Below, piece after piece: positions 1 through 64,000 of a stretch of 64,000 bases of DNA. Origin of the DNA: Cyanophora paradoxa CCMP329 (lineage: Eukaryota > Plantae > Glaucophyta). The notes beneath the pieces were generated by a model. It did no database searches. It worked only from the letters and a program-made list of their open reading frames with translations, and had not been told where the DNA came from. Position 1 is the first letter of the stretch. Each line of letters starts with the position of its first letter. The translations under genes were made by a program, and so were the position numbers. Location of the stretch: positions 62,001 to 126,000 of the forward strand of contig QPMI01000621.1 in the NCBI GenBank assembly GCA_004431415.1, in the 5' to 3' direction.

Positions 1-3000
1 GCCGAGATGGCCGAGCGGGGCGACGGCGATAAGGCGCCTGAGGGAGCGCCGCCGCCGCCGCCGTCGACCATCGACGAGAACTTGAGCCAGCGAGCCCTGT
101 ACGAGGCTGTGGGGGTGACCGACGGCCTCCTCGCGGTGCCGCATTGCCCCCCGCAGCTCTGCGAGGGGAGGCAAGTTGCCGACTGGCCGATGACGGCCCG
201 GGCGGAACTTGCCCGCCGTTGGAACATCCCCTATGAGGCGCTGAAGGGCACCCTTGCTGATCTGCGGGTCCCGCACCTCAAGGCGTTCCTCACGGGTGAG
301 AAGGGCACGCCCATTCAGAGCCGCCTCGACGGCCCGCTGGTGCCGCACGAGGTGCCGCCGGCGGGATGCGTTGCACTTAGGGCCGAGCGCACTATCCGCC
401 TCGCGCGGCTGAACGCGGCCGCGTTCGAGCTCTTCATGATCGCGCTGGGCCTCCGCGCCCCGGTCACGCCCCACTCCAACGACCTTCCGTTCCACTTGCA
501 TGAGTGGACGGAACAGCAGTTGGAGCATTTCCTGACTATGCGTTGGGCGATCCCCACCACGCGCCTCCCGCGGTGGACTCACGGGGGCCGCTTCAACCCG
601 AACTCGGCCGTCATTCCGCCGGCGTGGGCGCAGCATCTCCTGCGTGCTCACACCATGTTCCGCGCCGAGGCGGCCGGGGCAACTGCCCCATCCGCGGACC
701 GCGCTGGCCTAGAGTTCCCGCACGGGGTCCGCTGGCTACGCCGCCACCTGCGGCTAGGGACGCGCTCGCTGGAGGAAGCCGCCAAGAGCGACCCGCACAA
801 GGGCTTGGCCCTGACCGCTCAGCGCGCGGCCTTCCAGGAGAAGGTCTTGCACGCTCTCGAGCGCCACGCCGCGAAGCAGTCTTTCACGTTCGACGACGCG
901 CTCGTGAGCAGCCACGGCGCTGACGACGAGCCCGAACCCCGCCTCGAGCCGCTCGACATTGACCATGCCGAGAGCGAAGAGGAAGAGGGCGAGGAGGAAG
1001 ACGAAGAGGCGCCGGCTGCCGTCCCCGCGGCGGCGCACAGGCCGTTCGAGCCGCACAAGGACTGGCAGCCGCGGCCGCTGTTCTCGTTGACGGACCCGAC
1101 GTACGCCAACGATTACAAGCTCTTGCGCGAGTACATGGACCGGAAACACGCGTTTTTCCGGCCCCTGGAATGCTATGAGCCAGGGTTCACTGAGTGGGCG
1201 ACGCTGCCCGCGATCAGCTACCCCCTGCGCTGGCAGCACGCCGGCGATGTTGACGAGTACAACATCGACGTGCTCGCGCTGCAGGACCAGCACATGGGCG
1301 AGCTGTGCTCGACTATGCTTAAGCGCGTCGGCCCCGCCGCGCGCGGCATAGTGAACTGGTTCTCGCTCGTAGGCCCGCCTCAGCGGCCGTTCGACGAGGA
1401 CCCGGAACTCTTCGACCTGCAGGGGCTTGCGTTCCCGCACGCTGCCTGCGGCGTCAGCTTGGACATCGTGCAGTACCTCGCGGTCGGGGCCCGTACCGCA
1501 CAGTCTGCCGTCCCGACGTATGTGGGCGCCTGGGATCTCACGCACGAGGGCACCGCCCACGCACCCGTGTGTTCGACCCTAGGCCAGGTCTCGCGGGTGC
1601 TGTATACCGCCTTCTTCCACGAAGGCGGCGGCGCGCGGAATGCCCCGCCGCCGTACATGCCGCACCCCGAGCGCCCCACCCTGCACACCTCAGTCTTGGG
1701 CGGTAACATCGCCGACCCGAACGAGGAGGACGCCAGGACGCCGTTCGCGACCCGTTTCGCGCGCGACGTCGCCGTGCTGGCCCTGCTGCGCCCGCTCGCC
1801 GACAAGCGCGTCGAGAACGTGGAGGGTCGCCTGAAGACGCGGCGTATCTACGCGCCCCGTCTCGTGGCCGGCACGGCCACGCCTGCGCCGAACGCAGCCT
1901 GCGACAAGGATGTCGCAGGGAGCGCGCCGCGCCAGCGCGAGAACAAGAAGCTGTGGCTCGCGGTGACCGTCGCCCAGCTGGCGAGCCAGCCCAAGAAGAG
2001 TCACGCGAACCCGCGGCTCGTCACCGCGTTCGGTTACGAGCTGCCGCCTTTCCCGAACTCACCTCCGGAGACGTGCCCTTGGGCGCCGATCCCGGCAGAA
2101 GAGGAAGTCCTTGCGACGGCCATCGGTTTCACGCTGGCCTGGCACGCGCGCTTCTTCCAGCGCCACGCGCCGGGCAAGCACCTCCGCAGCCAGCACTGGG
2201 CTGACGACTTTCTGTCGGCTGCGGCCATGGACGTCGAGTCGGAACGCCCGGCTGACTACGTCCCTGAGATCGCTCAGGCGGTCGCCGACCACATGGACGA
2301 CTTCAACAAGGTGTTGAACTCGTTCCGCTGTGTGGTGCCGGACGGTATGATGGTGTTCATTCACGAGGCCTTCCTGACGAAGCCGACGGCCAAGCCGGAC
2401 CGCGGGTCGGACGTCTTGCCTCAGGGCAAGAAGGTCTTCGACGCGGACGCGAGGCCGACGTATCCGGACGGCCACCCCACGCTTGCGTGGAAGTTTGGCC
2501 CGAACAATGCAGTCGTGCCGGACCACGAGGGTCGCGCAGCGATCTGTGGGCGGATCCTGCTCGCGATGCTCCAGGGCTTCCAGTATCCCCGCATCCCGCT
2601 GCTCGCGCAGCGCGTGGACAACCGCGCGCCCCTGAACGCCGCCATGCCCCAGAACGTGGCCGAGGTCTTCAGGGCCCTCCTGCGCACTATGACGAGGGAC
2701 GAGTGCGCCGAGTCCGAGGCCCGCGCGCTGGCGGACGGCATCCGCGCGTACCTCGCGAACATGCCGCACGGCCTTGGGTACCAGCGCCTTGAGCTCGGCT
2801 CGCCCCCGATGGCCGGCGCCGAGGACGCGTGGCCCTCCGGCGATGACCTTGGCGCCGGGGGCAAGAGTGGGATTCAGCGCCACCTTGAGGCCGCCCGCGC
2901 CGCCGAGGAGCTAGAGAACTGTCCCGGGAACTTCCCGCTGGGGCTCATCTTTACCGATGAGGCTATTCCCCTGCGGCCCCAGTTCGAGACTATGCTCCGT

Positions 3001-3341
3001 TCGCTCTACGCCGATCTGAACGTCGCGATCCGCCTCGCGCGTCCGATCGACTGGGAGACGGACGATCCTGAGCTTCCCGACTGGGACGTTGAGGCGCTGC
3101 GCCCGGCGATGATGTGGGACGCGGTCCAGAACAAGGGCGCCGCGCCCTCAGCCCGGCGCAGTCTGACCGCGACGGCCGTCGTCGATAAGGAAGCCGAGAG
3201 CCTCCTGGTTCGCACGCCGTACCAGCCGATCTACGAGGGGGCGGTTCGCGCGACGTGGGCGGGCGTGCGGTTCCAGCCGCCCTCCACCATCGTCGGCGGG
3301 CTCTCGGATGACCCTGCCGAGGCGGCGCCCTCCGCCACCCC
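1..3341 (+). mobile_element. 5' part of a Ty3/Gypsy-like retroelement polyprotein (long region preceding protease), interrupted by PLV-1
   Basis: ORF 7..3555 is GC-rich up to 3341; its last ~70 codons are read-through into the viral TIR. Joining 3341 to 36998 gives in-frame ...AEAAPSATP|SAPAPAQAAAQT..., continuing towards PR-RT-RNaseH. The frame is also open at 1-6, so the true start may lie upstream of the window. Confidence 0.8.
3336..3341. repeat. Left target-site duplication CACCCC (partner at 36992-36997)
   Basis: The same 6-mer lies directly before TGTTGTATA (3342) and directly after TATACAACA (36991). Confidence 0.9.
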
Positions 3342-4132
3342 TGTTGTATACGCATGGACCTCACACCCGGGCAATTCCGCTTCGCTCCATAGCCCCCGAT
3401 TCCATGCGTTTCAAGTGTATACCTCCAGCGTTTCATTAGTAATTTCACCATATACGTCTACCCCGCCGATCCAGCTACGTCTACCGACCCACTCCCTAGG
3501 TGGAAGCCTAGCAATATCTGACGACTATACAAGGCAGAGTTATGAAGAAGAATAGGCGAAGAGGAGCTTGGCCCCCATGCAAGCGGTCTGCAGAGGACCA
3601 CAGATGAATAGTCTAGGCGATATTGATGTGTACATTGAAGCACTTCGTGTCCCAAGAGCGCTCTGGTGCGGCCTCTGGAGATGTGTTGTTGTATGTGCAT
3701 GGACCTCACACCCGGGCAATTCCGCTTCGCTCCATAGCCGCCGATTCCATGCGTTTCAAGTGTATACCTCCAGCGTTTCATTAGTAATTTCACCATATAC
3801 GTCTACCCCACCGATCCAGCAACGTCTTCAGTCCCACTCCCTAGGTCGAAGCCTAGCAATAGCTCATGTCTATTTAGGACAGTGCTGTGAAGAAGAATAG
3901 ACGAAGAGGAGCGCTGCCCCCATGAGCGCGGTCTGCAGAGCAACGAGAAAGAATAGTCTAGGCGATATAGATGAGTACGATGAAGCTAACAGAGGAAGCA
4001 CGTTTAGGTTAATTTTAGGCGAAATGATGAGAACATTGAAGCAACCAGAGGAAAAGCGTTTAGCTCTATCTAGGCGATAATGATGAGTACATTGAAGCAC
4101 TTCGTGTCCCAAGAGCGCTCTGGTGCGGCCTC
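3342..4132 (+). repeat. PLV-1 left terminal inverted repeat (two tandem units, 3342-3686 and 3687-4132)
   Basis: Reverse complement of 25466-26256; mirrored ORFs 3568..3900(+) and 25698..26030(-) translate identically; begins TGTTGTATACGC. Confidence 0.95.
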
Positions 4133-4138
4133 ATCCAC

Positions 4139-4471
4139 TTAATCTGGCTGCTTTTCCGAAACTGGAGTCTTCTCCTTTCTGAAACTTGATAGCAAGGACT
4201 TTCTTCTTTTCATTGGCTTCGGGATATCTGGGGGTGGCCACGACAATCTTCGGCCTTCATCAAGCCAAGGTACAGGTGAATCAGTTCGAGTAAATGGAGA
4301 ATTGGACCTAGAAGTCCTGGGTGTGTTAATAGGCGATACCTGAGTTTCTGGGGTGCGAGAGCCCTCAGTGTCCGATATTTCGAGGTTAATGGTCGTCTCG
4401 CAGCAACTACAATTCAATTTGCTGGTGACGTTGAGATGGAACATATCCATACATTTTCGAAGCAAATCCAT
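4139..4471 (-). CDS. Small conserved viral protein with N-terminal S-x-CC motif and S/P-rich tail
   Basis: N-terminus CMDMFHLNVTSKLNCSCCETTINLEISD matches PLV-2 ORF 50943..51380 CIEMFQLHVVSNCHSPCCDTTVEIEISD. Confidence 0.8.
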   Translation of the reverse strand: MDLLRKCMDMFHLNVTSKLNCSCCETTINLEISDTEGSRTPETQVSPINTPRTSRSNSPFTRTDSPVPWLDEGRRLSWPPPDIPKPMKRRKSLLSSFRKEKTPVSEKQPD

Positions 4472-4509
4472 CTTTTAATGGAAAAATATAAAAAAACAAA
4501 GGAATGCGG

Positions 4510-5337
4510 CTATGGAGCCGTATCGCTGCCGAATATAGGAAAATACCTGTTTGTACCAACATATTCTGCATATGTGTTCTGTTTAGCAATAGCATCGGTT
4601 CTTTCAGCATAAAGGATGCATTTGTAGATACCAAACCTGGTTGCTCTTACCAAAAACTGATAATCTTCTAATCCGAAATTTACACCATGATACGCGATCC
4701 CGAAATTGTCATAGGGTGTGATTACAACCGAAATATTCGGGGTTCCACCTTCTACTTGACAGAGTGCATAAATATCCGGAGGGATATCAACAATTACCTT
4801 ATAATGATCACCAATTTCAACCAGAGAATCAACTACTGATGTTTGCTCATTAACAACAATTGGAAAGATCTTTATAATATATGGTGCATTCATACCGGGG
4901 ACATACGTCCGAATCCGCGTCAGATTGTCGATCGGGTTTGGCGTGTCGTTTACGAAGAGAGGAGCTCCAATAGCTCCGCCAACACGAAGACCATCACCAA
5001 TATATGCGCCGCCATTTCGACAGTTAATAGCTCCAGAACGAGATTCAAAAGAATAAGTCGAAATAGGATCGCCGTAGCTGTCTGGATCTCCATAATGTGA
5101 GCTGAAATTTGCATTCGTAACTAGCAACTTTGTTGTCTTAACTATACCATTATTTTTATCACATCTGAGTTCTTGCAATCGAAGTTTATGTGTAGATCCG
5201 AAGGTATTCATTGTCGGCTGTACCTCTGTTGATTGCAGACCTTCCACATCGTCAAAAGTAGCATGTTGTAGAACGTGATTTGCAGGAGATGAGAGCGAAA
5301 GTTGTGCCGTAACAATACGCTCTATTGATTCAGCCAT
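4510..5337 (-). CDS. Hypothetical protein, probably virion-associated; paralog of 5911..6765
   Basis: 275-aa ORF; shares SL.SPANH..QH, ELR.DKN.G.VKTT.LLV.NANF and GGA.IG.G.RV with the 284-aa ORF. Confidence 0.75.
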   Translation of the reverse strand: MAESIERIVTAQLSLSSPANHVLQHATFDDVEGLQSTEVQPTMNTFGSTHKLRLQELRCDKNNGIVKTTKLLVTNANFSSHYGDPDSYGDPISTYSFESRSGAINCRNGGAYIGDGLRVGGAIGAPLFVNDTPNPIDNLTRIRTYVPGMNAPYIIKIFPIVVNEQTSVVDSLVEIGDHYKVIVDIPPDIYALCQVEGGTPNISVVITPYDNFGIAYHGVNFGLEDYQFLVRATRFGIYKCILYAERTDAIAKQNTYAEYVGTNRYFPIFGSDTAP

Positions 5338-5399
5338 TATTGTTATGACTTAAAGAAAATGAATATATAGAATAACAAGGCAAAAGGAAGACTGTCCAG

Positions 5400-5921
5400 A
5401 TGGAGATCGAAATTGCACATGGAGAAGCTGCTATTCCTATCTATGGACGAGCTGGAATAGTGGCATATTCTTTGATATTAGCAGCGGATGCAGAGCTGGT
5501 AAATGAGAAACGTTGGCGTCTTGATAAACAGGGATATGCTTTATGTAGCATCACTGTAAACGGAAAGAAGACAACAAAATTAATGCATCAATTAATTGTG
5601 GGATTAGTAAATCCAGGGTTTTCTATTGATCACATTAATTGTAATAAACTGGATAACAGACGTGAAAATCTGCGACTTGCGACAAAGCGACAGCAACAGC
5701 TGAACCAGAACCGGCGGGTCACAAACACATCAGGATTCATAGGTGTAAGCTTCAATCAGCAGCTTGGCAAATGGGATGCGCGATATCAGATAAATGGTCG
5801 CAAAAAGCAAATCGGAGTGTTTCAAACTGCTGAAGCTGCTGCTCGTGCCCGCGATGCTTACGCTCTTGAACATACTTCTGAAGCAGACAAGCCGTTCTTG
5901 CGTCTAAATTTTACGGAGTAG
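5400..5921 (+). CDS. HNH endonuclease with C-terminal AP2 DNA-binding domain
   Basis: IDHINCNKLDNRRENLR (HNH); SGFIGVS...W.ARYQING...IGVFQTAEAAARARD (AP2). Confidence 0.9.
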   Translation: MEIEIAHGEAAIPIYGRAGIVAYSLILAADAELVNEKRWRLDKQGYALCSITVNGKKTTKLMHQLIVGLVNPGFSIDHINCNKLDNRRENLRLATKRQQQLNQNRRVTNTSGFIGVSFNQQLGKWDARYQINGRKKQIGVFQTAEAAARARDAYALEHTSEADKPFLRLNFTE

Positions 5922-6765
5922 GATCATCGATTACATCTGGCTCCTGGTAAAATCCGGTTGTAAAGATATCAGCAACATTCACACCACGAAGTGCCGAAAC
6001 AGCTGCTATATCTGTTCTCAGTCCCATTATCATAGTATTGTAAACTCCCACCTCAGTGACAAACAAATCATAAGTAAATGTCAAATTGTTATATACACAA
6101 TATCCCCGACCGAAATGATTTGATGCTTGAACAAAGAATAGGTAATTGTGACCTGGTTGATTGTTGTTTGATCTACACATCGAAAGCATTGCTGTGGGAA
6201 GAGATATATTCCTTCTCACGCGATCAGTTCCTGTTATGGAAATCAACTCTGAATTTTCAAGAGAGACAGATGATGCAACATAGAAGTGAAGAAAAGGTTG
6301 CTGTGCAACAGGTGTATAGAACCGAATTCGTTGTGGATTTTCAACATTTTGTTCAAGGGTATCCGGGACATCATTGTATGCAATCGAAGAAGAGAGTTGA
6401 CCTGAAACTCTGCAACCACCACCAATAAATGCTCCACCTGAACGAATTGTAGCAGCAGCAGAATTCTTGTCGAAATCGAGGGCTTTCAGATCAACACTGT
6501 ATGCATCAGGACCTCCATTTATTGGTTGGAAGAAGTTAGCATTGCTTACGAGTAGTCGAGTTGTTTTAACCACACCTGAATTCTTATCAGCTCTCAGCTC
6601 TTTTACTCGAATCATCGAATTTTTATCGAAAGCATTCCCGTTCGAATTAGGTCGTTCAGTGGATTCCAGACCGCGAACCTCATCATTGACTTCGTGTTGG
6701 CGAAAATGATTTGCAGGGGATCCAAGTGAATAGATAGGTAACTGAACCCGATTATATTCGCCCAT
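5911..6765 (-). CDS. Hypothetical protein, probably virion-associated; paralog of 4510..5337
   Basis: 284-aa ORF with clear N-terminal similarity to the 275-aa ORF. Confidence 0.75.
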   Translation of the reverse strand: MGEYNRVQLPIYSLGSPANHFRQHEVNDEVRGLESTERPNSNGNAFDKNSMIRVKELRADKNSGVVKTTRLLVSNANFFQPINGGPDAYSVDLKALDFDKNSAAATIRSGGAFIGGGCRVSGQLSSSIAYNDVPDTLEQNVENPQRIRFYTPVAQQPFLHFYVASSVSLENSELISITGTDRVRRNISLPTAMLSMCRSNNNQPGHNYLFFVQASNHFGRGYCVYNNLTFTYDLFVTEVGVYNTMIMGLRTDIAAVSALRGVNVADIFTTGFYQEPDVIDDPTP

Positions 6766-6821
6766 TGCTTATTTTACTAAGAAGGAAAGAAAAAAAAGTC
6801 GGCAGACAAGCCAAACTACCA

Positions 6822-7130
6822 TCAAGCCAAAGTGATTAGATTCGCTCCAAGGGCTTGGTAAGCAACAGAAAGAGCTTGAATATTGGCTGTCATTGCTTTG
6901 ATATTGCTATCGCACTCAGAGTATTTAGCAACAGGTTCGCCATATGCCGATTGCGCAAGGACATTAACCAAGAGGTTTTTATATTCATGAACAACCGGTG
7001 ACAGTTTGTTGGTTTGCTGTATCGTTTTTTCGACAGTTTGTAGTGCGGCTACAAGTTTGATAGTATCGAATACAAGAGCAACAGGCTCAGAAGAAGTAGA
7101 AGGAGTTCCACCAAGTGGATACGTCGCCAT
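6822..7130 (-). CDS. Hypothetical small helical protein
   Basis: 102-aa ATG ORF filling the gap between co-oriented genes, with an AT-rich leader. Confidence 0.6.
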   Translation of the reverse strand: MATYPLGGTPSTSSEPVALVFDTIKLVAALQTVEKTIQQTNKLSPVVHEYKNLLVNVLAQSAYGEPVAKYSECDSNIKAMTANIQALSVAYQALGANLITLA

Positions 7131-7161
7131 TTATTATACTGTGACATTTTTATTACGGCAG

Positions 7162-10100
7162 TTAAGCAGCCTGACTGCGCCATTGGTCTATTTGACTTTG
7201 GAGATTTTCACATGTTTGTGTTAAATCTTTGCATTTCTTAGATAATTCTTTAACGGCTTCTATGAGAACTGGAATTAAACCTGTGTATGCAAGGGTTAGA
7301 TAGTTTTCGTGATTTTTACCTACTACTTCTGGTATGACTTTTTCGACATCTTGCGCAATCAGACCTAAATTAACTTTTTGTTTTTCATCACCAATCTTTT
7401 TATAACTCACACCCTGTAATTTCTCGATTGCTGAAAGGGCGCCGGTTATATTTTTAATGTCGGTTTTGTATCTTCTATCACTTCCTTGTGTAAGCCATCC
7501 CCAAAAGTAAGCGTTACCATCATTATAAAAAGCTTGCATTGTTATATCAACTCCATTTCTAAAATGGATCATTTCGTAACCATAACCTTTAATGTATGTA
7601 GTTGATGATGAACCAAAATAAACTCTCCCATTACCTTCACTTGAAGTAATCCAAGTATCAACGGGCCAAGTTGCGCAATTTGGTTTACTAAAAACGTTAT
7701 CCCATGAAATCATCCCATTTGCTGGTGCTGTTCTTCCTTTTTCTTTTGTCCATCCAATCATTCCAATGTGACATCTTCCCTTTCTTGCAACAAATCGAAT
7801 ATGTGTGAAATTCTCACAAAAGAAGGAAGTCCATATTAAACCTTCATGCCACAGTGAATCAGCATAGGTATTTCCTGCATTCTGATAGGTATTTACTCGC
7901 ATTATGTGATTCCATCTATTGTTTCGATAACCTCCAATATCGAAATATCTGCAATTTGTCCAACAGAAATATTGGACATGACATGTTCGCATTCCACTGG
8001 GAACTTCCATTTGCATGTAGTCACTGCTGGTTTGATCATCAGTAATGGTGCTATAAAATCCTTCTACTGGATTGTCTGTTGTAGGTTTCCAACCTGTTCC
8101 CCAAGATCCTACAAAATAAACAGTTGCACTATTCCATCCTGAAACCACATCAAAACTGGTAATGTTTCCAATAGAATTTGTGACATCTGTTAATGTAAGA
8201 TATGATGAGGGGAATGTAGGTTTACTATAAACATTATTCCAATGAATAAAACCGGTTGAACCACCATAAGAACTACTATGTGCGCGATCGTGTGTAAAAC
8301 CAATTCCCATAATGTGAACTCTTCCGACTTTTGGATAAATACGAATGTGAGTAAATCGACCGGCAAGGAAGATTGGGACATTATTAACTCCATTGTGGTA
8401 ACCGTCGCTACTGCCGTCATGTGGCTGATAGTTATTAACTCTCGTAATAAATACAATTGCTCCATTACTACGGACTCCCCAAATCTCAAAATAACGACCA
8501 TTGGTCCACGGTAAATGTGTAAGGAATGCTGTCCCATTAACCAATGCTGTGGGTATTGTATACTGAATCCAAGTAGTTGTAGGAGCTGCTATATCATCGT
8601 ATTCACTGTTGTGTGCATAACTTCCATAATTATATCCTGGATCCCAATACCACCCACCACCGGTTATCCAAGTTCCACTCAATAACTGATAAGCGCCACC
8701 TGCTACTGTGTCATCAAAAGCGTAACATTTTGGAACGTCATAACCATTTCTTTTTAATGTTGCAACATCTATGGTTGTTGCATTTATAGTAGTTCCTGTA
8801 ATTGATGGTGCGCTTACACTTGTAGTAACATTTAAAGTTCCTCCTACCCATAAATTACCATCATTATATGATTTTAATAATGCTAAATCGGAGCCATTGC
8901 GAAACTCCACACAAACATTATCAGAGTTTCCATAACCACGAATATATGTCGTATTACCATTTCCAAACCAAAATCTTTCTATATTGTCTGTTGATTTTAA
9001 CCAATTGTCCACTGTCCATTTTGCTGTTGCTGGAAGGTCTGCGGCTGAGTAAAATGATGGTTTGCTAAATATATTATCCCAAGAGATCATGCCCAATTCA
9101 TTGTCGGTTGCTCTCTGTCTACTCCAACCGAAAACCCCCGTAAGATGAATGCGACCTTTTCGACCTTGAATGTATATCTTTGTGTAAAACTCACAATTGA
9201 TTGAGGCAAACAAAACAGTATTATGTGTCCCATCTTGATTAACTGCCTGGATTCCCTGATATGCATTTATACGTTTTAAGAAATGCTGGTAATTATTGGC
9301 TGTTTGCCCGTAGATATCATAATATCGACAATTCGCCCACGGCATATGCTGAATGTAAAACGATTTCATACCTTCTGGAACTGTCCACCTCATCCAACAA
9401 CCACTGCAATCTTCATCATTATGTGGTGTTGTGTAACATCCTGTTTGTCCTGTTCTTGCGACCCAATTCAAATTCCAATTATTTGCGCTTCTATCTGATG
9501 AAACCACATCTAATTGGTCGAAATCGTAACCTTTTGGTATTGTGGTTCCGCCAATTTGTAAAGTGGTAGCATTCACAGTTCCTGTTACAGTTCCACCTGT
9601 TAGAGGTAGATAATTAGCAAGTGCCGCCGTTAAATCGGTATCTGTAACAAAATCTGTAACAGCTAATTGTAATTCTGTATTTGTAACATAATCTTTGTTT
9701 TCTAAATAATCATCTGTAACAACACCGGAAAGGGTGGTATTGTGTAAGTTTTTCGCCGCCATTCTCTGATTGACTTCTAAGGCACCACCTGTTGTCGTTT
9801 TAATCCATGCCATCTCACATTTTCCGTGATCGTCTGTGGGTTGTCCCACAACAGGAAGGTAGTTTACAACTTTCTCTCTTGTGAACACAATTTTAGGTCT
9901 TGCTCCATCATATGCGCTTTGATCTGTAACGTTAATTTGAATAGCTGCTGAAAAATCGGCTACTTGTCCTGTTTCACCCGGGTGATAATTTGTAACATAG
10001 ATACTGGGGAAAGTATCATTAATTCCTACATTAAAATCGCCATCGTAAATTGTATTCACGATAGAATCCCTCGGTAATCTTACTGCAAGAGTTCCAACCA

Positions 10101-12672
10101 TCGGTGTGCCTTCTTGACCTGTAAACGACCCATTGAGACTAACATAATGATCATTCAAAAATAGCCTTTCAGGTATATTAATCGATTGGTAAAGTGTGAC
10201 TCCATTAAAAACGTTTCCGATTGCATTCAATTGTGCAAAAACTGGCTGTTGATCTATTTCGTCCCAATTGTGCCTATGGGCGAAATCTGTAATATCTGCT
10301 TTGACGTGTTCATGTGCAAAATCCGTAATATCTGCTTTGACATGTTTGTGTGCGAAATCTGTTATTTGGTCTTTTGTGTGAGTATGGGCGAAATCTGTAA
10401 TATCGGCTTTGACGTGTTCATGTGCGAAATCTGTTATTTGCGCTTTTGTGTGAGTATGGTCAAAATCTGTTATTTGATCTTTTGTGTGAGTGTGGGCAAA
10501 ATCTGTGATTTGCGCTTTTGTGTGAGTATGGTCAAAATCCGTAATATCGGCTTTGACATGAGTATGTGCAAAATCCGTAATATCTGCTTTAACATGTTCA
10601 TGGTCTGAGGGTGGGAATTTTTCGGGTGCGTCAGGGATATTATCCCATCTAAAATAATCTTCTGTTACGACTCTTGAAATATTTTCGTTATGAATGTTTT
10701 TCGCTGAGGCTCTCTGATTGATTTCTAAAAGACCCTCAGGAACTCCACCATTATAATTTGTTTTAATCCATGCTACCTCACATTGTTTATAATCATCGCG
10801 ATCTCCTAAAAGTGTTTCTGCTGCGAGTTGCTCACGGCTAAATATTAATTTTGGTCTTGATCCGTCTAAATCGCTTACATTAGTCACATTAATTTGTATT
10901 GTTGCATCTTTGTTATCATAGTTTGCTGGATCAGATGGTAGAGAAATAAATCCTGCTGTCATCGGGACATCATCGGGGTAGTAGTTTGTTAAGTAGATTC
11001 CTGGTTTTGTATTTTTAATTTCAATTCCACCACCAAGTGGTAATATTACATCCCTTGTGGGTGGTCTAATATACAATTCACCGTCCATTGTGGTGCCTGC
11101 ATCGATTCCCTGACGATTCACATAATAATCGTTTAATTGTAATCTTTCTGGTGTGTTTATATTTTGGTAGAGACTCACACCATTGTTAATATCTCCTAAT
11201 AATACATTTCCTGCTGATGCAAAAGTGGGCTGCTCTCGTATTTCGCTCCAAATATGTAAATGGTCTTCTGGCGGAAACTCAGGTGGAATTCCATCGATAT
11301 CGCCCCAATCATGCCTGTGATCTTCAGGTGGATATTTCTCAGGTTTACCCAAGATCTCATCCCAATCATGGTTGTGATCCTCTGGTGGATATCTCGCTGG
11401 TTTGTTGTTGATCTGTTCCCAATCTGGAAAGAACTCAAAAAGCTCCGGTTGTAAACCATCTGGTAAAAACTCCTCATGGGGTTCATAAGGTTGCTCATAA
11501 TCCACAACTGGTGGTTCGAGACCATCTGCTAAATATTCCTCATGGGGTTCATAATTCTGTTCATACTCATACTCTTGTGGATCTAAACCATCGGGTAAAT
11601 ACTCTTCCTCATTTGGGTCGTATTGATCATACTCATACTCTTGCGGGTCGAAACCGTCAGGTAAATACTCTTCCTCATCTGGGACAAATTGGTAATCATC
11701 AAGCTCTAATATATCGATTTCAGGAGGTAAATACTGTTCATCTATTTGTTTTTTCGGTTCGAAGATAGGTTTATTGCGAACTTGCTCCCAACTGACAATA
11801 TGTTGACCAAAAGGAACTGTCTCATCAGCAACTCGCTCTCGACCAGGTCCATCCGGGATTGGCGGCTTTGGTAACCCTGGAAGAGGTGGTATAGGGACAA
11901 TAGGTCCGAAGTAGTAGTTGAAAATGTTGATAACCTGCTCTTCGGTGCTAACCTTCTTACCATCCTGATAAATATTAGTTCCATGAATATTTCTCCACTG
12001 CCTGGTGCGAAGCCCTAGGTCATATCTATCATGCAATGCCGGGAGCAGGTGCCTGTCAGCCTCAATCAAGATAGAGCCGAAGGTGCATCCAGGAATATCG
12101 AACCTGGTGGCTGGCTCGGTATCGATTTGATTTACATCAAACCCGAAAAGAAGATTTGCTTCTCGTGCATCGGTATATAGTAAATCCCAGGGGAACGGCT
12201 GAATTTGTGATGCAAGCACTGATATTGCAGCATCTTCGCCAAGGAGAATTCGCCCAGTGATGTGAGCTGCAGTTTTGTTTGCGACATCATTTGATTCATC
12301 AATTAGACGTAGAGCTGATGTGTGGACCCCTCTATCATTTTGTAGCCTAAATATCAATCTACCGGAATCATACTTGGAGACTGTGCCTGAGGAGGCAATG
12401 CGAAGGTGTCGTGGCAACGCCCTGGACCCAATAATTTCAGCAACAAAGTTCTCAGTGGGACCAAGACAGAATCTCTGTGCAATATCCGGGGCACCAACGT
12501 GGGAGTTCCGCAGAATTAATGCAGCTGGTCGACTAAACTCGGTCCTGTGGATGTCACGATCAGCATTGAAGTCTGCCAAGATGCTTCCGAAAACGCGAAT
12601 ATTTATGAGTCGATCATCAACGAAATCTGGAGATCTACGAAGTGGCACTGGCTTCTTCAAGATGTAGGACAT
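7162..12672 (-). CDS. Large modular fibre/spike protein with C-terminal peptidase S74-type intramolecular chaperone
   Basis: C-terminal SDRRYKTDIKNI..AL..IEKLQGVSY...LGLIAQDVEKVIPEVV plus coiled coil; HTHTKAQITDF and HDWDEI..KP repeats; P..HDRYDLG....QW motif typical of phage tail fibres. Confidence 0.85.
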   Translation of the reverse strand: MSYILKKPVPLRRSPDFVDDRLINIRVFGSILADFNADRDIHRTEFSRPAALILRNSHVGAPDIAQRFCLGPTENFVAEIIGSRALPRHLRIASSGTVSKYDSGRLIFRLQNDRGVHTSALRLIDESNDVANKTAAHITGRILLGEDAAISVLASQIQPFPWDLLYTDAREANLLFGFDVNQIDTEPATRFDIPGCTFGSILIEADRHLLPALHDRYDLGLRTRQWRNIHGTNIYQDGKKVSTEEQVINIFNYYFGPIVPIPPLPGLPKPPIPDGPGRERVADETVPFGQHIVSWEQVRNKPIFEPKKQIDEQYLPPEIDILELDDYQFVPDEEEYLPDGFDPQEYEYDQYDPNEEEYLPDGLDPQEYEYEQNYEPHEEYLADGLEPPVVDYEQPYEPHEEFLPDGLQPELFEFFPDWEQINNKPARYPPEDHNHDWDEILGKPEKYPPEDHRHDWGDIDGIPPEFPPEDHLHIWSEIREQPTFASAGNVLLGDINNGVSLYQNINTPERLQLNDYYVNRQGIDAGTTMDGELYIRPPTRDVILPLGGGIEIKNTKPGIYLTNYYPDDVPMTAGFISLPSDPANYDNKDATIQINVTNVSDLDGSRPKLIFSREQLAAETLLGDRDDYKQCEVAWIKTNYNGGVPEGLLEINQRASAKNIHNENISRVVTEDYFRWDNIPDAPEKFPPSDHEHVKADITDFAHTHVKADITDFDHTHTKAQITDFAHTHTKDQITDFDHTHTKAQITDFAHEHVKADITDFAHTHTKDQITDFAHKHVKADITDFAHEHVKADITDFAHRHNWDEIDQQPVFAQLNAIGNVFNGVTLYQSINIPERLFLNDHYVSLNGSFTGQEGTPMVGTLAVRLPRDSIVNTIYDGDFNVGINDTFPSIYVTNYHPGETGQVADFSAAIQINVTDQSAYDGARPKIVFTREKVVNYLPVVGQPTDDHGKCEMAWIKTTTGGALEVNQRMAAKNLHNTTLSGVVTDDYLENKDYVTNTELQLAVTDFVTDTDLTAALANYLPLTGGTVTGTVNATTLQIGGTTIPKGYDFDQLDVVSSDRSANNWNLNWVARTGQTGCYTTPHNDEDCSGCWMRWTVPEGMKSFYIQHMPWANCRYYDIYGQTANNYQHFLKRINAYQGIQAVNQDGTHNTVLFASINCEFYTKIYIQGRKGRIHLTGVFGWSRQRATDNELGMISWDNIFSKPSFYSAADLPATAKWTVDNWLKSTDNIERFWFGNGNTTYIRGYGNSDNVCVEFRNGSDLALLKSYNDGNLWVGGTLNVTTSVSAPSITGTTINATTIDVATLKRNGYDVPKCYAFDDTVAGGAYQLLSGTWITGGGWYWDPGYNYGSYAHNSEYDDIAAPTTTWIQYTIPTALVNGTAFLTHLPWTNGRYFEIWGVRSNGAIVFITRVNNYQPHDGSSDGYHNGVNNVPIFLAGRFTHIRIYPKVGRVHIMGIGFTHDRAHSSSYGGSTGFIHWNNVYSKPTFPSSYLTLTDVTNSIGNITSFDVVSGWNSATVYFVGSWGTGWKPTTDNPVEGFYSTITDDQTSSDYMQMEVPSGMRTCHVQYFCWTNCRYFDIGGYRNNRWNHIMRVNTYQNAGNTYADSLWHEGLIWTSFFCENFTHIRFVARKGRCHIGMIGWTKEKGRTAPANGMISWDNVFSKPNCATWPVDTWITSSEGNGRVYFGSSSTTYIKGYGYEMIHFRNGVDITMQAFYNDGNAYFWGWLTQGSDRRYKTDIKNITGALSAIEKLQGVSYKKIGDEKQKVNLGLIAQDVEKVIPEVVGKNHENYLTLAYTGLIPVLIEAVKELSKKCKDLTQTCENLQSQIDQWRSQAA
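10270..10610 (-). repeat. 33-bp coding tandem repeat (~10 copies; H[T/E]H[T/V]KA[D/Q]ITDF[A/D])
   Basis: Visible in both the DNA and the translation. Confidence 0.9.
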
Positions 12673-12696
12673 TTTTATATAAGCCCCCTTTTAAAA

Positions 12697-14180
12697 ATGA
12701 AGGTCATTCTCTCACTATCAGGTGGAGGTGCTCGTGGCATAGTCATTGCCCGAATTCTACAGCGGATTGAGGCGATTACTGGGAAAGCAATACCACAGCT
12801 GTTTGATTTCTTTGCAGGCACCTCAACAGGGGCGATAATAGCGGCCGGTTTGGCTATTCCATCAACTCCAGGCTCTGTTCTTGCTTACCGATATTCTGCA
12901 GGTGATATCTTGAGTCTATATCAAACGAACCTGCCAACAATATTTGCAAATCCAAGATCACTGACAAGCTTGCTCTCAGGCAGCCGCTATGATGCAAACC
13001 CTCTGGAGTCGGTGCTCACAGACGTTGCCCAGGACTACACAATTGCAGAATCGACAAAAGATGTATTAATAACAGCGTTTGATACAGTTCGGATGCAGCC
13101 CGTAGTTTTTACGAAGGATGGGCCATATTCAAGCACGCTGATTCGTGATGCAGTGAGAGCATCTTCTGCAGCGCCTACATTCTTTCCACCGAAGGTTCTA
13201 GGGGACAAAAACCTTGTTGACGGGGCAATTGCCTGTTTGAATAATCCCTCAGTTGCTGCACTCAGCCACGCCAGTAAAATTTACGATGCAGAAGATCCAA
13301 TTGTTCTTGTGAGCATTAGCTGTGGTGAAGTCCAAGCCAGTGAGCAATTGACTGCAGGCTTTTCGAATTCGGAGACGTCAGGCTGGGGCGCACTGGGCTG
13401 GATCCTATCCCTCTCAGGCAGCCCAATCATTTCTATGCTAATGGCTGGTAGCGAGCTGGAATCGCACTTTCAAATGCAGGAACTGCTTCCAGTTGATGCG
13501 GATAGGAATCTAACAAGATACTGGCGTTTAAGTGTTCCGCTACCAGCTGCAGTCATGAGCAAGCTTGACGATGCCTCCCCATCGAATATTTCTTATTTGA
13601 TTTCCACGACAGATTTATGGCTGAAACAAATCGAAATAAATGCTAAAATAAATGCACTCTGCAGCTTTCTACTGGCGAACTATGACCTACTGAACGATGA
13701 GAGACTAATCATATCGTCTACTTTAACAGTTGAGCCGCCATTTGATGTCAACTGGTTTATAATTCCAGATGCAAACATTACAAGCAACGACTTTGAGGAA
13801 TTGCACCCACCTTCTCATGTGCGACCCAACTCAACAGGGTTCCAAGGGGCACTTTACCTAATCCCTGGATTAAAGTCGAGTTTCCCAAGCCTTTTGAGCT
13901 ACATCAAATCATTATGTATGGGCCAGCATTTGCTGCCGGAGTCCTATTTAATTTCAGCATTCTGACCAACTTAGGATATGTCCAAGATGGGAGGCTTTTT
14001 GAAAATACGGTCCTAGCAAATGTGCTTGCTGCGAACCCAACAATGGCAGGCTTCGATCTAATGCATAGTGACTCGCATTTGTTCACCCCACAGGTATATA
14101 ACTATGTGCAAATTATAACAAACGAATTTATAAATGTGAATGCATTCCGGCTTGATTTCCGGGGACGTTACATTAATTAG
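12697..14180 (+). CDS. Patatin-like phospholipase fused to an F5/8 type C (discoidin)-like domain; single frameshift near 13846-13849
   Basis: LSGGGARG, GTSTG, DGA motifs. Adding one G to the GGGG run gives ...QGGTLPNPWIKVEFPKPFELHQIIMYG... and joins ORF 13914..14180, whose end (FRLDFRGRYIN) matches the PLV-2 patatin end (CRIDFEGYYV). Confidence 0.88.
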
Positions 14181-14505
14181 GAGGCGGCATGAATGCCCAG
14201 GAAATCAGAGAGAGTCCAAGACGTGTTGGAATAGTTCTGCCAGATTTATCTTTCTCCCAAAATGGTGCTCCATTACGCCCTCCCAGTCGCCTCTTAATGT
14301 AATTCTCTCTTCGCTGATACCAAGTTGTGTTTCTGGTTGCGAGCTCCTTTTTGATTCCGTCAGGACCAAATCGGCGGTAAGCTTGCAGAAAACCTAGGTT
14401 TGTTTGTGTGCTTGGCTTATCTCCAATCGCAACAAGTGATACTTTTTTGTCCCGCATCAACGGTAAGTACTTTTCAATCTGAGCTATGGGCATCAACTGC
14501 GACAT
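14173..14505 (-). CDS. Hypothetical basic viral protein
   Basis: 110-aa ATG ORF with AT-rich leader; GFLQAY...W.QRR..YI.R...PTR..LSLISWA pattern resembles small uncharacterised proteins of large DNA viruses (from memory, unverified). Confidence 0.6.
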   Translation of the reverse strand: MSQLMPIAQIEKYLPLMRDKKVSLVAIGDKPSTQTNLGFLQAYRRFGPDGIKKELATRNTTWYQRRENYIKRRLGGRNGAPFWEKDKSGRTIPTRLGLSLISWAFMPPPN

Positions 14506-14635
14506 TTTTTATATATTGTGCCAAGAAATAAAACGGGGCGCAACCCAGGCGCAGCCGAGCGAGCGGCTTGTCTGCGACTTTTCAAATCAGTTTGGCGCAG
14601 CGGTCGCTGCTTGTCTGCAACTCTGGCGACTTTCC

Positions 14636-15552
14636 CTAAGTGATGAACTGGAGCTCCCCAGACCATGGCAATCCATTCAGTAATACATCATCACCATCTC
14701 TGTCTACAATGCGCAGTCGCAAGGAAGTCAGCACAAGACGCTCTTCGATGGAGATCCATTCGCTTTGATGATCCTGATTTATATAAACGAATTTGCCAAC
14801 GTCCTGACTCATTTGAATTCGAGCAAGCCCGTAGTTGCACATTGTTTTGGCCCCACGGCGAAGCTTTGAAGCAAATGGTCGAAGCTCTTCACAGACTAGG
14901 AATAGATACTGGTCGCTGTTCATGTCAATTATCTTTGGAAATTCGACAGCATAACCAAGTGGCTCACTCCGCATTCTTTCGGTGAAATCCACGCCATATT
15001 CAGGGTGTGAAGGTGTTACTGGAATGCCAGCAACCTCGAGATATCGCTCAGCTGCAGTTACTGATCTTTGTCCTCCTTCAAACACGATAGGAGACAGCTG
15101 GAGGGGCTCATTTCGGTTCAGCCCTAGCAGATTCGATAGAGCTTTGAACTGGCAGGTTACTGTGCAGGAACGGTTGCAATAGGCAGACATCTTCAGTGTC
15201 TCTGGGTCCCGAAACAATTTGAAATATGCTATTACGATTCCCCCAGTTCAAACTTAAACGATAGGCCAAAGTTGTAAAGATCTGTTTCGCCCATATTTGC
15301 AGTAGTAATTATACCAGGCTCAAAAACTGCCAGATTTTCCGTCCAAATGTTGGGGAAGGTGATCGAAAGATACTCATCTCTAATGCTCGTGTAAAGGCTG
15401 TTTGCGAACTCACACTGGGTAAGTCGAACAGCAACTGGATTGATTATAGGTTCATTTATTTCTAGCACAAAGTTTGCCTCTGAATCGATTGGCCTTCTGT
15501 CTCTACTGTCAAAGCTGAGCCTGACGCAGCGTCGATGCTTGTCTTCGACCAT
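14636..15552 (-). CDS. Minor capsid (penton-like) protein 2; frameshift in C-run 15240-15244
   Basis: N-terminal FDSRDR...F.LE...PI.N..AVRL...EF.NS; C-terminal YLFL..EEL, ARIQM, L.SLRLRIVD.DG....LNGL.WS.ELQ. One added base joins ORFs 15232..15552 and 14636..15217. Homologous to 56279..57124. Confidence 0.8.
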
Positions 15553-15579
15553 TTTTATTCTCTAACTGATATAAAAAAG

Positions 15580-16536
15580 ATGCCGACGGACTACGTCTGC
15601 ATTGCAAGCCACCAAGCGGATGAGCTGACATCCACCTCAAAATTTAAAGTAAGACTGCCTAAAGTTTATCAGGATGTAAAAGCTGTGCGCTTGGTATCAG
15701 CTGAGATCCCCAACACAATGAGCACAGTTGATGCACTCGATCCAGCAGAGGATTTAGTGTTTGACACGTATATATATTGGTGCAAATATGATCCTGCAAA
15801 TGAGGGACCCGACCCACCTCAGCCAGGTTTTGGAGCCTGGAATAACATTACAATTCCACCTGGAAATTACGACGTCACCTCGCTTGTGACAAAGATAAAC
15901 GAAAGGTTGACGGGGACTGGTATCACGTGCACGTATAATTCAGCAGTTAAATCAATAGGGTTCACAGCTAGCTTCGAGTTCTTTATTGCTCTGATGTTGG
16001 CTCCGAACCTGGGTGGGCGGGAAATCAGAAACTACCAGGCTGTTGCTAGGGCTCAGCGAACTGCAAAGCTGCTAGGCTTGCGATCAATTCTACCGATTCG
16101 GTCAAAGACATTATCTATAAATACTGAATATATAGCAGGCGCTTATGAGCCTGATGTCACTCCCGATGATCATGTGCTCCTACGCATTCCTGAAATTGGT
16201 GACCTTGTCAGTATGCCCAATACTTCAATTCCTGGCTTCTTCTCAAAGCTCAGCATTCCCAGCGTCCTGCGTCCTGGTGAGACAGCCTACTACGATTCAA
16301 CTGAAGCAACTCCTTTGTATAAGTATGTTTATTCAAAGCTGGACCTGTACTCTGTGACTATTGAGATATACGATTTTATGCAGCGAATCGCTGATTTAAA
16401 TGGAGCTCCTGTGTCATTTATTCTCGAAATTCGTTATGGTCCTGACGAACCCAATGGTGATGTTGTTTACGAACTTGCAAAACTTCAGCTCCAGAAAAGG
16501 TCAAAAACATATCCTTGGATCAATTCGTCAAACTGA
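15580..16536 (+). CDS. Minor capsid (penton-like) protein 1
   Basis: FKVRLPKVYQDVKAVRLVSAEIPN, ITIPPGNY, L.SVTIEIYD....ADLNG..VSFILEI: single-jelly-roll minor capsid pattern of PLV/NCLDV. Confidence 0.82.
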   Translation: MPTDYVCIASHQADELTSTSKFKVRLPKVYQDVKAVRLVSAEIPNTMSTVDALDPAEDLVFDTYIYWCKYDPANEGPDPPQPGFGAWNNITIPPGNYDVTSLVTKINERLTGTGITCTYNSAVKSIGFTASFEFFIALMLAPNLGGREIRNYQAVARAQRTAKLLGLRSILPIRSKTLSINTEYIAGAYEPDVTPDDHVLLRIPEIGDLVSMPNTSIPGFFSKLSIPSVLRPGETAYYDSTEATPLYKYVYSKLDLYSVTIEIYDFMQRIADLNGAPVSFILEIRYGPDEPNGDVVYELAKLQLQKRSKTYPWINSSN

Positions 16537-16587
16537 GTCTTGGTGAAGCGGCAGAATTATTTTCTTTCACTGCAATTATATAAATCG

Positions 16588-17976
16588 ATGGATGTTACTC
16601 AGAATTTGCAGCGACTTGGCCTCAAAGAGCTCCTCACGACACCTCAGGAAGCAAAGGACTTCTTCATGAACAATGAGCTTATGTTGGGTCTAACGAGCCA
16701 AACCAAGCCTGTTCGTGTTGTTGTCAACCCAAGCAATGACTATGGAGACTGCTTCGGAAAGAGGGTTACTTATTTCCTGCCCCGATACAACTTCCTTCAG
16801 GGGCTCGAACTCCAGTTTACCCTGCCCGAGTTGACCGCTTTTACTGGTGACACTGACCTGGTTCGCACTGGTTATCTGCGGTCTGTTGGTGCTCTTGTAA
16901 AGCGAATTGAAATCAAATATGCTTCCTACAGCTACATTGTCCCCGAGGACTGGCTTGTTCACAGCGCACTGATTTACAATGATGATGCTCAGCTCAAAAA
17001 GAAATACCGGTCAGGTGGCTGGCTACATGGAACACCACCTCAGGGGACAAATCGCACTGGAGGTATTTTCAGTGTAAAAATCCCCTGTCCATGGGAGGGT
17101 TCAGTGCTACCCATTGGTGCTCTATCTGGCGAGGTTTCTGTCGAGGTTTGGTTCCGTGATCGTGCCCAGGGCTTCGTCGAAACCAGCTATGGTGGTAGGT
17201 TTGTAACAGAATATGCCATAGGCGGTGATGCTTCTAAAGAAGATGGACTCGGGAGCGTGGGAGCTGCTGCTGCATCCCCTGCAAACATCGGCCAGAATAT
17301 AACTCCCAATGTTCTCAGTGTCACCCCTGCCAATCCGGAGCTTTCTAATCCTAAGATTATTGCTCATTGCATCAACGTTGATGAGGCCACTTTTGCCCAG
17401 GTTATTGAGAAAGTCAAAACGTCTGGAATTGCAATTCCCGCTACCGATGTCGGCTGGGTTGATGCTGATTCAATTACTTATGCTGGTGCTGGTGCGCCCA
17501 CCCGGATTAATCTGTCTCAAATCAGTGGACTATGCTACGGCCTGTTCGTTAGCATTCGCAAGCAGCCAAACATGAACCAAACTGACGGAAAACACAGTGT
17601 CCTCAAAACCGAGGCAAATGCTCGCGATATAACTATTTCCTGCGAATTAAATGGCCAGCGACTTTATTCAAACGAGCCCGTTCCTCTCCTGCAAGGTGCC
17701 GAACTCATCGCTGATGTCTTCAAGTGCTCCAATCTCGACGCTCCTTTGAATAGATACGTGCTGACGGGTTTGCCATTTTGCATTAGTGGAGACAAATCGA
17801 TTCGAAATGCTGCTCAAACTGGTTTCGTAGATCTGACGAACTCCAGCAGCTGCTTCCTGAATATCATGAACCCTGCTGCTTACGATGCTAACAACAAGAT
17901 TTACGTCCAGGTTCGAGCACTCCTGCACACTGTACTAATTGTTGATGCTGCGGGTCTTCGCAAGGTGAACCTCTAA
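16588..17976 (+). CDS. Major capsid protein (double jelly roll, NCLDV-like N-terminus)
   Basis: FGKRVTYFLPRYNFLQGLELQFTLPEL, ALVKRIEIKY, VKIPCPW...LPIGAL..EVSVEVWFR; ~460 aa; lies between penton and ATPase; homolog in PLV-2. Confidence 0.8.
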   Translation: MDVTQNLQRLGLKELLTTPQEAKDFFMNNELMLGLTSQTKPVRVVVNPSNDYGDCFGKRVTYFLPRYNFLQGLELQFTLPELTAFTGDTDLVRTGYLRSVGALVKRIEIKYASYSYIVPEDWLVHSALIYNDDAQLKKKYRSGGWLHGTPPQGTNRTGGIFSVKIPCPWEGSVLPIGALSGEVSVEVWFRDRAQGFVETSYGGRFVTEYAIGGDASKEDGLGSVGAAAASPANIGQNITPNVLSVTPANPELSNPKIIAHCINVDEATFAQVIEKVKTSGIAIPATDVGWVDADSITYAGAGAPTRINLSQISGLCYGLFVSIRKQPNMNQTDGKHSVLKTEANARDITISCELNGQRLYSNEPVPLLQGAELIADVFKCSNLDAPLNRYVLTGLPFCISGDKSIRNAAQTGFVDLTNSSSCFLNIMNPAAYDANNKIYVQVRALLHTVLIVDAAGLRKVNL

Positions 17977-17996
17977 TTTCACCGACTATCTTTTTG

Positions 17997-18737
17997 ATGG
18001 ATGGGTCAGACGAGCTCGCACAGTTCCAGCCGGGAGAAATGAGGGTTCCTTTCAAAGCCCTATTTATTTCAAAGTCTAATAGCGGCAAATCTTTCTACTG
18101 CACAAAGCATTTACTTAGACTGTTATATCCAAAGATCAATCGAGTTGTTGTGTTTACCGCCACCAAATTCAATGGTGAATACGAAGCAATAACTAAAGAG
18201 CTTTACGACGATTTTCAGCCATCTATTGTTGCAGAAATCATTGATTCACAGCGCGCTCTAATCGAAAACAAAAAGAAAGCGCCGCAGATATTACTTGTAT
18301 TGGACGATCTTGTTGCTGCATCTGAAACTGTTGATCTTCGAAACAGCAAGGTTGTTAATCGACTTTTTATGCAGTGCCGCCATTTTTGCATTTCTACGAT
18401 TTTAATGTCGCAAAAACTAACAGCATTGAGTCAATCTATAAGATCGAACAGTGATTACTGCTTTTTCTTTAGCTATTCAAATCACACCGAACTTGAGGCA
18501 ATTTATCGAGACTTTTCACACCTACCAAAGGATAAGTTCATCGCCTTGTTCGAGACTTGGGCGCACGATTATCAGTGCTTAGTTTTGGATGGAACTAAAT
18601 ATGATACTGCCTGGTACGTTGATAAAGCCGTCGAAGATAAGAGTTTTCGTTTCTCTAAATGGCTAAAACAAGAAGAAGAGTCTAAAAAAGAATTACCTGT
18701 TATCTCTAAAAAAAGGCGTTTTAAAATATTATCTTAA
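17997..18737 (+). CDS. A32-like (FtsK/HerA) genome-packaging ATPase
   Basis: Walker A variant SKSNSGKS, Walker B LLVLDD, CRHFCIS..LMSQ, IRSNSDY. Confidence 0.9.
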   Translation: MDGSDELAQFQPGEMRVPFKALFISKSNSGKSFYCTKHLLRLLYPKINRVVVFTATKFNGEYEAITKELYDDFQPSIVAEIIDSQRALIENKKKAPQILLVLDDLVAASETVDLRNSKVVNRLFMQCRHFCISTILMSQKLTALSQSIRSNSDYCFFFSYSNHTELEAIYRDFSHLPKDKFIALFETWAHDYQCLVLDGTKYDTAWYVDKAVEDKSFRFSKWLKQEEESKKELPVISKKRRFKILS

Positions 18738-18746
18738 TAAAATAAG

Positions 18747-19376
18747 ATGGGTCGCGGGATTCCTAAAAAGGGTTATCGTGAAAGACGCAAGGTTAATGTT
18801 GTTGAACCACTAGTTGAAAGTGGGTCGACTGAAGGCGCAGCTGTTGCTAATCCTAGCGGGGAACTCGCAAGTAACCCCCAATTAAATGCCCCTGTAGCGA
18901 AAACGATCGCCTCGGCAGCAGCTAATGCAAGTGCGGTTGACGATCGACAAAGCCAGGTCAAAATTGTAAACGAAATGCAGTCTGATATCGATGATGATGC
19001 TGCTAGAATTATCCAAGCCATGGCCTCTGAACCACGCTATTCAGGGCCAAAAATCAAGACAGCATCAGTATCAAAAAGTCAGATCGAGGAACTAACAGCT
19101 AAATTGCGCGACCTGGAGGCTCGATCGGCTAATATCGAATCGTATGTAAAAGACAAGCAAGAAAGAGCTAAGATCCGCGAGATGTTGCGAAGCGAGATGT
19201 TTAAGCACAGACCTATGGACGTACCAGATTTACGCTATTTGAAAAATGAAAAAATAAAGGCTTCACAAGTTCTCGATTCTGCCGAAGTAAAGCCAGCAAC
19301 TCCCAATATTTCTGAGCCAAATTCTACTGGGTCGCAACTGAAGAATGCGATTGGAGGGAGACGAATTCGTCTGTGA
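18747..19376 (+). CDS. Conserved coiled-coil protein downstream of ATPase
   Basis: KLRDLE..SANIESYVKD.QER.K and terminal IGGRRIRL match PLV-2 ORF 51585..52268 in the same syntenic position. Confidence 0.75.
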   Translation: MGRGIPKKGYRERRKVNVVEPLVESGSTEGAAVANPSGELASNPQLNAPVAKTIASAAANASAVDDRQSQVKIVNEMQSDIDDDAARIIQAMASEPRYSGPKIKTASVSKSQIEELTAKLRDLEARSANIESYVKDKQERAKIREMLRSEMFKHRPMDVPDLRYLKNEKIKASQVLDSAEVKPATPNISEPNSTGSQLKNAIGGRRIRL

Positions 19377-19899
19377 AATTTAACCGCAGGAACGGCTTGT
19401 CTGCCTCAGAAGTATGTTCAAGAGCGTAAGCATCGCGGGCTCTCGCTGCTGCTGAGGCAGTAGTATAGTAGCCGATGTGCTTTTGACGCCCATTTATCCG
19501 ATATCGCGCCTCCCATTTACGATCTCGCTGATTGAAGCTAACACCTATGAAACCTGATGTGTTTGTGACCCGCCGGTTTTGGTTCAAATTTTGCTGCCGC
19601 TTTGTTGCCAAACGAAGATTCTCGCGGCGGTTATCAAGCTTGTTCAGATTTATATGATCGACAGTCAATCCGTTTTCGAGTTCACCCGAGATACAATTAT
19701 GCAAATACACGTTCTTTCTATTGATCGTGGTGCAAACATATCCATAATTATTTAAACGCCAGCGAAATCCGAGAACACGTTGAGCGTCATCCTGACTTAC
19801 AAGAGCATAAGCGACAACAATTCCATTTCTGCCATTCCTACGACCAGTAATTGGAATCAAAGCAACACCTTCAGGGACATCTGGAATTGTGACCTCCAT
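19324..19899 (-). CDS. HNH-AP2 endonuclease (close paralog of 5400..5921)
   Basis: VDHINLNKLDNRRENLR; C-terminal half nearly identical to the first copy. Confidence 0.9.
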   Translation of the reverse strand: MEVTIPDVPEGVALIPITGRRNGRNGIVVAYALVSQDDAQRVLGFRWRLNNYGYVCTTINRKNVYLHNCISGELENGLTVDHINLNKLDNRRENLRLATKRQQNLNQNRRVTNTSGFIGVSFNQRDRKWEARYRINGRQKHIGYYTTASAAARARDAYALEHTSEADKPFLRLNFTDEFVSLQSHSSVATQ

Positions 19900-19931
19900 G
19901 TCTCTCTTTACATTCTGAGATTGAGATATCT

Positions 19932-20213
19932 TTAAGGTAAATCAAAATCGGGTAGATCCTCTCCTTCTACAGTTGGTCTCCTTTGCTGTTTTGCTCGATC
20001 AATCTGTTCCTGAATCACCGCTGGTTCTTCTAATTGACAAATCTCAAAAGCACGCTGCAATTCACGTTTGTCGTAGTCACGAAGATGCGGCCAAGATAAC
20101 AACCATTCCGCATATTTGGGGTCGCTAAACACTACTTTAAGATGACTTTCGCCACGGAACTTTCCGAAACGAATTGTTCCTGCGGCACAGCGACGCTGCT
20201 TGTCTGCTTCCAT
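19932..20213 (-). CDS. Small protein with FGK.RG...DP.Y..WL motif (DUF3820/exonuclease X C-terminal-like)
   Basis: IRFGKFRGESHLKVVFSDPKYAEWLL; likely start is ATG at 20213. Confidence 0.6.
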   Translation of the reverse strand: MEADKQRRCAAGTIRFGKFRGESHLKVVFSDPKYAEWLLSWPHLRDYDKRELQRAFEICQLEEPAVIQEQIDRAKQQRRPTVEGEDLPDFDLP

Positions 20214-20322
20214 TCTTTTAATTATATCTCGGATTTTATGTTCGGAATTTAACGCAACACAAACCTGCGATTTATGCCATAAAAAGATTTCGCACATTGT
20301 TTGTGACGAGAAAACCAAAGAA

Positions 20323-20598
20323 ATGGATGTTGAATCATCAACTAAACAGCGTGGTCGCAAACCAATTGTTGTAACCCCTGAAATCGCTGCGGCAAGGAAA
20401 GCAAAGCGTGCAGAATACCATCGCCGTCGTTACAATGAAGATCCTGATTATCGGCAACGGCATATTGAAGCCAGCTCGAGGTACCAGCAGAACAACAGCG
20501 AGAATCATCTAGAGGCAAATCGTCGCTATCGCAGTCGAATTTACGAAAAATTAGCGCTTCTAGAGTCCCTCCAACAATGTGTTGTTATAGCTCTTTGA
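20323..20598 (+). CDS. Small basic DNA-binding protein with AT-hook-like motif
   Basis: QRGRKP followed by a charged helix RRRYNEDPDYRQR; resembles PLV-2 50405..50818. Confidence 0.6.
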   Translation: MDVESSTKQRGRKPIVVTPEIAAARKAKRAEYHRRRYNEDPDYRQRHIEASSRYQQNNSENHLEANRRYRSRIYEKLALLESLQQCVVIAL

Positions 20599-21745
20599 CG
20601 TACCTTCTGGTCTTTGTTCTCTCTAATATTCCACCGGGGTTTAATTTGACAGTTCCAGCTGTCGCAAGTTGCTTTTGAAGGCGAAGCAGCTTCTTATTTT
20701 TTTCTATGTCCACTAGATCTAAATTCTCTCGCATCAGATTTAGCTCCTTCTTTCTGCGCTGCTGCGCCCGCTGTGCTGCATTTCCCGCACGACGTTCCTC
20801 TGAATCTACTGGGACCTTTAAAAGTTGCTGGTAGGTCACCGCTTTGTTGTAGCCCGAAAGTGTAAATTTGAGCAGTGGTCCAAAACCCCCAATCGACTCA
20901 ATTCGAAATACTTCTTTCGAGAAGGTTGGCTTTGTCGATTTATCGAAGGTTCCCCTGGTTAGCTTAACTCGAACTAGGTCTCCTACTTTAAATTCGTCCT
21001 CCTTCAGGTAGTGTTGCTGCTCGTACACTTCTCTCTGGTAGTCGTTGCGTGCAATAGTTTCCTTCGGATTCTCTGCTGCAGCGTTTGGCGATGTACCAAT
21101 TGACCTATGCTCTGACGAATTATAATTACGCACAAATGCGGGCAGCTTGTCGATGTACCTATCCGTGTCATATGCCTCCATATACCGTGCAATAATTCGC
21201 TTCAAAGTTCCATTAAATCTTTCTATTTTGCCGTTTGCTTGCGGTCGATGCGCTTCCACAGCATTGTGCTTAATTCCCTCAGCTTCTAACAAACTTCTAG
21301 CTGAAGCTTTAAATTCTTGATCTGTCTGAATAATATCCGGCTTGACTGGAAAACTATCTATGAGTTTCCGTAGTGTTGAAAGGAGTGTACTTTCGCTCTT
21401 GTTCTTCATTGGAATGCTGTAGGCTTTCCGAGTCACTACATCCACTGCGTTCATTATAAAGTTAATGCCGCGGTTTGTTTTGGCGTATGGAGTCACGTCG
21501 ATTAGATCCACTTCGTAGTATTTCTCTGCTTTGTCGTATGTTATACTTGTGAATGGTTTCTCTTTCTGCGGCCTCGCAAATCTTTGCGCTGTCGATAATT
21601 TCTCCAGCACTTCTCTAACCCTGGAAACTGGTATTTTCAACTTCTTTGCAATACGTGTGGCCGACTGAAGCCCTGTTTCTGGATCATAGTATGTCTCCTC
21701 AATTTTGGCTGATGTACTCATGAGGAACTGTGCTGTAATAGTCAT
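20585..21745 (-). CDS. Retroviral-type (rve) DDE integrase of the Polinton family
   Basis: YYDP.TG, YEVDLID, IQTDQEF, NGKIERFNGTLK, YNSS.HRSIG.SP, FKVGDLVRV, FSKEVFRI. Confidence 0.93.
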   Translation of the reverse strand: MTITAQFLMSTSAKIEETYYDPETGLQSATRIAKKLKIPVSRVREVLEKLSTAQRFARPQKEKPFTSITYDKAEKYYEVDLIDVTPYAKTNRGINFIMNAVDVVTRKAYSIPMKNKSESTLLSTLRKLIDSFPVKPDIIQTDQEFKASARSLLEAEGIKHNAVEAHRPQANGKIERFNGTLKRIIARYMEAYDTDRYIDKLPAFVRNYNSSEHRSIGTSPNAAAENPKETIARNDYQREVYEQQHYLKEDEFKVGDLVRVKLTRGTFDKSTKPTFSKEVFRIESIGGFGPLLKFTLSGYNKAVTYQQLLKVPVDSEERRAGNAAQRAQQRRKKELNLMRENLDLVDIEKNKKLLRLQKQLATAGTVKLNPGGILERTKTRRYVKEL

Positions 21746-24458
21746 CCGAAATTATCTTTCGCTTTGTGTATTCCGTCTTATTTAATACTCTGCTGAATGG
21801 AATCTGAATGATTGAACTAAAACCTATCCCCTCCTCGCGTTGCTTTCCATTCGGTTTGAAGACACGAGATAGTTTAGACTCTATTTTGCACTCCGGCTGA
21901 TACCGGCTCTCAAGCATTTGCTTGAACGCTTCCAAAGCAACCCGAGACTCGAGGTGCTCCGTTGTTTCAATCACGGGTCGCTGGGCAAATTTTCCGTAAA
22001 GACCATTTAATTGAATCTTTGCTGTTGCGTACTGAGCTGTTCCCTTCCTTGAACGTGCTTTCATACAGTATAACTTCTCGATGTAATCTTTAAACATTCT
22101 CTCCTTTCCTTCAAATAAATACACCTCATGAACCTCTGTTATTTCGACCCCAAGCGCTATCGCCCTGTAGATATCAACCGATGTATACATCTCGCGCTCG
22201 ATCGGTTTCAGGTTCGACCAGCCCAAATTCGACTCGTGACGAGGTAGCGGAGAAAGCACAAGGTCCTGAGGAATTTTCGCACTGATGTTCGCAATGAACA
22301 GTTGCTCCATTTTTCGACTTAGCATGAACTTTCTAAAACGTTCTAATGCCTCCGGTTCATTGATTAGCTTAAATTTACCTGTAGGAAACTGGTTAAAGTA
22401 CATTGCGGTCGGATATAGAGAGACCACATCCAGATCTACCAAGTAATCATCTGGACCCTTCGAGACAAACTTGCGTTTGAATGGTAAACAGCGACCTCCG
22501 TAAATTGCTCTGCGAAAAATCTGATCTTCGCTGTATTTTGGAAGTTGCAGCTCTGTCTTCATCAGCTGCCGGTAAATCTGAAACGCCATTGATGAGGCTG
22601 TAAGTGTTTGTTTGGAATTCACATTTATTCCAAATAGCTCAAAGCTCGTACTCGAATATTTCATGTATAACTCCGTCATTGATCGCACATCGGCTCTTAG
22701 ATATTCTCCCCATTCCTCCTTGTGTGTCTCAACGTCTGCCCACGTCTTGATCTTGCGATGGTCAAAGTCTCCTTTGATCGTCGTGCAGCCGTAGTCCTTT
22801 CCAGCCTGTTTTAGTGAACCTTGAATATGTAGGCATGGGTCAAAACTCGTCAACTCTCCTCCTGCTGTCGTCTTCCATTTCATGCTCTTAATCTTTCCCG
22901 AGGAACGCATGACGTTCACCTGGCTGTCTGGCCTATTCTCAATCAGCCATCGGTATATGAATATCAGATCAAACCCCGCACCGTTGTAAAATACTACTGT
23001 GGTCTTCTCTGTCCAACCATCCAGCCATAGCATGAATTGATTTAATGTTTCAGGACCGTAAAACATCTTGGTTCCTACAATTTCGCCCTTGCATATTATG
23101 TCTGTGTCAACAGCATAAGGAACGTGGGTCTTGCCATCACAAGGAAATGTTTCAAAGTCAGCCCCTATCACGCTATCCATCGCTGTAAATTCACTCTCCT
23201 TTTCGCAAGGAGTAATCTTTCTTCCAATAACACCTTTGTTTCTGATGGCGGCAACGCATTTGTTTGTGTGATCTTCAATTGGATTGTAGGCGCAACGACA
23301 TCTAGCACAAAACTGACAGGTTAGCTTGTGTCTTTCCAGTTCGAACTGCATTTTCCCGCAGGCACTACACTTCTCCATCTCAGTCGTTCTTTTATCCTTA
23401 ATCAGGTAGCAGTGCACATCGACTATACAAAGGTGAGCACGTTTTTCAAATCCTAGATCGGTCGCAAAAAGCAGCTTAAACTTTCCTTGCGAAAACTCAA
23501 AAACGCTGGTGTCTATTCTGTAAAAAGCGCTCAGCTTATTAATCGTTGGCACATCAACTGATATCATTCCTCGCCGCAGTCCTAGCTGTGTTCTAATCCC
23601 TCCGTAGTCCAGTCTCTGAAGTTGCTTGTAAATTCGATCAAGGCTTTTTCTTCCAGGGTTTAGCTTCACATATTCAAAACACTCAAGCACACAGTTGTCT
23701 TCTGGTGATATCGGACAGTAGATCTTATTCATGGTCAGGGCTTTGCCATTGAATGGGAGTTTCGGTACGTTTCCAAGTGCGCCTGCAGCGTTCTCTGCAA
23801 TGAGCACCTCTATTTTCACTACTGGCCAAAGGTCGTTGTCTTCATATGGCTGCTGCGCTAGCATCCATTGTTCCATCTTTTCAGCCAGATTTGACAAGAG
23901 CGACTGCATTGTGCCCTCTTCGATTGTTGCTAGTTGAGTGCGATACATGCGAAAGTTATCGAAATGAAACCGAATTAGAACGCTGGATCCTATTTTCTCT
24001 GGAATTCGCAGCTCTCTCAGAAACTCAATCGTGATCTCTTTAACCCGCTCAGGTATTGGAGTCGGATCAATATCCAAAATATCCTTGGTAAATAACAACC
24101 CCGGATATGCATAGTGAGTATAATTTAACACAGTATCACCTCGACCTGTCTCGCGAAATAAATTCGAGATCCCATACTCTACAATTTCATCAAACTCTCG
24201 CGTGGCTTCAATTCGAGCATTGCGTTCGTTCTCAAAATGACTTGTTATCCATGACTGGTACAAAGGGCGCTGCGGCCGGTTCGTCTGTCTAAGTCTAAGC
24301 AATGTTGATAGATTAGCTCGAAGATTTTGTGTGTGGGTTCCCCTCTGTGGGTCTGCTAGTCGCATCAGTGTATTCAAATATGTTCCATTAATGTATCTAA
24401 GTGTGTGTAGCTCCTGCGCAAGGCTCCGAATTTCAGCTCTCAGATTGTTCCTGTCCAT
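21699..24458 (-). CDS. Protein-primed family B DNA polymerase, apparently lacking motif C
   Basis: Exo motifs ADFET, YNGAGFD, YLRADV; YGGRC; DVVSLYP; KIQLNGLYGKFAQ; no YxDTDS seen before the stop. Confidence 0.88.
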   Translation of the reverse strand: MDRNNLRAEIRSLAQELHTLRYINGTYLNTLMRLADPQRGTHTQNLRANLSTLLRLRQTNRPQRPLYQSWITSHFENERNARIEATREFDEIVEYGISNLFRETGRGDTVLNYTHYAYPGLLFTKDILDIDPTPIPERVKEITIEFLRELRIPEKIGSSVLIRFHFDNFRMYRTQLATIEEGTMQSLLSNLAEKMEQWMLAQQPYEDNDLWPVVKIEVLIAENAAGALGNVPKLPFNGKALTMNKIYCPISPEDNCVLECFEYVKLNPGRKSLDRIYKQLQRLDYGGIRTQLGLRRGMISVDVPTINKLSAFYRIDTSVFEFSQGKFKLLFATDLGFEKRAHLCIVDVHCYLIKDKRTTEMEKCSACGKMQFELERHKLTCQFCARCRCAYNPIEDHTNKCVAAIRNKGVIGRKITPCEKESEFTAMDSVIGADFETFPCDGKTHVPYAVDTDIICKGEIVGTKMFYGPETLNQFMLWLDGWTEKTTVVFYNGAGFDLIFIYRWLIENRPDSQVNVMRSSGKIKSMKWKTTAGGELTSFDPCLHIQGSLKQAGKDYGCTTIKGDFDHRKIKTWADVETHKEEWGEYLRADVRSMTELYMKYSSTSFELFGINVNSKQTLTASSMAFQIYRQLMKTELQLPKYSEDQIFRRAIYGGRCLPFKRKFVSKGPDDYLVDLDVVSLYPTAMYFNQFPTGKFKLINEPEALERFRKFMLSRKMEQLFIANISAKIPQDLVLSPLPRHESNLGWSNLKPIEREMYTSVDIYRAIALGVEITEVHEVYLFEGKERMFKDYIEKLYCMKARSRKGTAQYATAKIQLNGLYGKFAQRPVIETTEHLESRVALEAFKQMLESRYQPECKIESKLSRVFKPNGKQREEGIGFSSIIQIPFSRVLNKTEYTKRKIISDDYYSTVPHEYISQN

Positions 24459-24657
24459 TATGAATAGGTCTCTACAATATTGGATGGCCGAAAACTTTTT
24501 GGGATTTAATCGCAGACAATCTCTGATTACTAGTATGTATGCGAGAAACCTTTAAGCCATGCAACTAACTGCAAGGTGGCGGTGTAAACGCGTACGCAAA
24601 TGCATTTATAGTAGTGCTAGCTATCAGCGCACTATCAGCGCACTATCAGCGCCAATC

Positions 24658-25441
24658 TTTTGTGTGTCACGTATCTCGCCGTTTTCTCGCCACGTCACAG
24701 CATCACGTCACGGCGTCCGCAAAGTTTTCTCGTGAACTTGACCCTCCGAATTAAAACATTTAAAACAAAAGAAAAGGTAAAGTTCGACATCTCCAAAGGC
24801 AGACGAATCGAAAAATTTAAACTTCCGATTCGTCAGACGGATCTAACCGGTACGTACCTGTTTCGTCGACTGGCCGCTGAGCTTGCAAAATAATTAAATT
24901 GGGCTTGCGACTTTCACTATTTCCAAAATTCAACGATTGCAGGCTTTTTTAGAGTTCAAGCTTGTCCACAACCCCGGTCGCGCACCTCCTGGCTCTCACC
25001 GCGCAGCCTCGCTAGCTTGCAGCGGTTATAGCTAGCTGATGATGTACGAATCGCTTTCCCGGTCCGTCCGTAAGCGCAGGGCGCATCGATGTGATGAAAG
25101 CGTCGTTTGGACGTGAGCTTGTCCACAAACCCGGTCCTGTTAATTTCGCAACTAATTGTGCTTTTCATCAATTTTCAAAGAGTCAGAGCTCACTCGGCTG
25201 ATAAAGTAATAGCTCTGGGTCTAGCGGTCCTAGCCGGAGCGCTCTAGCTCCGAACCGACTAGGCGACTGCATTTAACCGGTCAACCGTCCAACCGGCCAG
25301 CGTTAAGTTTAAACTTGAAACTTGTGAAATTTTGTGTGTCACGTATCTCGCCGTTTTCTCGCCACGTCACAGCATCACGTCACGGCGTCCGCAAAGTTTT
25401 CTCGTGAACTTGACCCTCCGAATTAAAACAATTAAAACAAA
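24658..25441. repeat. Pair of ~110-bp direct repeats (24658-24769, 25330-25441) in the non-coding region between pPolB and the TIR
   Basis: tttgtgtgtcacgtatctcgcc...ccgaattaaaaca occurs twice; CTATCAGCGCA x3 also at 24621-24652. Confidence 0.9.
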
Positions 25442-25465
25442 GATAAAGTCATCGACACACCTCCA

Positions 25466-26256
25466 GAGGCCGCACCAGAGCGCTCTTGGGACACGAAGTG
25501 CTTCAATGTACTCATCATTATCGCCTAGATAGAGCTAAACGCTTTTCCTCTGGTTGCTTCAATGTTCTCATCATTTCGCCTAAAATTAACCTAAACGTGC
25601 TTCCTCTGTTAGCTTCATCGTACTCATCTATATCGCCTAGACTATTCTTTCTCGTTGCTCTGCAGACCGCGCTCATGGGGGCAGCGCTCCTCTTCGTCTA
25701 TTCTTCTTCACAGCACTGTCCTAAATAGACATGAGCTATTGCTAGGCTTCGACCTAGGGAGTGGGACTGAAGACGTTGCTGGATCGGTGGGGTAGACGTA
25801 TATGGTGAAATTACTAATGAAACGCTGGAGGTATACACTTGAAACGCATGGAATCGGCGGCTATGGAGCGAAGCGGAATTGCCCGGGTGTGAGGTCCATG
25901 CACATACAACAACACATCTCCAGAGGCCGCACCAGAGCGCTCTTGGGACACGAAGTGCTTCAATGTACACATCAATATCGCCTAGACTATTCATCTGTGG
26001 TCCTCTGCAGACCGCTTGCATGGGGGCCAAGCTCCTCTTCGCCTATTCTTCTTCATAACTCTGCCTTGTATAGTCGTCAGATATTGCTAGGCTTCCACCT
26101 AGGGAGTGGGTCGGTAGACGTAGCTGGATCGGCGGGGTAGACGTATATGGTGAAATTACTAATGAAACGCTGGAGGTATACACTTGAAACGCATGGAATC
26201 GGGGGCTATGGAGCGAAGCGGAATTGCCCGGGTGTGAGGTCCATGCGTATACAACA
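25466..26256 (-). repeat. PLV-1 right terminal inverted repeat
   Basis: Reverse complement of 3342-4132; ends GCGTATACAACA. Confidence 0.95.
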
Positions 26257-26302
26257 CTATAACTGCACTTTTTGACATTTGACGATTTCTGCCAATAGTT
26301 GT

Positions 26303-26572
26303 GTCAATACTATTGCAGCGTCAATACTATTGACGCGTCAAAAGTTTTGGCAAGAATCGGGCAAGAGTTGGGTCAATACTATTGCAGCGTCAATACTATT
26401 GACGCGTCAAAAGTTCTTGACAAAACTTTGGTCCATACTATTGCAGCGTCAATACTATTGACGCGTCAAAAGTTTTGGCAAGAATCGGGCAAGAGTTCGG
26501 TCAATACTATTGCAGCGTCAATACTATTGACGCGTCAAAAGTTTTTGACGAAACTTTGGTCAATACTATTGC
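26303..26572 (+). repeat. Subterminal tandem array (~59-69-bp units) with palindromic core TTGACGCGTCAA; mirrored at ~36690-36941
   Basis: gtcaatactattgcagcgtcaatactattgacgcgtcaaaagtt is repeated about 4 times at each end. Confidence 0.9.
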
Positions 26573-27207
26573 ATGCGCAGAATTATATTATCCCGGTAAA
26601 TTAAATTAAAAGATCATGAAATTGAAATGCAGGCCCGGCCCTGAGGTCGATCGCCGCCGTCCGATATCGTCCGGGATCGCCGCCGAATTATCTCGTCTGT
26701 CCGGGATCCAGGGGCCGAGCGTCCGTGTGCGTAGTCACTGCGGACCGGTGCTGTGCACGTGGGTGACGTGGCCGGCCGCGGGCTCAGGAGTCGCGAGTCT
26801 CGCGACAAGTACTAGCACTGCCGCACCACGCCCGGCCAGCGCCTGGCCAGTGCGGCCACGCGTACGTGTACGTAGCTAGCGGTTCCCGGTAAATGAAATC
26901 GAAATTCTCTGCCTGCGGATCTTCTACACGGCCTACCGGCGGCTATCACACAACTGTGCATGCGGCCCAGCAAGCACAGGGCCCCGGGCGATGCGACGTA
27001 GCAACGACGTCGACTAGCAATTCACGTGGAAGGGGAAGGCGTGAAGCGATGCGGCCCGTGCGCACAGCAGGTCGTGCGGCACCTCGCCGGGCCCGCTGCG
27101 CTGTGCGCATCGCGGTTAGCGAGCGCTCGAATCGAGGTAGAAACGAACGGGCCTCCGTGCACCTCGGCTAGGAGAGCGGCTCTCTCTCTCTGAGGGCGCC
27201 GGGCAGA

Positions 27208-27476
27208 CCGCGACCACGACCGCGAGGGCGAGGGTGAAGCGCTCGCTGCGCTAGGAGAGTCAACCGAAAGAAAAGAAGAATGCGCGCCAGCGAACGACCG
27301 CACCTGCGCCCGAGCGGCTGCAAACATGAACTCCGAGGCGGCCGGCAGCCCGCGACCACGACCACGAGGGCGAGGGCGAAGCGCTCGCTGCGCTCGGAGA
27401 GTCAATCGAAAGAAAAGAAGAATGCGCGCCGGCAAACGACCGCACCTGCGCCCGAGTGGCCGCAAGCATGAACTCT
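27208..27476 (+). repeat. Two-copy ~142-bp-period direct repeat within the left arm (mirrored in the right arm)
   Basis: ccgcgaccacgacc...gaaagaaaagaagaatgcgcgcc...catgaactc occurs twice. Confidence 0.8.
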
Positions 27477-30057
27477 CGAGGCCGATCCCAGCAGCCGCCA
27501 CACGTCCGGAGAGCGGCACGCGCTGCGCTGCGCACGCAGCTGGCGTTACAACAAGATCAAAGGGCGAGCAGCGGAGGCAAGAGCGAGCACCTGACCTGCG
27601 GACGAAGTCGCCAAGCGAACTGGGCGGTGGTGTGCTGCTCGCGGGCACCAGTCACGCCCGCTCCCTGGCCGATAGCGGAGTGAGGGATTGAATTAAAGGA
27701 GAGGAAACGAGAAGCACCTTGCTTCGCCTCCACAGCCGCCGCCTACGTTCTGCGCGTCCCTCTCAGCAGCAGAACACTCACCGGCGACAGCCGCGGGACG
27801 AATGGACAGCAAAGGCAACAAGGAGGTCGACAGCGATGCGTTCGTGAGCGTTCGCGGCCGCAACCGGGCGCCAGCTGCTCTGAAGCAAGGCTCTGCTTTT
27901 GAAATCAGGCAGGCGGCAGGCTGGGCGAAAGGCGCGAGAGGATACAAGACAGTACCTTCGAGCATCGTTCGCGCTGGAAGCCGAAGATGTTCGCTGCGGC
28001 GGCAGCAAGTCCGTTCGACCTGGTTTGAAAAGCGGCATCAGACGCGGGCAGCGCTGCGAGACCGCGGAGGAGCCAACAAACCGAGCCGCTGTGAGAGTGA
28101 AGCGCGTCCGCGCGGCAGCCTTCCTTCGAGGCTGCAGCTGCTGGCAGCAAGGCACTTGAAGGCAGCAAGTTTGGGGTACACGACTGTAAGGAAAAAAGCC
28201 CTTGCGAGGCCCACAGCGGCAGGGCCGCCGCGGCAGCCGCGCCGTTGTATAGATTTTCGAGGCCGACCGAAAGGCTCGCTACCGGCTCTTTGGCGGCCCT
28301 TGCTTCCCCCAGGCGCAGGTGCCGCAGCGCCGCCCGCTGCGGCAACTTCGCGGGTGCTCGCAGCACGCAGCGCGCGGCAGCTACAAGCACGCGAGCTTGT
28401 AACTACGGGTCCAGCTCCCCCCGTGGCGTCGTCCCTGCGCCGCGCCGATCACAGCTAGATCGACGCGGCCCGCAACCCCGCGCCGGGCGACTTTGCCGTG
28501 CTGGCCGGGTTCTTTGCGTGCATGTCAGCTCACTTACATCCGCAGTATCTCTACCAGACAGCCCCGCGGTCGGTTCGAGCGGTTGAGCTGCACGCTGGCC
28601 GCGGATGGGGTTCGAAGAATTCTGGTCGCCGGCGGAGCTCTCTCGCATGTTTCGGTGCATAGCGCGTCCCTTTAAGATGCTCACTCGGTGCCTCTCTGAC
28701 TCTGGACAGGCCGGGTGCTGCGTGAGCGCGCGGACCGACGCAGCCTCCCAATCGGCGGTCGCCTCGGGTGCGCCTGCCAAGCACAGCGTTGGGCCAGCGA
28801 CACGTGAGCGCATGGCTGACGAGGCTCAGACCGCCGGGACGGGTGAGCCCGCCTCGGATCGTCGCAGTTTGGGAGTGCTTCTACTACACTGCCTGGGTGA
28901 GCCGGCTGCGCGCGCACGCGTAGCTGACTGGGCGCGTACGCGTTGCTGACGGGGCGCACCGGTAACACATGATACCGGAAGACGCCGCGGGAAGCCCAGG
29001 GGCTGGGGTGCGGCGGGTGGCGACGCCGCTCGCGGGCGGGGCGGATCCGGAGGCGCGGCGGACAGCCGCCTGACTTCCAGGATAGGGCGGAGGCGCTTCC
29101 TGCAGCGCCGCGTTTCGCAGAGCGGAGGGAAGGCGGGCGGAGGCGAGGCGCGCAGCGGTGCGGCTCGCCGGGCGGCGGCACGGCTCGGGGGCGGGGCGGA
29201 GGCACGGCGGGCGGCCGCATGGCTCGCAGGGCGGGCTGGAGACGCGGCGGGCGGCGGTGCGGCTCGGCTGGCGGGCCGGAGGCGCGGCGGGCTGCGGCGG
29301 CGGGCTGGGTGAGCACACAGAGGCTTTTTGAGCCGGCTGCACGCGTGCGTGTCGCTGACGGAGCGCAAGGGCCACACAGGATGCCGGACGTGCCGGGCGG
29401 CGGCGGGCGCGGCTTGCCGGGCAGGGCGGAGACGCCGCGGGCGGCGGTCGCGGCTCGCCGGGCGGGGCGGCGGGCACGGCTCGCGGGCAGGGCGGAGGCG
29501 CCCCCGCCCCGCCGCGCCCCGCAACGGCAAGCGCTCTCCCGCGCCCGCCCTTGCGGCCGCTCCGCACAACGGCAAGCGCCCGCGTCCGCCCTCGCCGCCG
29601 CGCCGAAGCGCCGGCGGTAGTCGCCGCCCTCGCTCCCTTCCTGGCAGTCGCCGCCCGCCGGGCCGGCCCTCCCTCGCCATTCGCTCCCCCCGGCCCGCTC
29701 CCTCCACTCCCTCCCCCCTTGCCCCTTCCCCGCCCCTCCCCCCCTTCCCCCTCTCTTCTCTTCCCCAGCCTGCGTCCCAGCCCGCCCCACCCGCCCCGCC
29801 CCGCCCGCCCCGCCCCGGGCGGCAGGGCGCGCGGGCCAGGGCGGCAAGGGCGGGCGGGGTGCTCCGACGCCGCGGCGGGCGGGGGCGACCGCCCTGCGGC
29901 TCGCCGTCACAGCCGCCGGCTTCGAGTTGGGCCTCACGCAGGCCCGCCCCACCCTGCCCGCCCCGCCCCAATCCGCCCATCTGCTGCCCCTCCTCCCCCC
30001 CCCCTTCCGCCCCCCCCCCCCCCCCCCTACCTTCCCCCCCTCTCCTCCCCCGGCCCC

Positions 30058-33000
30058 GTGCGAGTAGAAGCCTGGCAGCCGGTAGTAAAGTCAAGGCCCT
30101 GTCTAAGACGCTACTAAATGACTCGCATCCGTCGGGAAGCGAGCTAGAGAGGCACGGGCGGACTGGACATCGGCTCTCAAAATTGATCTCGGGAGAAACC
30201 CTTTCAGGGAGTTCTTCTCCCCTGCAGCTGCACCCGGGCGACCTGAGCTTCGAGTCAAATACTCTGCATGTACAGCTGAGAGCACTGGTATCGTCTCCGG
30301 ACGCTCATAGGTTCCACTTACTCATTAATATTATATTCTTTTATGGCGTGAAGAGACTCATGATCACTGAGTCATGTGCAAAGATCTAGAATTGCAAACT
30401 CGCCGCGCCGAGCTTAGGAGCACGATTGAGCCTGTAGGAACATCAGATTCGGATTCCCCGCCCTCAATTTGGGCGGGGTGCGAACTTGGGGTCAGTCGCG
30501 GGCCGGAACGACGCGACGGAGTCAGGTCAAGGGGGCTACTTGACACTGCCAACATGCGACCAAGGGGCCTAGTCGGCGAATATCACCAAGTAAAACATAT
30601 TATTTGACAAGTTACATCCGGGCGTGGAGACGCCTCCGGGGGTTCTTGAAGGTGCTGGATTTGATTCTGAGGTCGCCGGAGGCCCGGCGCTAGCTCGTAG
30701 CCCTCCGTGCATTATTTTGGAGGGCGAGTCGCCATAATTTTTGGCGGGCTGTTCAGGACCTTCCCGCGCGGCAGGGCGTGCGAGTAGAAGCCTGGCAGCC
30801 GGTAGTAAAGTCAAGGCTCTGTCTAAGACGCTACTGAATGACTCGCATCCGTCGGGAAGTGAGCTAGAGAGGCACGCGCGGACTGGACATCGGCTCTCAA
30901 AATTGATCTCGGGAGAAACCCTTTCAGGGAGTTCTTCTCCCCTGCAGCTGCACCCGGGCGACCTGAGCTTCGAGTCAAATACTCTGCATGTACAGCTGAG
31001 AGCACTGGTATCGTCTCCGGACGCTCATAGGTTCCACTTACTCATTATATTCTTTTATGGCGTGAAGAGACTCATGATCATGTGCAAAGAATTGCAAGCT
31101 CGCCGCGCCGAGCTTAGGAGCACGATTGAGCCTGTAGGAACATCAGATTCGGATTCCCCGCCCTCAATTTGGGCGGGGTGCGAACTTGGGGTCAGTCGCG
31201 GGCCGGAACGACGCGACGGAGTCAGGTCAAGGGGGCTACTTGACACTGCCAACATGCGACCAAGGGGCCTACTAGGCTAGTCGGCGAATATCACCAAGTA
31301 AAACATATTATTTGACAAGTTACATCCGGGCGTGGAGACGCCTCCGGGGGTTCTTGAAGGTGCTGGATTTGATTCTGAGGTCGCCGGAGGCCCGGCGCTA
31401 GCTCGTAGCCCTCCGTGCATTATTTTGGAGGGCGAGTCGCCATAATTTTTGGCGGGCTGTTCAGGACCTTCCCGCGCGGCAGGGCGTGCGAGTAGAAGCC
31501 TGGCAGCCGGTAGTAAAGTCAAGGCCCTGTCTAAGACGCTACTAAATGACTCGCATCCGTCGGGAAGTGAGCAAGAGAGGCACGCGCGGACTGGACATCG
31601 GCTCTCAAAATTGATCTCGGGAGAAACCCTTTCAGGGAGCTTCTTCTCCCCTGCAGCTGCACCCGGGCGACCTGAGCTTCGAGTCAAATACTCTGCATGT
31701 ACAGCTGAGAGCACTGGTATCGTCTCCGGACGCTCATAGGTTCCACTTACTCATTATATTCTTTTATGGCGTGAAGAGACTCATGATCATGTGCAAAGAA
31801 TTGCAAGCTCGCCGCGCCGAGCTTAGGAGCACGATTGAGCCTGTAGGAACATCAGATTCGGATTCCCCGCCCTCAATTTGGGCGGGGTGCGAACTTGGGG
31901 TCAGTCGCGGGCCGGAACGACGCGACGGAGTCAGGTCAAGGGGGCCCGGGGCTACTTGACACTGCCAACATGCGACCAAGGGGCCTAGTCGGCGAATATC
32001 ACCAAGTAAAACATCTTATTTGACAAGTTACATCCGGGCGTGGAGACGCCTCCGGGGGTTCTTGAAGGTGCTGGATTTGATTCTGAGGTCGCCGGAGGCC
32101 CGGCGCTAGCTCGTAGCCCTCCGTGCATTATTTTGGAGGGCGAGTCGCCATAATTTTTGGCGGGCTGTTCAGGACCTTCCCGCGCGGCAGGGCGTGCGAG
32201 TAGAAGCCTGGCAGCCGGTAGTAAAGTCAAGGCCCTGTCTAAGACGCTACTAAATGACTCGCATCCGTCGGGAAGCGAGCTAGAGAGGCACGGGCGGACT
32301 GGACATCGGCTCTCAAAATTGATCTCGGGAGAAACCCTTTCAGGGAGTTCTTCTCCCCTGCAGCTGCACCCGGGCGACCTGAGCTTCGAGTCAAATACTC
32401 TGCATGTACAGCTGAGAGCACTGGTATCGTCTCCGGACGCTCATAGGTTCCACTTACTCATTATATTCTTTTATGGCGTGAAGAGACTCATGATCATGTG
32501 CAAAGAATTGCAAGCTCGCCGCGCCGAGCTTAGGAGCACGATTGAGCCTGTAGGAACATCAGATTCGGATTCCCCGCCCTCAATTTGGGCGGGGTGCGAA
32601 CTTGGGGTCAGTCGCGGGCCGGAACGACGCGACGGAGTCAGGTCAAGGGGGCTACTTGACACTGCCAACATGCGACCAAGGGGCCTAGTCGGCGAATATC
32701 ACCAAGTAAAACATATTATTTGACAAGTTACATCCGGGCGTGGAGACGCCTCCGGGGGTTCTTGAAGGTGCTGGATTTGATTCTGAGGTCGCCGGAGGCC
32801 CGGCGCTAGCTCGTAGCCCTCCGTGCATTATTTTGGAGGGCGAGTCGCCATAATTTTTGGCGGGCTGTTCAGGACCTTCCCGCGCGGCAGCTGCAGGGCG
32901 TGCGAGTAGAAGCCTGGCAGCCGGTAGTAAAGTCGAGGCTCTGTCTAAGACGCTACTGAATGACTCGCATCCGTCGGGAAGTGAGCTAGAGAGGCACGCG

Positions 33001-33093
33001 CGGACTGGACATCGGCTCTCAAAATTGATCTCGGGAGAAACCCTTTCAGGGAGTTCTTCTCCCCTGCAGCTGCGCCCGCGCGACCTGAGCTTC
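30058..33093 (+). repeat. Central tandem array of ~706-720-bp units (~4.3 copies)
   Basis: gtgcgagtagaagcctggcagccggtagtaaagtc recurs at ~30058, 30778, 31486, 32194 and 32900. Confidence 0.93.
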
Positions 33094-36000
33094 GCCGGAA
33101 ATGTTTCATGTAAAATACATTCGAAGTATAAACATCGCTGGCTCGGCGCCGCAGCCAACCGCGCCTCCCCCCGGCCCGCCGAGCCTCCGCTCCGGCTGGC
33201 GAGCCACGCTCGCCGCCTGCCGCGCCTCCGCCCGCCGTGCCTCCGGCCCGCCCGGCGAGCCGCGCCCGCCGCCCGCCGTGCCTCCGGCCCACCCGGCGAG
33301 CCGCGCGGCCGCCTGCTGCGCCTCCGCCCAGCCCGGCGAGCCGCGCGGCCGATCGCCGCGCCTCTGCCCCGCCTCGAAGTCGACTCGAAGCCGGCGGCTG
33401 TGACGGCGAGCCGCAGGGCGGTCGCCCCGCCCGCCGCGGCGTCGGAGCACCCCGCCCGCCCTTGCCGCCCTGGCCCCGCGCGCCCTGCCGCCCGGGGCGG
33501 GGCGGGGCGGGCGGGGCGGGGCGGGGCGGGGCGGGCTGGGACGCAGGCTGGGGAAGAGAAGAGAGGGGGAAGGGGGGGAGGGGCGGGGAAGGGGCAAGGG
33601 GGGAGGGGAGTGGAGGGAGCGGGCCGGGGGGAGCGAATGGCGAGGGAGGGCCGGCCCGGCGGGCGGCGACTGCCAGGAAGGGAGCGAGGGCGGCGACTAC
33701 CGCCGGCGCTTCGGCGCGGCGGCGAGGGCGGACGCGGGGCGCTTGCCGTTGTGCGGAGCGGCCGCAAGGGCGGGCGCGGGAGAGCGCTTGCCGTTGCGGG
33801 GCGCGGCGGGGGCGGGGCGCCTCCGCCCTGCCCGCGAGCCGTGCCCGCCGCCCCGCCCGGCGAGCCGCGACCGCCGCCCGCGGCGCCTCCGCCCTGCCCG
33901 GCAAGCCGCGCCCGCCGCCGCCCGGCACGTCCGGCATCCTGTGTGGCCCTTGCGCTCCGTCAGCGACACGCACGCGTGCAGCCGGCTCAAAAAGCCTCTG
34001 TGTGCTCACCTAGCCCGCCGCCGCAGCCCGCCGCGCCTCCGGCCCGCCAGCCGAGCCGCACCGCCGCCCGCCGCGTCTCCAGCCCGCCCTGCGAGCCATG
34101 CGGCCGCCCGCCGTGCCTCCGCCCCGCCCCCGAGCCGTGCCGCCGCCCGGCGAGCCGCACCGCTGCGCGCCTCGCCTCCGCCCGCCTTCCTCCGCTCTGC
34201 GAAACGCGGCGCCGCAGGAAGCGCCTCCGCCCTATCCTGGAAGTCAGGCGGCTGTCCGCCGCGCCTCCGGATCCGCCCCGCCCGCGAGCGGCGTCGCCAC
34301 CCGCCGCACCCCAGCCCCTGGGCTTCCCGTGGCGTCTTCCGGTATCATGTGTTACCGGTGCGCCCCGTCAGCAACGCGTGCGCGCCCAGTCAGCTACGCG
34401 TGCGCGCGCAGCCGGCTCACCCAGGCAGTGTAGTAGAAGCACTCCCAAACTGCGACGATCCGAGGCGGGCTCACCCGTCCCGGCGGTCTGAGCCTCGTCA
34501 GCCATGCGCTCACGTGTCGCTGGCCCAACGCTGTGCTTGGCAGGCGCACCCGAGGCGACCGCCGATTGGGAGGCTGCGTCGGTCCGCGCGCTCACGCAGC
34601 ACCCGGCCTGTCCAGAGTCAGAGAGGCACCGAGTGAGCATCTTAAAGGGACGCGCTATGCACCGAAACATGCGAGAGAGCTCCGCCGGCGACCAGAATTC
34701 TTCGAACCCCATCCGCGGCCAGCGTGCAGCTCAACCGCTCGAACCGACCGCGGGGCTGTCTGGTAGAGATACTGCGATGTAAGTGAGCTGACATGCACGC
34801 AAAGAACCCGGCCAGCACGGCAAAGTCGCCCGGCGCGGGGTTGCGGGCCGCGTCGATCTAGCTGTGATCGGCGCGGCGCAGGGACGACGCCACGGGGGGA
34901 GCTGGACCCGTAGTTACAAGCTCGCGTGCTTGTAGCTGCCGCGCGCTGCGTGCTGCGAGCACCCGCGAAGTTGCCGCAGCGGGCGGCGCTGCGGCACCTG
35001 CGCCTGGGGGAAGCAAGGGCCGCCAAAGAGCCGGTAGCGAGCCTTTCGGTCGGCCTCGAAAATCTATACAACGGCGCGGCTGCCGCGGCGGCCCTGCCGC
35101 TGTGGGCCTCGCAAGGGCTTTTTTCCTTACAGTCGTGTACCCCAAACTTGCTGCCTTCAAGTGCCTTGCTGCCAGCAGCTGCAGCCTCGAAGGAAGGCTG
35201 CCGCGCGGACGCGCTTCACTCTCACAGCGGCTCGGTTTGTTGGCTCCTCCGCGGTCTCGCAGCGCTGCCCGCGTCTGATGCCGCTTTTCAAACCAGGTCG
35301 AACGGACTTGCTGCCGCCGCAGCGAACATCTTCGGCTTCCAGCGCGAACGATGCTCGAAGGTACTGTCTTGTATCCTCTCGCGCCTTTCGCCCAGCCTGC
35401 CGCCTGCCTGATTTCAAAAGCAGAGCCTTGCTTCAGAGCAGCTGGCGCCCGGTTGCGGCCGCGAACGCTCACGAACGCATCGCTGTCGACCTCCTTGTTG
35501 CCTTTGCTGTCCATTCGTCCCGCGGCTGTCGCCGGTGAGTGTTCTGCTGCTGAGAGGGACGCGCAGAACGTAGGCGGCGGCTGTGGAGGCGAAGCAAGGT
35601 GCTTCTCGTTTCCTCTCCTTTAATTCAATCCCTCACTCCGCTGGCGGGCCAGGGAGCGGGCGTGACTGGTGCCCGCGAGCAGCACACCACCGCCCAGTTC
35701 GCTTGGCGACTTCGTCCGCAGGTCAGGTGCTCGCTCTTGCCTCCGCTGCTCGCCCTTTGATCTTGTTGTAACGCCAGCTGCGTGCGCAGCGCAGCTCGTG
35801 CCGCTCTCCGGACGTGTGGCGGCTGCTGGGATCGGCCTCGAGAGTTCATGCTTGCGGCCGCTCGGGCGCAGGTGCGGTCGTTTGCCGGCGCGCATTCTTC
35901 TTTTCTTTCGATTGACTCTCCGAGCGCAGCGAGCGCTTCGCCCTCGCCCTCGTGGTCGTGGTCGCGGGCTGCCGGCCGCCTCGGAGTTCATGTTTGCAGC

Positions 36001-36991
36001 CGCTCGGGCGCAGGTGCGGTCGTTCGCTGGCGCGCATTCTTCTTTTCTTTCGGTTGACTCTCCTAGCGCAGCGAGCGCTTCACCCTCGCCCTCGCGGTCG
36101 TGGTCGCGGTCTGCCCGGCGCCCTCAGAGAGAGAGAGCCGCTCTCCTAGCCGAGGTGCACGGAGGCCCGTTCGTTTCTACCTCGATTCGAGCGCTCGCTA
36201 ACCGCGATGCGCACAGCGCAGCGGGCCCGGCGAGGTGCCGCACGACCTGCTGTGCGCACGGGCCGCATCGCTTCACGCCTTCCCCTTCCACGTGAATTGC
36301 TAGTCGACGTCGTTGCTACGTCGCATCGCCCGGGGCCCTGTGCTTGCTGGGCCGCATGCACAGTTGTGTGATAGCCGCCGGTAGGCCGTGTAGAAGATCC
36401 GCAGGCAGAGAATTTCGATTTCATTTACCGGGAACCGCTAGCTACGTACACGTACGCGTGGCCGCACTGGCCGGGCGCTGGCCGCAGTTGCCGGGCGCGG
36501 CCGCGGGGCTAGTGTGGTACTAGTAGACCGTGGGCGCTAGCGGCGCCCACGGCGGGCCACCGTCCACTTGCAAGATCGAGATCTATAGCTAGATAATATA
36601 TTCGGACGGCGGCGAGCTGCATTTCGATTTCATTTTTAATTACCGGGATAATTCTGCAACAGTTTTAAATCTGACCCAACTCTAGCTATTGCTTGCCCGA
36701 TTCTTGCCAAAACTTTTGACGCGTCAATAGTATTGACGCTGCAATAGTATTGACCAAAGTTTCGTCAAAAACTATTGACGCGTCAATAGTATTGACGCTG
36801 CAATAGTATTGACCGAACTCTTGCCCGATTCTTGCCAAAACTTTTGACGCGTCAATAGTATTGACGCTGCAATAGTATTGACCAAAGTTTTGTCAAGAAC
36901 TTTTGACGCGTCAATAGTATTGACGCTGCAATAGTATTGACCCAACTATTGGCAGAAATCGTCAAATGTCAAAAAGTGCAGTTATACAACA

Positions 36992-36997
36992 CACCCC
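36992..36997. repeat. Right target-site duplication CACCCC
   Basis: Matches 3336-3341. Confidence 0.9.
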
Positions 36998-39900
36998 GTC
37001 GGCGCCCGCGCCGGCGCAGGCCGCCGCGCAGACAGCCGCGCCGCCGGCGGCGCCGCAGCAGGCGCAGCCCCGACGCAACGCAGGCCAGGCTGTCGGCCGC
37101 GGCGGCCGCGGTCAGGGTCACCAGCGGGGCGGCCGGCACCGCGGTCGCGACGGCCGAGGTCACCGCGACCGTGGCGACCGCGGCGGTGGCCAGGCGCAGC
37201 CAGCACAAACCCCGGCCGACCCGGACGACCCGTTCGGGCTGGATACGTTCCTCGCGCGGCAGCAGGGGTATGACCCCAAGACCATGCGTGTCACCATCTC
37301 GGACGGAAAGGTGAAGGTCGAGCGGATCGCCGAGAGCGCTCCGCCAGACCAAGCCCCGCCGGCCGAGACTCCCTCCCGGACCTTGATGCCGCCGCCCAGC
37401 TCAAGCCGCCAGGCCGAGCGCCGCTCGCGCACACCCGAGCCGCGCCGAGCTCCGTCCAGTCGCCGCTCTCGCACCCCAGACAGGCGCGAGACGCGGGGCC
37501 CCTCCATGCGCCGCGAGCGCTCCCCGGAGCCCCGCCGGCAGTCCCGGGCGCCGCCGCCGTCCCGCCGTTCGTTGGAACGCCGCGATCGCGAGGATTCCCG
37601 ACGCCCTTCGCCAGACCGCCGGGACCGCGAGGCCTCCCGCCGCCGTCCCCGGACCACCGTGATCGCTCGCCGCCGCGCCGCGAGCGCAGCCCGCCGAGCC
37701 GACGGTCCACGGCTCGCGACACTCGCGACAAGCGGAGTCCTCGCCGAGGCTCGCGGGACCGCCGCCGGAGTCGAACACCGTCCCGCTCTAGCTCCCGCTC
37801 GTGCTTGCGCGATCGGAGCCCGAGCCGGAGCCCCCGCCATGACGATAAGCGGCGCAAGGGCTCGAAGAGGGGCTCGCGCGACCGCACCTCGCCGCGAGAC
37901 CGCCGCAGCCCCCGCAGCAGCCAGTCCTCTCGCCGCCCGCCGGACCCGCCGCGCGGTGCCGTCGACGCTGCGTACAAGCGGCACGAAAACGACGCCCGCC
38001 TGCGAGGCTGCCCGCCCACACTGCGCGAGCTCTTCGACATGGTCTGGAAGGCGCAGTACGCTGAGATGCCGGACTCGCTCTCGGCGTCCGCGCGAGCTGA
38101 GCAGGCCACCGCGCTGGTCCTGATCAAGCTCCAGAACCAGATGGATGCTCAGTCCGCGTCGTCCTCGGCCCGCGCTACCGCGCCGCCACCGGGCGGACGG
38201 CCGCCGACGGGCGGACGCGACGAGCACCAGCGGCCCTTTCTAGAGGGGCCTGAGGGGCAGAGCGAGGCCGGTCCGCAGTCGGCGGCGCCGTCCGAGCCTG
38301 CGGAGGGTCGCGCCTCCATCTCTCAGGCCCAGCAGCGGTCCAAGCGTGCGAGCCAGGCCGAGCCGCCGCGCGCCGACCCGTCGACGCCGGAGCAGCCGCG
38401 CGCCTCAGTGGCCGCGCCGCGCGCCTCCGCCGCCACGACTTTCAACCCCACGGCTGACGTCCCAGCTGTGGGCCTCCTGCAGTTCGTGCGCGAGTGCTCG
38501 AGCTGCCGCGACGTGAAAATCCGAGGCCAAGGGGTCACGGAATTGGGGCTTTGGCTTCAAACAGTCGAGCGCCAGATCCGTACCGCCGCTAGCCACGCCG
38601 AGACGCGCGCCAAGCCCGGCGGCGTCCAGAAAGTCTCAGACGCGGACTTTGCTCAGGCCAGGCAGACCGCCCGGCGAGCCCTGGAAGACATCTGCCGCGC
38701 CCTCCGGGCCGGCATCGATATGCAGATCAGCCTCTCCCAGGGGGAGACGGGCATGATGATCGCGCTCCTTCCAGACGGGCCCCGCGCCGATCTCGAAGCC
38801 CTGCGGGCCACGCTCGATCGCACCAAAGACTGGCGCGCCCTGCTTGAGCGCGAGCGCCAGCACGAGGCTCGCGTGGCGATGCAGGCTGAAGCGAAGGCCC
38901 ACCCAAAGCCCTTCTTCGCGGTATACACTGTCACAGAGGCGCCGGCGCCCCGTGGGCAAGAAGCCCGCGAGCCCCGCGACCTCCCCGCCCACCTGCACAC
39001 GCCGGCGTCGGTCCGGGCTGCTGTGCCAGTACCGGCCGACGAGAAGTACATCTCGATCCGCCGCGTCCAGACGGTCGCCCACGAGCCGCCCGCTCAGACA
39101 ATCGCGCCACCGGCGCCAGCCGCGCCGCCCGCCCCGGCCCCACCAAAGAGCCGCGAGCCTGCGCCGGCCTGGGCCCGCCGCCTGCTGCACAAGCTCGGGC
39201 CGCGCTCGACCGTGCTGGTCTTCAACTGGCTGTCGAACCCCGCGCAAATGCTGCAGGTCGATCCAAAGACCCTGGAGCCCGCCTTACGCGCGGTGCATCA
39301 GGCGATCATGGACCGCTACGGCATCTCGATGCGCAAAACGGGCTACAAGGCCCCGCCACGGCCGACTCGCGCGTGGTTCTCGGGTTCAGCGCCGACAGCG
39401 GCGTTCGCCCCGCAGAACGCGCTCGAGGCCGCCGCAATCATTTACCCCGAGGGCCTGACCTCCGACGAGGAAGCTCTCATGCCCGCGGGCCATGCCCTGG
39501 GCTCCAAAAACCGCCCGTCCCTCGCCGTGCCCCGCCCGGCAGAGGAGACGCCGCTGGGAACGCGCGCCGGCTATGACCCGCCCAGCGACGAGTTGCTCTA
39601 CGCCAACCGCCACGGCCCGGGCCCGCGCAAGCGGACCAAGCCCTCGCCGTTGGCCGACCAGGCAGAGCAGCGCCGAGTCGCCGAGCGAGCCGCGGCTTGC
39701 CAGTCCCGGCCCCCATCCCCACCCGCGAGCGCGCCAGACCTGTCGGGTCCACCCGCGCCGCCGGAACCAGAATTCCACGTCCGCCGCGCCCGACCTAGCT
39801 TCCCGCGCGACCGGGCCCTGGAATTCTTCCGGCCAAAGACACTGCACATTCACGGCAGCATTGCTATGCGCCTGCCGAACGGCCGCTCCGGCGCTGAACG

Positions 39901-40300
39901 GCCCGCTCGCATTGTTGTCGACACGGGCGCCCAGGGAACTGTAGTTCCCCAGGAAGTCCTCGACCGCCTGCCGCCCGACGAAGTCAATTACGTCGAGGGC
40001 CACACGATAGTCCGCGGTTTCATGGACCGGGACAAAATTCGTTGTCGCCGCGCCGACGTAGTCTTCGTTCTGGGCTCGCTCCGCTTCTGCCGCCGCGTCT
40101 TCGTCGTCCCGCGCGGCGCCATGGGCGTTGAGCCGGACATTCTGCTCGGCCTGGACGCGATCCAGGCCGTCCACGGCCAGATCGACACGACGCTGTCCGG
40201 GTGGTGCCTCCGGGCCCGTGACCACCTGCACCGCGAAGTCGTCGTCCCTTTTCGGCTCCGGACCAGCTTGGGATCCTGGTCCGAGTCCTGGGACCAGTAA
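36998..40300 (+). CDS. Retroelement polyprotein, middle part: RS-rich region and retropepsin-like aspartic protease (frameshift ~37640)
   Basis: IVVDTGAQGTVV and DILLGLDAI protease motifs; the RS/SP-rich tract continues across a single-base shift between ORFs 36966..38123 and 37805..40300. Confidence 0.82.
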
Positions 40301-42834
40301 AGCTCCCCGTCGGAGAGGCCCTTGTCCCATGCACGCTCAATGGGCAGGGCCCGGCAACGCGTGAGTTGCCGCACCTCTACGTCGAGCCGTCGCCGGAGTC
40401 CCCGCAAGCCTTGGGCGTACTCTGTCCTTACCAGCTGCATAATCACCCCGGAGACAAAATGTTTCACGTGCGGTTGTGCAATCCTGGCCGGCAGCCGGTT
40501 ACCCTGCCGCTAGGAACGGTAGTAGCGGTCGCTTCGGCGGTTGCCCTGCCGCCTGGTGATTTTGAGTACGAACCTGAGCAGATGCCTTGTAGTGCACGCG
40601 CATTGACAGACCTCTTGATTCGCCGGCTGCGAATCGTGCCTGCCAAACGCCGCACTGGGCTCCGCCACTTTAATAGAAAAGCACGCATGCTTGGCGCGGC
40701 ATATGAGCCCGCCAAAGACGTCGAGAAAATCATCTCCACCCTACGTTCAGTCGTAGATGAGGCAGAAAAGCAGCGCGCACTGGCCAGTGCACCGCCGCTC
40801 GCTGAACCTGCCGACCCACCCCGAGCACCGCTCTACAACGTCGACGATCTAGTCGTGACGTTCGGCGAGCTGCCCTTCGATGCAACCGACCGGGCGTTGC
40901 AGGACACGGATGCTATGAGCATCATTAGCTTCGACGACGATGCTATGAGCACGTCGTCACGCAGCGTGTCCCCAACGCCAGCCCCGATCACAGGCCCTAC
41001 GGTCGACGAATTCGTCGCCGCGGTCGAGGCGGTGTCCGTCCCCAAAGACGCCACCCTGCGCTCGACCTTCCCCGGCCTCTCCGAGACAGCAGAGCGCGAC
41101 TTGCTCAACGCAGTCCGCGCCATGCGTGGCGACGTTACGGTCCGCAAGGCCGCACCGCTCGCCGACGCCGAAGCCCCAACACAGGCGGTGGTCACCGCCT
41201 CGCTCTCGGCCCGACCCGACGCGCCGCCCCCGACGACTGCAGAGCCCGACGCGAAGCCCGCTGAGGCACCGCGGCCGGTGCCTAATGCAGAGGAGGAGTG
41301 GCAAGAGCTGCTGAAGAAAATCCCTGAGCTCGGCTCTCACCCGTCAATCACGACGGCGCAGAAAGCCGAGCTTCACGCGCTGCTGCGGCGCTACAAGGAT
41401 GTCTTCGCAGACAAGGTCGAGGCCACAGAGGGCACCAGCAATCTGCTCTATTACGAGCATGTGATTAAACTCACGTCTCGCCTCCTGGTGTTCACGCCCC
41501 CGCGGCGTATGAACCCGCACGCCGAGGAACACGCTCGCAAGGAAATTCAGAAACTCCTTGAGCTCGGGCTGATTGAGCCCTCCCAAGCGGCATACGGCTC
41601 GCCAGTGGTGCTAGCTCCTAAAAAGGACGGCACCTGGCGTTTCTGTGTCGACTACCGGAGGCTGAATCAGATCACCGAGCGGGACGTGTTCCCCCTACCC
41701 CGCATCGACGACCAGCTCGAACGCCTCCGCGGCTCGATGGTCTTCTCGACTGCCGACGCGACGGCCGGCTTCTGGCAGTTGCCTCTGCACCCCGGCTCAC
41801 GAGCTTACACTGCATTCGTGGTCCCGTGGGGCCACTTCCAGTGGAAAGTTACGCCGTTTGGGGTCACCAATGGGCCCGCGGCCTTCTCCCGCGCGATCAC
41901 TGCGATCTTAGGCCCCTTACTGACCACCTGCGTCGTCGCGTACATCGACGATATCACGGTCTTCTCACCGTCCATCGATCAGCACCTTCTAGACTTGAAG
42001 GCGCTCTTCGAGACGATCTCTAAGGCGAACCTGCGCCTGAAGCCGTCGAAATGCCGCTTCTGCGTGCCTGAGATCGACCTTCTCGGCCACCGCATCTCCG
42101 CCGAAGGGATCCGCCAGGACCCTGCGAAGACCAAGGTGATCACGGACTGGCAGACGCCGAAGAACGCGGACGAGCTCCGCTCGTTCCTCGGCCTCGCCGG
42201 CTACTACCGCCGCTTTGTTGAGAACTTCTCCAAAGTGGTGCACGCCATGCAGCGCCTTCTATTGAAGGACGCCGTCTGGAGTTGGCCAGAGGACGGCCCC
42301 GCCGACCGTGCCTTTAAGGAGCTGAAAGAACTCCTGGGCCGCGATATTATATTGCGGTTCCCGGACTTCTCAAAGCCCTTCATTCTCCAGACGGACGCCA
42401 GCACCTACGCTATCGGCGCGATTCTGAGCCAGGCCGACGACAAAGGCGTCGAGCGGCCGCTCGCGTTCATCAGCCGCACGCTGCTGCCGGCTGAGATGAA
42501 CTACTCCGCTACGGAGCTGGAGTGCCTCGCAGTAGTCTGGGCCATTAAGTATTGGCGCCACTATCTGCTGGGCGGCCCCCAGTTCCTGGTGCGGACCGAC
42601 CACCACGCCCTCCAGTGGCTGAAGACGCTGGACCCGACGACGGGTCGCCTCGGTCGCTGGTCCCTGCTCTTGCAGGCCTACGACTTTGAGATCGTCTACC
42701 GCCCCGGCAAGCAGAATGGGGGTCCTGACGCGTGCTCGCGTCTCCCCAAGGACCACCCCGTCTGGCAGCCAGGCGGTGCAGACGGTTCCTCGTCCAAGGC
42801 TCGCTCCCAGGAGAACCCCACCAATTGCGCGCCC
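40249..42834 (+). CDS. pol: Ty3/Gypsy reverse transcriptase and RNase H, truncated before integrase by PLV-2
   Basis: SPVVLAPKKDGTWRFCVDYRRLN, PLPRIDD, PFGVTNGP, YIDD, FLGLAGYYRRF, LQTDAS, NYSATELECLA, TDHHAL; composition switches abruptly at ~42835. Confidence 0.93.
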
Positions 42835-43060
42835 TCTTCTTTCCTTCCCCACTACCATTCTCAGTAAGCCCATTATCCATTTTCAAATTTCTCAGTAAGG
42901 CTCAGTAACAAATTATAAAATAGCACTGTATTTTTCAAACATCTAACCTCTCCTTACTGGAACCAATCACGAAACCCTTTCATTCTTCATTTTTCTAATT
43001 ACTTACCATTCTCAGTAAGCCCTAAAACCCTCTCTCGATATCTCAGTAAGGACAGTAAGA
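42835..43060. repeat. Putative PLV-2 left terminal region with short CTCAGTAA(G) repeats
   Basis: CTCAGTAA occurs about five times and CCATTCTCAGTAAGCCC twice; non-coding. TIR status cannot be confirmed without the other end. Confidence 0.55.
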
Positions 43061-43210
43061 CCCTTATTTTTACAAAATGTTCCCAATCGTTTCCAAACTG
43101 TTTTCAGTTACCCAAATTGAAAAATCAAGGTGAGCCCCACCGATAGCTGTAATCACCATAAAAAATGCGTTGATCCCCACTTAAAGATTTCCCGCTATTA
43201 AGCTATAAAG

Positions 43211-43534
43211 ATGCCGAGCAATCAACTCCCACTACCCAAACGTAAGCAATGCACTATCTGCAAAGTAGATAGACCTGCATCGTGTTTTGGTTTGCGTAAA
43301 TTAAAAACTGGTAATGTCACATTAAATCCGCGATGCATCGAATGCGACCGTGACTATCACGTTGACCTGTATCACAATGTCTTAAAAACGCGTCCGAAAA
43401 TCGAAGTGCAATCGAAGATATGCTCGCACTGCAAGATTGAGAAGCTTGCAAGTGAGTTTAATAAAAGACAAAGAACGAAGGATGGTCTCAACTATCAATG
43501 CCGAGAGTGTTATAGCAAAACTCGTAAGAGTTAA
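43211..43534 (+). CDS. Small protein with two CxxC...CxxC zinc-binding repeats
   Basis: KQCTIC...RCIEC and KICSHC...DGLNYQCREC. Confidence 0.75.
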   Translation: MPSNQLPLPKRKQCTICKVDRPASCFGLRKLKTGNVTLNPRCIECDRDYHVDLYHNVLKTRPKIEVQSKICSHCKIEKLASEFNKRQRTKDGLNYQCRECYSKTRKS

Positions 43535-43751
43535 ACCGAATTTCATTTTATATTTTTTAAAGCGAGTATGTGCATGAGCAAGCATGCCGAAAATGCCCAC
43601 CTGCACAAACTCGCGACTTCAATCGAAATGTTCCATTTAATGCACTGGAACCACTCGCGCCCCGCCCACTATGCAAGATACATGCGAACAACATGCATGA
43701 TCTATGAAAAATGATAAAATGAACAGGGTAAAAATATCGACTTAAATAATA

Positions 43752-44144
43752 ATGGATTCCCGATACCGCGGCTACCACGTTATGCTCGACTATATAACCG
43801 ACCCGTTCACCGAGTCCCCGGAGGCATGCGCCGAGTGGATCACAGCAAACCTATCGCAATATATCACAGATCGCAATATGCGCATTGTGCACCAGCACAC
43901 CTGCATTTTCGATGGCTCTATTTCCCCTCCCGGTTTCGCGATCGGCTTTCTGTTAGATGAGTCGCATGCGACGGCTCACTCTTACAGCGACCAGGGGCTA
44001 TTAGCGATCGATATCTTTACATGCGGCTCAAATGCCGAAGCGAAGACAATGGGTATAGCACGGGACATTAACGATCTCATACAAGAAAGGCTAAAAGTTC
44101 GAAAGTGGGACTTACAGGTCGAGCAAAGGTTCCCAATTTCATAA
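43752..44144 (+). CDS. speD: S-adenosylmethionine decarboxylase proenzyme (short prokaryotic-type, pyruvoyl-dependent)
   Basis: G.HVMLD, LLDESH (self-cleavage E|S), AHSY...G..AIDIFTCG; 130 aa. Confidence 0.85.
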   Translation: MDSRYRGYHVMLDYITDPFTESPEACAEWITANLSQYITDRNMRIVHQHTCIFDGSISPPGFAIGFLLDESHATAHSYSDQGLLAIDIFTCGSNAEAKTMGIARDINDLIQERLKVRKWDLQVEQRFPIS

Positions 44145-44169
44145 AAAATGAAAAAAGCGACATATACAT

Positions 44170-44484
44170 TTAATGTTCCTTGATCGGAAACTTGCCCATT
44201 AGTGGGTGATCGAGACCCATGACATACCAGCATCGCATAACGGGATCCCAGCGGGCTCTCTCAGCCTTCGCTTGATCCTTAAATTCATAAGGAATATCGA
44301 GGTAAACCTTCACGTTTCTTTGATACACTTGCTCATAGCTTAGAGTTTTGAACTGAGAGCATAGGGGGTGATCTTTCTTCGTGACATACCAGCATGAATT
44401 CTCACGATCCCACTTTCCACCGAGGGATTTCGCAACGTCTTTTTTATCATAGGGAATATCAACATAATACTTTTCACCCTCCAT
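44170..44484 (-). CDS. Tandem DUF5710-like domain protein
   Basis: Two copies of Y.DIPY..KD.AK....[K/R]WD....CWYV. Confidence 0.78.
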   Translation of the reverse strand: MEGEKYYVDIPYDKKDVAKSLGGKWDRENSCWYVTKKDHPLCSQFKTLSYEQVYQRNVKVYLDIPYEFKDQAKAERARWDPVMRCWYVMGLDHPLMGKFPIKEH

Positions 44485-44497
44485 CTCTTTTATATTT

Positions 44498-44517
44498 ACC
44501 GGAGAAAATAATTTCGG
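44498..44517 (-). promoter_or_regulatory. Putative viral promoter motif CCGAAATTATTTTCTCCGGT (minus strand)
   Basis: Identical 20-mer at 50258-50277; core copies at 50827-50839 and 51410-51422; each lies shortly upstream of a minus-strand ATG. Confidence 0.65.
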
Positions 44518-44523
44518 GGTTTG

Positions 44524-45906
44524 TTATGAACGAGATGACCGAAGAATGCGCGTAGTAGGGGCTGTATAGCTTGCGCTCTGATTCTTGAATGATTTATACC
44601 ACCGCTGACTGTTTACCTCTGAGAGCTTCTCAGTGCCGGCAATCGTTAATTTCGCGAGCTCTCTAAGCGCCCTCTTAGTCTTCTCCGCGCGATCTTCCAA
44701 TAATGCGCCTTTCGGAACACTTGCGGCGACATCTATGCCTTCTTTTTGAACCTGCCGGATAGAAGCGGCTTCCATTTCGGCTGCTTTGATTGCGTTGCCT
44801 GATGGTTCCACCACAGCTTCGACCTCTGTAATGATCTGCAATTCGTGCGGCTTAAAAAGCTTCGGCATTACGTTCCCCGCTGCATCTTGCACCTCTATCG
44901 CGTTTCCTCTCCTTTTCGCAATTTTGTAGACCTCTCGGCTATACCTTTGGGTCGCTCCTTTATCAAACTTTGATCTCGGCAATAATACACGGACGTGGAG
45001 ACCCGGCTTAAAGTCGCTGAATATATCCTTTACGATTGTGTTCTTCTTTGAAATAATAGCCGCTCGGATCCGCTCCATATCAGAAAGCTTAACATCTGCG
45101 GGTTTCATTCCTATGGTTCTGTGAATGGTGTTATTATAATTGAAAACGAAGTCGTCCAATTTGTCCATGAATCGAACTGTATTATAAGCGACACAGTAAT
45201 TGTTTATCATCGTTTTTAAGGTCAAATGAAAGCGATTCATTATTCCCAGAGAAGTGTGATCTCCGACCTGTTTAAAGCGGTGTTCTATTCCATTATTTTT
45301 AACGACCTCCTGAAACTCCTTCGCGATGAATTCCGAACCGTTATCTGTCTCCAATCGAATCATCGGAGCCGGGAGCTCTGTGAGCATCTCCGCAAAAGCG
45401 GCGGCAACACTTGCGCCCTCCTTATTCTTTAACTTCTTGGCATATGCTTTTCGGCTTGTCATCTCGATGAGAGTAAGGACTGCAATGTAGCCGGAATTAT
45501 AATTGCCATATGAGAGATAAAAGATGAGATCTGCTTGGTAGCACCACGGCGGGGCTGTGATGGGAATAAAAGCGGTTTGGGTCGGTGCGGGGGGCTTCTT
45601 GTTGATCTGCATAAATTCTTGTTTCGCTGCGACATCTTGCACTTCTTTCAATGTGAGGGTCTTGTCCTCTTTTCTCAGTTCTTCGTATATTGCGGATGGG
45701 TTCTTAAAACCTGTCTTCGGGTCATACATGCGTCGCACGATCTTAGAGGACGGGTTCGCAATGCTAAAAGGAACATCTCCTAATAAATTTGATTTTGCTT
45801 GGCGTTTTGTAATTTTTTGGGGGACTTGCTCAGTCTCAGGAACCGCGATAGGTAGTATGGTAGTCTCCGTCTCCTCGCCCGCTACCCTTCTGACGATCCG
45901 TGACAT
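44524..45906 (-). CDS. Polinton-type rve integrase (third catalytic position reads N)
   Basis: YDPKTG, YQADLIF, LETDNGSEF, GIMNRFHLTLK, YNNTIHRTIGMKP, YSREVYKI. Confidence 0.9.
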   Translation of the reverse strand: MSRIVRRVAGEETETTILPIAVPETEQVPQKITKRQAKSNLLGDVPFSIANPSSKIVRRMYDPKTGFKNPSAIYEELRKEDKTLTLKEVQDVAAKQEFMQINKKPPAPTQTAFIPITAPPWCYQADLIFYLSYGNYNSGYIAVLTLIEMTSRKAYAKKLKNKEGASVAAAFAEMLTELPAPMIRLETDNGSEFIAKEFQEVVKNNGIEHRFKQVGDHTSLGIMNRFHLTLKTMINNYCVAYNTVRFMDKLDDFVFNYNNTIHRTIGMKPADVKLSDMERIRAAIISKKNTIVKDIFSDFKPGLHVRVLLPRSKFDKGATQRYSREVYKIAKRRGNAIEVQDAAGNVMPKLFKPHELQIITEVEAVVEPSGNAIKAAEMEAASIRQVQKEGIDVAASVPKGALLEDRAEKTKRALRELAKLTIAGTEKLSEVNSQRWYKSFKNQSASYTAPTTRILRSSRS

Positions 45907-45925
45907 TTCTTCTAATTAAACCTGT

Positions 45926-48900
45926 TTATTTTTTGCTGCAATTGCACCCGTGATGCGCGAGTTGACAATTGTCTTTAAGATGTGGGCGCCTGTTGTTTAT
46001 GCGATCCACGACGAGCCTGTAATTCGGATCTTGCGGATCAATCGGAATCGGAAGGGAACAGATCGCACATGCGCCCTTCTGTTGCTTCTTGCGCTCTAAT
46101 ATCCACTCCGGCGTAATATAATCCGCCTCGTCGAAATCGCGCCCGGCGCGCTGATCCTGGCATTTATAACCGCGGATCTTCGTTTTCAGATATTCGATGT
46201 AGTCGCTCTTTCCTTGGAACTTGTGAATCGGTGTATAAATCAGCACAGTGGACAGATCGCGGTTACGAGTGAGAGCGGTATAGAACCATTCGCGAGTGGT
46301 ATAGCGGAACGTAGCCTCACAAATGACAATGCCCGAATCAAGTGTGAGACCTTGCGTTGAATGACCTGTTCCTGCATAAGGGAGAGAAAAATGTTCTAAC
46401 ATCGCGCACGGAACCTCGAACGTGACGCCATCGAAAACGTCAGTTAATGTGACCATTTGCTTGGTGATTTTGGTGATTCGATAGGTGTAATTTGTGTATG
46501 CATTAATAGACTCACCCTCAGACCGCGAAATGCGTAGATACCTGCGACAAACGACTTCCAGACCCTTGTAGAATTTGATTCCGTTGACCTCTACGGTTGC
46601 AATATTTACTTTTCGTCTATCGTGCATCAGTTTGTTATAGGCTAAGGTCATTTCGTTTCTGTAAGCGATGCCAAAGTAGCCGTCGGGAATAGCGTTAAGA
46701 TCATTAATTGTCGGTAAGCCGTATTTCGAGATAATCTGTGCGGCTTCGAGTCCGTTTTCGAAGAGATCCTCTTTAATCGCCCGAATTAATTCACGGTCTG
46801 TCTCCTTCTTGTGCCGCTTGTTAATGCGTAGACTCAGGACGTTAGGGAACATGCTCTGCACAGCGCGCTTATAGTAGCCCTTGCGATCAGAAACCGATAG
46901 CTCATCATTAATCGGTTCGTTCTGATAGGTATCGCCATTAGCCAAATATTTGATATCCGGATAGCGATCGATAAACGACTTGATCTTAGCGAGATCTTTT
47001 ACAGAATACGCGAATATCTCGTCGAACATAATGTGGCTGAACTCGGAGACAAACGCCCTCTGGTCTTTTTCGCTCATAGCCTCTTCGTAGGTCTGATCAT
47101 TTGAGACACGGATCCCGAGAACATTATACAAAGTGCGAACGGTAATATTCTCGATTCCGCGGACTTTGAGAGAGTCCCTCAGCTCTGCGCACTGTTTGTT
47201 ATAGGGGCAAATGACTAAGCAATTTGACTTTTGAGAGGCAAAGCAATTAATACCGAGGGTCGACTTTCCACTTCCGGGCATGTCAGCAAGGACAAGCATA
47301 CGATTATGGAGCTCCGCAACCCAATTAAAGCACTCCGGATTAAATTCGTCCCTCAGCGAGAACCGGTTAATGAGTGTGTCGGGATCCTGAAATTCGAGAG
47401 TTACACCCCGTGGTGGGCGGAGTGCATTCTCAGGGCATCTTTTCCCGGGAATATAGCTGAATTTGCCCATGTTCTCAAACGCATTTCGGTCGAACTCTTT
47501 CTTACTTGTCCATGAACCTTCGATATATAGGCAATCCGTTCTGATCCCGGCAACCTTGTGCCCGCGCGCTGTCAGGCGCTTGTATTGCGCAAACATATTA
47601 GCACGGTTACGATCGTAAATATGAAAGTGGATAGGAAGGAATCCGTTAACGAGCTCGCGGTGGGAGCTGATCTTAACGAAATAGATGTGACCTTCGAATT
47701 CGCTAAGAGTTTTGACACGTTTCGAATTCTTAGGATTGAAAGTAAACACCTCTACTGTTCCTCCGCATTCTTGGGCGAACCTCTCAGCCTCGGCACGGTT
47801 GTAGAACATTTTCGTGGATGTTTGCGAGTCTTGGAATTTGCCGAGCATTCCGATCTCTTTCACTAAAATGTGTTTCTTGTCCGTGGTTTGAATGTCACTT
47901 GAAAGCACTTTCTTCATCTCAGCGATCGACGTATTGGGCACCAAATGCGAAGGCTCCGCGACCGCGATAATCTCTATCTTGTCCTTTACGTCCGCCCAAT
48001 GCATGGAGAGAGTGTAGCCTGTCATGAAATTATAACAGCGACCACTCACGGAAAATGCGCGATCCAGAATAATTTCGATTCCATCAATCTTGCGAGACAT
48101 GGCGGCATCATAATCTACATCCTCATCATCGGCGAAAGTCGCTTGCTCTCTCTCAAACGCAACAACACGCACGTAGTAGATCGCGTATTCGAGAATATCG
48201 CTTCCCGCTTTAAAGGGAACGAAGTCATCGAATACATTGTATTTCGGAAGATATTGCATGCCTTTTAGAATCGAAGGGTAGCACTTCGCCATATCGACAG
48301 CTGTGTAGGTGGCTTTCGGGTTCGGCTTATAGAAAAAGCCGCTTAGTGCGGATCGCTTGTAGTGCGTGAGAATTTCGCGCATGTTCGGGCTGTAATGTGA
48401 GATATTCGTCGCATTTAGTAGCGACTCGCGGAACCCCTTACCGATTTCACAGACCTTATTATAATACTCCTCTGTTTCGAAATCTTGCTCAATAAAGTGG
48501 TCGGTTGTGCGTGGATCTTTGATAGAGAACATCGAGCCATTAGCTTTGAATGTGATGCTGTCGATCTGTTTCGATGGTGTTAGCTTCACAGCGGGCTCAT
48601 ATCGCATTTTCAGGAACGTAAATAGAAGACCTTCCAGACCTTCGCGCCCAGTATAAAGAATGCGGATGAAACTGCGCTCGTCGGGCGATAGTTTAAGTTG
48701 CGTGATCTTTAACAAATCCTTGGATGTGTGCGCGAAGATATCGTGAGTAAGACACGTCGGAATTTTATAGAGTGCTAACGAAGAGGTCGACTTAGGAACA
48801 TGATTATCGCGCTCTTCGACCTCCATCTTCGCCATGCGCATTTCGAGCGACTTGATGTTATCGTTGAATATATAGATGTGCTTGTTGTGAATCATAAAGT

Positions 48901-50235
48901 GAATATTGCGGGGAAAGATGTTTTTGTTAATTGATTCCGCCGCGAATTTGTGTATTAACTTTCCGTCGACATCAAAGACGCGGAAGCCTGTCTGAATTCT
49001 CTTACAGAATTTCTCGATATGGCGGAGGGTGAGAGCCAGAGAGTCGCCAGGTGTGCGTTCGCGACCGTGAAAGAATTTATAGAGACCGTCGTAGGACATA
49101 GTTAAGTCAGTATATCGCGGTTTTGGCGCGTCCTGACACTTCTTAATGGACGCTCCCCATGTGGAGATGATCATATCGTATCCGCAAGCGTTAGATGTAG
49201 ATGATTTGGGAAGCTCAATAACATCTTCGAACTCAGACGCGTTTGGATTTAATGTGTAGTCTGTGAATTTGCTCATAATCGCGGTGCATCGCATACTGTC
49301 CATTAGCTCATCATCCAGGAACTCATAGCGATTGCCAGGGATAGCACCGGCTCCGTCATCTTCGACACCTTCGTCCCCATCGATCACGACCTCATGAACA
49401 GTTATAAAGGCATCATCGACACTGCCGCCAAAATCATCGAAACCTTTGCGTAGTTTTTTCTGTTCCTCGGTTGGTGGTGTCTTAAAGAAGAACATCTCGT
49501 ATGCTTGTCCGAAAGTTCCCAGACGAATCTTCAATTCATCGTAGTTTTCGAGTAAATCGAAGATTGAATCTCTCTCTTCCGAATAATAACGATTTTGAGC
49601 GGTGAGAATTCCATACACTCTATCGATTTTTGCCAGAGCAAAGCTTCGCAACACACTCACCGAAACTGTCTCTCTTATATTGCGGTAGGTGACAAAGGAA
49701 CTGTCTGGTATATTTAATTCGGGAATTCCGGGAATAACAATTACCTCCGAAGACCGAGCACCGGATCCAGGTCCCCATAGCTTGAACGTAATTGTTGCGA
49801 GAGTTTCCGGATCGTATGCGGCGATTGGATCGAGAATAGTGCGTTTAATCGCATCCTCTACCGCTTTTAGTTTACCTCTCTGCTGCTTCGCTTCGAGTTT
49901 CGCTTCTTTCGCCCGTTTCTGTTCTCGTTTGCGATCGAAGCGCTGTAAACGCTTCGCCTCTTGTTCTTTTTGCTTTTGCTTTTCTATATTAACTTGGGTG
50001 CGAGCGGCGCGCTTCTCTTTCCGCTCTGCCCTGCGGAAAACGCGGGGATTAATGATTCCATTCAGAGTGTCCCGAATGTCGATCAGCGTTTGGAGCTTGG
50101 GCTTCCGATTCATTGTGTTGTGCATCGCCCAATGCGCCTGTTCTTCGGTTAGCAAATCCTGACTCAATCCCTGCATAATGTATCCGATAATTCGTCCCGA
50201 ACATTGTTAGCGATTCTGTTGGTTGCGCGCGGCAT
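45926..50235 (-). CDS. Derived family B polymerase fused to an SF1 helicase and a C-terminal HNH/Zn-finger domain
   Basis: DMAKCYPS (motif A), KKHIL..EIGMLGK (B-like), GIRTDCLY (C); PGSGKS, FDEI, GD.YQ, GHSTQGLT, YTALTR (SF1); CAIC...VDRINN..PH.KDNC......CN. Track ORF starts at 50176; ATG 50235 joins it if one G is missing near 50196. Confidence 0.85.
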
Positions 50236-50404
50236 CTCTATTAGTTCTTTTAAAATAACCGGAGAAAATAATTTCGGCGCAATCTACCAAATTCTCCTTT
50301 TCATACCCTTGTCGCCAATTCTTTAAGTGCTTTTTTGACGGATGCGGGGAATAAAAAGAGAGTTAAAAAATTAATCATTTTTTGCATCGTGCGGATACTT
50401 TCCG

Positions 50405-50818
50405 CTACGAAGTTTTTGCGTTCTCGACGACATGCTTTCGGGGTCTTCCAGCGGGCTTTTGCGGTTGGGGTTTAGCGGGCGGATTCAGCTTTCGTTCCGC
50501 TCTTTTCCTGCGTTGGTATTCCCTTGCCTTCTCTCGGATTTTCTCCCGATACTCTTCATCGTCTTGGTATCGCTGCTGTTTACGAATTGCGATCTTTTGT
50601 AGCTGTTCCGGTGTGAATATAGTAGCCTGTCCGGCGGCTAATCGCTCTTGCTTTTGTCTCTGATGCTTGTTTCGCTGCCGCTCGGCGTCTTTTTCGCGTT
50701 TCAGTCTTAATCTCTCCGCCTTCTCCTCTTCTGTGATCACCTTCTTCGGTCGCCCGGGTCTGCGCTTTTCCTGCTGTGCCGCCATTGCCTCTTGGTTTGA
50801 AATCTTGGGTTTCGCCAT
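50405..50818 (-). CDS. Basic protein with two AT-hook motifs
   Basis: RRPGRPKK and PAGRPRK flank a highly charged helix. Confidence 0.75.
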   Translation of the reverse strand: MAKPKISNQEAMAAQQEKRRPGRPKKVITEEEKAERLRLKREKDAERQRNKHQRQKQERLAAGQATIFTPEQLQKIAIRKQQRYQDDEEYREKIREKAREYQRRKRAERKLNPPAKPQPQKPAGRPRKHVVENAKTS

Positions 50819-50942
50819 TTACTTTAACCGGAGAAAATAGTTTTTTGTCACTCTGTATTATTTCCCTTGCCCTTATATACCTTTTACCGAAACCTTCATT
50901 TTTTGCCCTCGGATCGATAAAAGCGCCACCGAAATTCACCGC

Positions 50943-51380
50943 TCAATAACCGTTCCAGACGGTTCGTTCTTGTTGCTGAGGATATACATAAGGTTGCTGA
51001 GGATAAACATAAGGGTTCGTTACATTTTCATCGTCGCCTAATGCCATTTGATCCAATCTATACATCGGATAAGGTGAATCAGCGCGAAAATGCCCTTCCA
51101 CAAATTCAGGACATGAGCGCCTTCTAATATGCTCTACATGCACATCCTCTATCTGAGAGGTTTCGATATTGGAACTCATAGCCGCGGGCACAGGAGAGGG
51201 CGATCGAGAACGTTGGTGGTTGTGATTGTCGCTGTGGTTGGAATATACAGAAAGGCGCCTACCTCCATTATCCTCGCCATCTGATATTTCGATTTCTACG
51301 GTTGTGTCACAGCATGGACTGTGGCAATTAGACACGACATGAAGCTGAAACATCTCAATGCATTGTGTGATGAAATTCAT
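50943..51380 (-). CDS. Small conserved S-x-CC protein (homolog of 4139..4471)
   Basis: Shared N-terminal ~35 aa; preceded by a promoter-motif variant. Confidence 0.8.
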   Translation of the reverse strand: MNFITQCIEMFQLHVVSNCHSPCCDTTVEIEISDGEDNGGRRLSVYSNHSDNHNHQRSRSPSPVPAAMSSNIETSQIEDVHVEHIRRRSCPEFVEGHFRADSPYPMYRLDQMALGDDENVTNPYVYPQQPYVYPQQQERTVWNGY

Positions 51381-51429
51381 CGATCCTACAAGGACGCAAC
51401 GTATTAAATATCGGAGAAAATAAAAGGGA

Positions 51430-51588
51430 ATGAGGCTATTGCTTGCTCGTGTGTTTCCTTATGAGTTGGTCGACCTTATAATGCTGTTTACAGAACCCAC
51501 ATGCCCGTTTTGCAAGGGCGTTCATATTAAGACCCGCTCTAAATACGGGCGGGTTCAGCTTTGCCTTGCGGATATTCACAGTCATTAG
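51430..51588 (+). CDS. Possible 52-aa CxxC microprotein (below the ORF-track cutoff)
   Basis: ATG...TAG filling the intergenic gap: MRLLLARVFPYELVDLIMLFTEPTCPFCKGVH... Confidence 0.35.
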   Translation: MRLLLARVFPYELVDLIMLFTEPTCPFCKGVHIKTRSKYGRVQLCLADIHSH

Positions 51589-52268
51589 CGGATATGGCGT
51601 TTACCACCGAGCATCGCCGCGAAATTCGCTGGTGCAGTCGGCACTATATGTGCATATTGCGGGGCAACCGATTGCTGACGCGTTACGGCTTGCGCATCTG
51701 TCTTTTCCTCCTTTTTAATCTCCTCTACGTCGACCTTTTGCTTTAATCCGAGTTTCGAGATCTCTTTCTTTACGAGACCCTTTAATTTCTTGCGTTCGTT
51801 ATAATCTTGCATCCATTTCTCGTAGTTTGACACTTTCATTTCAAGGTCTCGCACTTTCTCTTCGAAGCTCATGACAACGTCGACAGGAACTGTGTGTTTT
51901 TGATAGGATCCGCGCTTTTTGAGCTCAGTTTCGGCGGCTTTCGGGACGTCTTGCGTTTTGTGCTGGCTTGCGACAACTTGCGCTTTTAATACTTTGTCGG
52001 TTGCTTCATCGACGGAGCCGCCTCCAATCTGTGGTTTTACAGTAGCTAAATCCTCCATTTGGCGTTTACCGCTATCTTGGTTTCCCTTGTCCGCGGTGGC
52101 ACTCGCAATAATCGCCTCTTGCTTGGCGACCTCCTCTGGCGAAGTGTCTATAAGATATTCGGGCATTTCGAGACCGCCGCCCGACGTTAATCCAGACTCT
52201 TCAAGTCCGCGATTAGGATTACCAGAAGCGACCGTTTGAATGGTTTGAGGCTTCTTTCGGTAGACCAT
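51585..52268 (-). CDS. Conserved coiled-coil protein (homolog of 18747..19376)
   Basis: KVRDLE.KVSNYEKWMQDYNER; ends MLGGKRHIR; directly downstream of the ATPase. Confidence 0.75.
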   Translation of the reverse strand: MVYRKKPQTIQTVASGNPNRGLEESGLTSGGGLEMPEYLIDTSPEEVAKQEAIIASATADKGNQDSGKRQMEDLATVKPQIGGGSVDEATDKVLKAQVVASQHKTQDVPKAAETELKKRGSYQKHTVPVDVVMSFEEKVRDLEMKVSNYEKWMQDYNERKKLKGLVKKEISKLGLKQKVDVEEIKKEEKTDAQAVTRQQSVAPQYAHIVPTAPANFAAMLGGKRHIR

Positions 52269-52270
52269 GA

Positions 52271-53137
52271 TTATCTTTTCTTACACTTGATTAACATTTT
52301 CTTTTTCTTGGGCGAAATTTGCGAAAGTTTGGGGATACCTTCAAGCTCACGCTCAAATTTGGATAAAGTTTTGCATACAGTTGTCGAATCTTTGACAGGC
52401 GGCGGTTTTGATGCTTGCTCCTCTTGCTGTTTGCGCTTCTTTTCTTCAAAAGCCGCCCGCTTGTGGAATTTAGTAAACGGATGGTCATCGATCATATCGG
52501 CTTTTTCGACCCACCATCGCACAGAATACCCCGTATTATCGTGAATGATCGCTTGGTAGCTATGACAGAATTCTTGGAACATGCGCTTAAAACTCTCTTT
52601 ATCCATGTTCCCGAACTCTTCGTGATATGCTTCAAACTCTCGCATGTTTGACCAGCTTAGGAATATGATATACTCCGCATTGCTGCGAATGATCGTTGAA
52701 AGCTTTGTTAGTTTCTGCGATATTAAAGCCACGCTGCAAAAAGTATGACGACCTTGCGCCATCAATTTATTTAGCAAATGATCGCGCGAAAGATCGATCG
52801 TTCCGGACTCCAAACAATCGTCGAGCACAATGAGAATATTCTTTGGTTTCTTACCCGCAATGATGGCTTTTTTGCGGGCTTCTATGATCGACTCTACATA
52901 TTCCGGTTTCCAGGTATCATGCACTTCGTCTGTAATTTGTCCCCAGAAACCGTTGAAACTCGTTGGACAAAAGACCAGAACGTATGAGATCTGGTCTTCG
53001 AGTTCTTTGATCAGCCACTTTAAGAATACCGATTTACCACAATTGGTTTTCGCCAATAGGAGAAATCGTGCGGGAAGTTTCACCCTCTGTTTCGGGTTCC
53101 ATTCTTCGAGATCTATGGGCGTCGTCCCTTTTTGCAT
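52271..53137 (-). CDS. A32-like packaging ATPase
   Basis: AKTNCGKS, LIVLDD, QGRH...ISQ, IRSNAEY. Confidence 0.9.
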   Translation of the reverse strand: MQKGTTPIDLEEWNPKQRVKLPARFLLLAKTNCGKSVFLKWLIKELEDQISYVLVFCPTSFNGFWGQITDEVHDTWKPEYVESIIEARKKAIIAGKKPKNILIVLDDCLESGTIDLSRDHLLNKLMAQGRHTFCSVALISQKLTKLSTIIRSNAEYIIFLSWSNMREFEAYHEEFGNMDKESFKRMFQEFCHSYQAIIHDNTGYSVRWWVEKADMIDDHPFTKFHKRAAFEEKKRKQQEEQASKPPPVKDSTTVCKTLSKFERELEGIPKLSQISPKKKKMLIKCKKR

Positions 53138-53187
53138 TCTTTCACTATAAAAACAATAGAAAAATAAGACTGAATGTGGTAATTGGT

Positions 53188-53904
53188 TTAGATTTCGTTT
53201 AGGATCGCTTTATCACCCAGAATTGCGGCGGCTTTCTCATTGTAAAATCGAGCTGCGTCTTCCTTTGTGTCACATATTTTGCGCCATCTCTGTTTGTTAT
53301 GCATGAAACTCGCTTCCCACTTTCCAGATCTCGTTTGATTGACACCACGATAACCACTCGAATTCGTTGATTTCAGCAATCTACGAGTTAGATTTACAGG
53401 ATCCACATCATTAAGAACCGCAAGATCGCCGAACAGTTCGGTTGCTTTTGCATTGTATGCTGCTGCGGCTTCTTCTTTCGTGTTGAAGCATCCGAGATTA
53501 TAAGAAATTCCGTTCTTTTGAATTTCAGCTCTCCATTTTCCAGTGTCTTTTCTCTGCATCACTCCTTTGAGACCTGACTTATTTGTTCGTCTCACGCCTG
53601 TGTTAATGACGCTCTCTTGCGGGGTTAAAAAGCGAAGATTGCAACGCCTATTATCCAATTTATCTCTGCTAATGTGATCTACAAAGTGCCCATCGCGGCT
53701 TCCCATAATCCACTTGTGCATGTCAATATTCTTGCCCTTTCCAACATAGCCCCATGCGTAACCTCTGACATTATGAAAATACCACTTACTGATTTTAGTG
53801 ACATGCTCATAGTCTGCTTCATCGACAAGCGCAAATTTGCCTTCTCCATGCTTTCCATTAAGTGCAATTCGCCTAATGCCTTCCATTTGTCCGCCGTATT
53901 CCAT
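53188..53904 (-). CDS. HNH endonuclease with two AP2 domains
   Basis: VDHISRDKLDNRRCNLR; SGLKGV...KWRAEI...EEAAAAYN and SGYRGV...KWEA...EDAARFYN. Confidence 0.9.
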   Translation of the reverse strand: MEYGGQMEGIRRIALNGKHGEGKFALVDEADYEHVTKISKWYFHNVRGYAWGYVGKGKNIDMHKWIMGSRDGHFVDHISRDKLDNRRCNLRFLTPQESVINTGVRRTNKSGLKGVMQRKDTGKWRAEIQKNGISYNLGCFNTKEEAAAAYNAKATELFGDLAVLNDVDPVNLTRRLLKSTNSSGYRGVNQTRSGKWEASFMHNKQRWRKICDTKEDAARFYNEKAAAILGDKAILNEI

Positions 53905-53976
53905 AATACTGTAAATTGTCTTGTCCTTAAATGGGCAAAAGATAAAAAGAACGTCATTTTTTGTCCGACGAATTCC

Positions 53977-55288
53977 TTAGCTACTTACACGCCTGATTCC
54001 GTCGGCGGAAATTATCATGATGTTGTGGGCGAGGGCAATGCACTGAATTTGCATCTTCTGATAAGCGGCACCCGCATACCATTCTGATGAACCTTCGGCT
54101 GCCGTTGTGACACCGTTGAATTCGAAGACCAGATCGAACGCCGATGTGCCTGTGGCATCGATGTAGCCGGTGTTCTCTTGGTTGAGAAGCGACGCCTTTC
54201 CGTTTCCAGCACCGAAATAAATGCCAGTGAGAGCGGGGTAGCTTGTGCTCTCGGTAAAGATCGCCGAATTATATTTCTCTTGAAGTTCGGTCGCGGCAAT
54301 CATGAGAGGAAGCGAAGTATTTGAGTAAAGGCGGTTATTGTTGAGTTCCACATAGAAGCTTACGGCGTTGGTTCTGAGTGCACGAGGAGCCAGAACCGAG
54401 AGAGTTCCGTTGTTAACCTTCGTCTTCGCGTTTTGGCGCACAGAGAATACGAGAGTGTGGATGAGACCCGCACCTGTGAGTTGCGAGAGATTGACTCGCG
54501 AACCGGAGGCGGTCGGCTGGAAATCTGTGTGTAGGAAACCGATTTCGTTGTAGGGGATCGCGATGCCAGTCGATTTAACACGGGCAATGGTCTCAGATAC
54601 AACCGCCTCATCGGCATTTACAACCTTGCAAATAACGCGGGGTTTCAGCACTTGAAGGGAAGCGCCATTGTTGGTTACCGCAATATTAGCAACATTATTC
54701 ACATCCTCAATGATACCATCCCCTTGCGCCTTGAATTCGATTTCCACTGTGATCTCAGAGTTCAGAGCGCAAAGTGGGAACATCGCCTTCTCGAAAGGAG
54801 AGGGTAAATCGATTTCGTAGGTTCCACCGACAGTGTTACCAGCGGTTCCGACAAGACCACCGACATAGCGAAGTTTCTTATCGAGTTCGCCCTGTTCAGT
54901 CATCAGTAGAAAATACTGGGTGACGAAATCTTCCGGGACAACATAGCGGAATGAAGCGTGAGAGATTTCAATGCGCTTAATTAGCGATCCAATAACGCGA
55001 AGGTAGCCAGTAGTTCCGGCGACACCATTCGTGAGATCAGTGAGGGTGATCGGGTTAAGATCGAGTTGCAGCGCGAGACCATTCAGGAAATGGTAGCGGG
55101 GATTTTGAAAACTACTCGGTTACCGAGGGCATTGGTTGGTTCGGTATCGGGGCGACCAGAACTCGAAGTGGCTTAGTGCCAGAGGACGTTCCAATGACCA
55201 GCGACTTGTTTAGGAAATAATCCTTGTAGTCATCGGTGGTGAGCATAGATTTCAGCGTTGGGCGCTGGAATTGGCTGTTAGTCTCCAT
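53977..55288 (-). CDS. Major capsid protein; two single-base frameshifts near 55150 and 55100
   Basis: Repaired N-terminus METNSQFQRPTLKSMLTT...TKPLRVLVAPDTEPTNALGNRVVFKIPRYHFLNGLALQ aligns with the PLV-1 MCP; shared VKSTGIAIP, R.NLSQ, ELN..RLYSN, I..A.G.R.V. Confidence 0.8.
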
Positions 55289-55335
55289 GAGCGTTTCTTC
55301 TCTTATCTTTGGGATCAGAAAATAATTTAAAGGGC

Positions 55336-56262
55336 TTAGTAGAAATTCATTTCGGGCGGTGCGTCGTAGGTTTCGATTTCAAAAGTGAAATAATGCGCCC
55401 AACCCCCGAAATCTAAGAGAGCGCCATCATGGTCGATGAGTTTAATCGTCAAGCGGTCGAACGATTTTAATTCGCGGAATTCACGAATGAGAGGCACCGT
55501 AGTGGACGTGTCGAAGTGGTAGATATCACCATGTTCGAGTTCCTGTGGGATTGGAATGCGCATGAAATAACCATCGACGTGCTTGTTGACTGAGCGAATA
55601 AACGGCGCAAATTCGTCAATATATAGCCAGATCATCGCCGCCGGGGTCTCATCTCCACGAGTATAGCCGCGAATGCGCCGATTGAGTGTCACAGTTCCCG
55701 TCCCAGGATTGAATACAAGGAATGTATCGCTTGCAAAAGGGGTAAATGTCTCGTAAACATATAGTTGAATTTCTTTGAAACCGAATATTGCGAGTTTCTT
55801 AGCGATTGCTTTGCGGTTACTGGATTTTCTGAGTGTGGCTTCGGAAGCCTGAGAGAACTTGAACCAAAAGTTACTATCACTGAAAAACTCATAGATCTTT
55901 GAAGTAGTATTATAGCGGCATTTAATATATTTTCCACCGAAGTCTGAAAGGCGAGCTGCTTCGAGTCTTTCTGTGACTTTTGCGGCAAGGTCGTCCTTGG
56001 TGTAAAATCCTTTGGGGATTGTGATGGTCACGAATCCTGAATCCGAAGCTGTGACCGAGAAAAAGAGTTCCATGCGCTCGATGGTTGCACCAGTGGCATC
56101 GATATCGTTCGTCACAGTCGAAAGAACATTGGGAACCGTTGCCTGCACCAGGCGCACCGATTTTACGTTGTCATAGCGACGGGGTAATGTCACTACATAC
56201 TGGTTTGGCTGAGTAAACTCCTCATCGCGATCATCGCTCGAAAAGCTCAGGTATTCTTTCAT
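55336..56262 (-). CDS. Minor capsid (penton-like) protein 1
   Basis: FSSDDRD...PNQYVVTLPRRYDNVKSVRLV.A.VPN, ITIPKGFY, RLTIKLID.DG.LLDFGG..HYFTFEI. Confidence 0.82.
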   Translation of the reverse strand: MKEYLSFSSDDRDEEFTQPNQYVVTLPRRYDNVKSVRLVQATVPNVLSTVTNDIDATGATIERMELFFSVTASDSGFVTITIPKGFYTKDDLAAKVTERLEAARLSDFGGKYIKCRYNTTSKIYEFFSDSNFWFKFSQASEATLRKSSNRKAIAKKLAIFGFKEIQLYVYETFTPFASDTFLVFNPGTGTVTLNRRIRGYTRGDETPAAMIWLYIDEFAPFIRSVNKHVDGYFMRIPIPQELEHGDIYHFDTSTTVPLIREFRELKSFDRLTIKLIDHDGALLDFGGWAHYFTFEIETYDAPPEMNFY

Positions 56263-56278
56263 CTTACTATAATAGATT

Positions 56279-57124
56279 ATGAAAAGAATAACAATAAATT
56301 GCGACAGTAGAGACCTTGAAAACGGCGTGCTGCATTTGAAAACGCGCCTTAATAATGTTCGACGATTTCGTGTGCTATCCGCTGAGATTCCAAATAGCTC
56401 TTATGTTGTTCCGCCCGATCAGACAATAACTATAACGCTTCTAAACGAAGAGCCCACAGTAATCCCCGCATCCAAAATGATAGCACCGATTCCCAGCGTA
56501 AACGATTATTATTACGTCGATGCTGATAACGAACGATACCCAAAAGAGAGAGCTCTAAACAGTGATGCTTTACTCGGATTTGCGGGCGGTTCTTTTGATC
56601 CGCTCGGTCTCTTCCCGGTTTCCTATTCTCTCGCTCTGTCTACGAACCGCTTCGTGTTCTCATCTCCGAATAGCCCTTTTACATTAGAGTCCTCAGACCA
56701 GGAGTTCTGTGACTGTCTCGGCATAGAACCCGGAGTGGTTTACGCCAGCACACCAGAACCAGTGCCGGTTCCACTCAGAGATTACCCCAGTCGCTACGCG
56801 ATTATATGCCCGAAAATGGTCGACTTTAATGCAATTCCATATATTTACCTTGATATCGAAGAGCTCCGCCCGTTTACCAAATTCGCAGCGGTTACTGGGA
56901 GACAGAACAATTTCGACGACTCCTATCTATTGCGAATTCAGATGAACTCGGACTTTGGTAGATATTCCTTTTACCACGAACCGAGCGCAAGCATCCCTTT
57001 CGTAAATGTCACATCGCAACTCGATTTAGATCGTCTCACAATTTCGCTTCGAAAATGGCGGGGATCTGTTGCAGATATAAACGGTCTCTCATACTCGTTC
57101 CAGCTCGAAGTGATCACCGATTAA
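56279..57124 (+). CDS. Minor capsid (penton-like) protein 2
   Basis: INCDSRD, NVRRFRVLSAEIPNS, YIYLDIEEL, RIQM, LDRLTISLR......DINGLSYSFQLEV. Confidence 0.82.
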   Translation: MKRITINCDSRDLENGVLHLKTRLNNVRRFRVLSAEIPNSSYVVPPDQTITITLLNEEPTVIPASKMIAPIPSVNDYYYVDADNERYPKERALNSDALLGFAGGSFDPLGLFPVSYSLALSTNRFVFSSPNSPFTLESSDQEFCDCLGIEPGVVYASTPEPVPVPLRDYPSRYAIICPKMVDFNAIPYIYLDIEELRPFTKFAAVTGRQNNFDDSYLLRIQMNSDFGRYSFYHEPSASIPFVNVTSQLDLDRLTISLRKWRGSVADINGLSYSFQLEVITD

Positions 57125-57159
57125 GCGCTGTCTCGTCAGCGCGCAACGACCGAAGGAAG

Positions 57160-58653
57160 TCACACGTAGTAGCCCTCGAAATCTATTCGGCATGCCGAAG
57201 CTACGTTCGTCGTGAGCACCCAGATTACGAGGGTTCTCACAGATCTCGGGTTCGCTAAGAAATGTTCGTCGGGTTCTACACTTCCGGCTATTTGATTTGC
57301 ATTGGTAAACACTCTCGTCGCGCCGGCTTCTGTGTATGTGACAAGCGCCGAAACTCCCGGAGTTAATTGGTAATCGATTTCAAACGTTTTAATGTAGTTT
57401 CCATTTGCAGCCGGCTTCATTTTTATAGAGGAAAGCATAAACAGACGCGGAAAATCAATGCGTAAATAATTGCCTCCCGACCTACTACCTTGCGGCGGGT
57501 TGGTAAATCCCACCCACCCCGTAGCATTTGACCAGCGGGCATCAGAAGCTGTGCCAAATTCCGCAATAAAGGCGCTATTATCGAGCGGCACCCAGTTAGA
57601 CTCCGGGGGTGCGCTTACATCTGTGCACCCGGACAGATTAATTATGGGAACATCGCCCTCTGAGATATTCATCGTCAGCACTGAATACATCGCATTAAAA
57701 TACGTTTGCTGTGCGGAAACAAAGGCGAGCGCTTCCGTTTCCAAATATTGCAGGTGCGTCGTTGTGATTGTATCGAGGGTCATTTTATCTTTCGGTAAAG
57801 GAACGCTCAGCTTATAGTAGCGATCGTAATTCTGATCATCGTTTCTGGGTAAAAGTTCCAGTAGCTTTACGTGGGCGTTTAGATCGCTCGACTCTAAGAA
57901 CATGCTGAGAATTGGCGATCCTGTGGCGCTTAGCATCCATTGCACGATCCCCCAATTTTTCATGGTGTCATACGAATATCCCGCGGTTGCTTTATCGGCG
58001 TCTTGGACGTGACCCGCCGTAATCGAGACCACGATAAGCTCCTCCTCGCAAGAGTTTCCGAATAAAGTGCGGGCAAATGTGTAACCGCAAACCCCGGGCG
58101 AATTATTTCCACTCATGCAACCATCGATTAAACAATATGTTCTTCCGGCGACTGTGACTTGTTTCGGCTCGAAATAGGTCGGAGCAGCCGAGGTAGCCCT
58201 TGCAGCATCGCGCACAAGCATCCCATTAATATCTTCATCGTTGCTTGAAATAAAAACGGGGGACATTAAGACCGTGTCGAACGCAGTTACTATGGTGGGT
58301 TTGTAGAGATCCGCCATGGTCGCTGAGCCGCAGAGTTCCAGAGCCACAGCTTCTAAGTTAGTTGCTTCATACTTGGGGCGTTGCACAATCGATGTAAGCA
58401 CTCGTGGATTCGCGAAAATCAGCGGTAGTTTCGCTTTGTAGAGCGCCAGAATATCAGTGGCAGTATATTTAGGGGCGCCATCGGTTCCCTTGATATTCAA
58501 TAGGAGCGCGATTAATCCACCTGTGGATGTTCCCGCAAAGCAGTCGAATAGCTGTTGGATTCGTTTACCGGTTTGGGCTTCAATCTGTGCCAGTATAGCA
58601 GCCTCGATTATTCCACGCGACCCTCCACCACTCAGACATAAAACGGTCTTCAT
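57160..58653 (-). CDS. Patatin-like phospholipase with C-terminal F5/8 type C-like domain
   Basis: LSGGGSRG, GTSTG, ATSAAPTYF, DG; C-terminal YLRIDF...SSIKM...YIKTFEIDY...RVFTNAN...NPRSVR...CRIDFEG. Confidence 0.9.
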   Translation of the reverse strand: MKTVLCLSGGGSRGIIEAAILAQIEAQTGKRIQQLFDCFAGTSTGGLIALLLNIKGTDGAPKYTATDILALYKAKLPLIFANPRVLTSIVQRPKYEATNLEAVALELCGSATMADLYKPTIVTAFDTVLMSPVFISSNDEDINGMLVRDAARATSAAPTYFEPKQVTVAGRTYCLIDGCMSGNNSPGVCGYTFARTLFGNSCEEELIVVSITAGHVQDADKATAGYSYDTMKNWGIVQWMLSATGSPILSMFLESSDLNAHVKLLELLPRNDDQNYDRYYKLSVPLPKDKMTLDTITTTHLQYLETEALAFVSAQQTYFNAMYSVLTMNISEGDVPIINLSGCTDVSAPPESNWVPLDNSAFIAEFGTASDARWSNATGWVGFTNPPQGSRSGGNYLRIDFPRLFMLSSIKMKPAANGNYIKTFEIDYQLTPGVSALVTYTEAGATRVFTNANQIAGSVEPDEHFLANPRSVRTLVIWVLTTNVASACRIDFEGYYV

Positions 58654-58696
58654 TATCTTATATACTTCTTATATATCTTCTTTGTTTATAAAGAGG

Positions 58697-61600
58697 ATGT
58701 CGTTCCTGAATCCGCGACCAGACGCACGAGTTATTAATTCGACCACTCAGATAGAGGACACTGATCAGGTAAACACTGAAATTCGCGGGTCTCTGAAAAT
58801 AAACTTCAATGCAGACCGCGAAGATCCAGTCAGTGGAACACCGAGCAGACCCGCAGCTTTGCAGTTAATGAACGTCGAGAAAGGGGATCATAAACTTGGA
58901 ATCGACTTTTTACTTGATGATAACGAACGAAACAGAGTCGCCAGCATTCAGGCAACCCGCCAGCTACCGAAAACGGTGCGATATAATCGTAGGAACATCC
59001 CGAAAGCATTCGATAGAGGTCGCTTAAACTTCTTCATTCAAGATGAGAGCGGTTTCCAAAATGCAGCTATGAGAATCGTGGATAATAGCACACTTATAGC
59101 GGGAGTATCCACACGGAAAACAAAGGTAGAGGTCGTCCATGATCTCTCAGCAGGTAATCTAACGACGAGTAACATTACAGCAAGTAACATCACTACGGAT
59201 ACCCTAAATGTAAACTCGCTCAACTCCGAGTCGTTTTTCGCCACCAATGTCGCAACCTGTAACCTAAACATCGAATCCTTTGTGATTCAGAAGAGCGAAT
59301 CGGTTCCCCAGATAACAGAGGGTGTTTTCACATTAGACCCCGCGAAACCGACCTTAGAAATTGTCGAAAATGGGAACGTTGTCGATATAATTGGCGCCAA
59401 TGCTCCGAATGTGAGATCCTTAGCACTTGATAAAACGACTATATCATTTGCAGAAGAAATTCCGGCTTTTACCACAGAGAAACAGGCACTGAGAACAGAC
59501 CATGTTCACATAACCAGAGACAATATAAACGATCTTTTAGGCAAGGACATCGTAAAGGCGTTTTTGGAGTTTGAAAGGAGCAAGAACACCAAAGATTCCA
59601 GCCAGGATGGAACCCTCACGACCCACACAACCGAAATCGCGGCTTTGCAATCAGAAATTAATGCTCTGTTTGCAGCAGATGGAGCGCTTGCAATTACCTT
59701 AGCCCATATTCTGTCGAAAAGGAACATATACCCCGCGACTGACAACACATACCGAGTTGGTTTATCGAATCTGAGATGGTCAGAGTTGCATGGAGTTTCC
59801 ATGTTTGCCTCCAATTTAATCCTTCCATTTAATCACTCACTCCGACCTAATCAGATTCTTACCAATGATAATGCACTGATCAGCTACACCGACTATAATA
59901 GTAACCTTTCCCGCTCAGTTTCGCGGACTGAGACCTACACTGTCGAGGGATACCCTCAGCAGCTCGCAAATGGGGTCTATGTCGCTTACGTAGGCAAACC
60001 TACATATACATTCACTTGGGATCAGTTGGGTGTCACAGGTTTCGAGACGAATATACCCACTGTTTCATTGGTGGATCACACTACTTATTATAATCCTATC
60101 TATAACAATAATGAATCTAATAAAGCATTTATCCAAAATGTCACCTCCACAGGGTTTCAGGTTTCGTTTGTCATTAACGAGACATACAATTTACTTATCA
60201 TCCGAAACAACTCATTGAGTTCCGAAGCTACTATTAGTTTCACTCTCACCATCAATTACATTAGCCCTGTATTCGATAGCAAACCCAGAGTAAAGGTTTA
60301 CCGAGATTTACAAGGTAGCAATATCGTGCCCTTCTCACAGAATTTCGATCTTGGGGCGAATTCTTTGAGGTGGAACACAGTTTATACTTTGAATGCAAAC
60401 ACCTGTAATATTGTGGTCGCAGGGTCATCGGCTACTATTGGAGATCTGACCGCCCCTTTTAGAAAGGAGTATCTTAAAGAACTGTATATTACAAAGTCTG
60501 ATTTACCAGATGCTATTTCGTTGGTGCTCTCCCCGACTCCCAGCATCTCATACCACAATGTGAAAGACACAAGTAATGTAGTGCGGAGTGGAAGCAAAGT
60601 ATTCCAGGCATCCGAGATATCAGCAACAACATATAGATATCTTGCAGGGGTTCCAGCGAATTTTAATTTCACATTTGAGACACCATTTGTTTCCCCTCCT
60701 ACTATTGAAATAACAGACACGAATTTGTATGTGGTCAATGATGGGTCAGCTACATCACTTCAAAATGCACCAGCCGGCTACTCCCCATTTGTTGCAACTA
60801 ACATAACAACCACCGGCTTCACACTTGTCGGAAATGCAACAGTGACATATGCTCTGTCAGGGTATCCTGTTGGGTTGTATTTTTCGAAATTTAATCTCTC
60901 TGTTATCCCAGCAGTGTCCCTTGCTCCTCCCTTTACTATCAGTTGGAAGGCAACAGGAACTATTCCGCGATTTGACCCCGAAGATCGATTAAAAATAAGG
61001 TATCCTCTCGATGTGACCGACCTCCATACTACGAGGATCAATGGGCAGAATTTCGTGTTTAATGGAACCAATGCGACTTTGATCGATAATAGAGTCACAA
61101 ATAATTACTTTTTCGATTCTCGATATATTAATACTTGCAACATTGTCATACAGAAAACGTTTGAGGATCGCAGTAAGACCTTAACAGTGACCTTGCCCAC
61201 TCACTCGAATGTCTCAGATGGATTTTACTATTATCTGTTAAATCGCTATTACACCTCTTATATTCCATATCCTTCTGAGACTGTCAACATGAGCTATCCC
61301 AGAGTCACCCTAACATCGACCAATGCTGACTTCTTTGGATCCACAGACTTCATGAGAGACTTCTTTTATTTTACATCCTCCACAGATGGTCTCTTAGTTT
61401 ATTACTCTTACAAATATGAGTCAATTGCTACCCAAATCGAAAGCCACCCAAACACTGATGTGATCACAGCAGGCGATAAGAAATATATAAAAACCGCTTC
61501 CCCATGGGTGTGCACTGTCCGGCTTGATGACAGATACACTCCTAACCTAAATAACATTGGATTGCACTCGACATGCAATATTTATGTGCAAGGTGCGATT

Positions 61601-62410
61601 TCGGCTACCAAATATTTTGAGGGTGGAAATTGTGATACAGGACATAGGTTGCTATCGCGAAATGGACTCTTTGAGTCATTCAGTGGGACGGCTCTACCGC
61701 CTTTTATCAGGGACACAGTCTATGACACCACATGCAATATTTGGGTGTGTCGATCTGTGAGCAATCCACCTGTGACACAGGAATTATACAAGTATCTCGC
61801 AGATACCTATGGTGCAATCTCAGGATCCTCCACAGGAAATCCAGCGACGGCTCCCATCGTGTTTGCAAATGCATACACAGCGCCGACCTCATTAGCAGGG
61901 TCGACGGAACCGCCCCCAGATTCAGATCCTAACTTGCCTCCTGATGAGTCAGACCCACAGACCCCACCTACCACTGATCCTACAACACCTAATAATCCCA
62001 CAAATCCTACTAATCCAGTCGGAGCACCGGGAACTGATCCAGGAACGTTAGTGCTTATGATTCTCTTACCGATTCTCGGTGCTCTTGGGCTTGTGCTTGC
62101 ATACAAATTCCGAGCTTTATGTTGTGCTTGCATAGACAGAACCATTGCAGGAGCAGGTAATAAATACTCCACACCTGAGCTGAATGTGACCCAAACAGCC
62201 GAAGGAGATGTGGGCTTAGAGGTGAGGTCAGCCGAGGGGCATGGTCTAAGTGTTGTGAGAACTGATCAACCACCAGCAAGTAGGGCAGCACCCAAAAAAT
62301 CACGAGCACAAGAATTGGCAGAGCAAACGATGAACAATGATAGAGACTTTATGGCGGAAATGGCACAGCGAGAAGGGAGAATATATGAACATGTTCCAAA
62401 TGTTATGTAA
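58697..62410 (+). CDS. Large fibre-like protein with C-terminal P/T-rich linker and predicted transmembrane helix
   Basis: N-terminus homologous to the PLV-1 fibre (FNADR, SRPAAL, GRL.F..Q); IYP..DNTY..G....RW fibre motifs; LVLMILLPILGALGLVLAY followed by CCAC. Confidence 0.8.
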   Translation: MSFLNPRPDARVINSTTQIEDTDQVNTEIRGSLKINFNADREDPVSGTPSRPAALQLMNVEKGDHKLGIDFLLDDNERNRVASIQATRQLPKTVRYNRRNIPKAFDRGRLNFFIQDESGFQNAAMRIVDNSTLIAGVSTRKTKVEVVHDLSAGNLTTSNITASNITTDTLNVNSLNSESFFATNVATCNLNIESFVIQKSESVPQITEGVFTLDPAKPTLEIVENGNVVDIIGANAPNVRSLALDKTTISFAEEIPAFTTEKQALRTDHVHITRDNINDLLGKDIVKAFLEFERSKNTKDSSQDGTLTTHTTEIAALQSEINALFAADGALAITLAHILSKRNIYPATDNTYRVGLSNLRWSELHGVSMFASNLILPFNHSLRPNQILTNDNALISYTDYNSNLSRSVSRTETYTVEGYPQQLANGVYVAYVGKPTYTFTWDQLGVTGFETNIPTVSLVDHTTYYNPIYNNNESNKAFIQNVTSTGFQVSFVINETYNLLIIRNNSLSSEATISFTLTINYISPVFDSKPRVKVYRDLQGSNIVPFSQNFDLGANSLRWNTVYTLNANTCNIVVAGSSATIGDLTAPFRKEYLKELYITKSDLPDAISLVLSPTPSISYHNVKDTSNVVRSGSKVFQASEISATTYRYLAGVPANFNFTFETPFVSPPTIEITDTNLYVVNDGSATSLQNAPAGYSPFVATNITTTGFTLVGNATVTYALSGYPVGLYFSKFNLSVIPAVSLAPPFTISWKATGTIPRFDPEDRLKIRYPLDVTDLHTTRINGQNFVFNGTNATLIDNRVTNNYFFDSRYINTCNIVIQKTFEDRSKTLTVTLPTHSNVSDGFYYYLLNRYYTSYIPYPSETVNMSYPRVTLTSTNADFFGSTDFMRDFFYFTSSTDGLLVYYSYKYESIATQIESHPNTDVITAGDKKYIKTASPWVCTVRLDDRYTPNLNNIGLHSTCNIYVQGAISATKYFEGGNCDTGHRLLSRNGLFESFSGTALPPFIRDTVYDTTCNIWVCRSVSNPPVTQELYKYLADTYGAISGSSTGNPATAPIVFANAYTAPTSLAGSTEPPPDSDPNLPPDESDPQTPPTTDPTTPNNPTNPTNPVGAPGTDPGTLVLMILLPILGALGLVLAYKFRALCCACIDRTIAGAGNKYSTPELNVTQTAEGDVGLEVRSAEGHGLSVVRTDQPPASRAAPKKSRAQELAEQTMNNDRDFMAEMAQREGRIYEHVPNVM

Positions 62411-63325
62411 CAACCTTAATTTTTGTAGTATTCCATAATAGAGTATAATGACTGAACCCATAGTAGAAACGACAATAAAGAATGCTGTCTTGGATAATCA
62501 ATTTTATATAACCCATGCCAATATACCCAGTGAATCCAATGACCTGATAGTAGATCTAAAAGGGTATGTGATGGGAGCTATGGCTTCCAATCTGTGGAAT
62601 GACATTTTTGGTTACGAGTTTGGTCACATATATGACATAGCAAATGGGATTGGCTATGTGGATGCAATGGCAGGAACAGCCTTTCGAAATCTTAATTGCA
62701 ACTGTGTGGGAGGGTGGATGTTTCAGATCTGTTCAAATGTCGATCCTACTATTGATCCAGCTACTGTGACCTTTGATTGCAATCTATTCGCCCCTAAAAC
62801 CATTTTCTCCATCACTTGCAACCTTGTATGTTCAGATGTGCCCATTGTAGCACCTGTAATAGGTGCATCCAATATGTATATCCAAAGAAATCCGGTCGTC
62901 CATACAGGTGCCGAATTTATATTGGGCGACAACACCCCAATCAGCCGCCTCGAATTACCCACGAATTTCACATTTAATCTCGTGGATGAGTTCCCTAACA
63001 GTCAAAGTCTCATGTATTTCACCTCTGAAAATCGCCTTTCGGGTGCATTCTCACCAATTGAGCTGTCTATACCAAAGCAAAAGGTGAGCTATAAGGAGCT
63101 TACAGATGTGCCGGCGGGATTCAGTGGGAAGTGGAGTGATATCATTCAGAAGCCGACTTGGAGTAGTGTAGCATACACAGGAAATTACTATGATCTTGTA
63201 AATCCTCCCGATTTCACAAGCTATATACCTCGTTGGATCGATCAAGGTGTAATTATATCAGAATCTACACTACCTTTCAATGGGACATGGGATAGATTAT
63301 TTACTAAACCGAATTTACATGCTGT

Positions 63326-63608
63326 TTTTTTTTTTGAGAGACTACGGTGGGGCGAACCCCCCGTAGGTAGTGATATTAAAGACAACAAAGCAATCACAAA
63401 TCAAAGATACAGTAAACTAGCACAAAATATATACAGAATCAAGAGGGATCACGAGAAGGGACACGATCAGAAGAACGCAAAAGATAAGGAGAACGAGCAC
63501 GAGGAGAAGGAGTAGAAGAGCTCAAGGGCGTCGATGCAAAAGTACTAGTCACACTAGAACGACGAGGAGCACGGGGACGCAGCAAATAAGGAGAACGAGC
63601 ACGAGGAA
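63326..63608 (-). mobile_element. Short poly(A)-tailed retroposon (SINE or 5'-truncated LINE 3' end)
   Basis: T11 at the left edge (poly-A on minus strand), preceded on minus by hairpin CTACGGGGGG-TTCG-CCCCACCGTAG; purine-skewed body unlike the flanks; no clear TSD. Confidence 0.7.
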
Positions 63609-63808
63609 CTACAAGTGGAAATTATGATGATCTGATAAACACACCAAACCTACATGCTGTGGCTACAAGTGGAAATTATGATGATCTGATAAACACACCA
63701 AACCTACATGCTGTGGCTACAAGTGGAAATTATGATGATCTGATAAACACACCAAACCTACATGCTGTGGCTACAAGTGGAAATTATGATGACCTGATTA
63801 ACACACCT
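63609..63808 (+). repeat. 54-bp coding tandem repeat (~3.7 copies; ATSGNYDDLINTPNLHAV)
   Basis: Directly visible; resembles VATSGSY.DL.NKP tail-fibre repeats. Confidence 0.9.
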
Positions 63809-64000
63809 ACTTCGCCACCTACTCACAATCACAGCATCGAGTTGCTCACGAATTTCGGTAGCTATGTAAATCCAAATGCATATGTGCAACAGGGGACAGC
63901 GGATGTAGTTATACCTAATCAAGTTTATACAGTAGGGCAAGTGTTTACAGCATCAGGAACCGTTACGTTTTCTACCCCATATTATAGTGATCCAATAGTT

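What the first reader, a model, noticed from the sequence alone, without database searches (positions are those of the whole stretch)
3342..64000. Two related endogenous Polinton-like viruses define a family with an unusual conserved virion cassette
Seen: PLV-1 and PLV-2 are divergent in sequence yet keep the same order and relative orientation (inverted as a block): fibre<- patatin-F5/8-> <-penton2 penton1-> MCP-> ATPase-> coiled-coil protein. They also share a pol->integrase pair, an S-x-CC protein and an AT-hook-type protein. Known: Polintons/PLVs are 15-25-kb DJR-capsid elements with A32 ATPase, pPolB and rve integrase, and Polintons usually carry an adenain-like protease. Here no adenain is visible, the MCP N-terminus looks NCLDV-like, there are two pentons, and the fibres are phage-like. 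Inference: a distinct and possibly undescribed PLV lineage.
Basis: partly seen in the sequence, partly recalled or inferred. Interest (0 to 1): 0.85.

Follow-up and report, generated by a model that had tools for sequence, protein, structure and literature searches.

The report
Catalogued glaucophyte Polinton-like virus family
Two small DNA viruses integrated side by side, most likely in the alga Cyanophora paradoxa, share the same block of predicted virus-particle genes but carry different replication enzymes; they belong to a virus family whose capsid genes were already listed in 2023 and whose gene content was tabulated in 2025, although its place in the virus tree remains unsettled.

Summary
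PLV-1 (3342-26256, 791-nt perfect TIRs) and PLV-2 (about 42840 to past the window end) keep fibre, patatin, two pentons, MCP, ATPase and a coiled-coil gene in the same order and relative orientation, at 27-44% protein identity with no DNA match. The MCP model is a double jelly roll and penton 1 a penton-type single jelly roll; no adenain was found. Corrections: the polymerases are of two types (pPolB; pPolB-helicase-endonuclease fusion), the pol-integrase pair is flipped relative to the cassette, and only PLV-1's fibre is phage-like by profile. 'Undescribed' fails. Bellas 2023 lists Cyanophora paradoxa MCPs of both types (PLV-2's about 95% identical) with giant-virus HHpred hits, 366 hits in two 'new' clusters. 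Bulzu 2025 tabulates 156 glaucophyte elements: no protease, lipases, S74 fibres, patatin-discoidin fusions. Missing protease, phage-like fibres, paired pentons and swapped replicases are all reported in other PLVs. Still open: the lineage is unnamed and unplaced in the papers read and has almost no environmental relatives. Earlier notes of this scan report the same replicase swapping on other DNA of this genome.

The parts
3342..26256 (.). PLV-1, complete 22.9-kb endogenous Polinton-like virus
   Evidence: TIRs, GC 43%, gene set
3342..4132 (.). PLV-1 left TIR, 791 nt, begins TG, holds two ~300-nt direct copies 345 nt apart
4139..4471 (-). S-x-CC protein, 110 aa, homologous to 50943-51380
   Evidence: z 16; no family hit
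4510..6765 (-). Two paralogous unknown ORFs (4510-5337, 275 aa; 5911-6765, 284 aa; 34% identical) with an HNH-AP2 gene (5400-5921, +) between them; no counterpart in the visible part of PLV-2
7162..12672 (-). PLV-1 fibre, 1836 aa, C-terminal Peptidase_S74 chaperone, phage tail-fibre profile hits
   Evidence: Pfam E 1.5e-16; PHROG tail fibre E 4.9e-27
12697..14180 (+). Patatin phospholipase (GGGxRG, GTSTG, DGA intact) plus likely discoidin/F5-8 domain; split by a frameshift near 13845 that short-read contigs do not share
14636..15552 (-). Penton 2 (inferred from homology to penton 1); split by a frameshift near 15239 that short-read contigs do not share
15535..16536 (+). Penton 1 (minor capsid protein)
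   Evidence: 29% to 55336-56262, whose model is penton-like
16588..17976 (+). [quoted passage not shown]
   Evidence: 65% to Cyanophora paradoxa protein P0001
17997..18737 (+). A32-type packaging ATPase
   Evidence: Pox_A32 E 1.9e-8
18747..19376 (+). Conserved coiled-coil-type protein of the cassette
   Evidence: 27% to 51585-52268, z 12
19324..19899 (-). HNH-AP2 homing-type endonuclease
20585..21745 (-). rve (DDE) integrase
21699..24458 (-). Protein-primed PolB (PF03175), 919 aa; motifs A and B present, motif C missing, break at about nt 21957 (codon 834)
   Evidence: (loose end at 21957)
25466..26256 (.). PLV-1 right TIR, ends CA; no target-site duplication with the left flank
42840..64000 (.). 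PLV-2, at least 21 kb, left end approximate, right end beyond the window; abuts a Ty3/gypsy pol gene after its RNase H domain
43752..44144 (+). S-adenosylmethionine decarboxylase
   Evidence: AdoMet_dc E 1.5e-11; 66 of 156 glaucophyte elements in PMC12220804 Table S6
44524..45906 (-). rve (DDE) integrase
45926..50176 (-). pPolB palm (motifs A, B, C as RTDC) + superfamily 1 helicase + C-terminal endonuclease VII/HNH, 1416 aa (Tlr1-like pPolB-S1H type)
   Evidence: architecture as described in PMC11071308
50405..50818 (-). Small basic protein with AT-hook-like motifs
   Evidence: AT_hook E 0.003
50943..51380 (-). S-x-CC protein
51585..52268 (-). Coiled-coil-type protein
52271..53137 (-). A32-type packaging ATPase
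   Evidence: Pox_A32 E 1.7e-10
53188..53904 (-). HNH-AP2 endonuclease, optional: contigs of two DNA runs join 53183 to 53968 without it
53977..55288 (-). Major capsid protein, split by two single-base gaps (near 55097 and 55148) that short-read contigs do not share
   Evidence: near-identical MCPs in PMC10120064 Table S2
55336..56262 (-). Penton 1, single jelly roll with insertion
   Evidence: model; VIA-align Z 16.2 to a PBCV-1 capsid chain, 11.3 Sputnik chain N, 11.1 mavirus penton; DUF5901 E 1.1e-5
56279..57124 (+). Penton 2 (inferred)
   Evidence: 33% over 86 aa to penton 1, z 12; not folded separately
57160..58653 (-). Patatin phospholipase with likely discoidin/F5-8 C-terminal domain, intact, 497 aa
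58697..62410 (+). Fibre-position protein, 1237 aa: N-terminus shared with the PLV-1 fibre, weak H-lectin hit, predicted transmembrane helix at 1117-1135, no S74 domain
62448..64000 (+). Second fibre-like gene with 18-aa repeats, interrupted by a ~280-nt poly(T)-led insertion at 63327-63608 and cut by the window end

Best explanation
These are two integrated copies, from two subfamilies, of a multi-copy Polinton-like virus family most likely resident in the glaucophyte Cyanophora paradoxa, already catalogued by its capsid genes, in which a conserved block of predicted virion genes is paired with exchangeable replication genes. Mechanism, step by step. Shown: linear element with long TIRs (PLV-1), rve integrase, A32 ATPase, patatin with intact catalytic motifs, S74-ended fibre (PLV-1), two polymerase types, many divergent copies in DNA runs. 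Predicted by folding: double-jelly-roll MCP and penton-type fold of penton 1. Inferred from related viruses: the integrase inserts the linear genome by its ends; the pPolB (PLV-1 type) or the pPolB-helicase fusion (PLV-2 type) copies it by protein priming; MCP trimers and pentons build an icosahedral particle that the ATPase fills, with no adenain maturation step; the fibres attach to the capsid through their shared N-terminal ~140 residues and bind the cell surface through variable distal parts; the patatin-discoidin protein binds glycans and breaches a membrane on entry. The virion genes stay together because their products must fit one another, while the pol-integrase module is swapped and flipped by recombination. 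This PLV-1 copy likely cannot replicate unaided, since its polymerase lacks motif C; the other four breaks are likely long-read errors or copy-specific lesions. Dependence on a giant-virus helper is unknown.
For: P0001, the only hit of 7991 candidates (65% identity), is an EukProt Cyanophora paradoxa protein and is printed as a confirmed-candidate MCP in PMC10120064 Table S2 with an iridovirus HHpred hit; the same table prints PLV-2-type MCPs, one differing from ORF 53977-54903 at 15 of 308 positions by my visual comparison. Table S4 gives 366 MCP hits in that genome, 272 and 94 in two clusters labelled 'new'. PMC12220804 Table S6: of 156 glaucophyte elements 0 have any of nine protease profiles, 139 Pox_A32, 97 minor capsid, 89 lipase, 85 rve, 66 AdoMet_dc, 49 PF03175, 40 HNH_3, 37 S74, 34 SF1 helicase, which matches the genes seen here; its text names patatin-discoidin fusions in glaucophyte PLVs. 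Folds. Multi-copy: 20 of 24 listed runs, all one organism code, hold 54-63% of the cassette's words; 904-2155 contigs per DNA run lie on 14 kb of PLV-1 with hundreds of variant sites. Replicase mosaicism is reported as general.
Against: I could not show that this very window is among the published elements, and the host is inferred at species level only. The published tables give counts, not gene order, so the cassette's conservation across the family is shown here for 2 elements only. Only 2 of the 156 elements matched the MCP profiles of PMC12220804, so the family is catalogued but not placed. The MCP and penton models are of low confidence (mean pLDDT 56.9 and 52.2). No target-site duplication flanks PLV-1, so integrase-mediated insertion at this site is not shown. 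No particle, transcript or activity was observed.
Confidence: 0.85

Rival explanations
1. The family lies on the giant-virus side of the tree, among the small Nucleocytoviricota-related viruses (Mriyavirus, Zora, Zephyr, Alpensee groups), rather than among Polisuviricotina proper.
For: MCP model ranks PBCV-1 (Z 24.7, rmsd 3.9, 330 aligned) and faustovirus (23.2) well above mavirus (14.5) and Sputnik (14.0); penton 1 ranks a PBCV-1 chain (Z 16.2) above virophage pentons (11.3, 11.1) and hits DUF5901; Atlas neighbours carry Capsid_N/Capsid_NCLDV (score 0.98, but recognition 1834, below the tool's 2300 mark); 15 of 156 glaucophyte elements hit an NCLDV minor-capsid profile and 0 the PLV one; preprint 10.1101/2025.04.19.649669 reports Mriyaviricetes-related regions in a glaucophyte assembly (which elements is not visible to me).
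Against: No solved Polinton or PLV MCP appears among the listed structural hits, and PMC10120064 says most Polinton/PLV MCP models are closer to NCLDV capsids, so the ranking is not diagnostic. 107 of 156 glaucophyte ATPases hit the PLV profile and 1 the NCLDV profile. No VLTF2/3, RuvC or HUH gene was found (HUH motif in 0 of 13 unassigned ORFs). TIRs, pPolB and rve are Polinton-type traits.
Confidence: 0.25
2. The elements are divergent members of an already named group, most plausibly group 2 Maverick-Polintons/Gosseviruses (Polintoviricetes) that lost the protease, or an Aquintoviricetes subgroup.
For: pPolB plus rve plus phospholipase is the gene set of group 2 Maverick-Polintons and Gosseviruses; a module without protease is typical of Aquintoviricetes; PMC8502044 noted divergent adintovirus-like PolB and integrase variants in Cyanophora contigs; an adintovirus and a MELD protein appear in the BFVD list (ranks 37 and 48).
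Against: The Cyanophora clusters carry no group name in Table S4 by my column count (clusters 21 and 29); 2 of 156 elements hit the Polinton/PLV MCP profiles; protease, a core gene of Gosseviruses and group 1, is not found.
Confidence: 0.2
3. The lineage is wholly undescribed.
For: No main text read names or places it: 0 mentions of Cyanophora in PMC10120064, 10.64898/2026.06.19.733378 and 10.64898/2026.10.13.758929; no Pfam or PHROG family for the MCP.
Against: Its MCP sequences and gene-content counts are in published supplements and two of its domain fusions are in a main text.
Confidence: 0.05
4. Both elements are dead relics, or the arrangement is partly an assembly product, so the cassette says little about a living virus.
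For: Five reading-frame lesions in virion or replication genes plus an insertion in a fibre gene; PLV-1's flanks do not form one target site; virus-derived genes are methylated and silent in C. paradoxa according to PMC12344493.
Against: TIRs are 100% identical; contigs of independent DNA runs carry an extra base at or next to all four frameshift positions; catalytic motifs of patatin, integrase and the PLV-2 polymerase are intact; protein conservation without DNA similarity implies long selection.
Confidence: 0.15

Closest known systems
Cyanophora paradoxa / Glaucocystophyceae endogenous PLVs (Bellas et al. 2023, PMC10120064, Tables S2 and S4; Bulzu et al. 2025, PMC12220804, Table S6 and fibre section)
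   Same: Same MCP types (65% for PLV-1, about 95% for PLV-2), NCLDV-type HHpred hits, no protease, A32 ATPase, rve, lipase with discoidin, S74 fibre, AdoMetDC, HNH, both pPolB and SF1-helicase replicases
   Different: Nothing shown to differ. Gene order, the divergent penton pair and the phylogenetic position are not given in the parts of these papers that I read.
Aquintoviricetes (Gezel-14T/PgVV, TsV-N1 groups)
   Same: Size, DJR MCP + penton + A32 ATPase without protease, phage-like fibres, Tlr1-like pPolB-S1H replicase in PLV-2
   Different: MCP not recognised by the PLV MCP profiles used in PMC12220804 (2 of 156); rve with a full-type pPolB in PLV-1; two pentons
Polintoviricetes (Maverick-Polintons groups 1 and 2, Gosseviruses)
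   Same: TIRs, pPolB and rve integrase, phospholipase as in group 2 and Gosseviruses
   Different: No adenain/Ulp1 protease found; MCP highly divergent; ends are TG...CA and no target-site duplication was seen
Mriyaviricetes and the Zora, Zephyr and Alpensee groups (PMC11253617; bioRxiv 10.64898/2026.06.19.733378)
   Same: Small genome with NCLDV-like capsid module; Zora often has rve and TIRs, Zephyr has pPolB or PolB-SF1 fusions and a lipase domain
   Different: No HUH, VLTF2, VLTF3 or RuvC detected; smaller than 35-45 kb; the ATPase scores as PLV-type in PMC12220804 Table S6; Mriya48 not tested
Trimcap group B PLVs
   Same: Two penton genes in some members
   Different: Three MCP genes there, one here

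Membership tests
Polinton-like virus, broad sense | Double-jelly-roll MCP | tested here: met
   Model matches DJR capsids end to end: VIA-align Z 24.7, rmsd 3.9, 330 aligned; Foldseek E 1.9e-16; model pLDDT 56.9
Polinton-like virus, broad sense | [quoted passage not shown] | tested here: met
   Penton 1 model: Z 11.1, rmsd 2.8, 128 aligned to mavirus penton; Z 16.2 to a PBCV-1 chain. Penton 2 by homology only
Polinton-like virus, broad sense | A32-like packaging ATPase | tested here: met
   Pox_A32 above cut-off in both elements
Polinton-like virus, broad sense | 15-40 kb with terminal inverted repeats | tested here: met
   PLV-1 22.9 kb with 791-nt TIRs; PLV-2's right end lies outside the window
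Published Cyanophora PLV family | [quoted passage not shown] | tested here: met
   65% to P0001, which is Table S2 gene_47449; PLV-2 MCP part about 95% to gene_3321 by visual comparison. Which of the two cluster numbers applies was not determined
Published Cyanophora PLV family | Gene content: no protease; lipase, rve, S74 fibre, AdoMetDC, pPolB or SF1 replicase | tested here: met
   against Table S6
Polintoviricetes (Maverick-Polintons) | pPolB and rve integrase | tested here: met
   PLV-1 PF03175 (motif C lost in this copy) + rve; PLV-2 pPolB-S1H + rve
Polintoviricetes (Maverick-Polintons) | Adenain/Ulp1-type maturation protease | tested here: not met
   No Pfam hit; Q-x(3-6)-CG motif in 0 of 70 frames; called genes cover 93% of PLV-1's interior. 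Holds for PLV-1; PLV-2 is incomplete; two 275-284-aa ORFs remain unassigned
Polintoviricetes (Maverick-Polintons) | MCP/ATPase inside the Maverick-Polinton or Gossevirus clades | not testable with these tools
Polintoviricetes (Maverick-Polintons) | 5-6-bp target-site duplication | tested here: not met
   No shared 2-10-mer between the PLV-1 flanks; flanks appear to come from different loci
Aquintoviricetes | Reduced morphogenetic module without protease | tested here: met
   definition from PMC12220804
Aquintoviricetes | MCP of the TsV, PgVV or Dino groups | not testable with these tools
   No profiles on hand; indirect evidence against: 2 of 156 glaucophyte elements matched the published MCP profiles
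Mriyaviricetes | HUH endonuclease | tested here: not met
   HUH motif in 0 of 13 unassigned ORFs; no profile hit; PLV-2 incomplete
Mriyaviricetes | VLTF2, VLTF3, RuvC | tested here: inconclusive
   No Pfam hit in the ORFs scanned; remote homologues could be missed
Mriyaviricetes | NCLDV-related MCP by phylogeny | tested here: inconclusive
   Structural ranking favours NCLDV MCPs but is not diagnostic; no tree built
Mriyaviricetes | Mriya48 envelope protein | not testable with these tools
   No profile available

The most novel reading that the evidence does not exclude
The glaucophyte family is a deep, class- or order-level lineage between Polintons and giant viruses: a giant-virus-type capsid and penton pair packed into a 23-kb Polinton-style integrating genome, with hundreds of copies in a culturable alga. 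It would be the first group of the NCLDV-related small viruses with pPolB and rve whose host is in culture, and its two divergent pentons would build two kinds of vertex or a mixed vertex carrying different fibres, one of them membrane-anchored.
Probability: 0.25. Interest if true: 0.6.

Novelty: already known. Interest (0 to 1): 0.3.

Why it matters
As it stands the finding re-finds a catalogued family and adds modest description: a fixed seven-gene virion block at 27-44% identity, a divergent penton pair, a shared fibre anchor domain, and a clean case of replicase exchange and inversion. It would matter more if trees placed the family next to the giant viruses: the 2026 framework preprint lists NCLDV-related small viruses such as Zephyr with no known host, whereas this family sits in an alga that grows axenically and has a methylome, so induction, proteomics and cryo-EM of an NCLDV-like small virion would become practical.

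Tried and rejected
No own genome was held, so the cassette could not be surveyed across copies. Environmental relatives: IMG/VR scans with the PLV-1 MCP, P0009 and P0002 found none; JGI metagenome scans with the MCP alignment and the ATPase pair found none; the ATPase found nothing among 50,697 phage records. These are word-seeded searches and do not show absence. Of the 7 hits, three (P0003, P0004, P0006) are long repetitive proteins and were dropped as compositional; P0001, P0002, P0005 and P0007 were kept. Sequence searches of PDB with the MCP and its alignment gave nothing below E 0.27; the patatin C-terminal domain alone gave nothing relevant. The Atlas gave no usable hit for ORF 5911-6765. 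No tRNA or Rfam match in the window. No RNA holder listed for the PLV-1 cassette; the three guessed-RNA runs laid gave 3, 13 and 14 contigs, mostly on the small insertion in PLV-2; this says nothing on expression. No MCP or ATPase tree was built, for lack of a reference set. Earlier-findings look-ups by sequence, words and relatives were empty. Rejected: a shared polymerase; homology of ORFs 4510/5911 to the second PLV-2 fibre (z below 0); similarity of PLV-2's left end to the PLV-1 TIR (only 10-11-nt matches).


Full report
What was checked. I checked boundaries, gene homology, folds, relatives, read support and the literature.

Anatomy. PLV-1 spans 3342-26256 between 791-nt inverted repeats that are 100% complementary, at 43% GC in a 65-69% GC setting. 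It has no target-site duplication: the left flank is a long GC-rich ORF, the right flank an inverted copy of the 5' region of a Ty3/gypsy element. PLV-2 starts at about 42840, just after the RNase H domain of that gypsy pol gene, and runs beyond 64000. Pfam finds Pox_A32, patatin, rve and HNH-AP2 in both, Peptidase_S74 and DNA_pol_B_2 in PLV-1, AdoMet_dc and DUF5710 in PLV-2 (40 proteins scanned).

The cassette is real. Eleven of 20 PLV-1 proteins have a tblastn counterpart in PLV-2 while blastn finds no DNA match. Shuffle-controlled scores are far above chance for patatin (z 127), ATPase (61), integrase (49), MCP (49), penton 1 (43), penton 2 (24), fibre N-terminus (24), S-x-CC (16) and the coiled-coil protein (12), at 27-44% identity. 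The small basic proteins are not shown to be homologous (z 2.3).

The replication module is not shared. The polymerases align only around motif A (z 5.4). PLV-1 has a PF03175 pPolB; PLV-2 has a palm domain with motif C as RTDC followed by a Dda-like SF1 helicase and an endonuclease VII domain, the pPolB-S1H architecture of PMC11071308 (passages read). The pol-integrase pair faces the cassette in PLV-1 and faces away in PLV-2. Such replicase turnover is reported as general in two 2026 preprints (10.64898/2026.10.13.758929, abstract, section 10 part 1 and section 11 read; 10.64898/2026.06.19.733378, parts 1-4 of 5 read). The PLV-1 polymerase lacks motif C: similarity to a full-length relative stops at residue 833, where that relative has 244 more residues including a DTDS motif against 86 here, and contigs of run X1 diverge from the window at exactly 21957, codon 834. 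This copy therefore has an internal deletion, real or from assembly.

Folds. The MCP model (6-sequence alignment, mean pLDDT 56.9, pTM 0.56) matches double-jelly-roll capsids over its length: PBCV-1 at Foldseek E 1.9e-16, and by VIA-align PBCV-1 Z 24.7 (rmsd 3.9, 330 aligned), faustovirus 23.2, PRD1 15.8, mavirus 14.5, Sputnik 14.0, with unrelated folds near 7. The top named BFVD hits are NCLDV MCPs. The penton 1 model (pLDDT 52.2) matches a 167-residue PBCV-1 capsid chain (Z 16.2, rmsd 3.0, 148 aligned; that this chain is the penton is my recall), Sputnik chain N (11.3) and the mavirus penton (11.1). Penton 2 was not folded; it is a paralogue of penton 1 (z 12). No protease was found: no Pfam hit, the Q-x(3-6)-CG motif (recalled adenain/Ulp1 signature) in 0 of 70 frames, and called genes cover 93% of both interiors. 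Two paralogous 275-284-aa ORFs remain unassigned and PLV-2 is incomplete.

Fibres. PLV-1's 1836-aa protein ends in an S74 chaperone and hits phage tail-fibre profiles. PLV-2's 1237-aa protein shares only the N-terminal ~140 residues, has no PHROG hit and carries a strongly hydrophobic 19-mer at 1117-1135. The F5/8 domain behind patatin is only weakly supported by my searches (E 0.21-0.23 to factor VIII chains) but such fusions are reported for glaucophyte PLVs.

Relatives and host. The PLV-1 MCP has one hit among 7991 scored candidates, P0001 at 65%, an EukProt protein of Cyanophora paradoxa. The full HMMER scan of 1.84 billion representatives gave 7 hits, of which 4 are real relatives and 3 were dropped as repetitive. 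P0002 (58% to the PLV-2 MCP part) and ATPase P0011 (67%) both come from Logan contigs with a longest length of 3816 nt, likely a third subfamily; P0005, P0007 and P0009 are distant metagenomic MCPs at 23-28%. Five scans of IMG/VR and JGI contigs found nothing. Twenty of 24 listed runs, all under one organism code, hold 54-63% of the cassette's words, and laid contigs show many divergent copies. They also carry an extra base at or beside all four frameshifts (near 13845, 15239, 55097, 55148), so these breaks are not the family norm.

Prior description. PMC10120064 (passages and section 9 of the main text, supplementary file 2 by search plus parts 26, 28, 29; the file is held cut) does not mention Cyanophora in its main text, but Table S2 prints six C. 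paradoxa MCPs with HHpred hits to iridovirus, ascovirus and Pyramimonas virus capsids, including P0001 itself and two of the PLV-2 type; one differs from ORF 53977-54903 at 15 of 308 positions by eye. Table S4 counts 366 hits, 272 and 94 in two clusters marked 'new', numbers 21 and 29 and without a group name by my column count. PMC12220804 (passages, sections 9 and 13 part 1, Table S6) lists 156 glaucophyte elements with 0 proteases, 139 A32, 97 minor capsids, 89 lipases, 85 rve, 66 AdoMetDC, 49 PF03175, 37 S74 and 34 SF1 helicases, and only 2 matching its MCP profiles. The traits flagged as unusual are reported elsewhere: no protease, S74 fibres nearly everywhere and patatin-discoidin fusions, two pentons in Trimcap B, NCLDV-like MCP models for most Polintons and PLVs. 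PMC8502044 (passages) noted adintovirus-like variants in Cyanophora contigs; PMC12344493 (passages) reports methylated virus-derived genes there; 10.1101/2025.04.19.649669 (passages) reports Mriyaviricetes-related regions in a glaucophyte assembly; PMC11253617 (passages) supplied the mriyavirus core genes. Seven full-text searches returned no paper devoted to this family or naming it; figures, Zenodo files and preprint supplements could not be seen and may place it.

Against my reading. I did not show that this window is among the published elements, gene-order conservation rests on two elements, both models are low-confidence, and no tree was built. The evidence on placement is split: capsid and penton folds lean to giant viruses, the ATPase profile counts (107 PLV-type against 1 NCLDV-type of 156) and the absence of HUH and VLTF genes lean away.

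Verdict. Interest 0.3; the open question worth a short follow-up is its phylogenetic placement. Earlier notes of this scan on other pieces of the genome (read after my reading was set) report the same capsid-constant, replicase-variable pattern; they are not independent evidence.

Noticed in passing
window 26257-36986: A 10.7-kb palindrome-like block: two ~3.1-3.6-kb arms 99% complementary around about 4.3 tandem copies of a ~708-nt unit. The right arm runs into the first ~20 nt of a gag-like ORF; the left arm is cut at the same gag start by the PLV-1 TIR. Possibly a fold-back duplication of a retroelement 5' region.
   Followed up: partly
window 36966-42867: Ty3/gypsy-type retroelement (gag-like ORF, aspartyl protease, RT, RNase H) that stops before an integrase domain where PLV-2 begins; PLV-2 likely inserted into it.
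   Followed up: partly
window 63327-63608: A ~280-nt insertion led by a poly(T) run interrupts the second PLV-2 fibre gene; DNA contigs skip it, summed depth there is about three times that of the neighbouring bins, and two guessed-RNA runs cover it. Likely the 3' end of a host retroposon in reverse orientation.
   Followed up: partly
window 58697-62410: The fibre-position protein of PLV-2 has a predicted transmembrane helix (1117-1135) after a Pro/Thr-rich stretch and before a CCAC motif and a ~100-aa tail, unexpected for a fibre of a naked capsid.
   Followed up: partly
window 53188-53904; 5400-5921; 19324-19899: HNH-AP2 genes behave as mobile inserts: contigs join 53183 to 53968 without the PLV-2 copy, PLV-1 has two copies 62% identical, and contigs of three runs join 19899 to 14560, suggesting another site or an inversion in sister copies.
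   Followed up: partly
window 24459-25465: A 1-kb non-coding stretch between pol and the right TIR of PLV-1 with a ~145-nt direct repeat 672 nt apart; a candidate promoter or origin region.
   Followed up: no
window 42860-43050: Five copies of CTCAGTAA at the left end of PLV-2, possibly terminal binding sites; no likeness to the PLV-1 TIR.
   Followed up: no
window 7-3555: A 1182-aa intron-free GC-rich ORF with no Pfam hit is cut by the left TIR of PLV-1 and reads through into it; origin unknown.
   Followed up: no
window 43752-44144: A prokaryote-type S-adenosylmethionine decarboxylase (polyamine pathway) as cargo; common in glaucophyte elements per PMC12220804 Table S6 but not discussed in its main text.
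   Followed up: partly
P0005, P0007, P0009 (ENA metagenome contigs of 3.2, 10.5 and 11.9 kb): Distant MCP relatives (23-28%) from unnamed metagenomes; their gene context could not be fetched and would test whether the cassette exists outside this host.
   Followed up: partly
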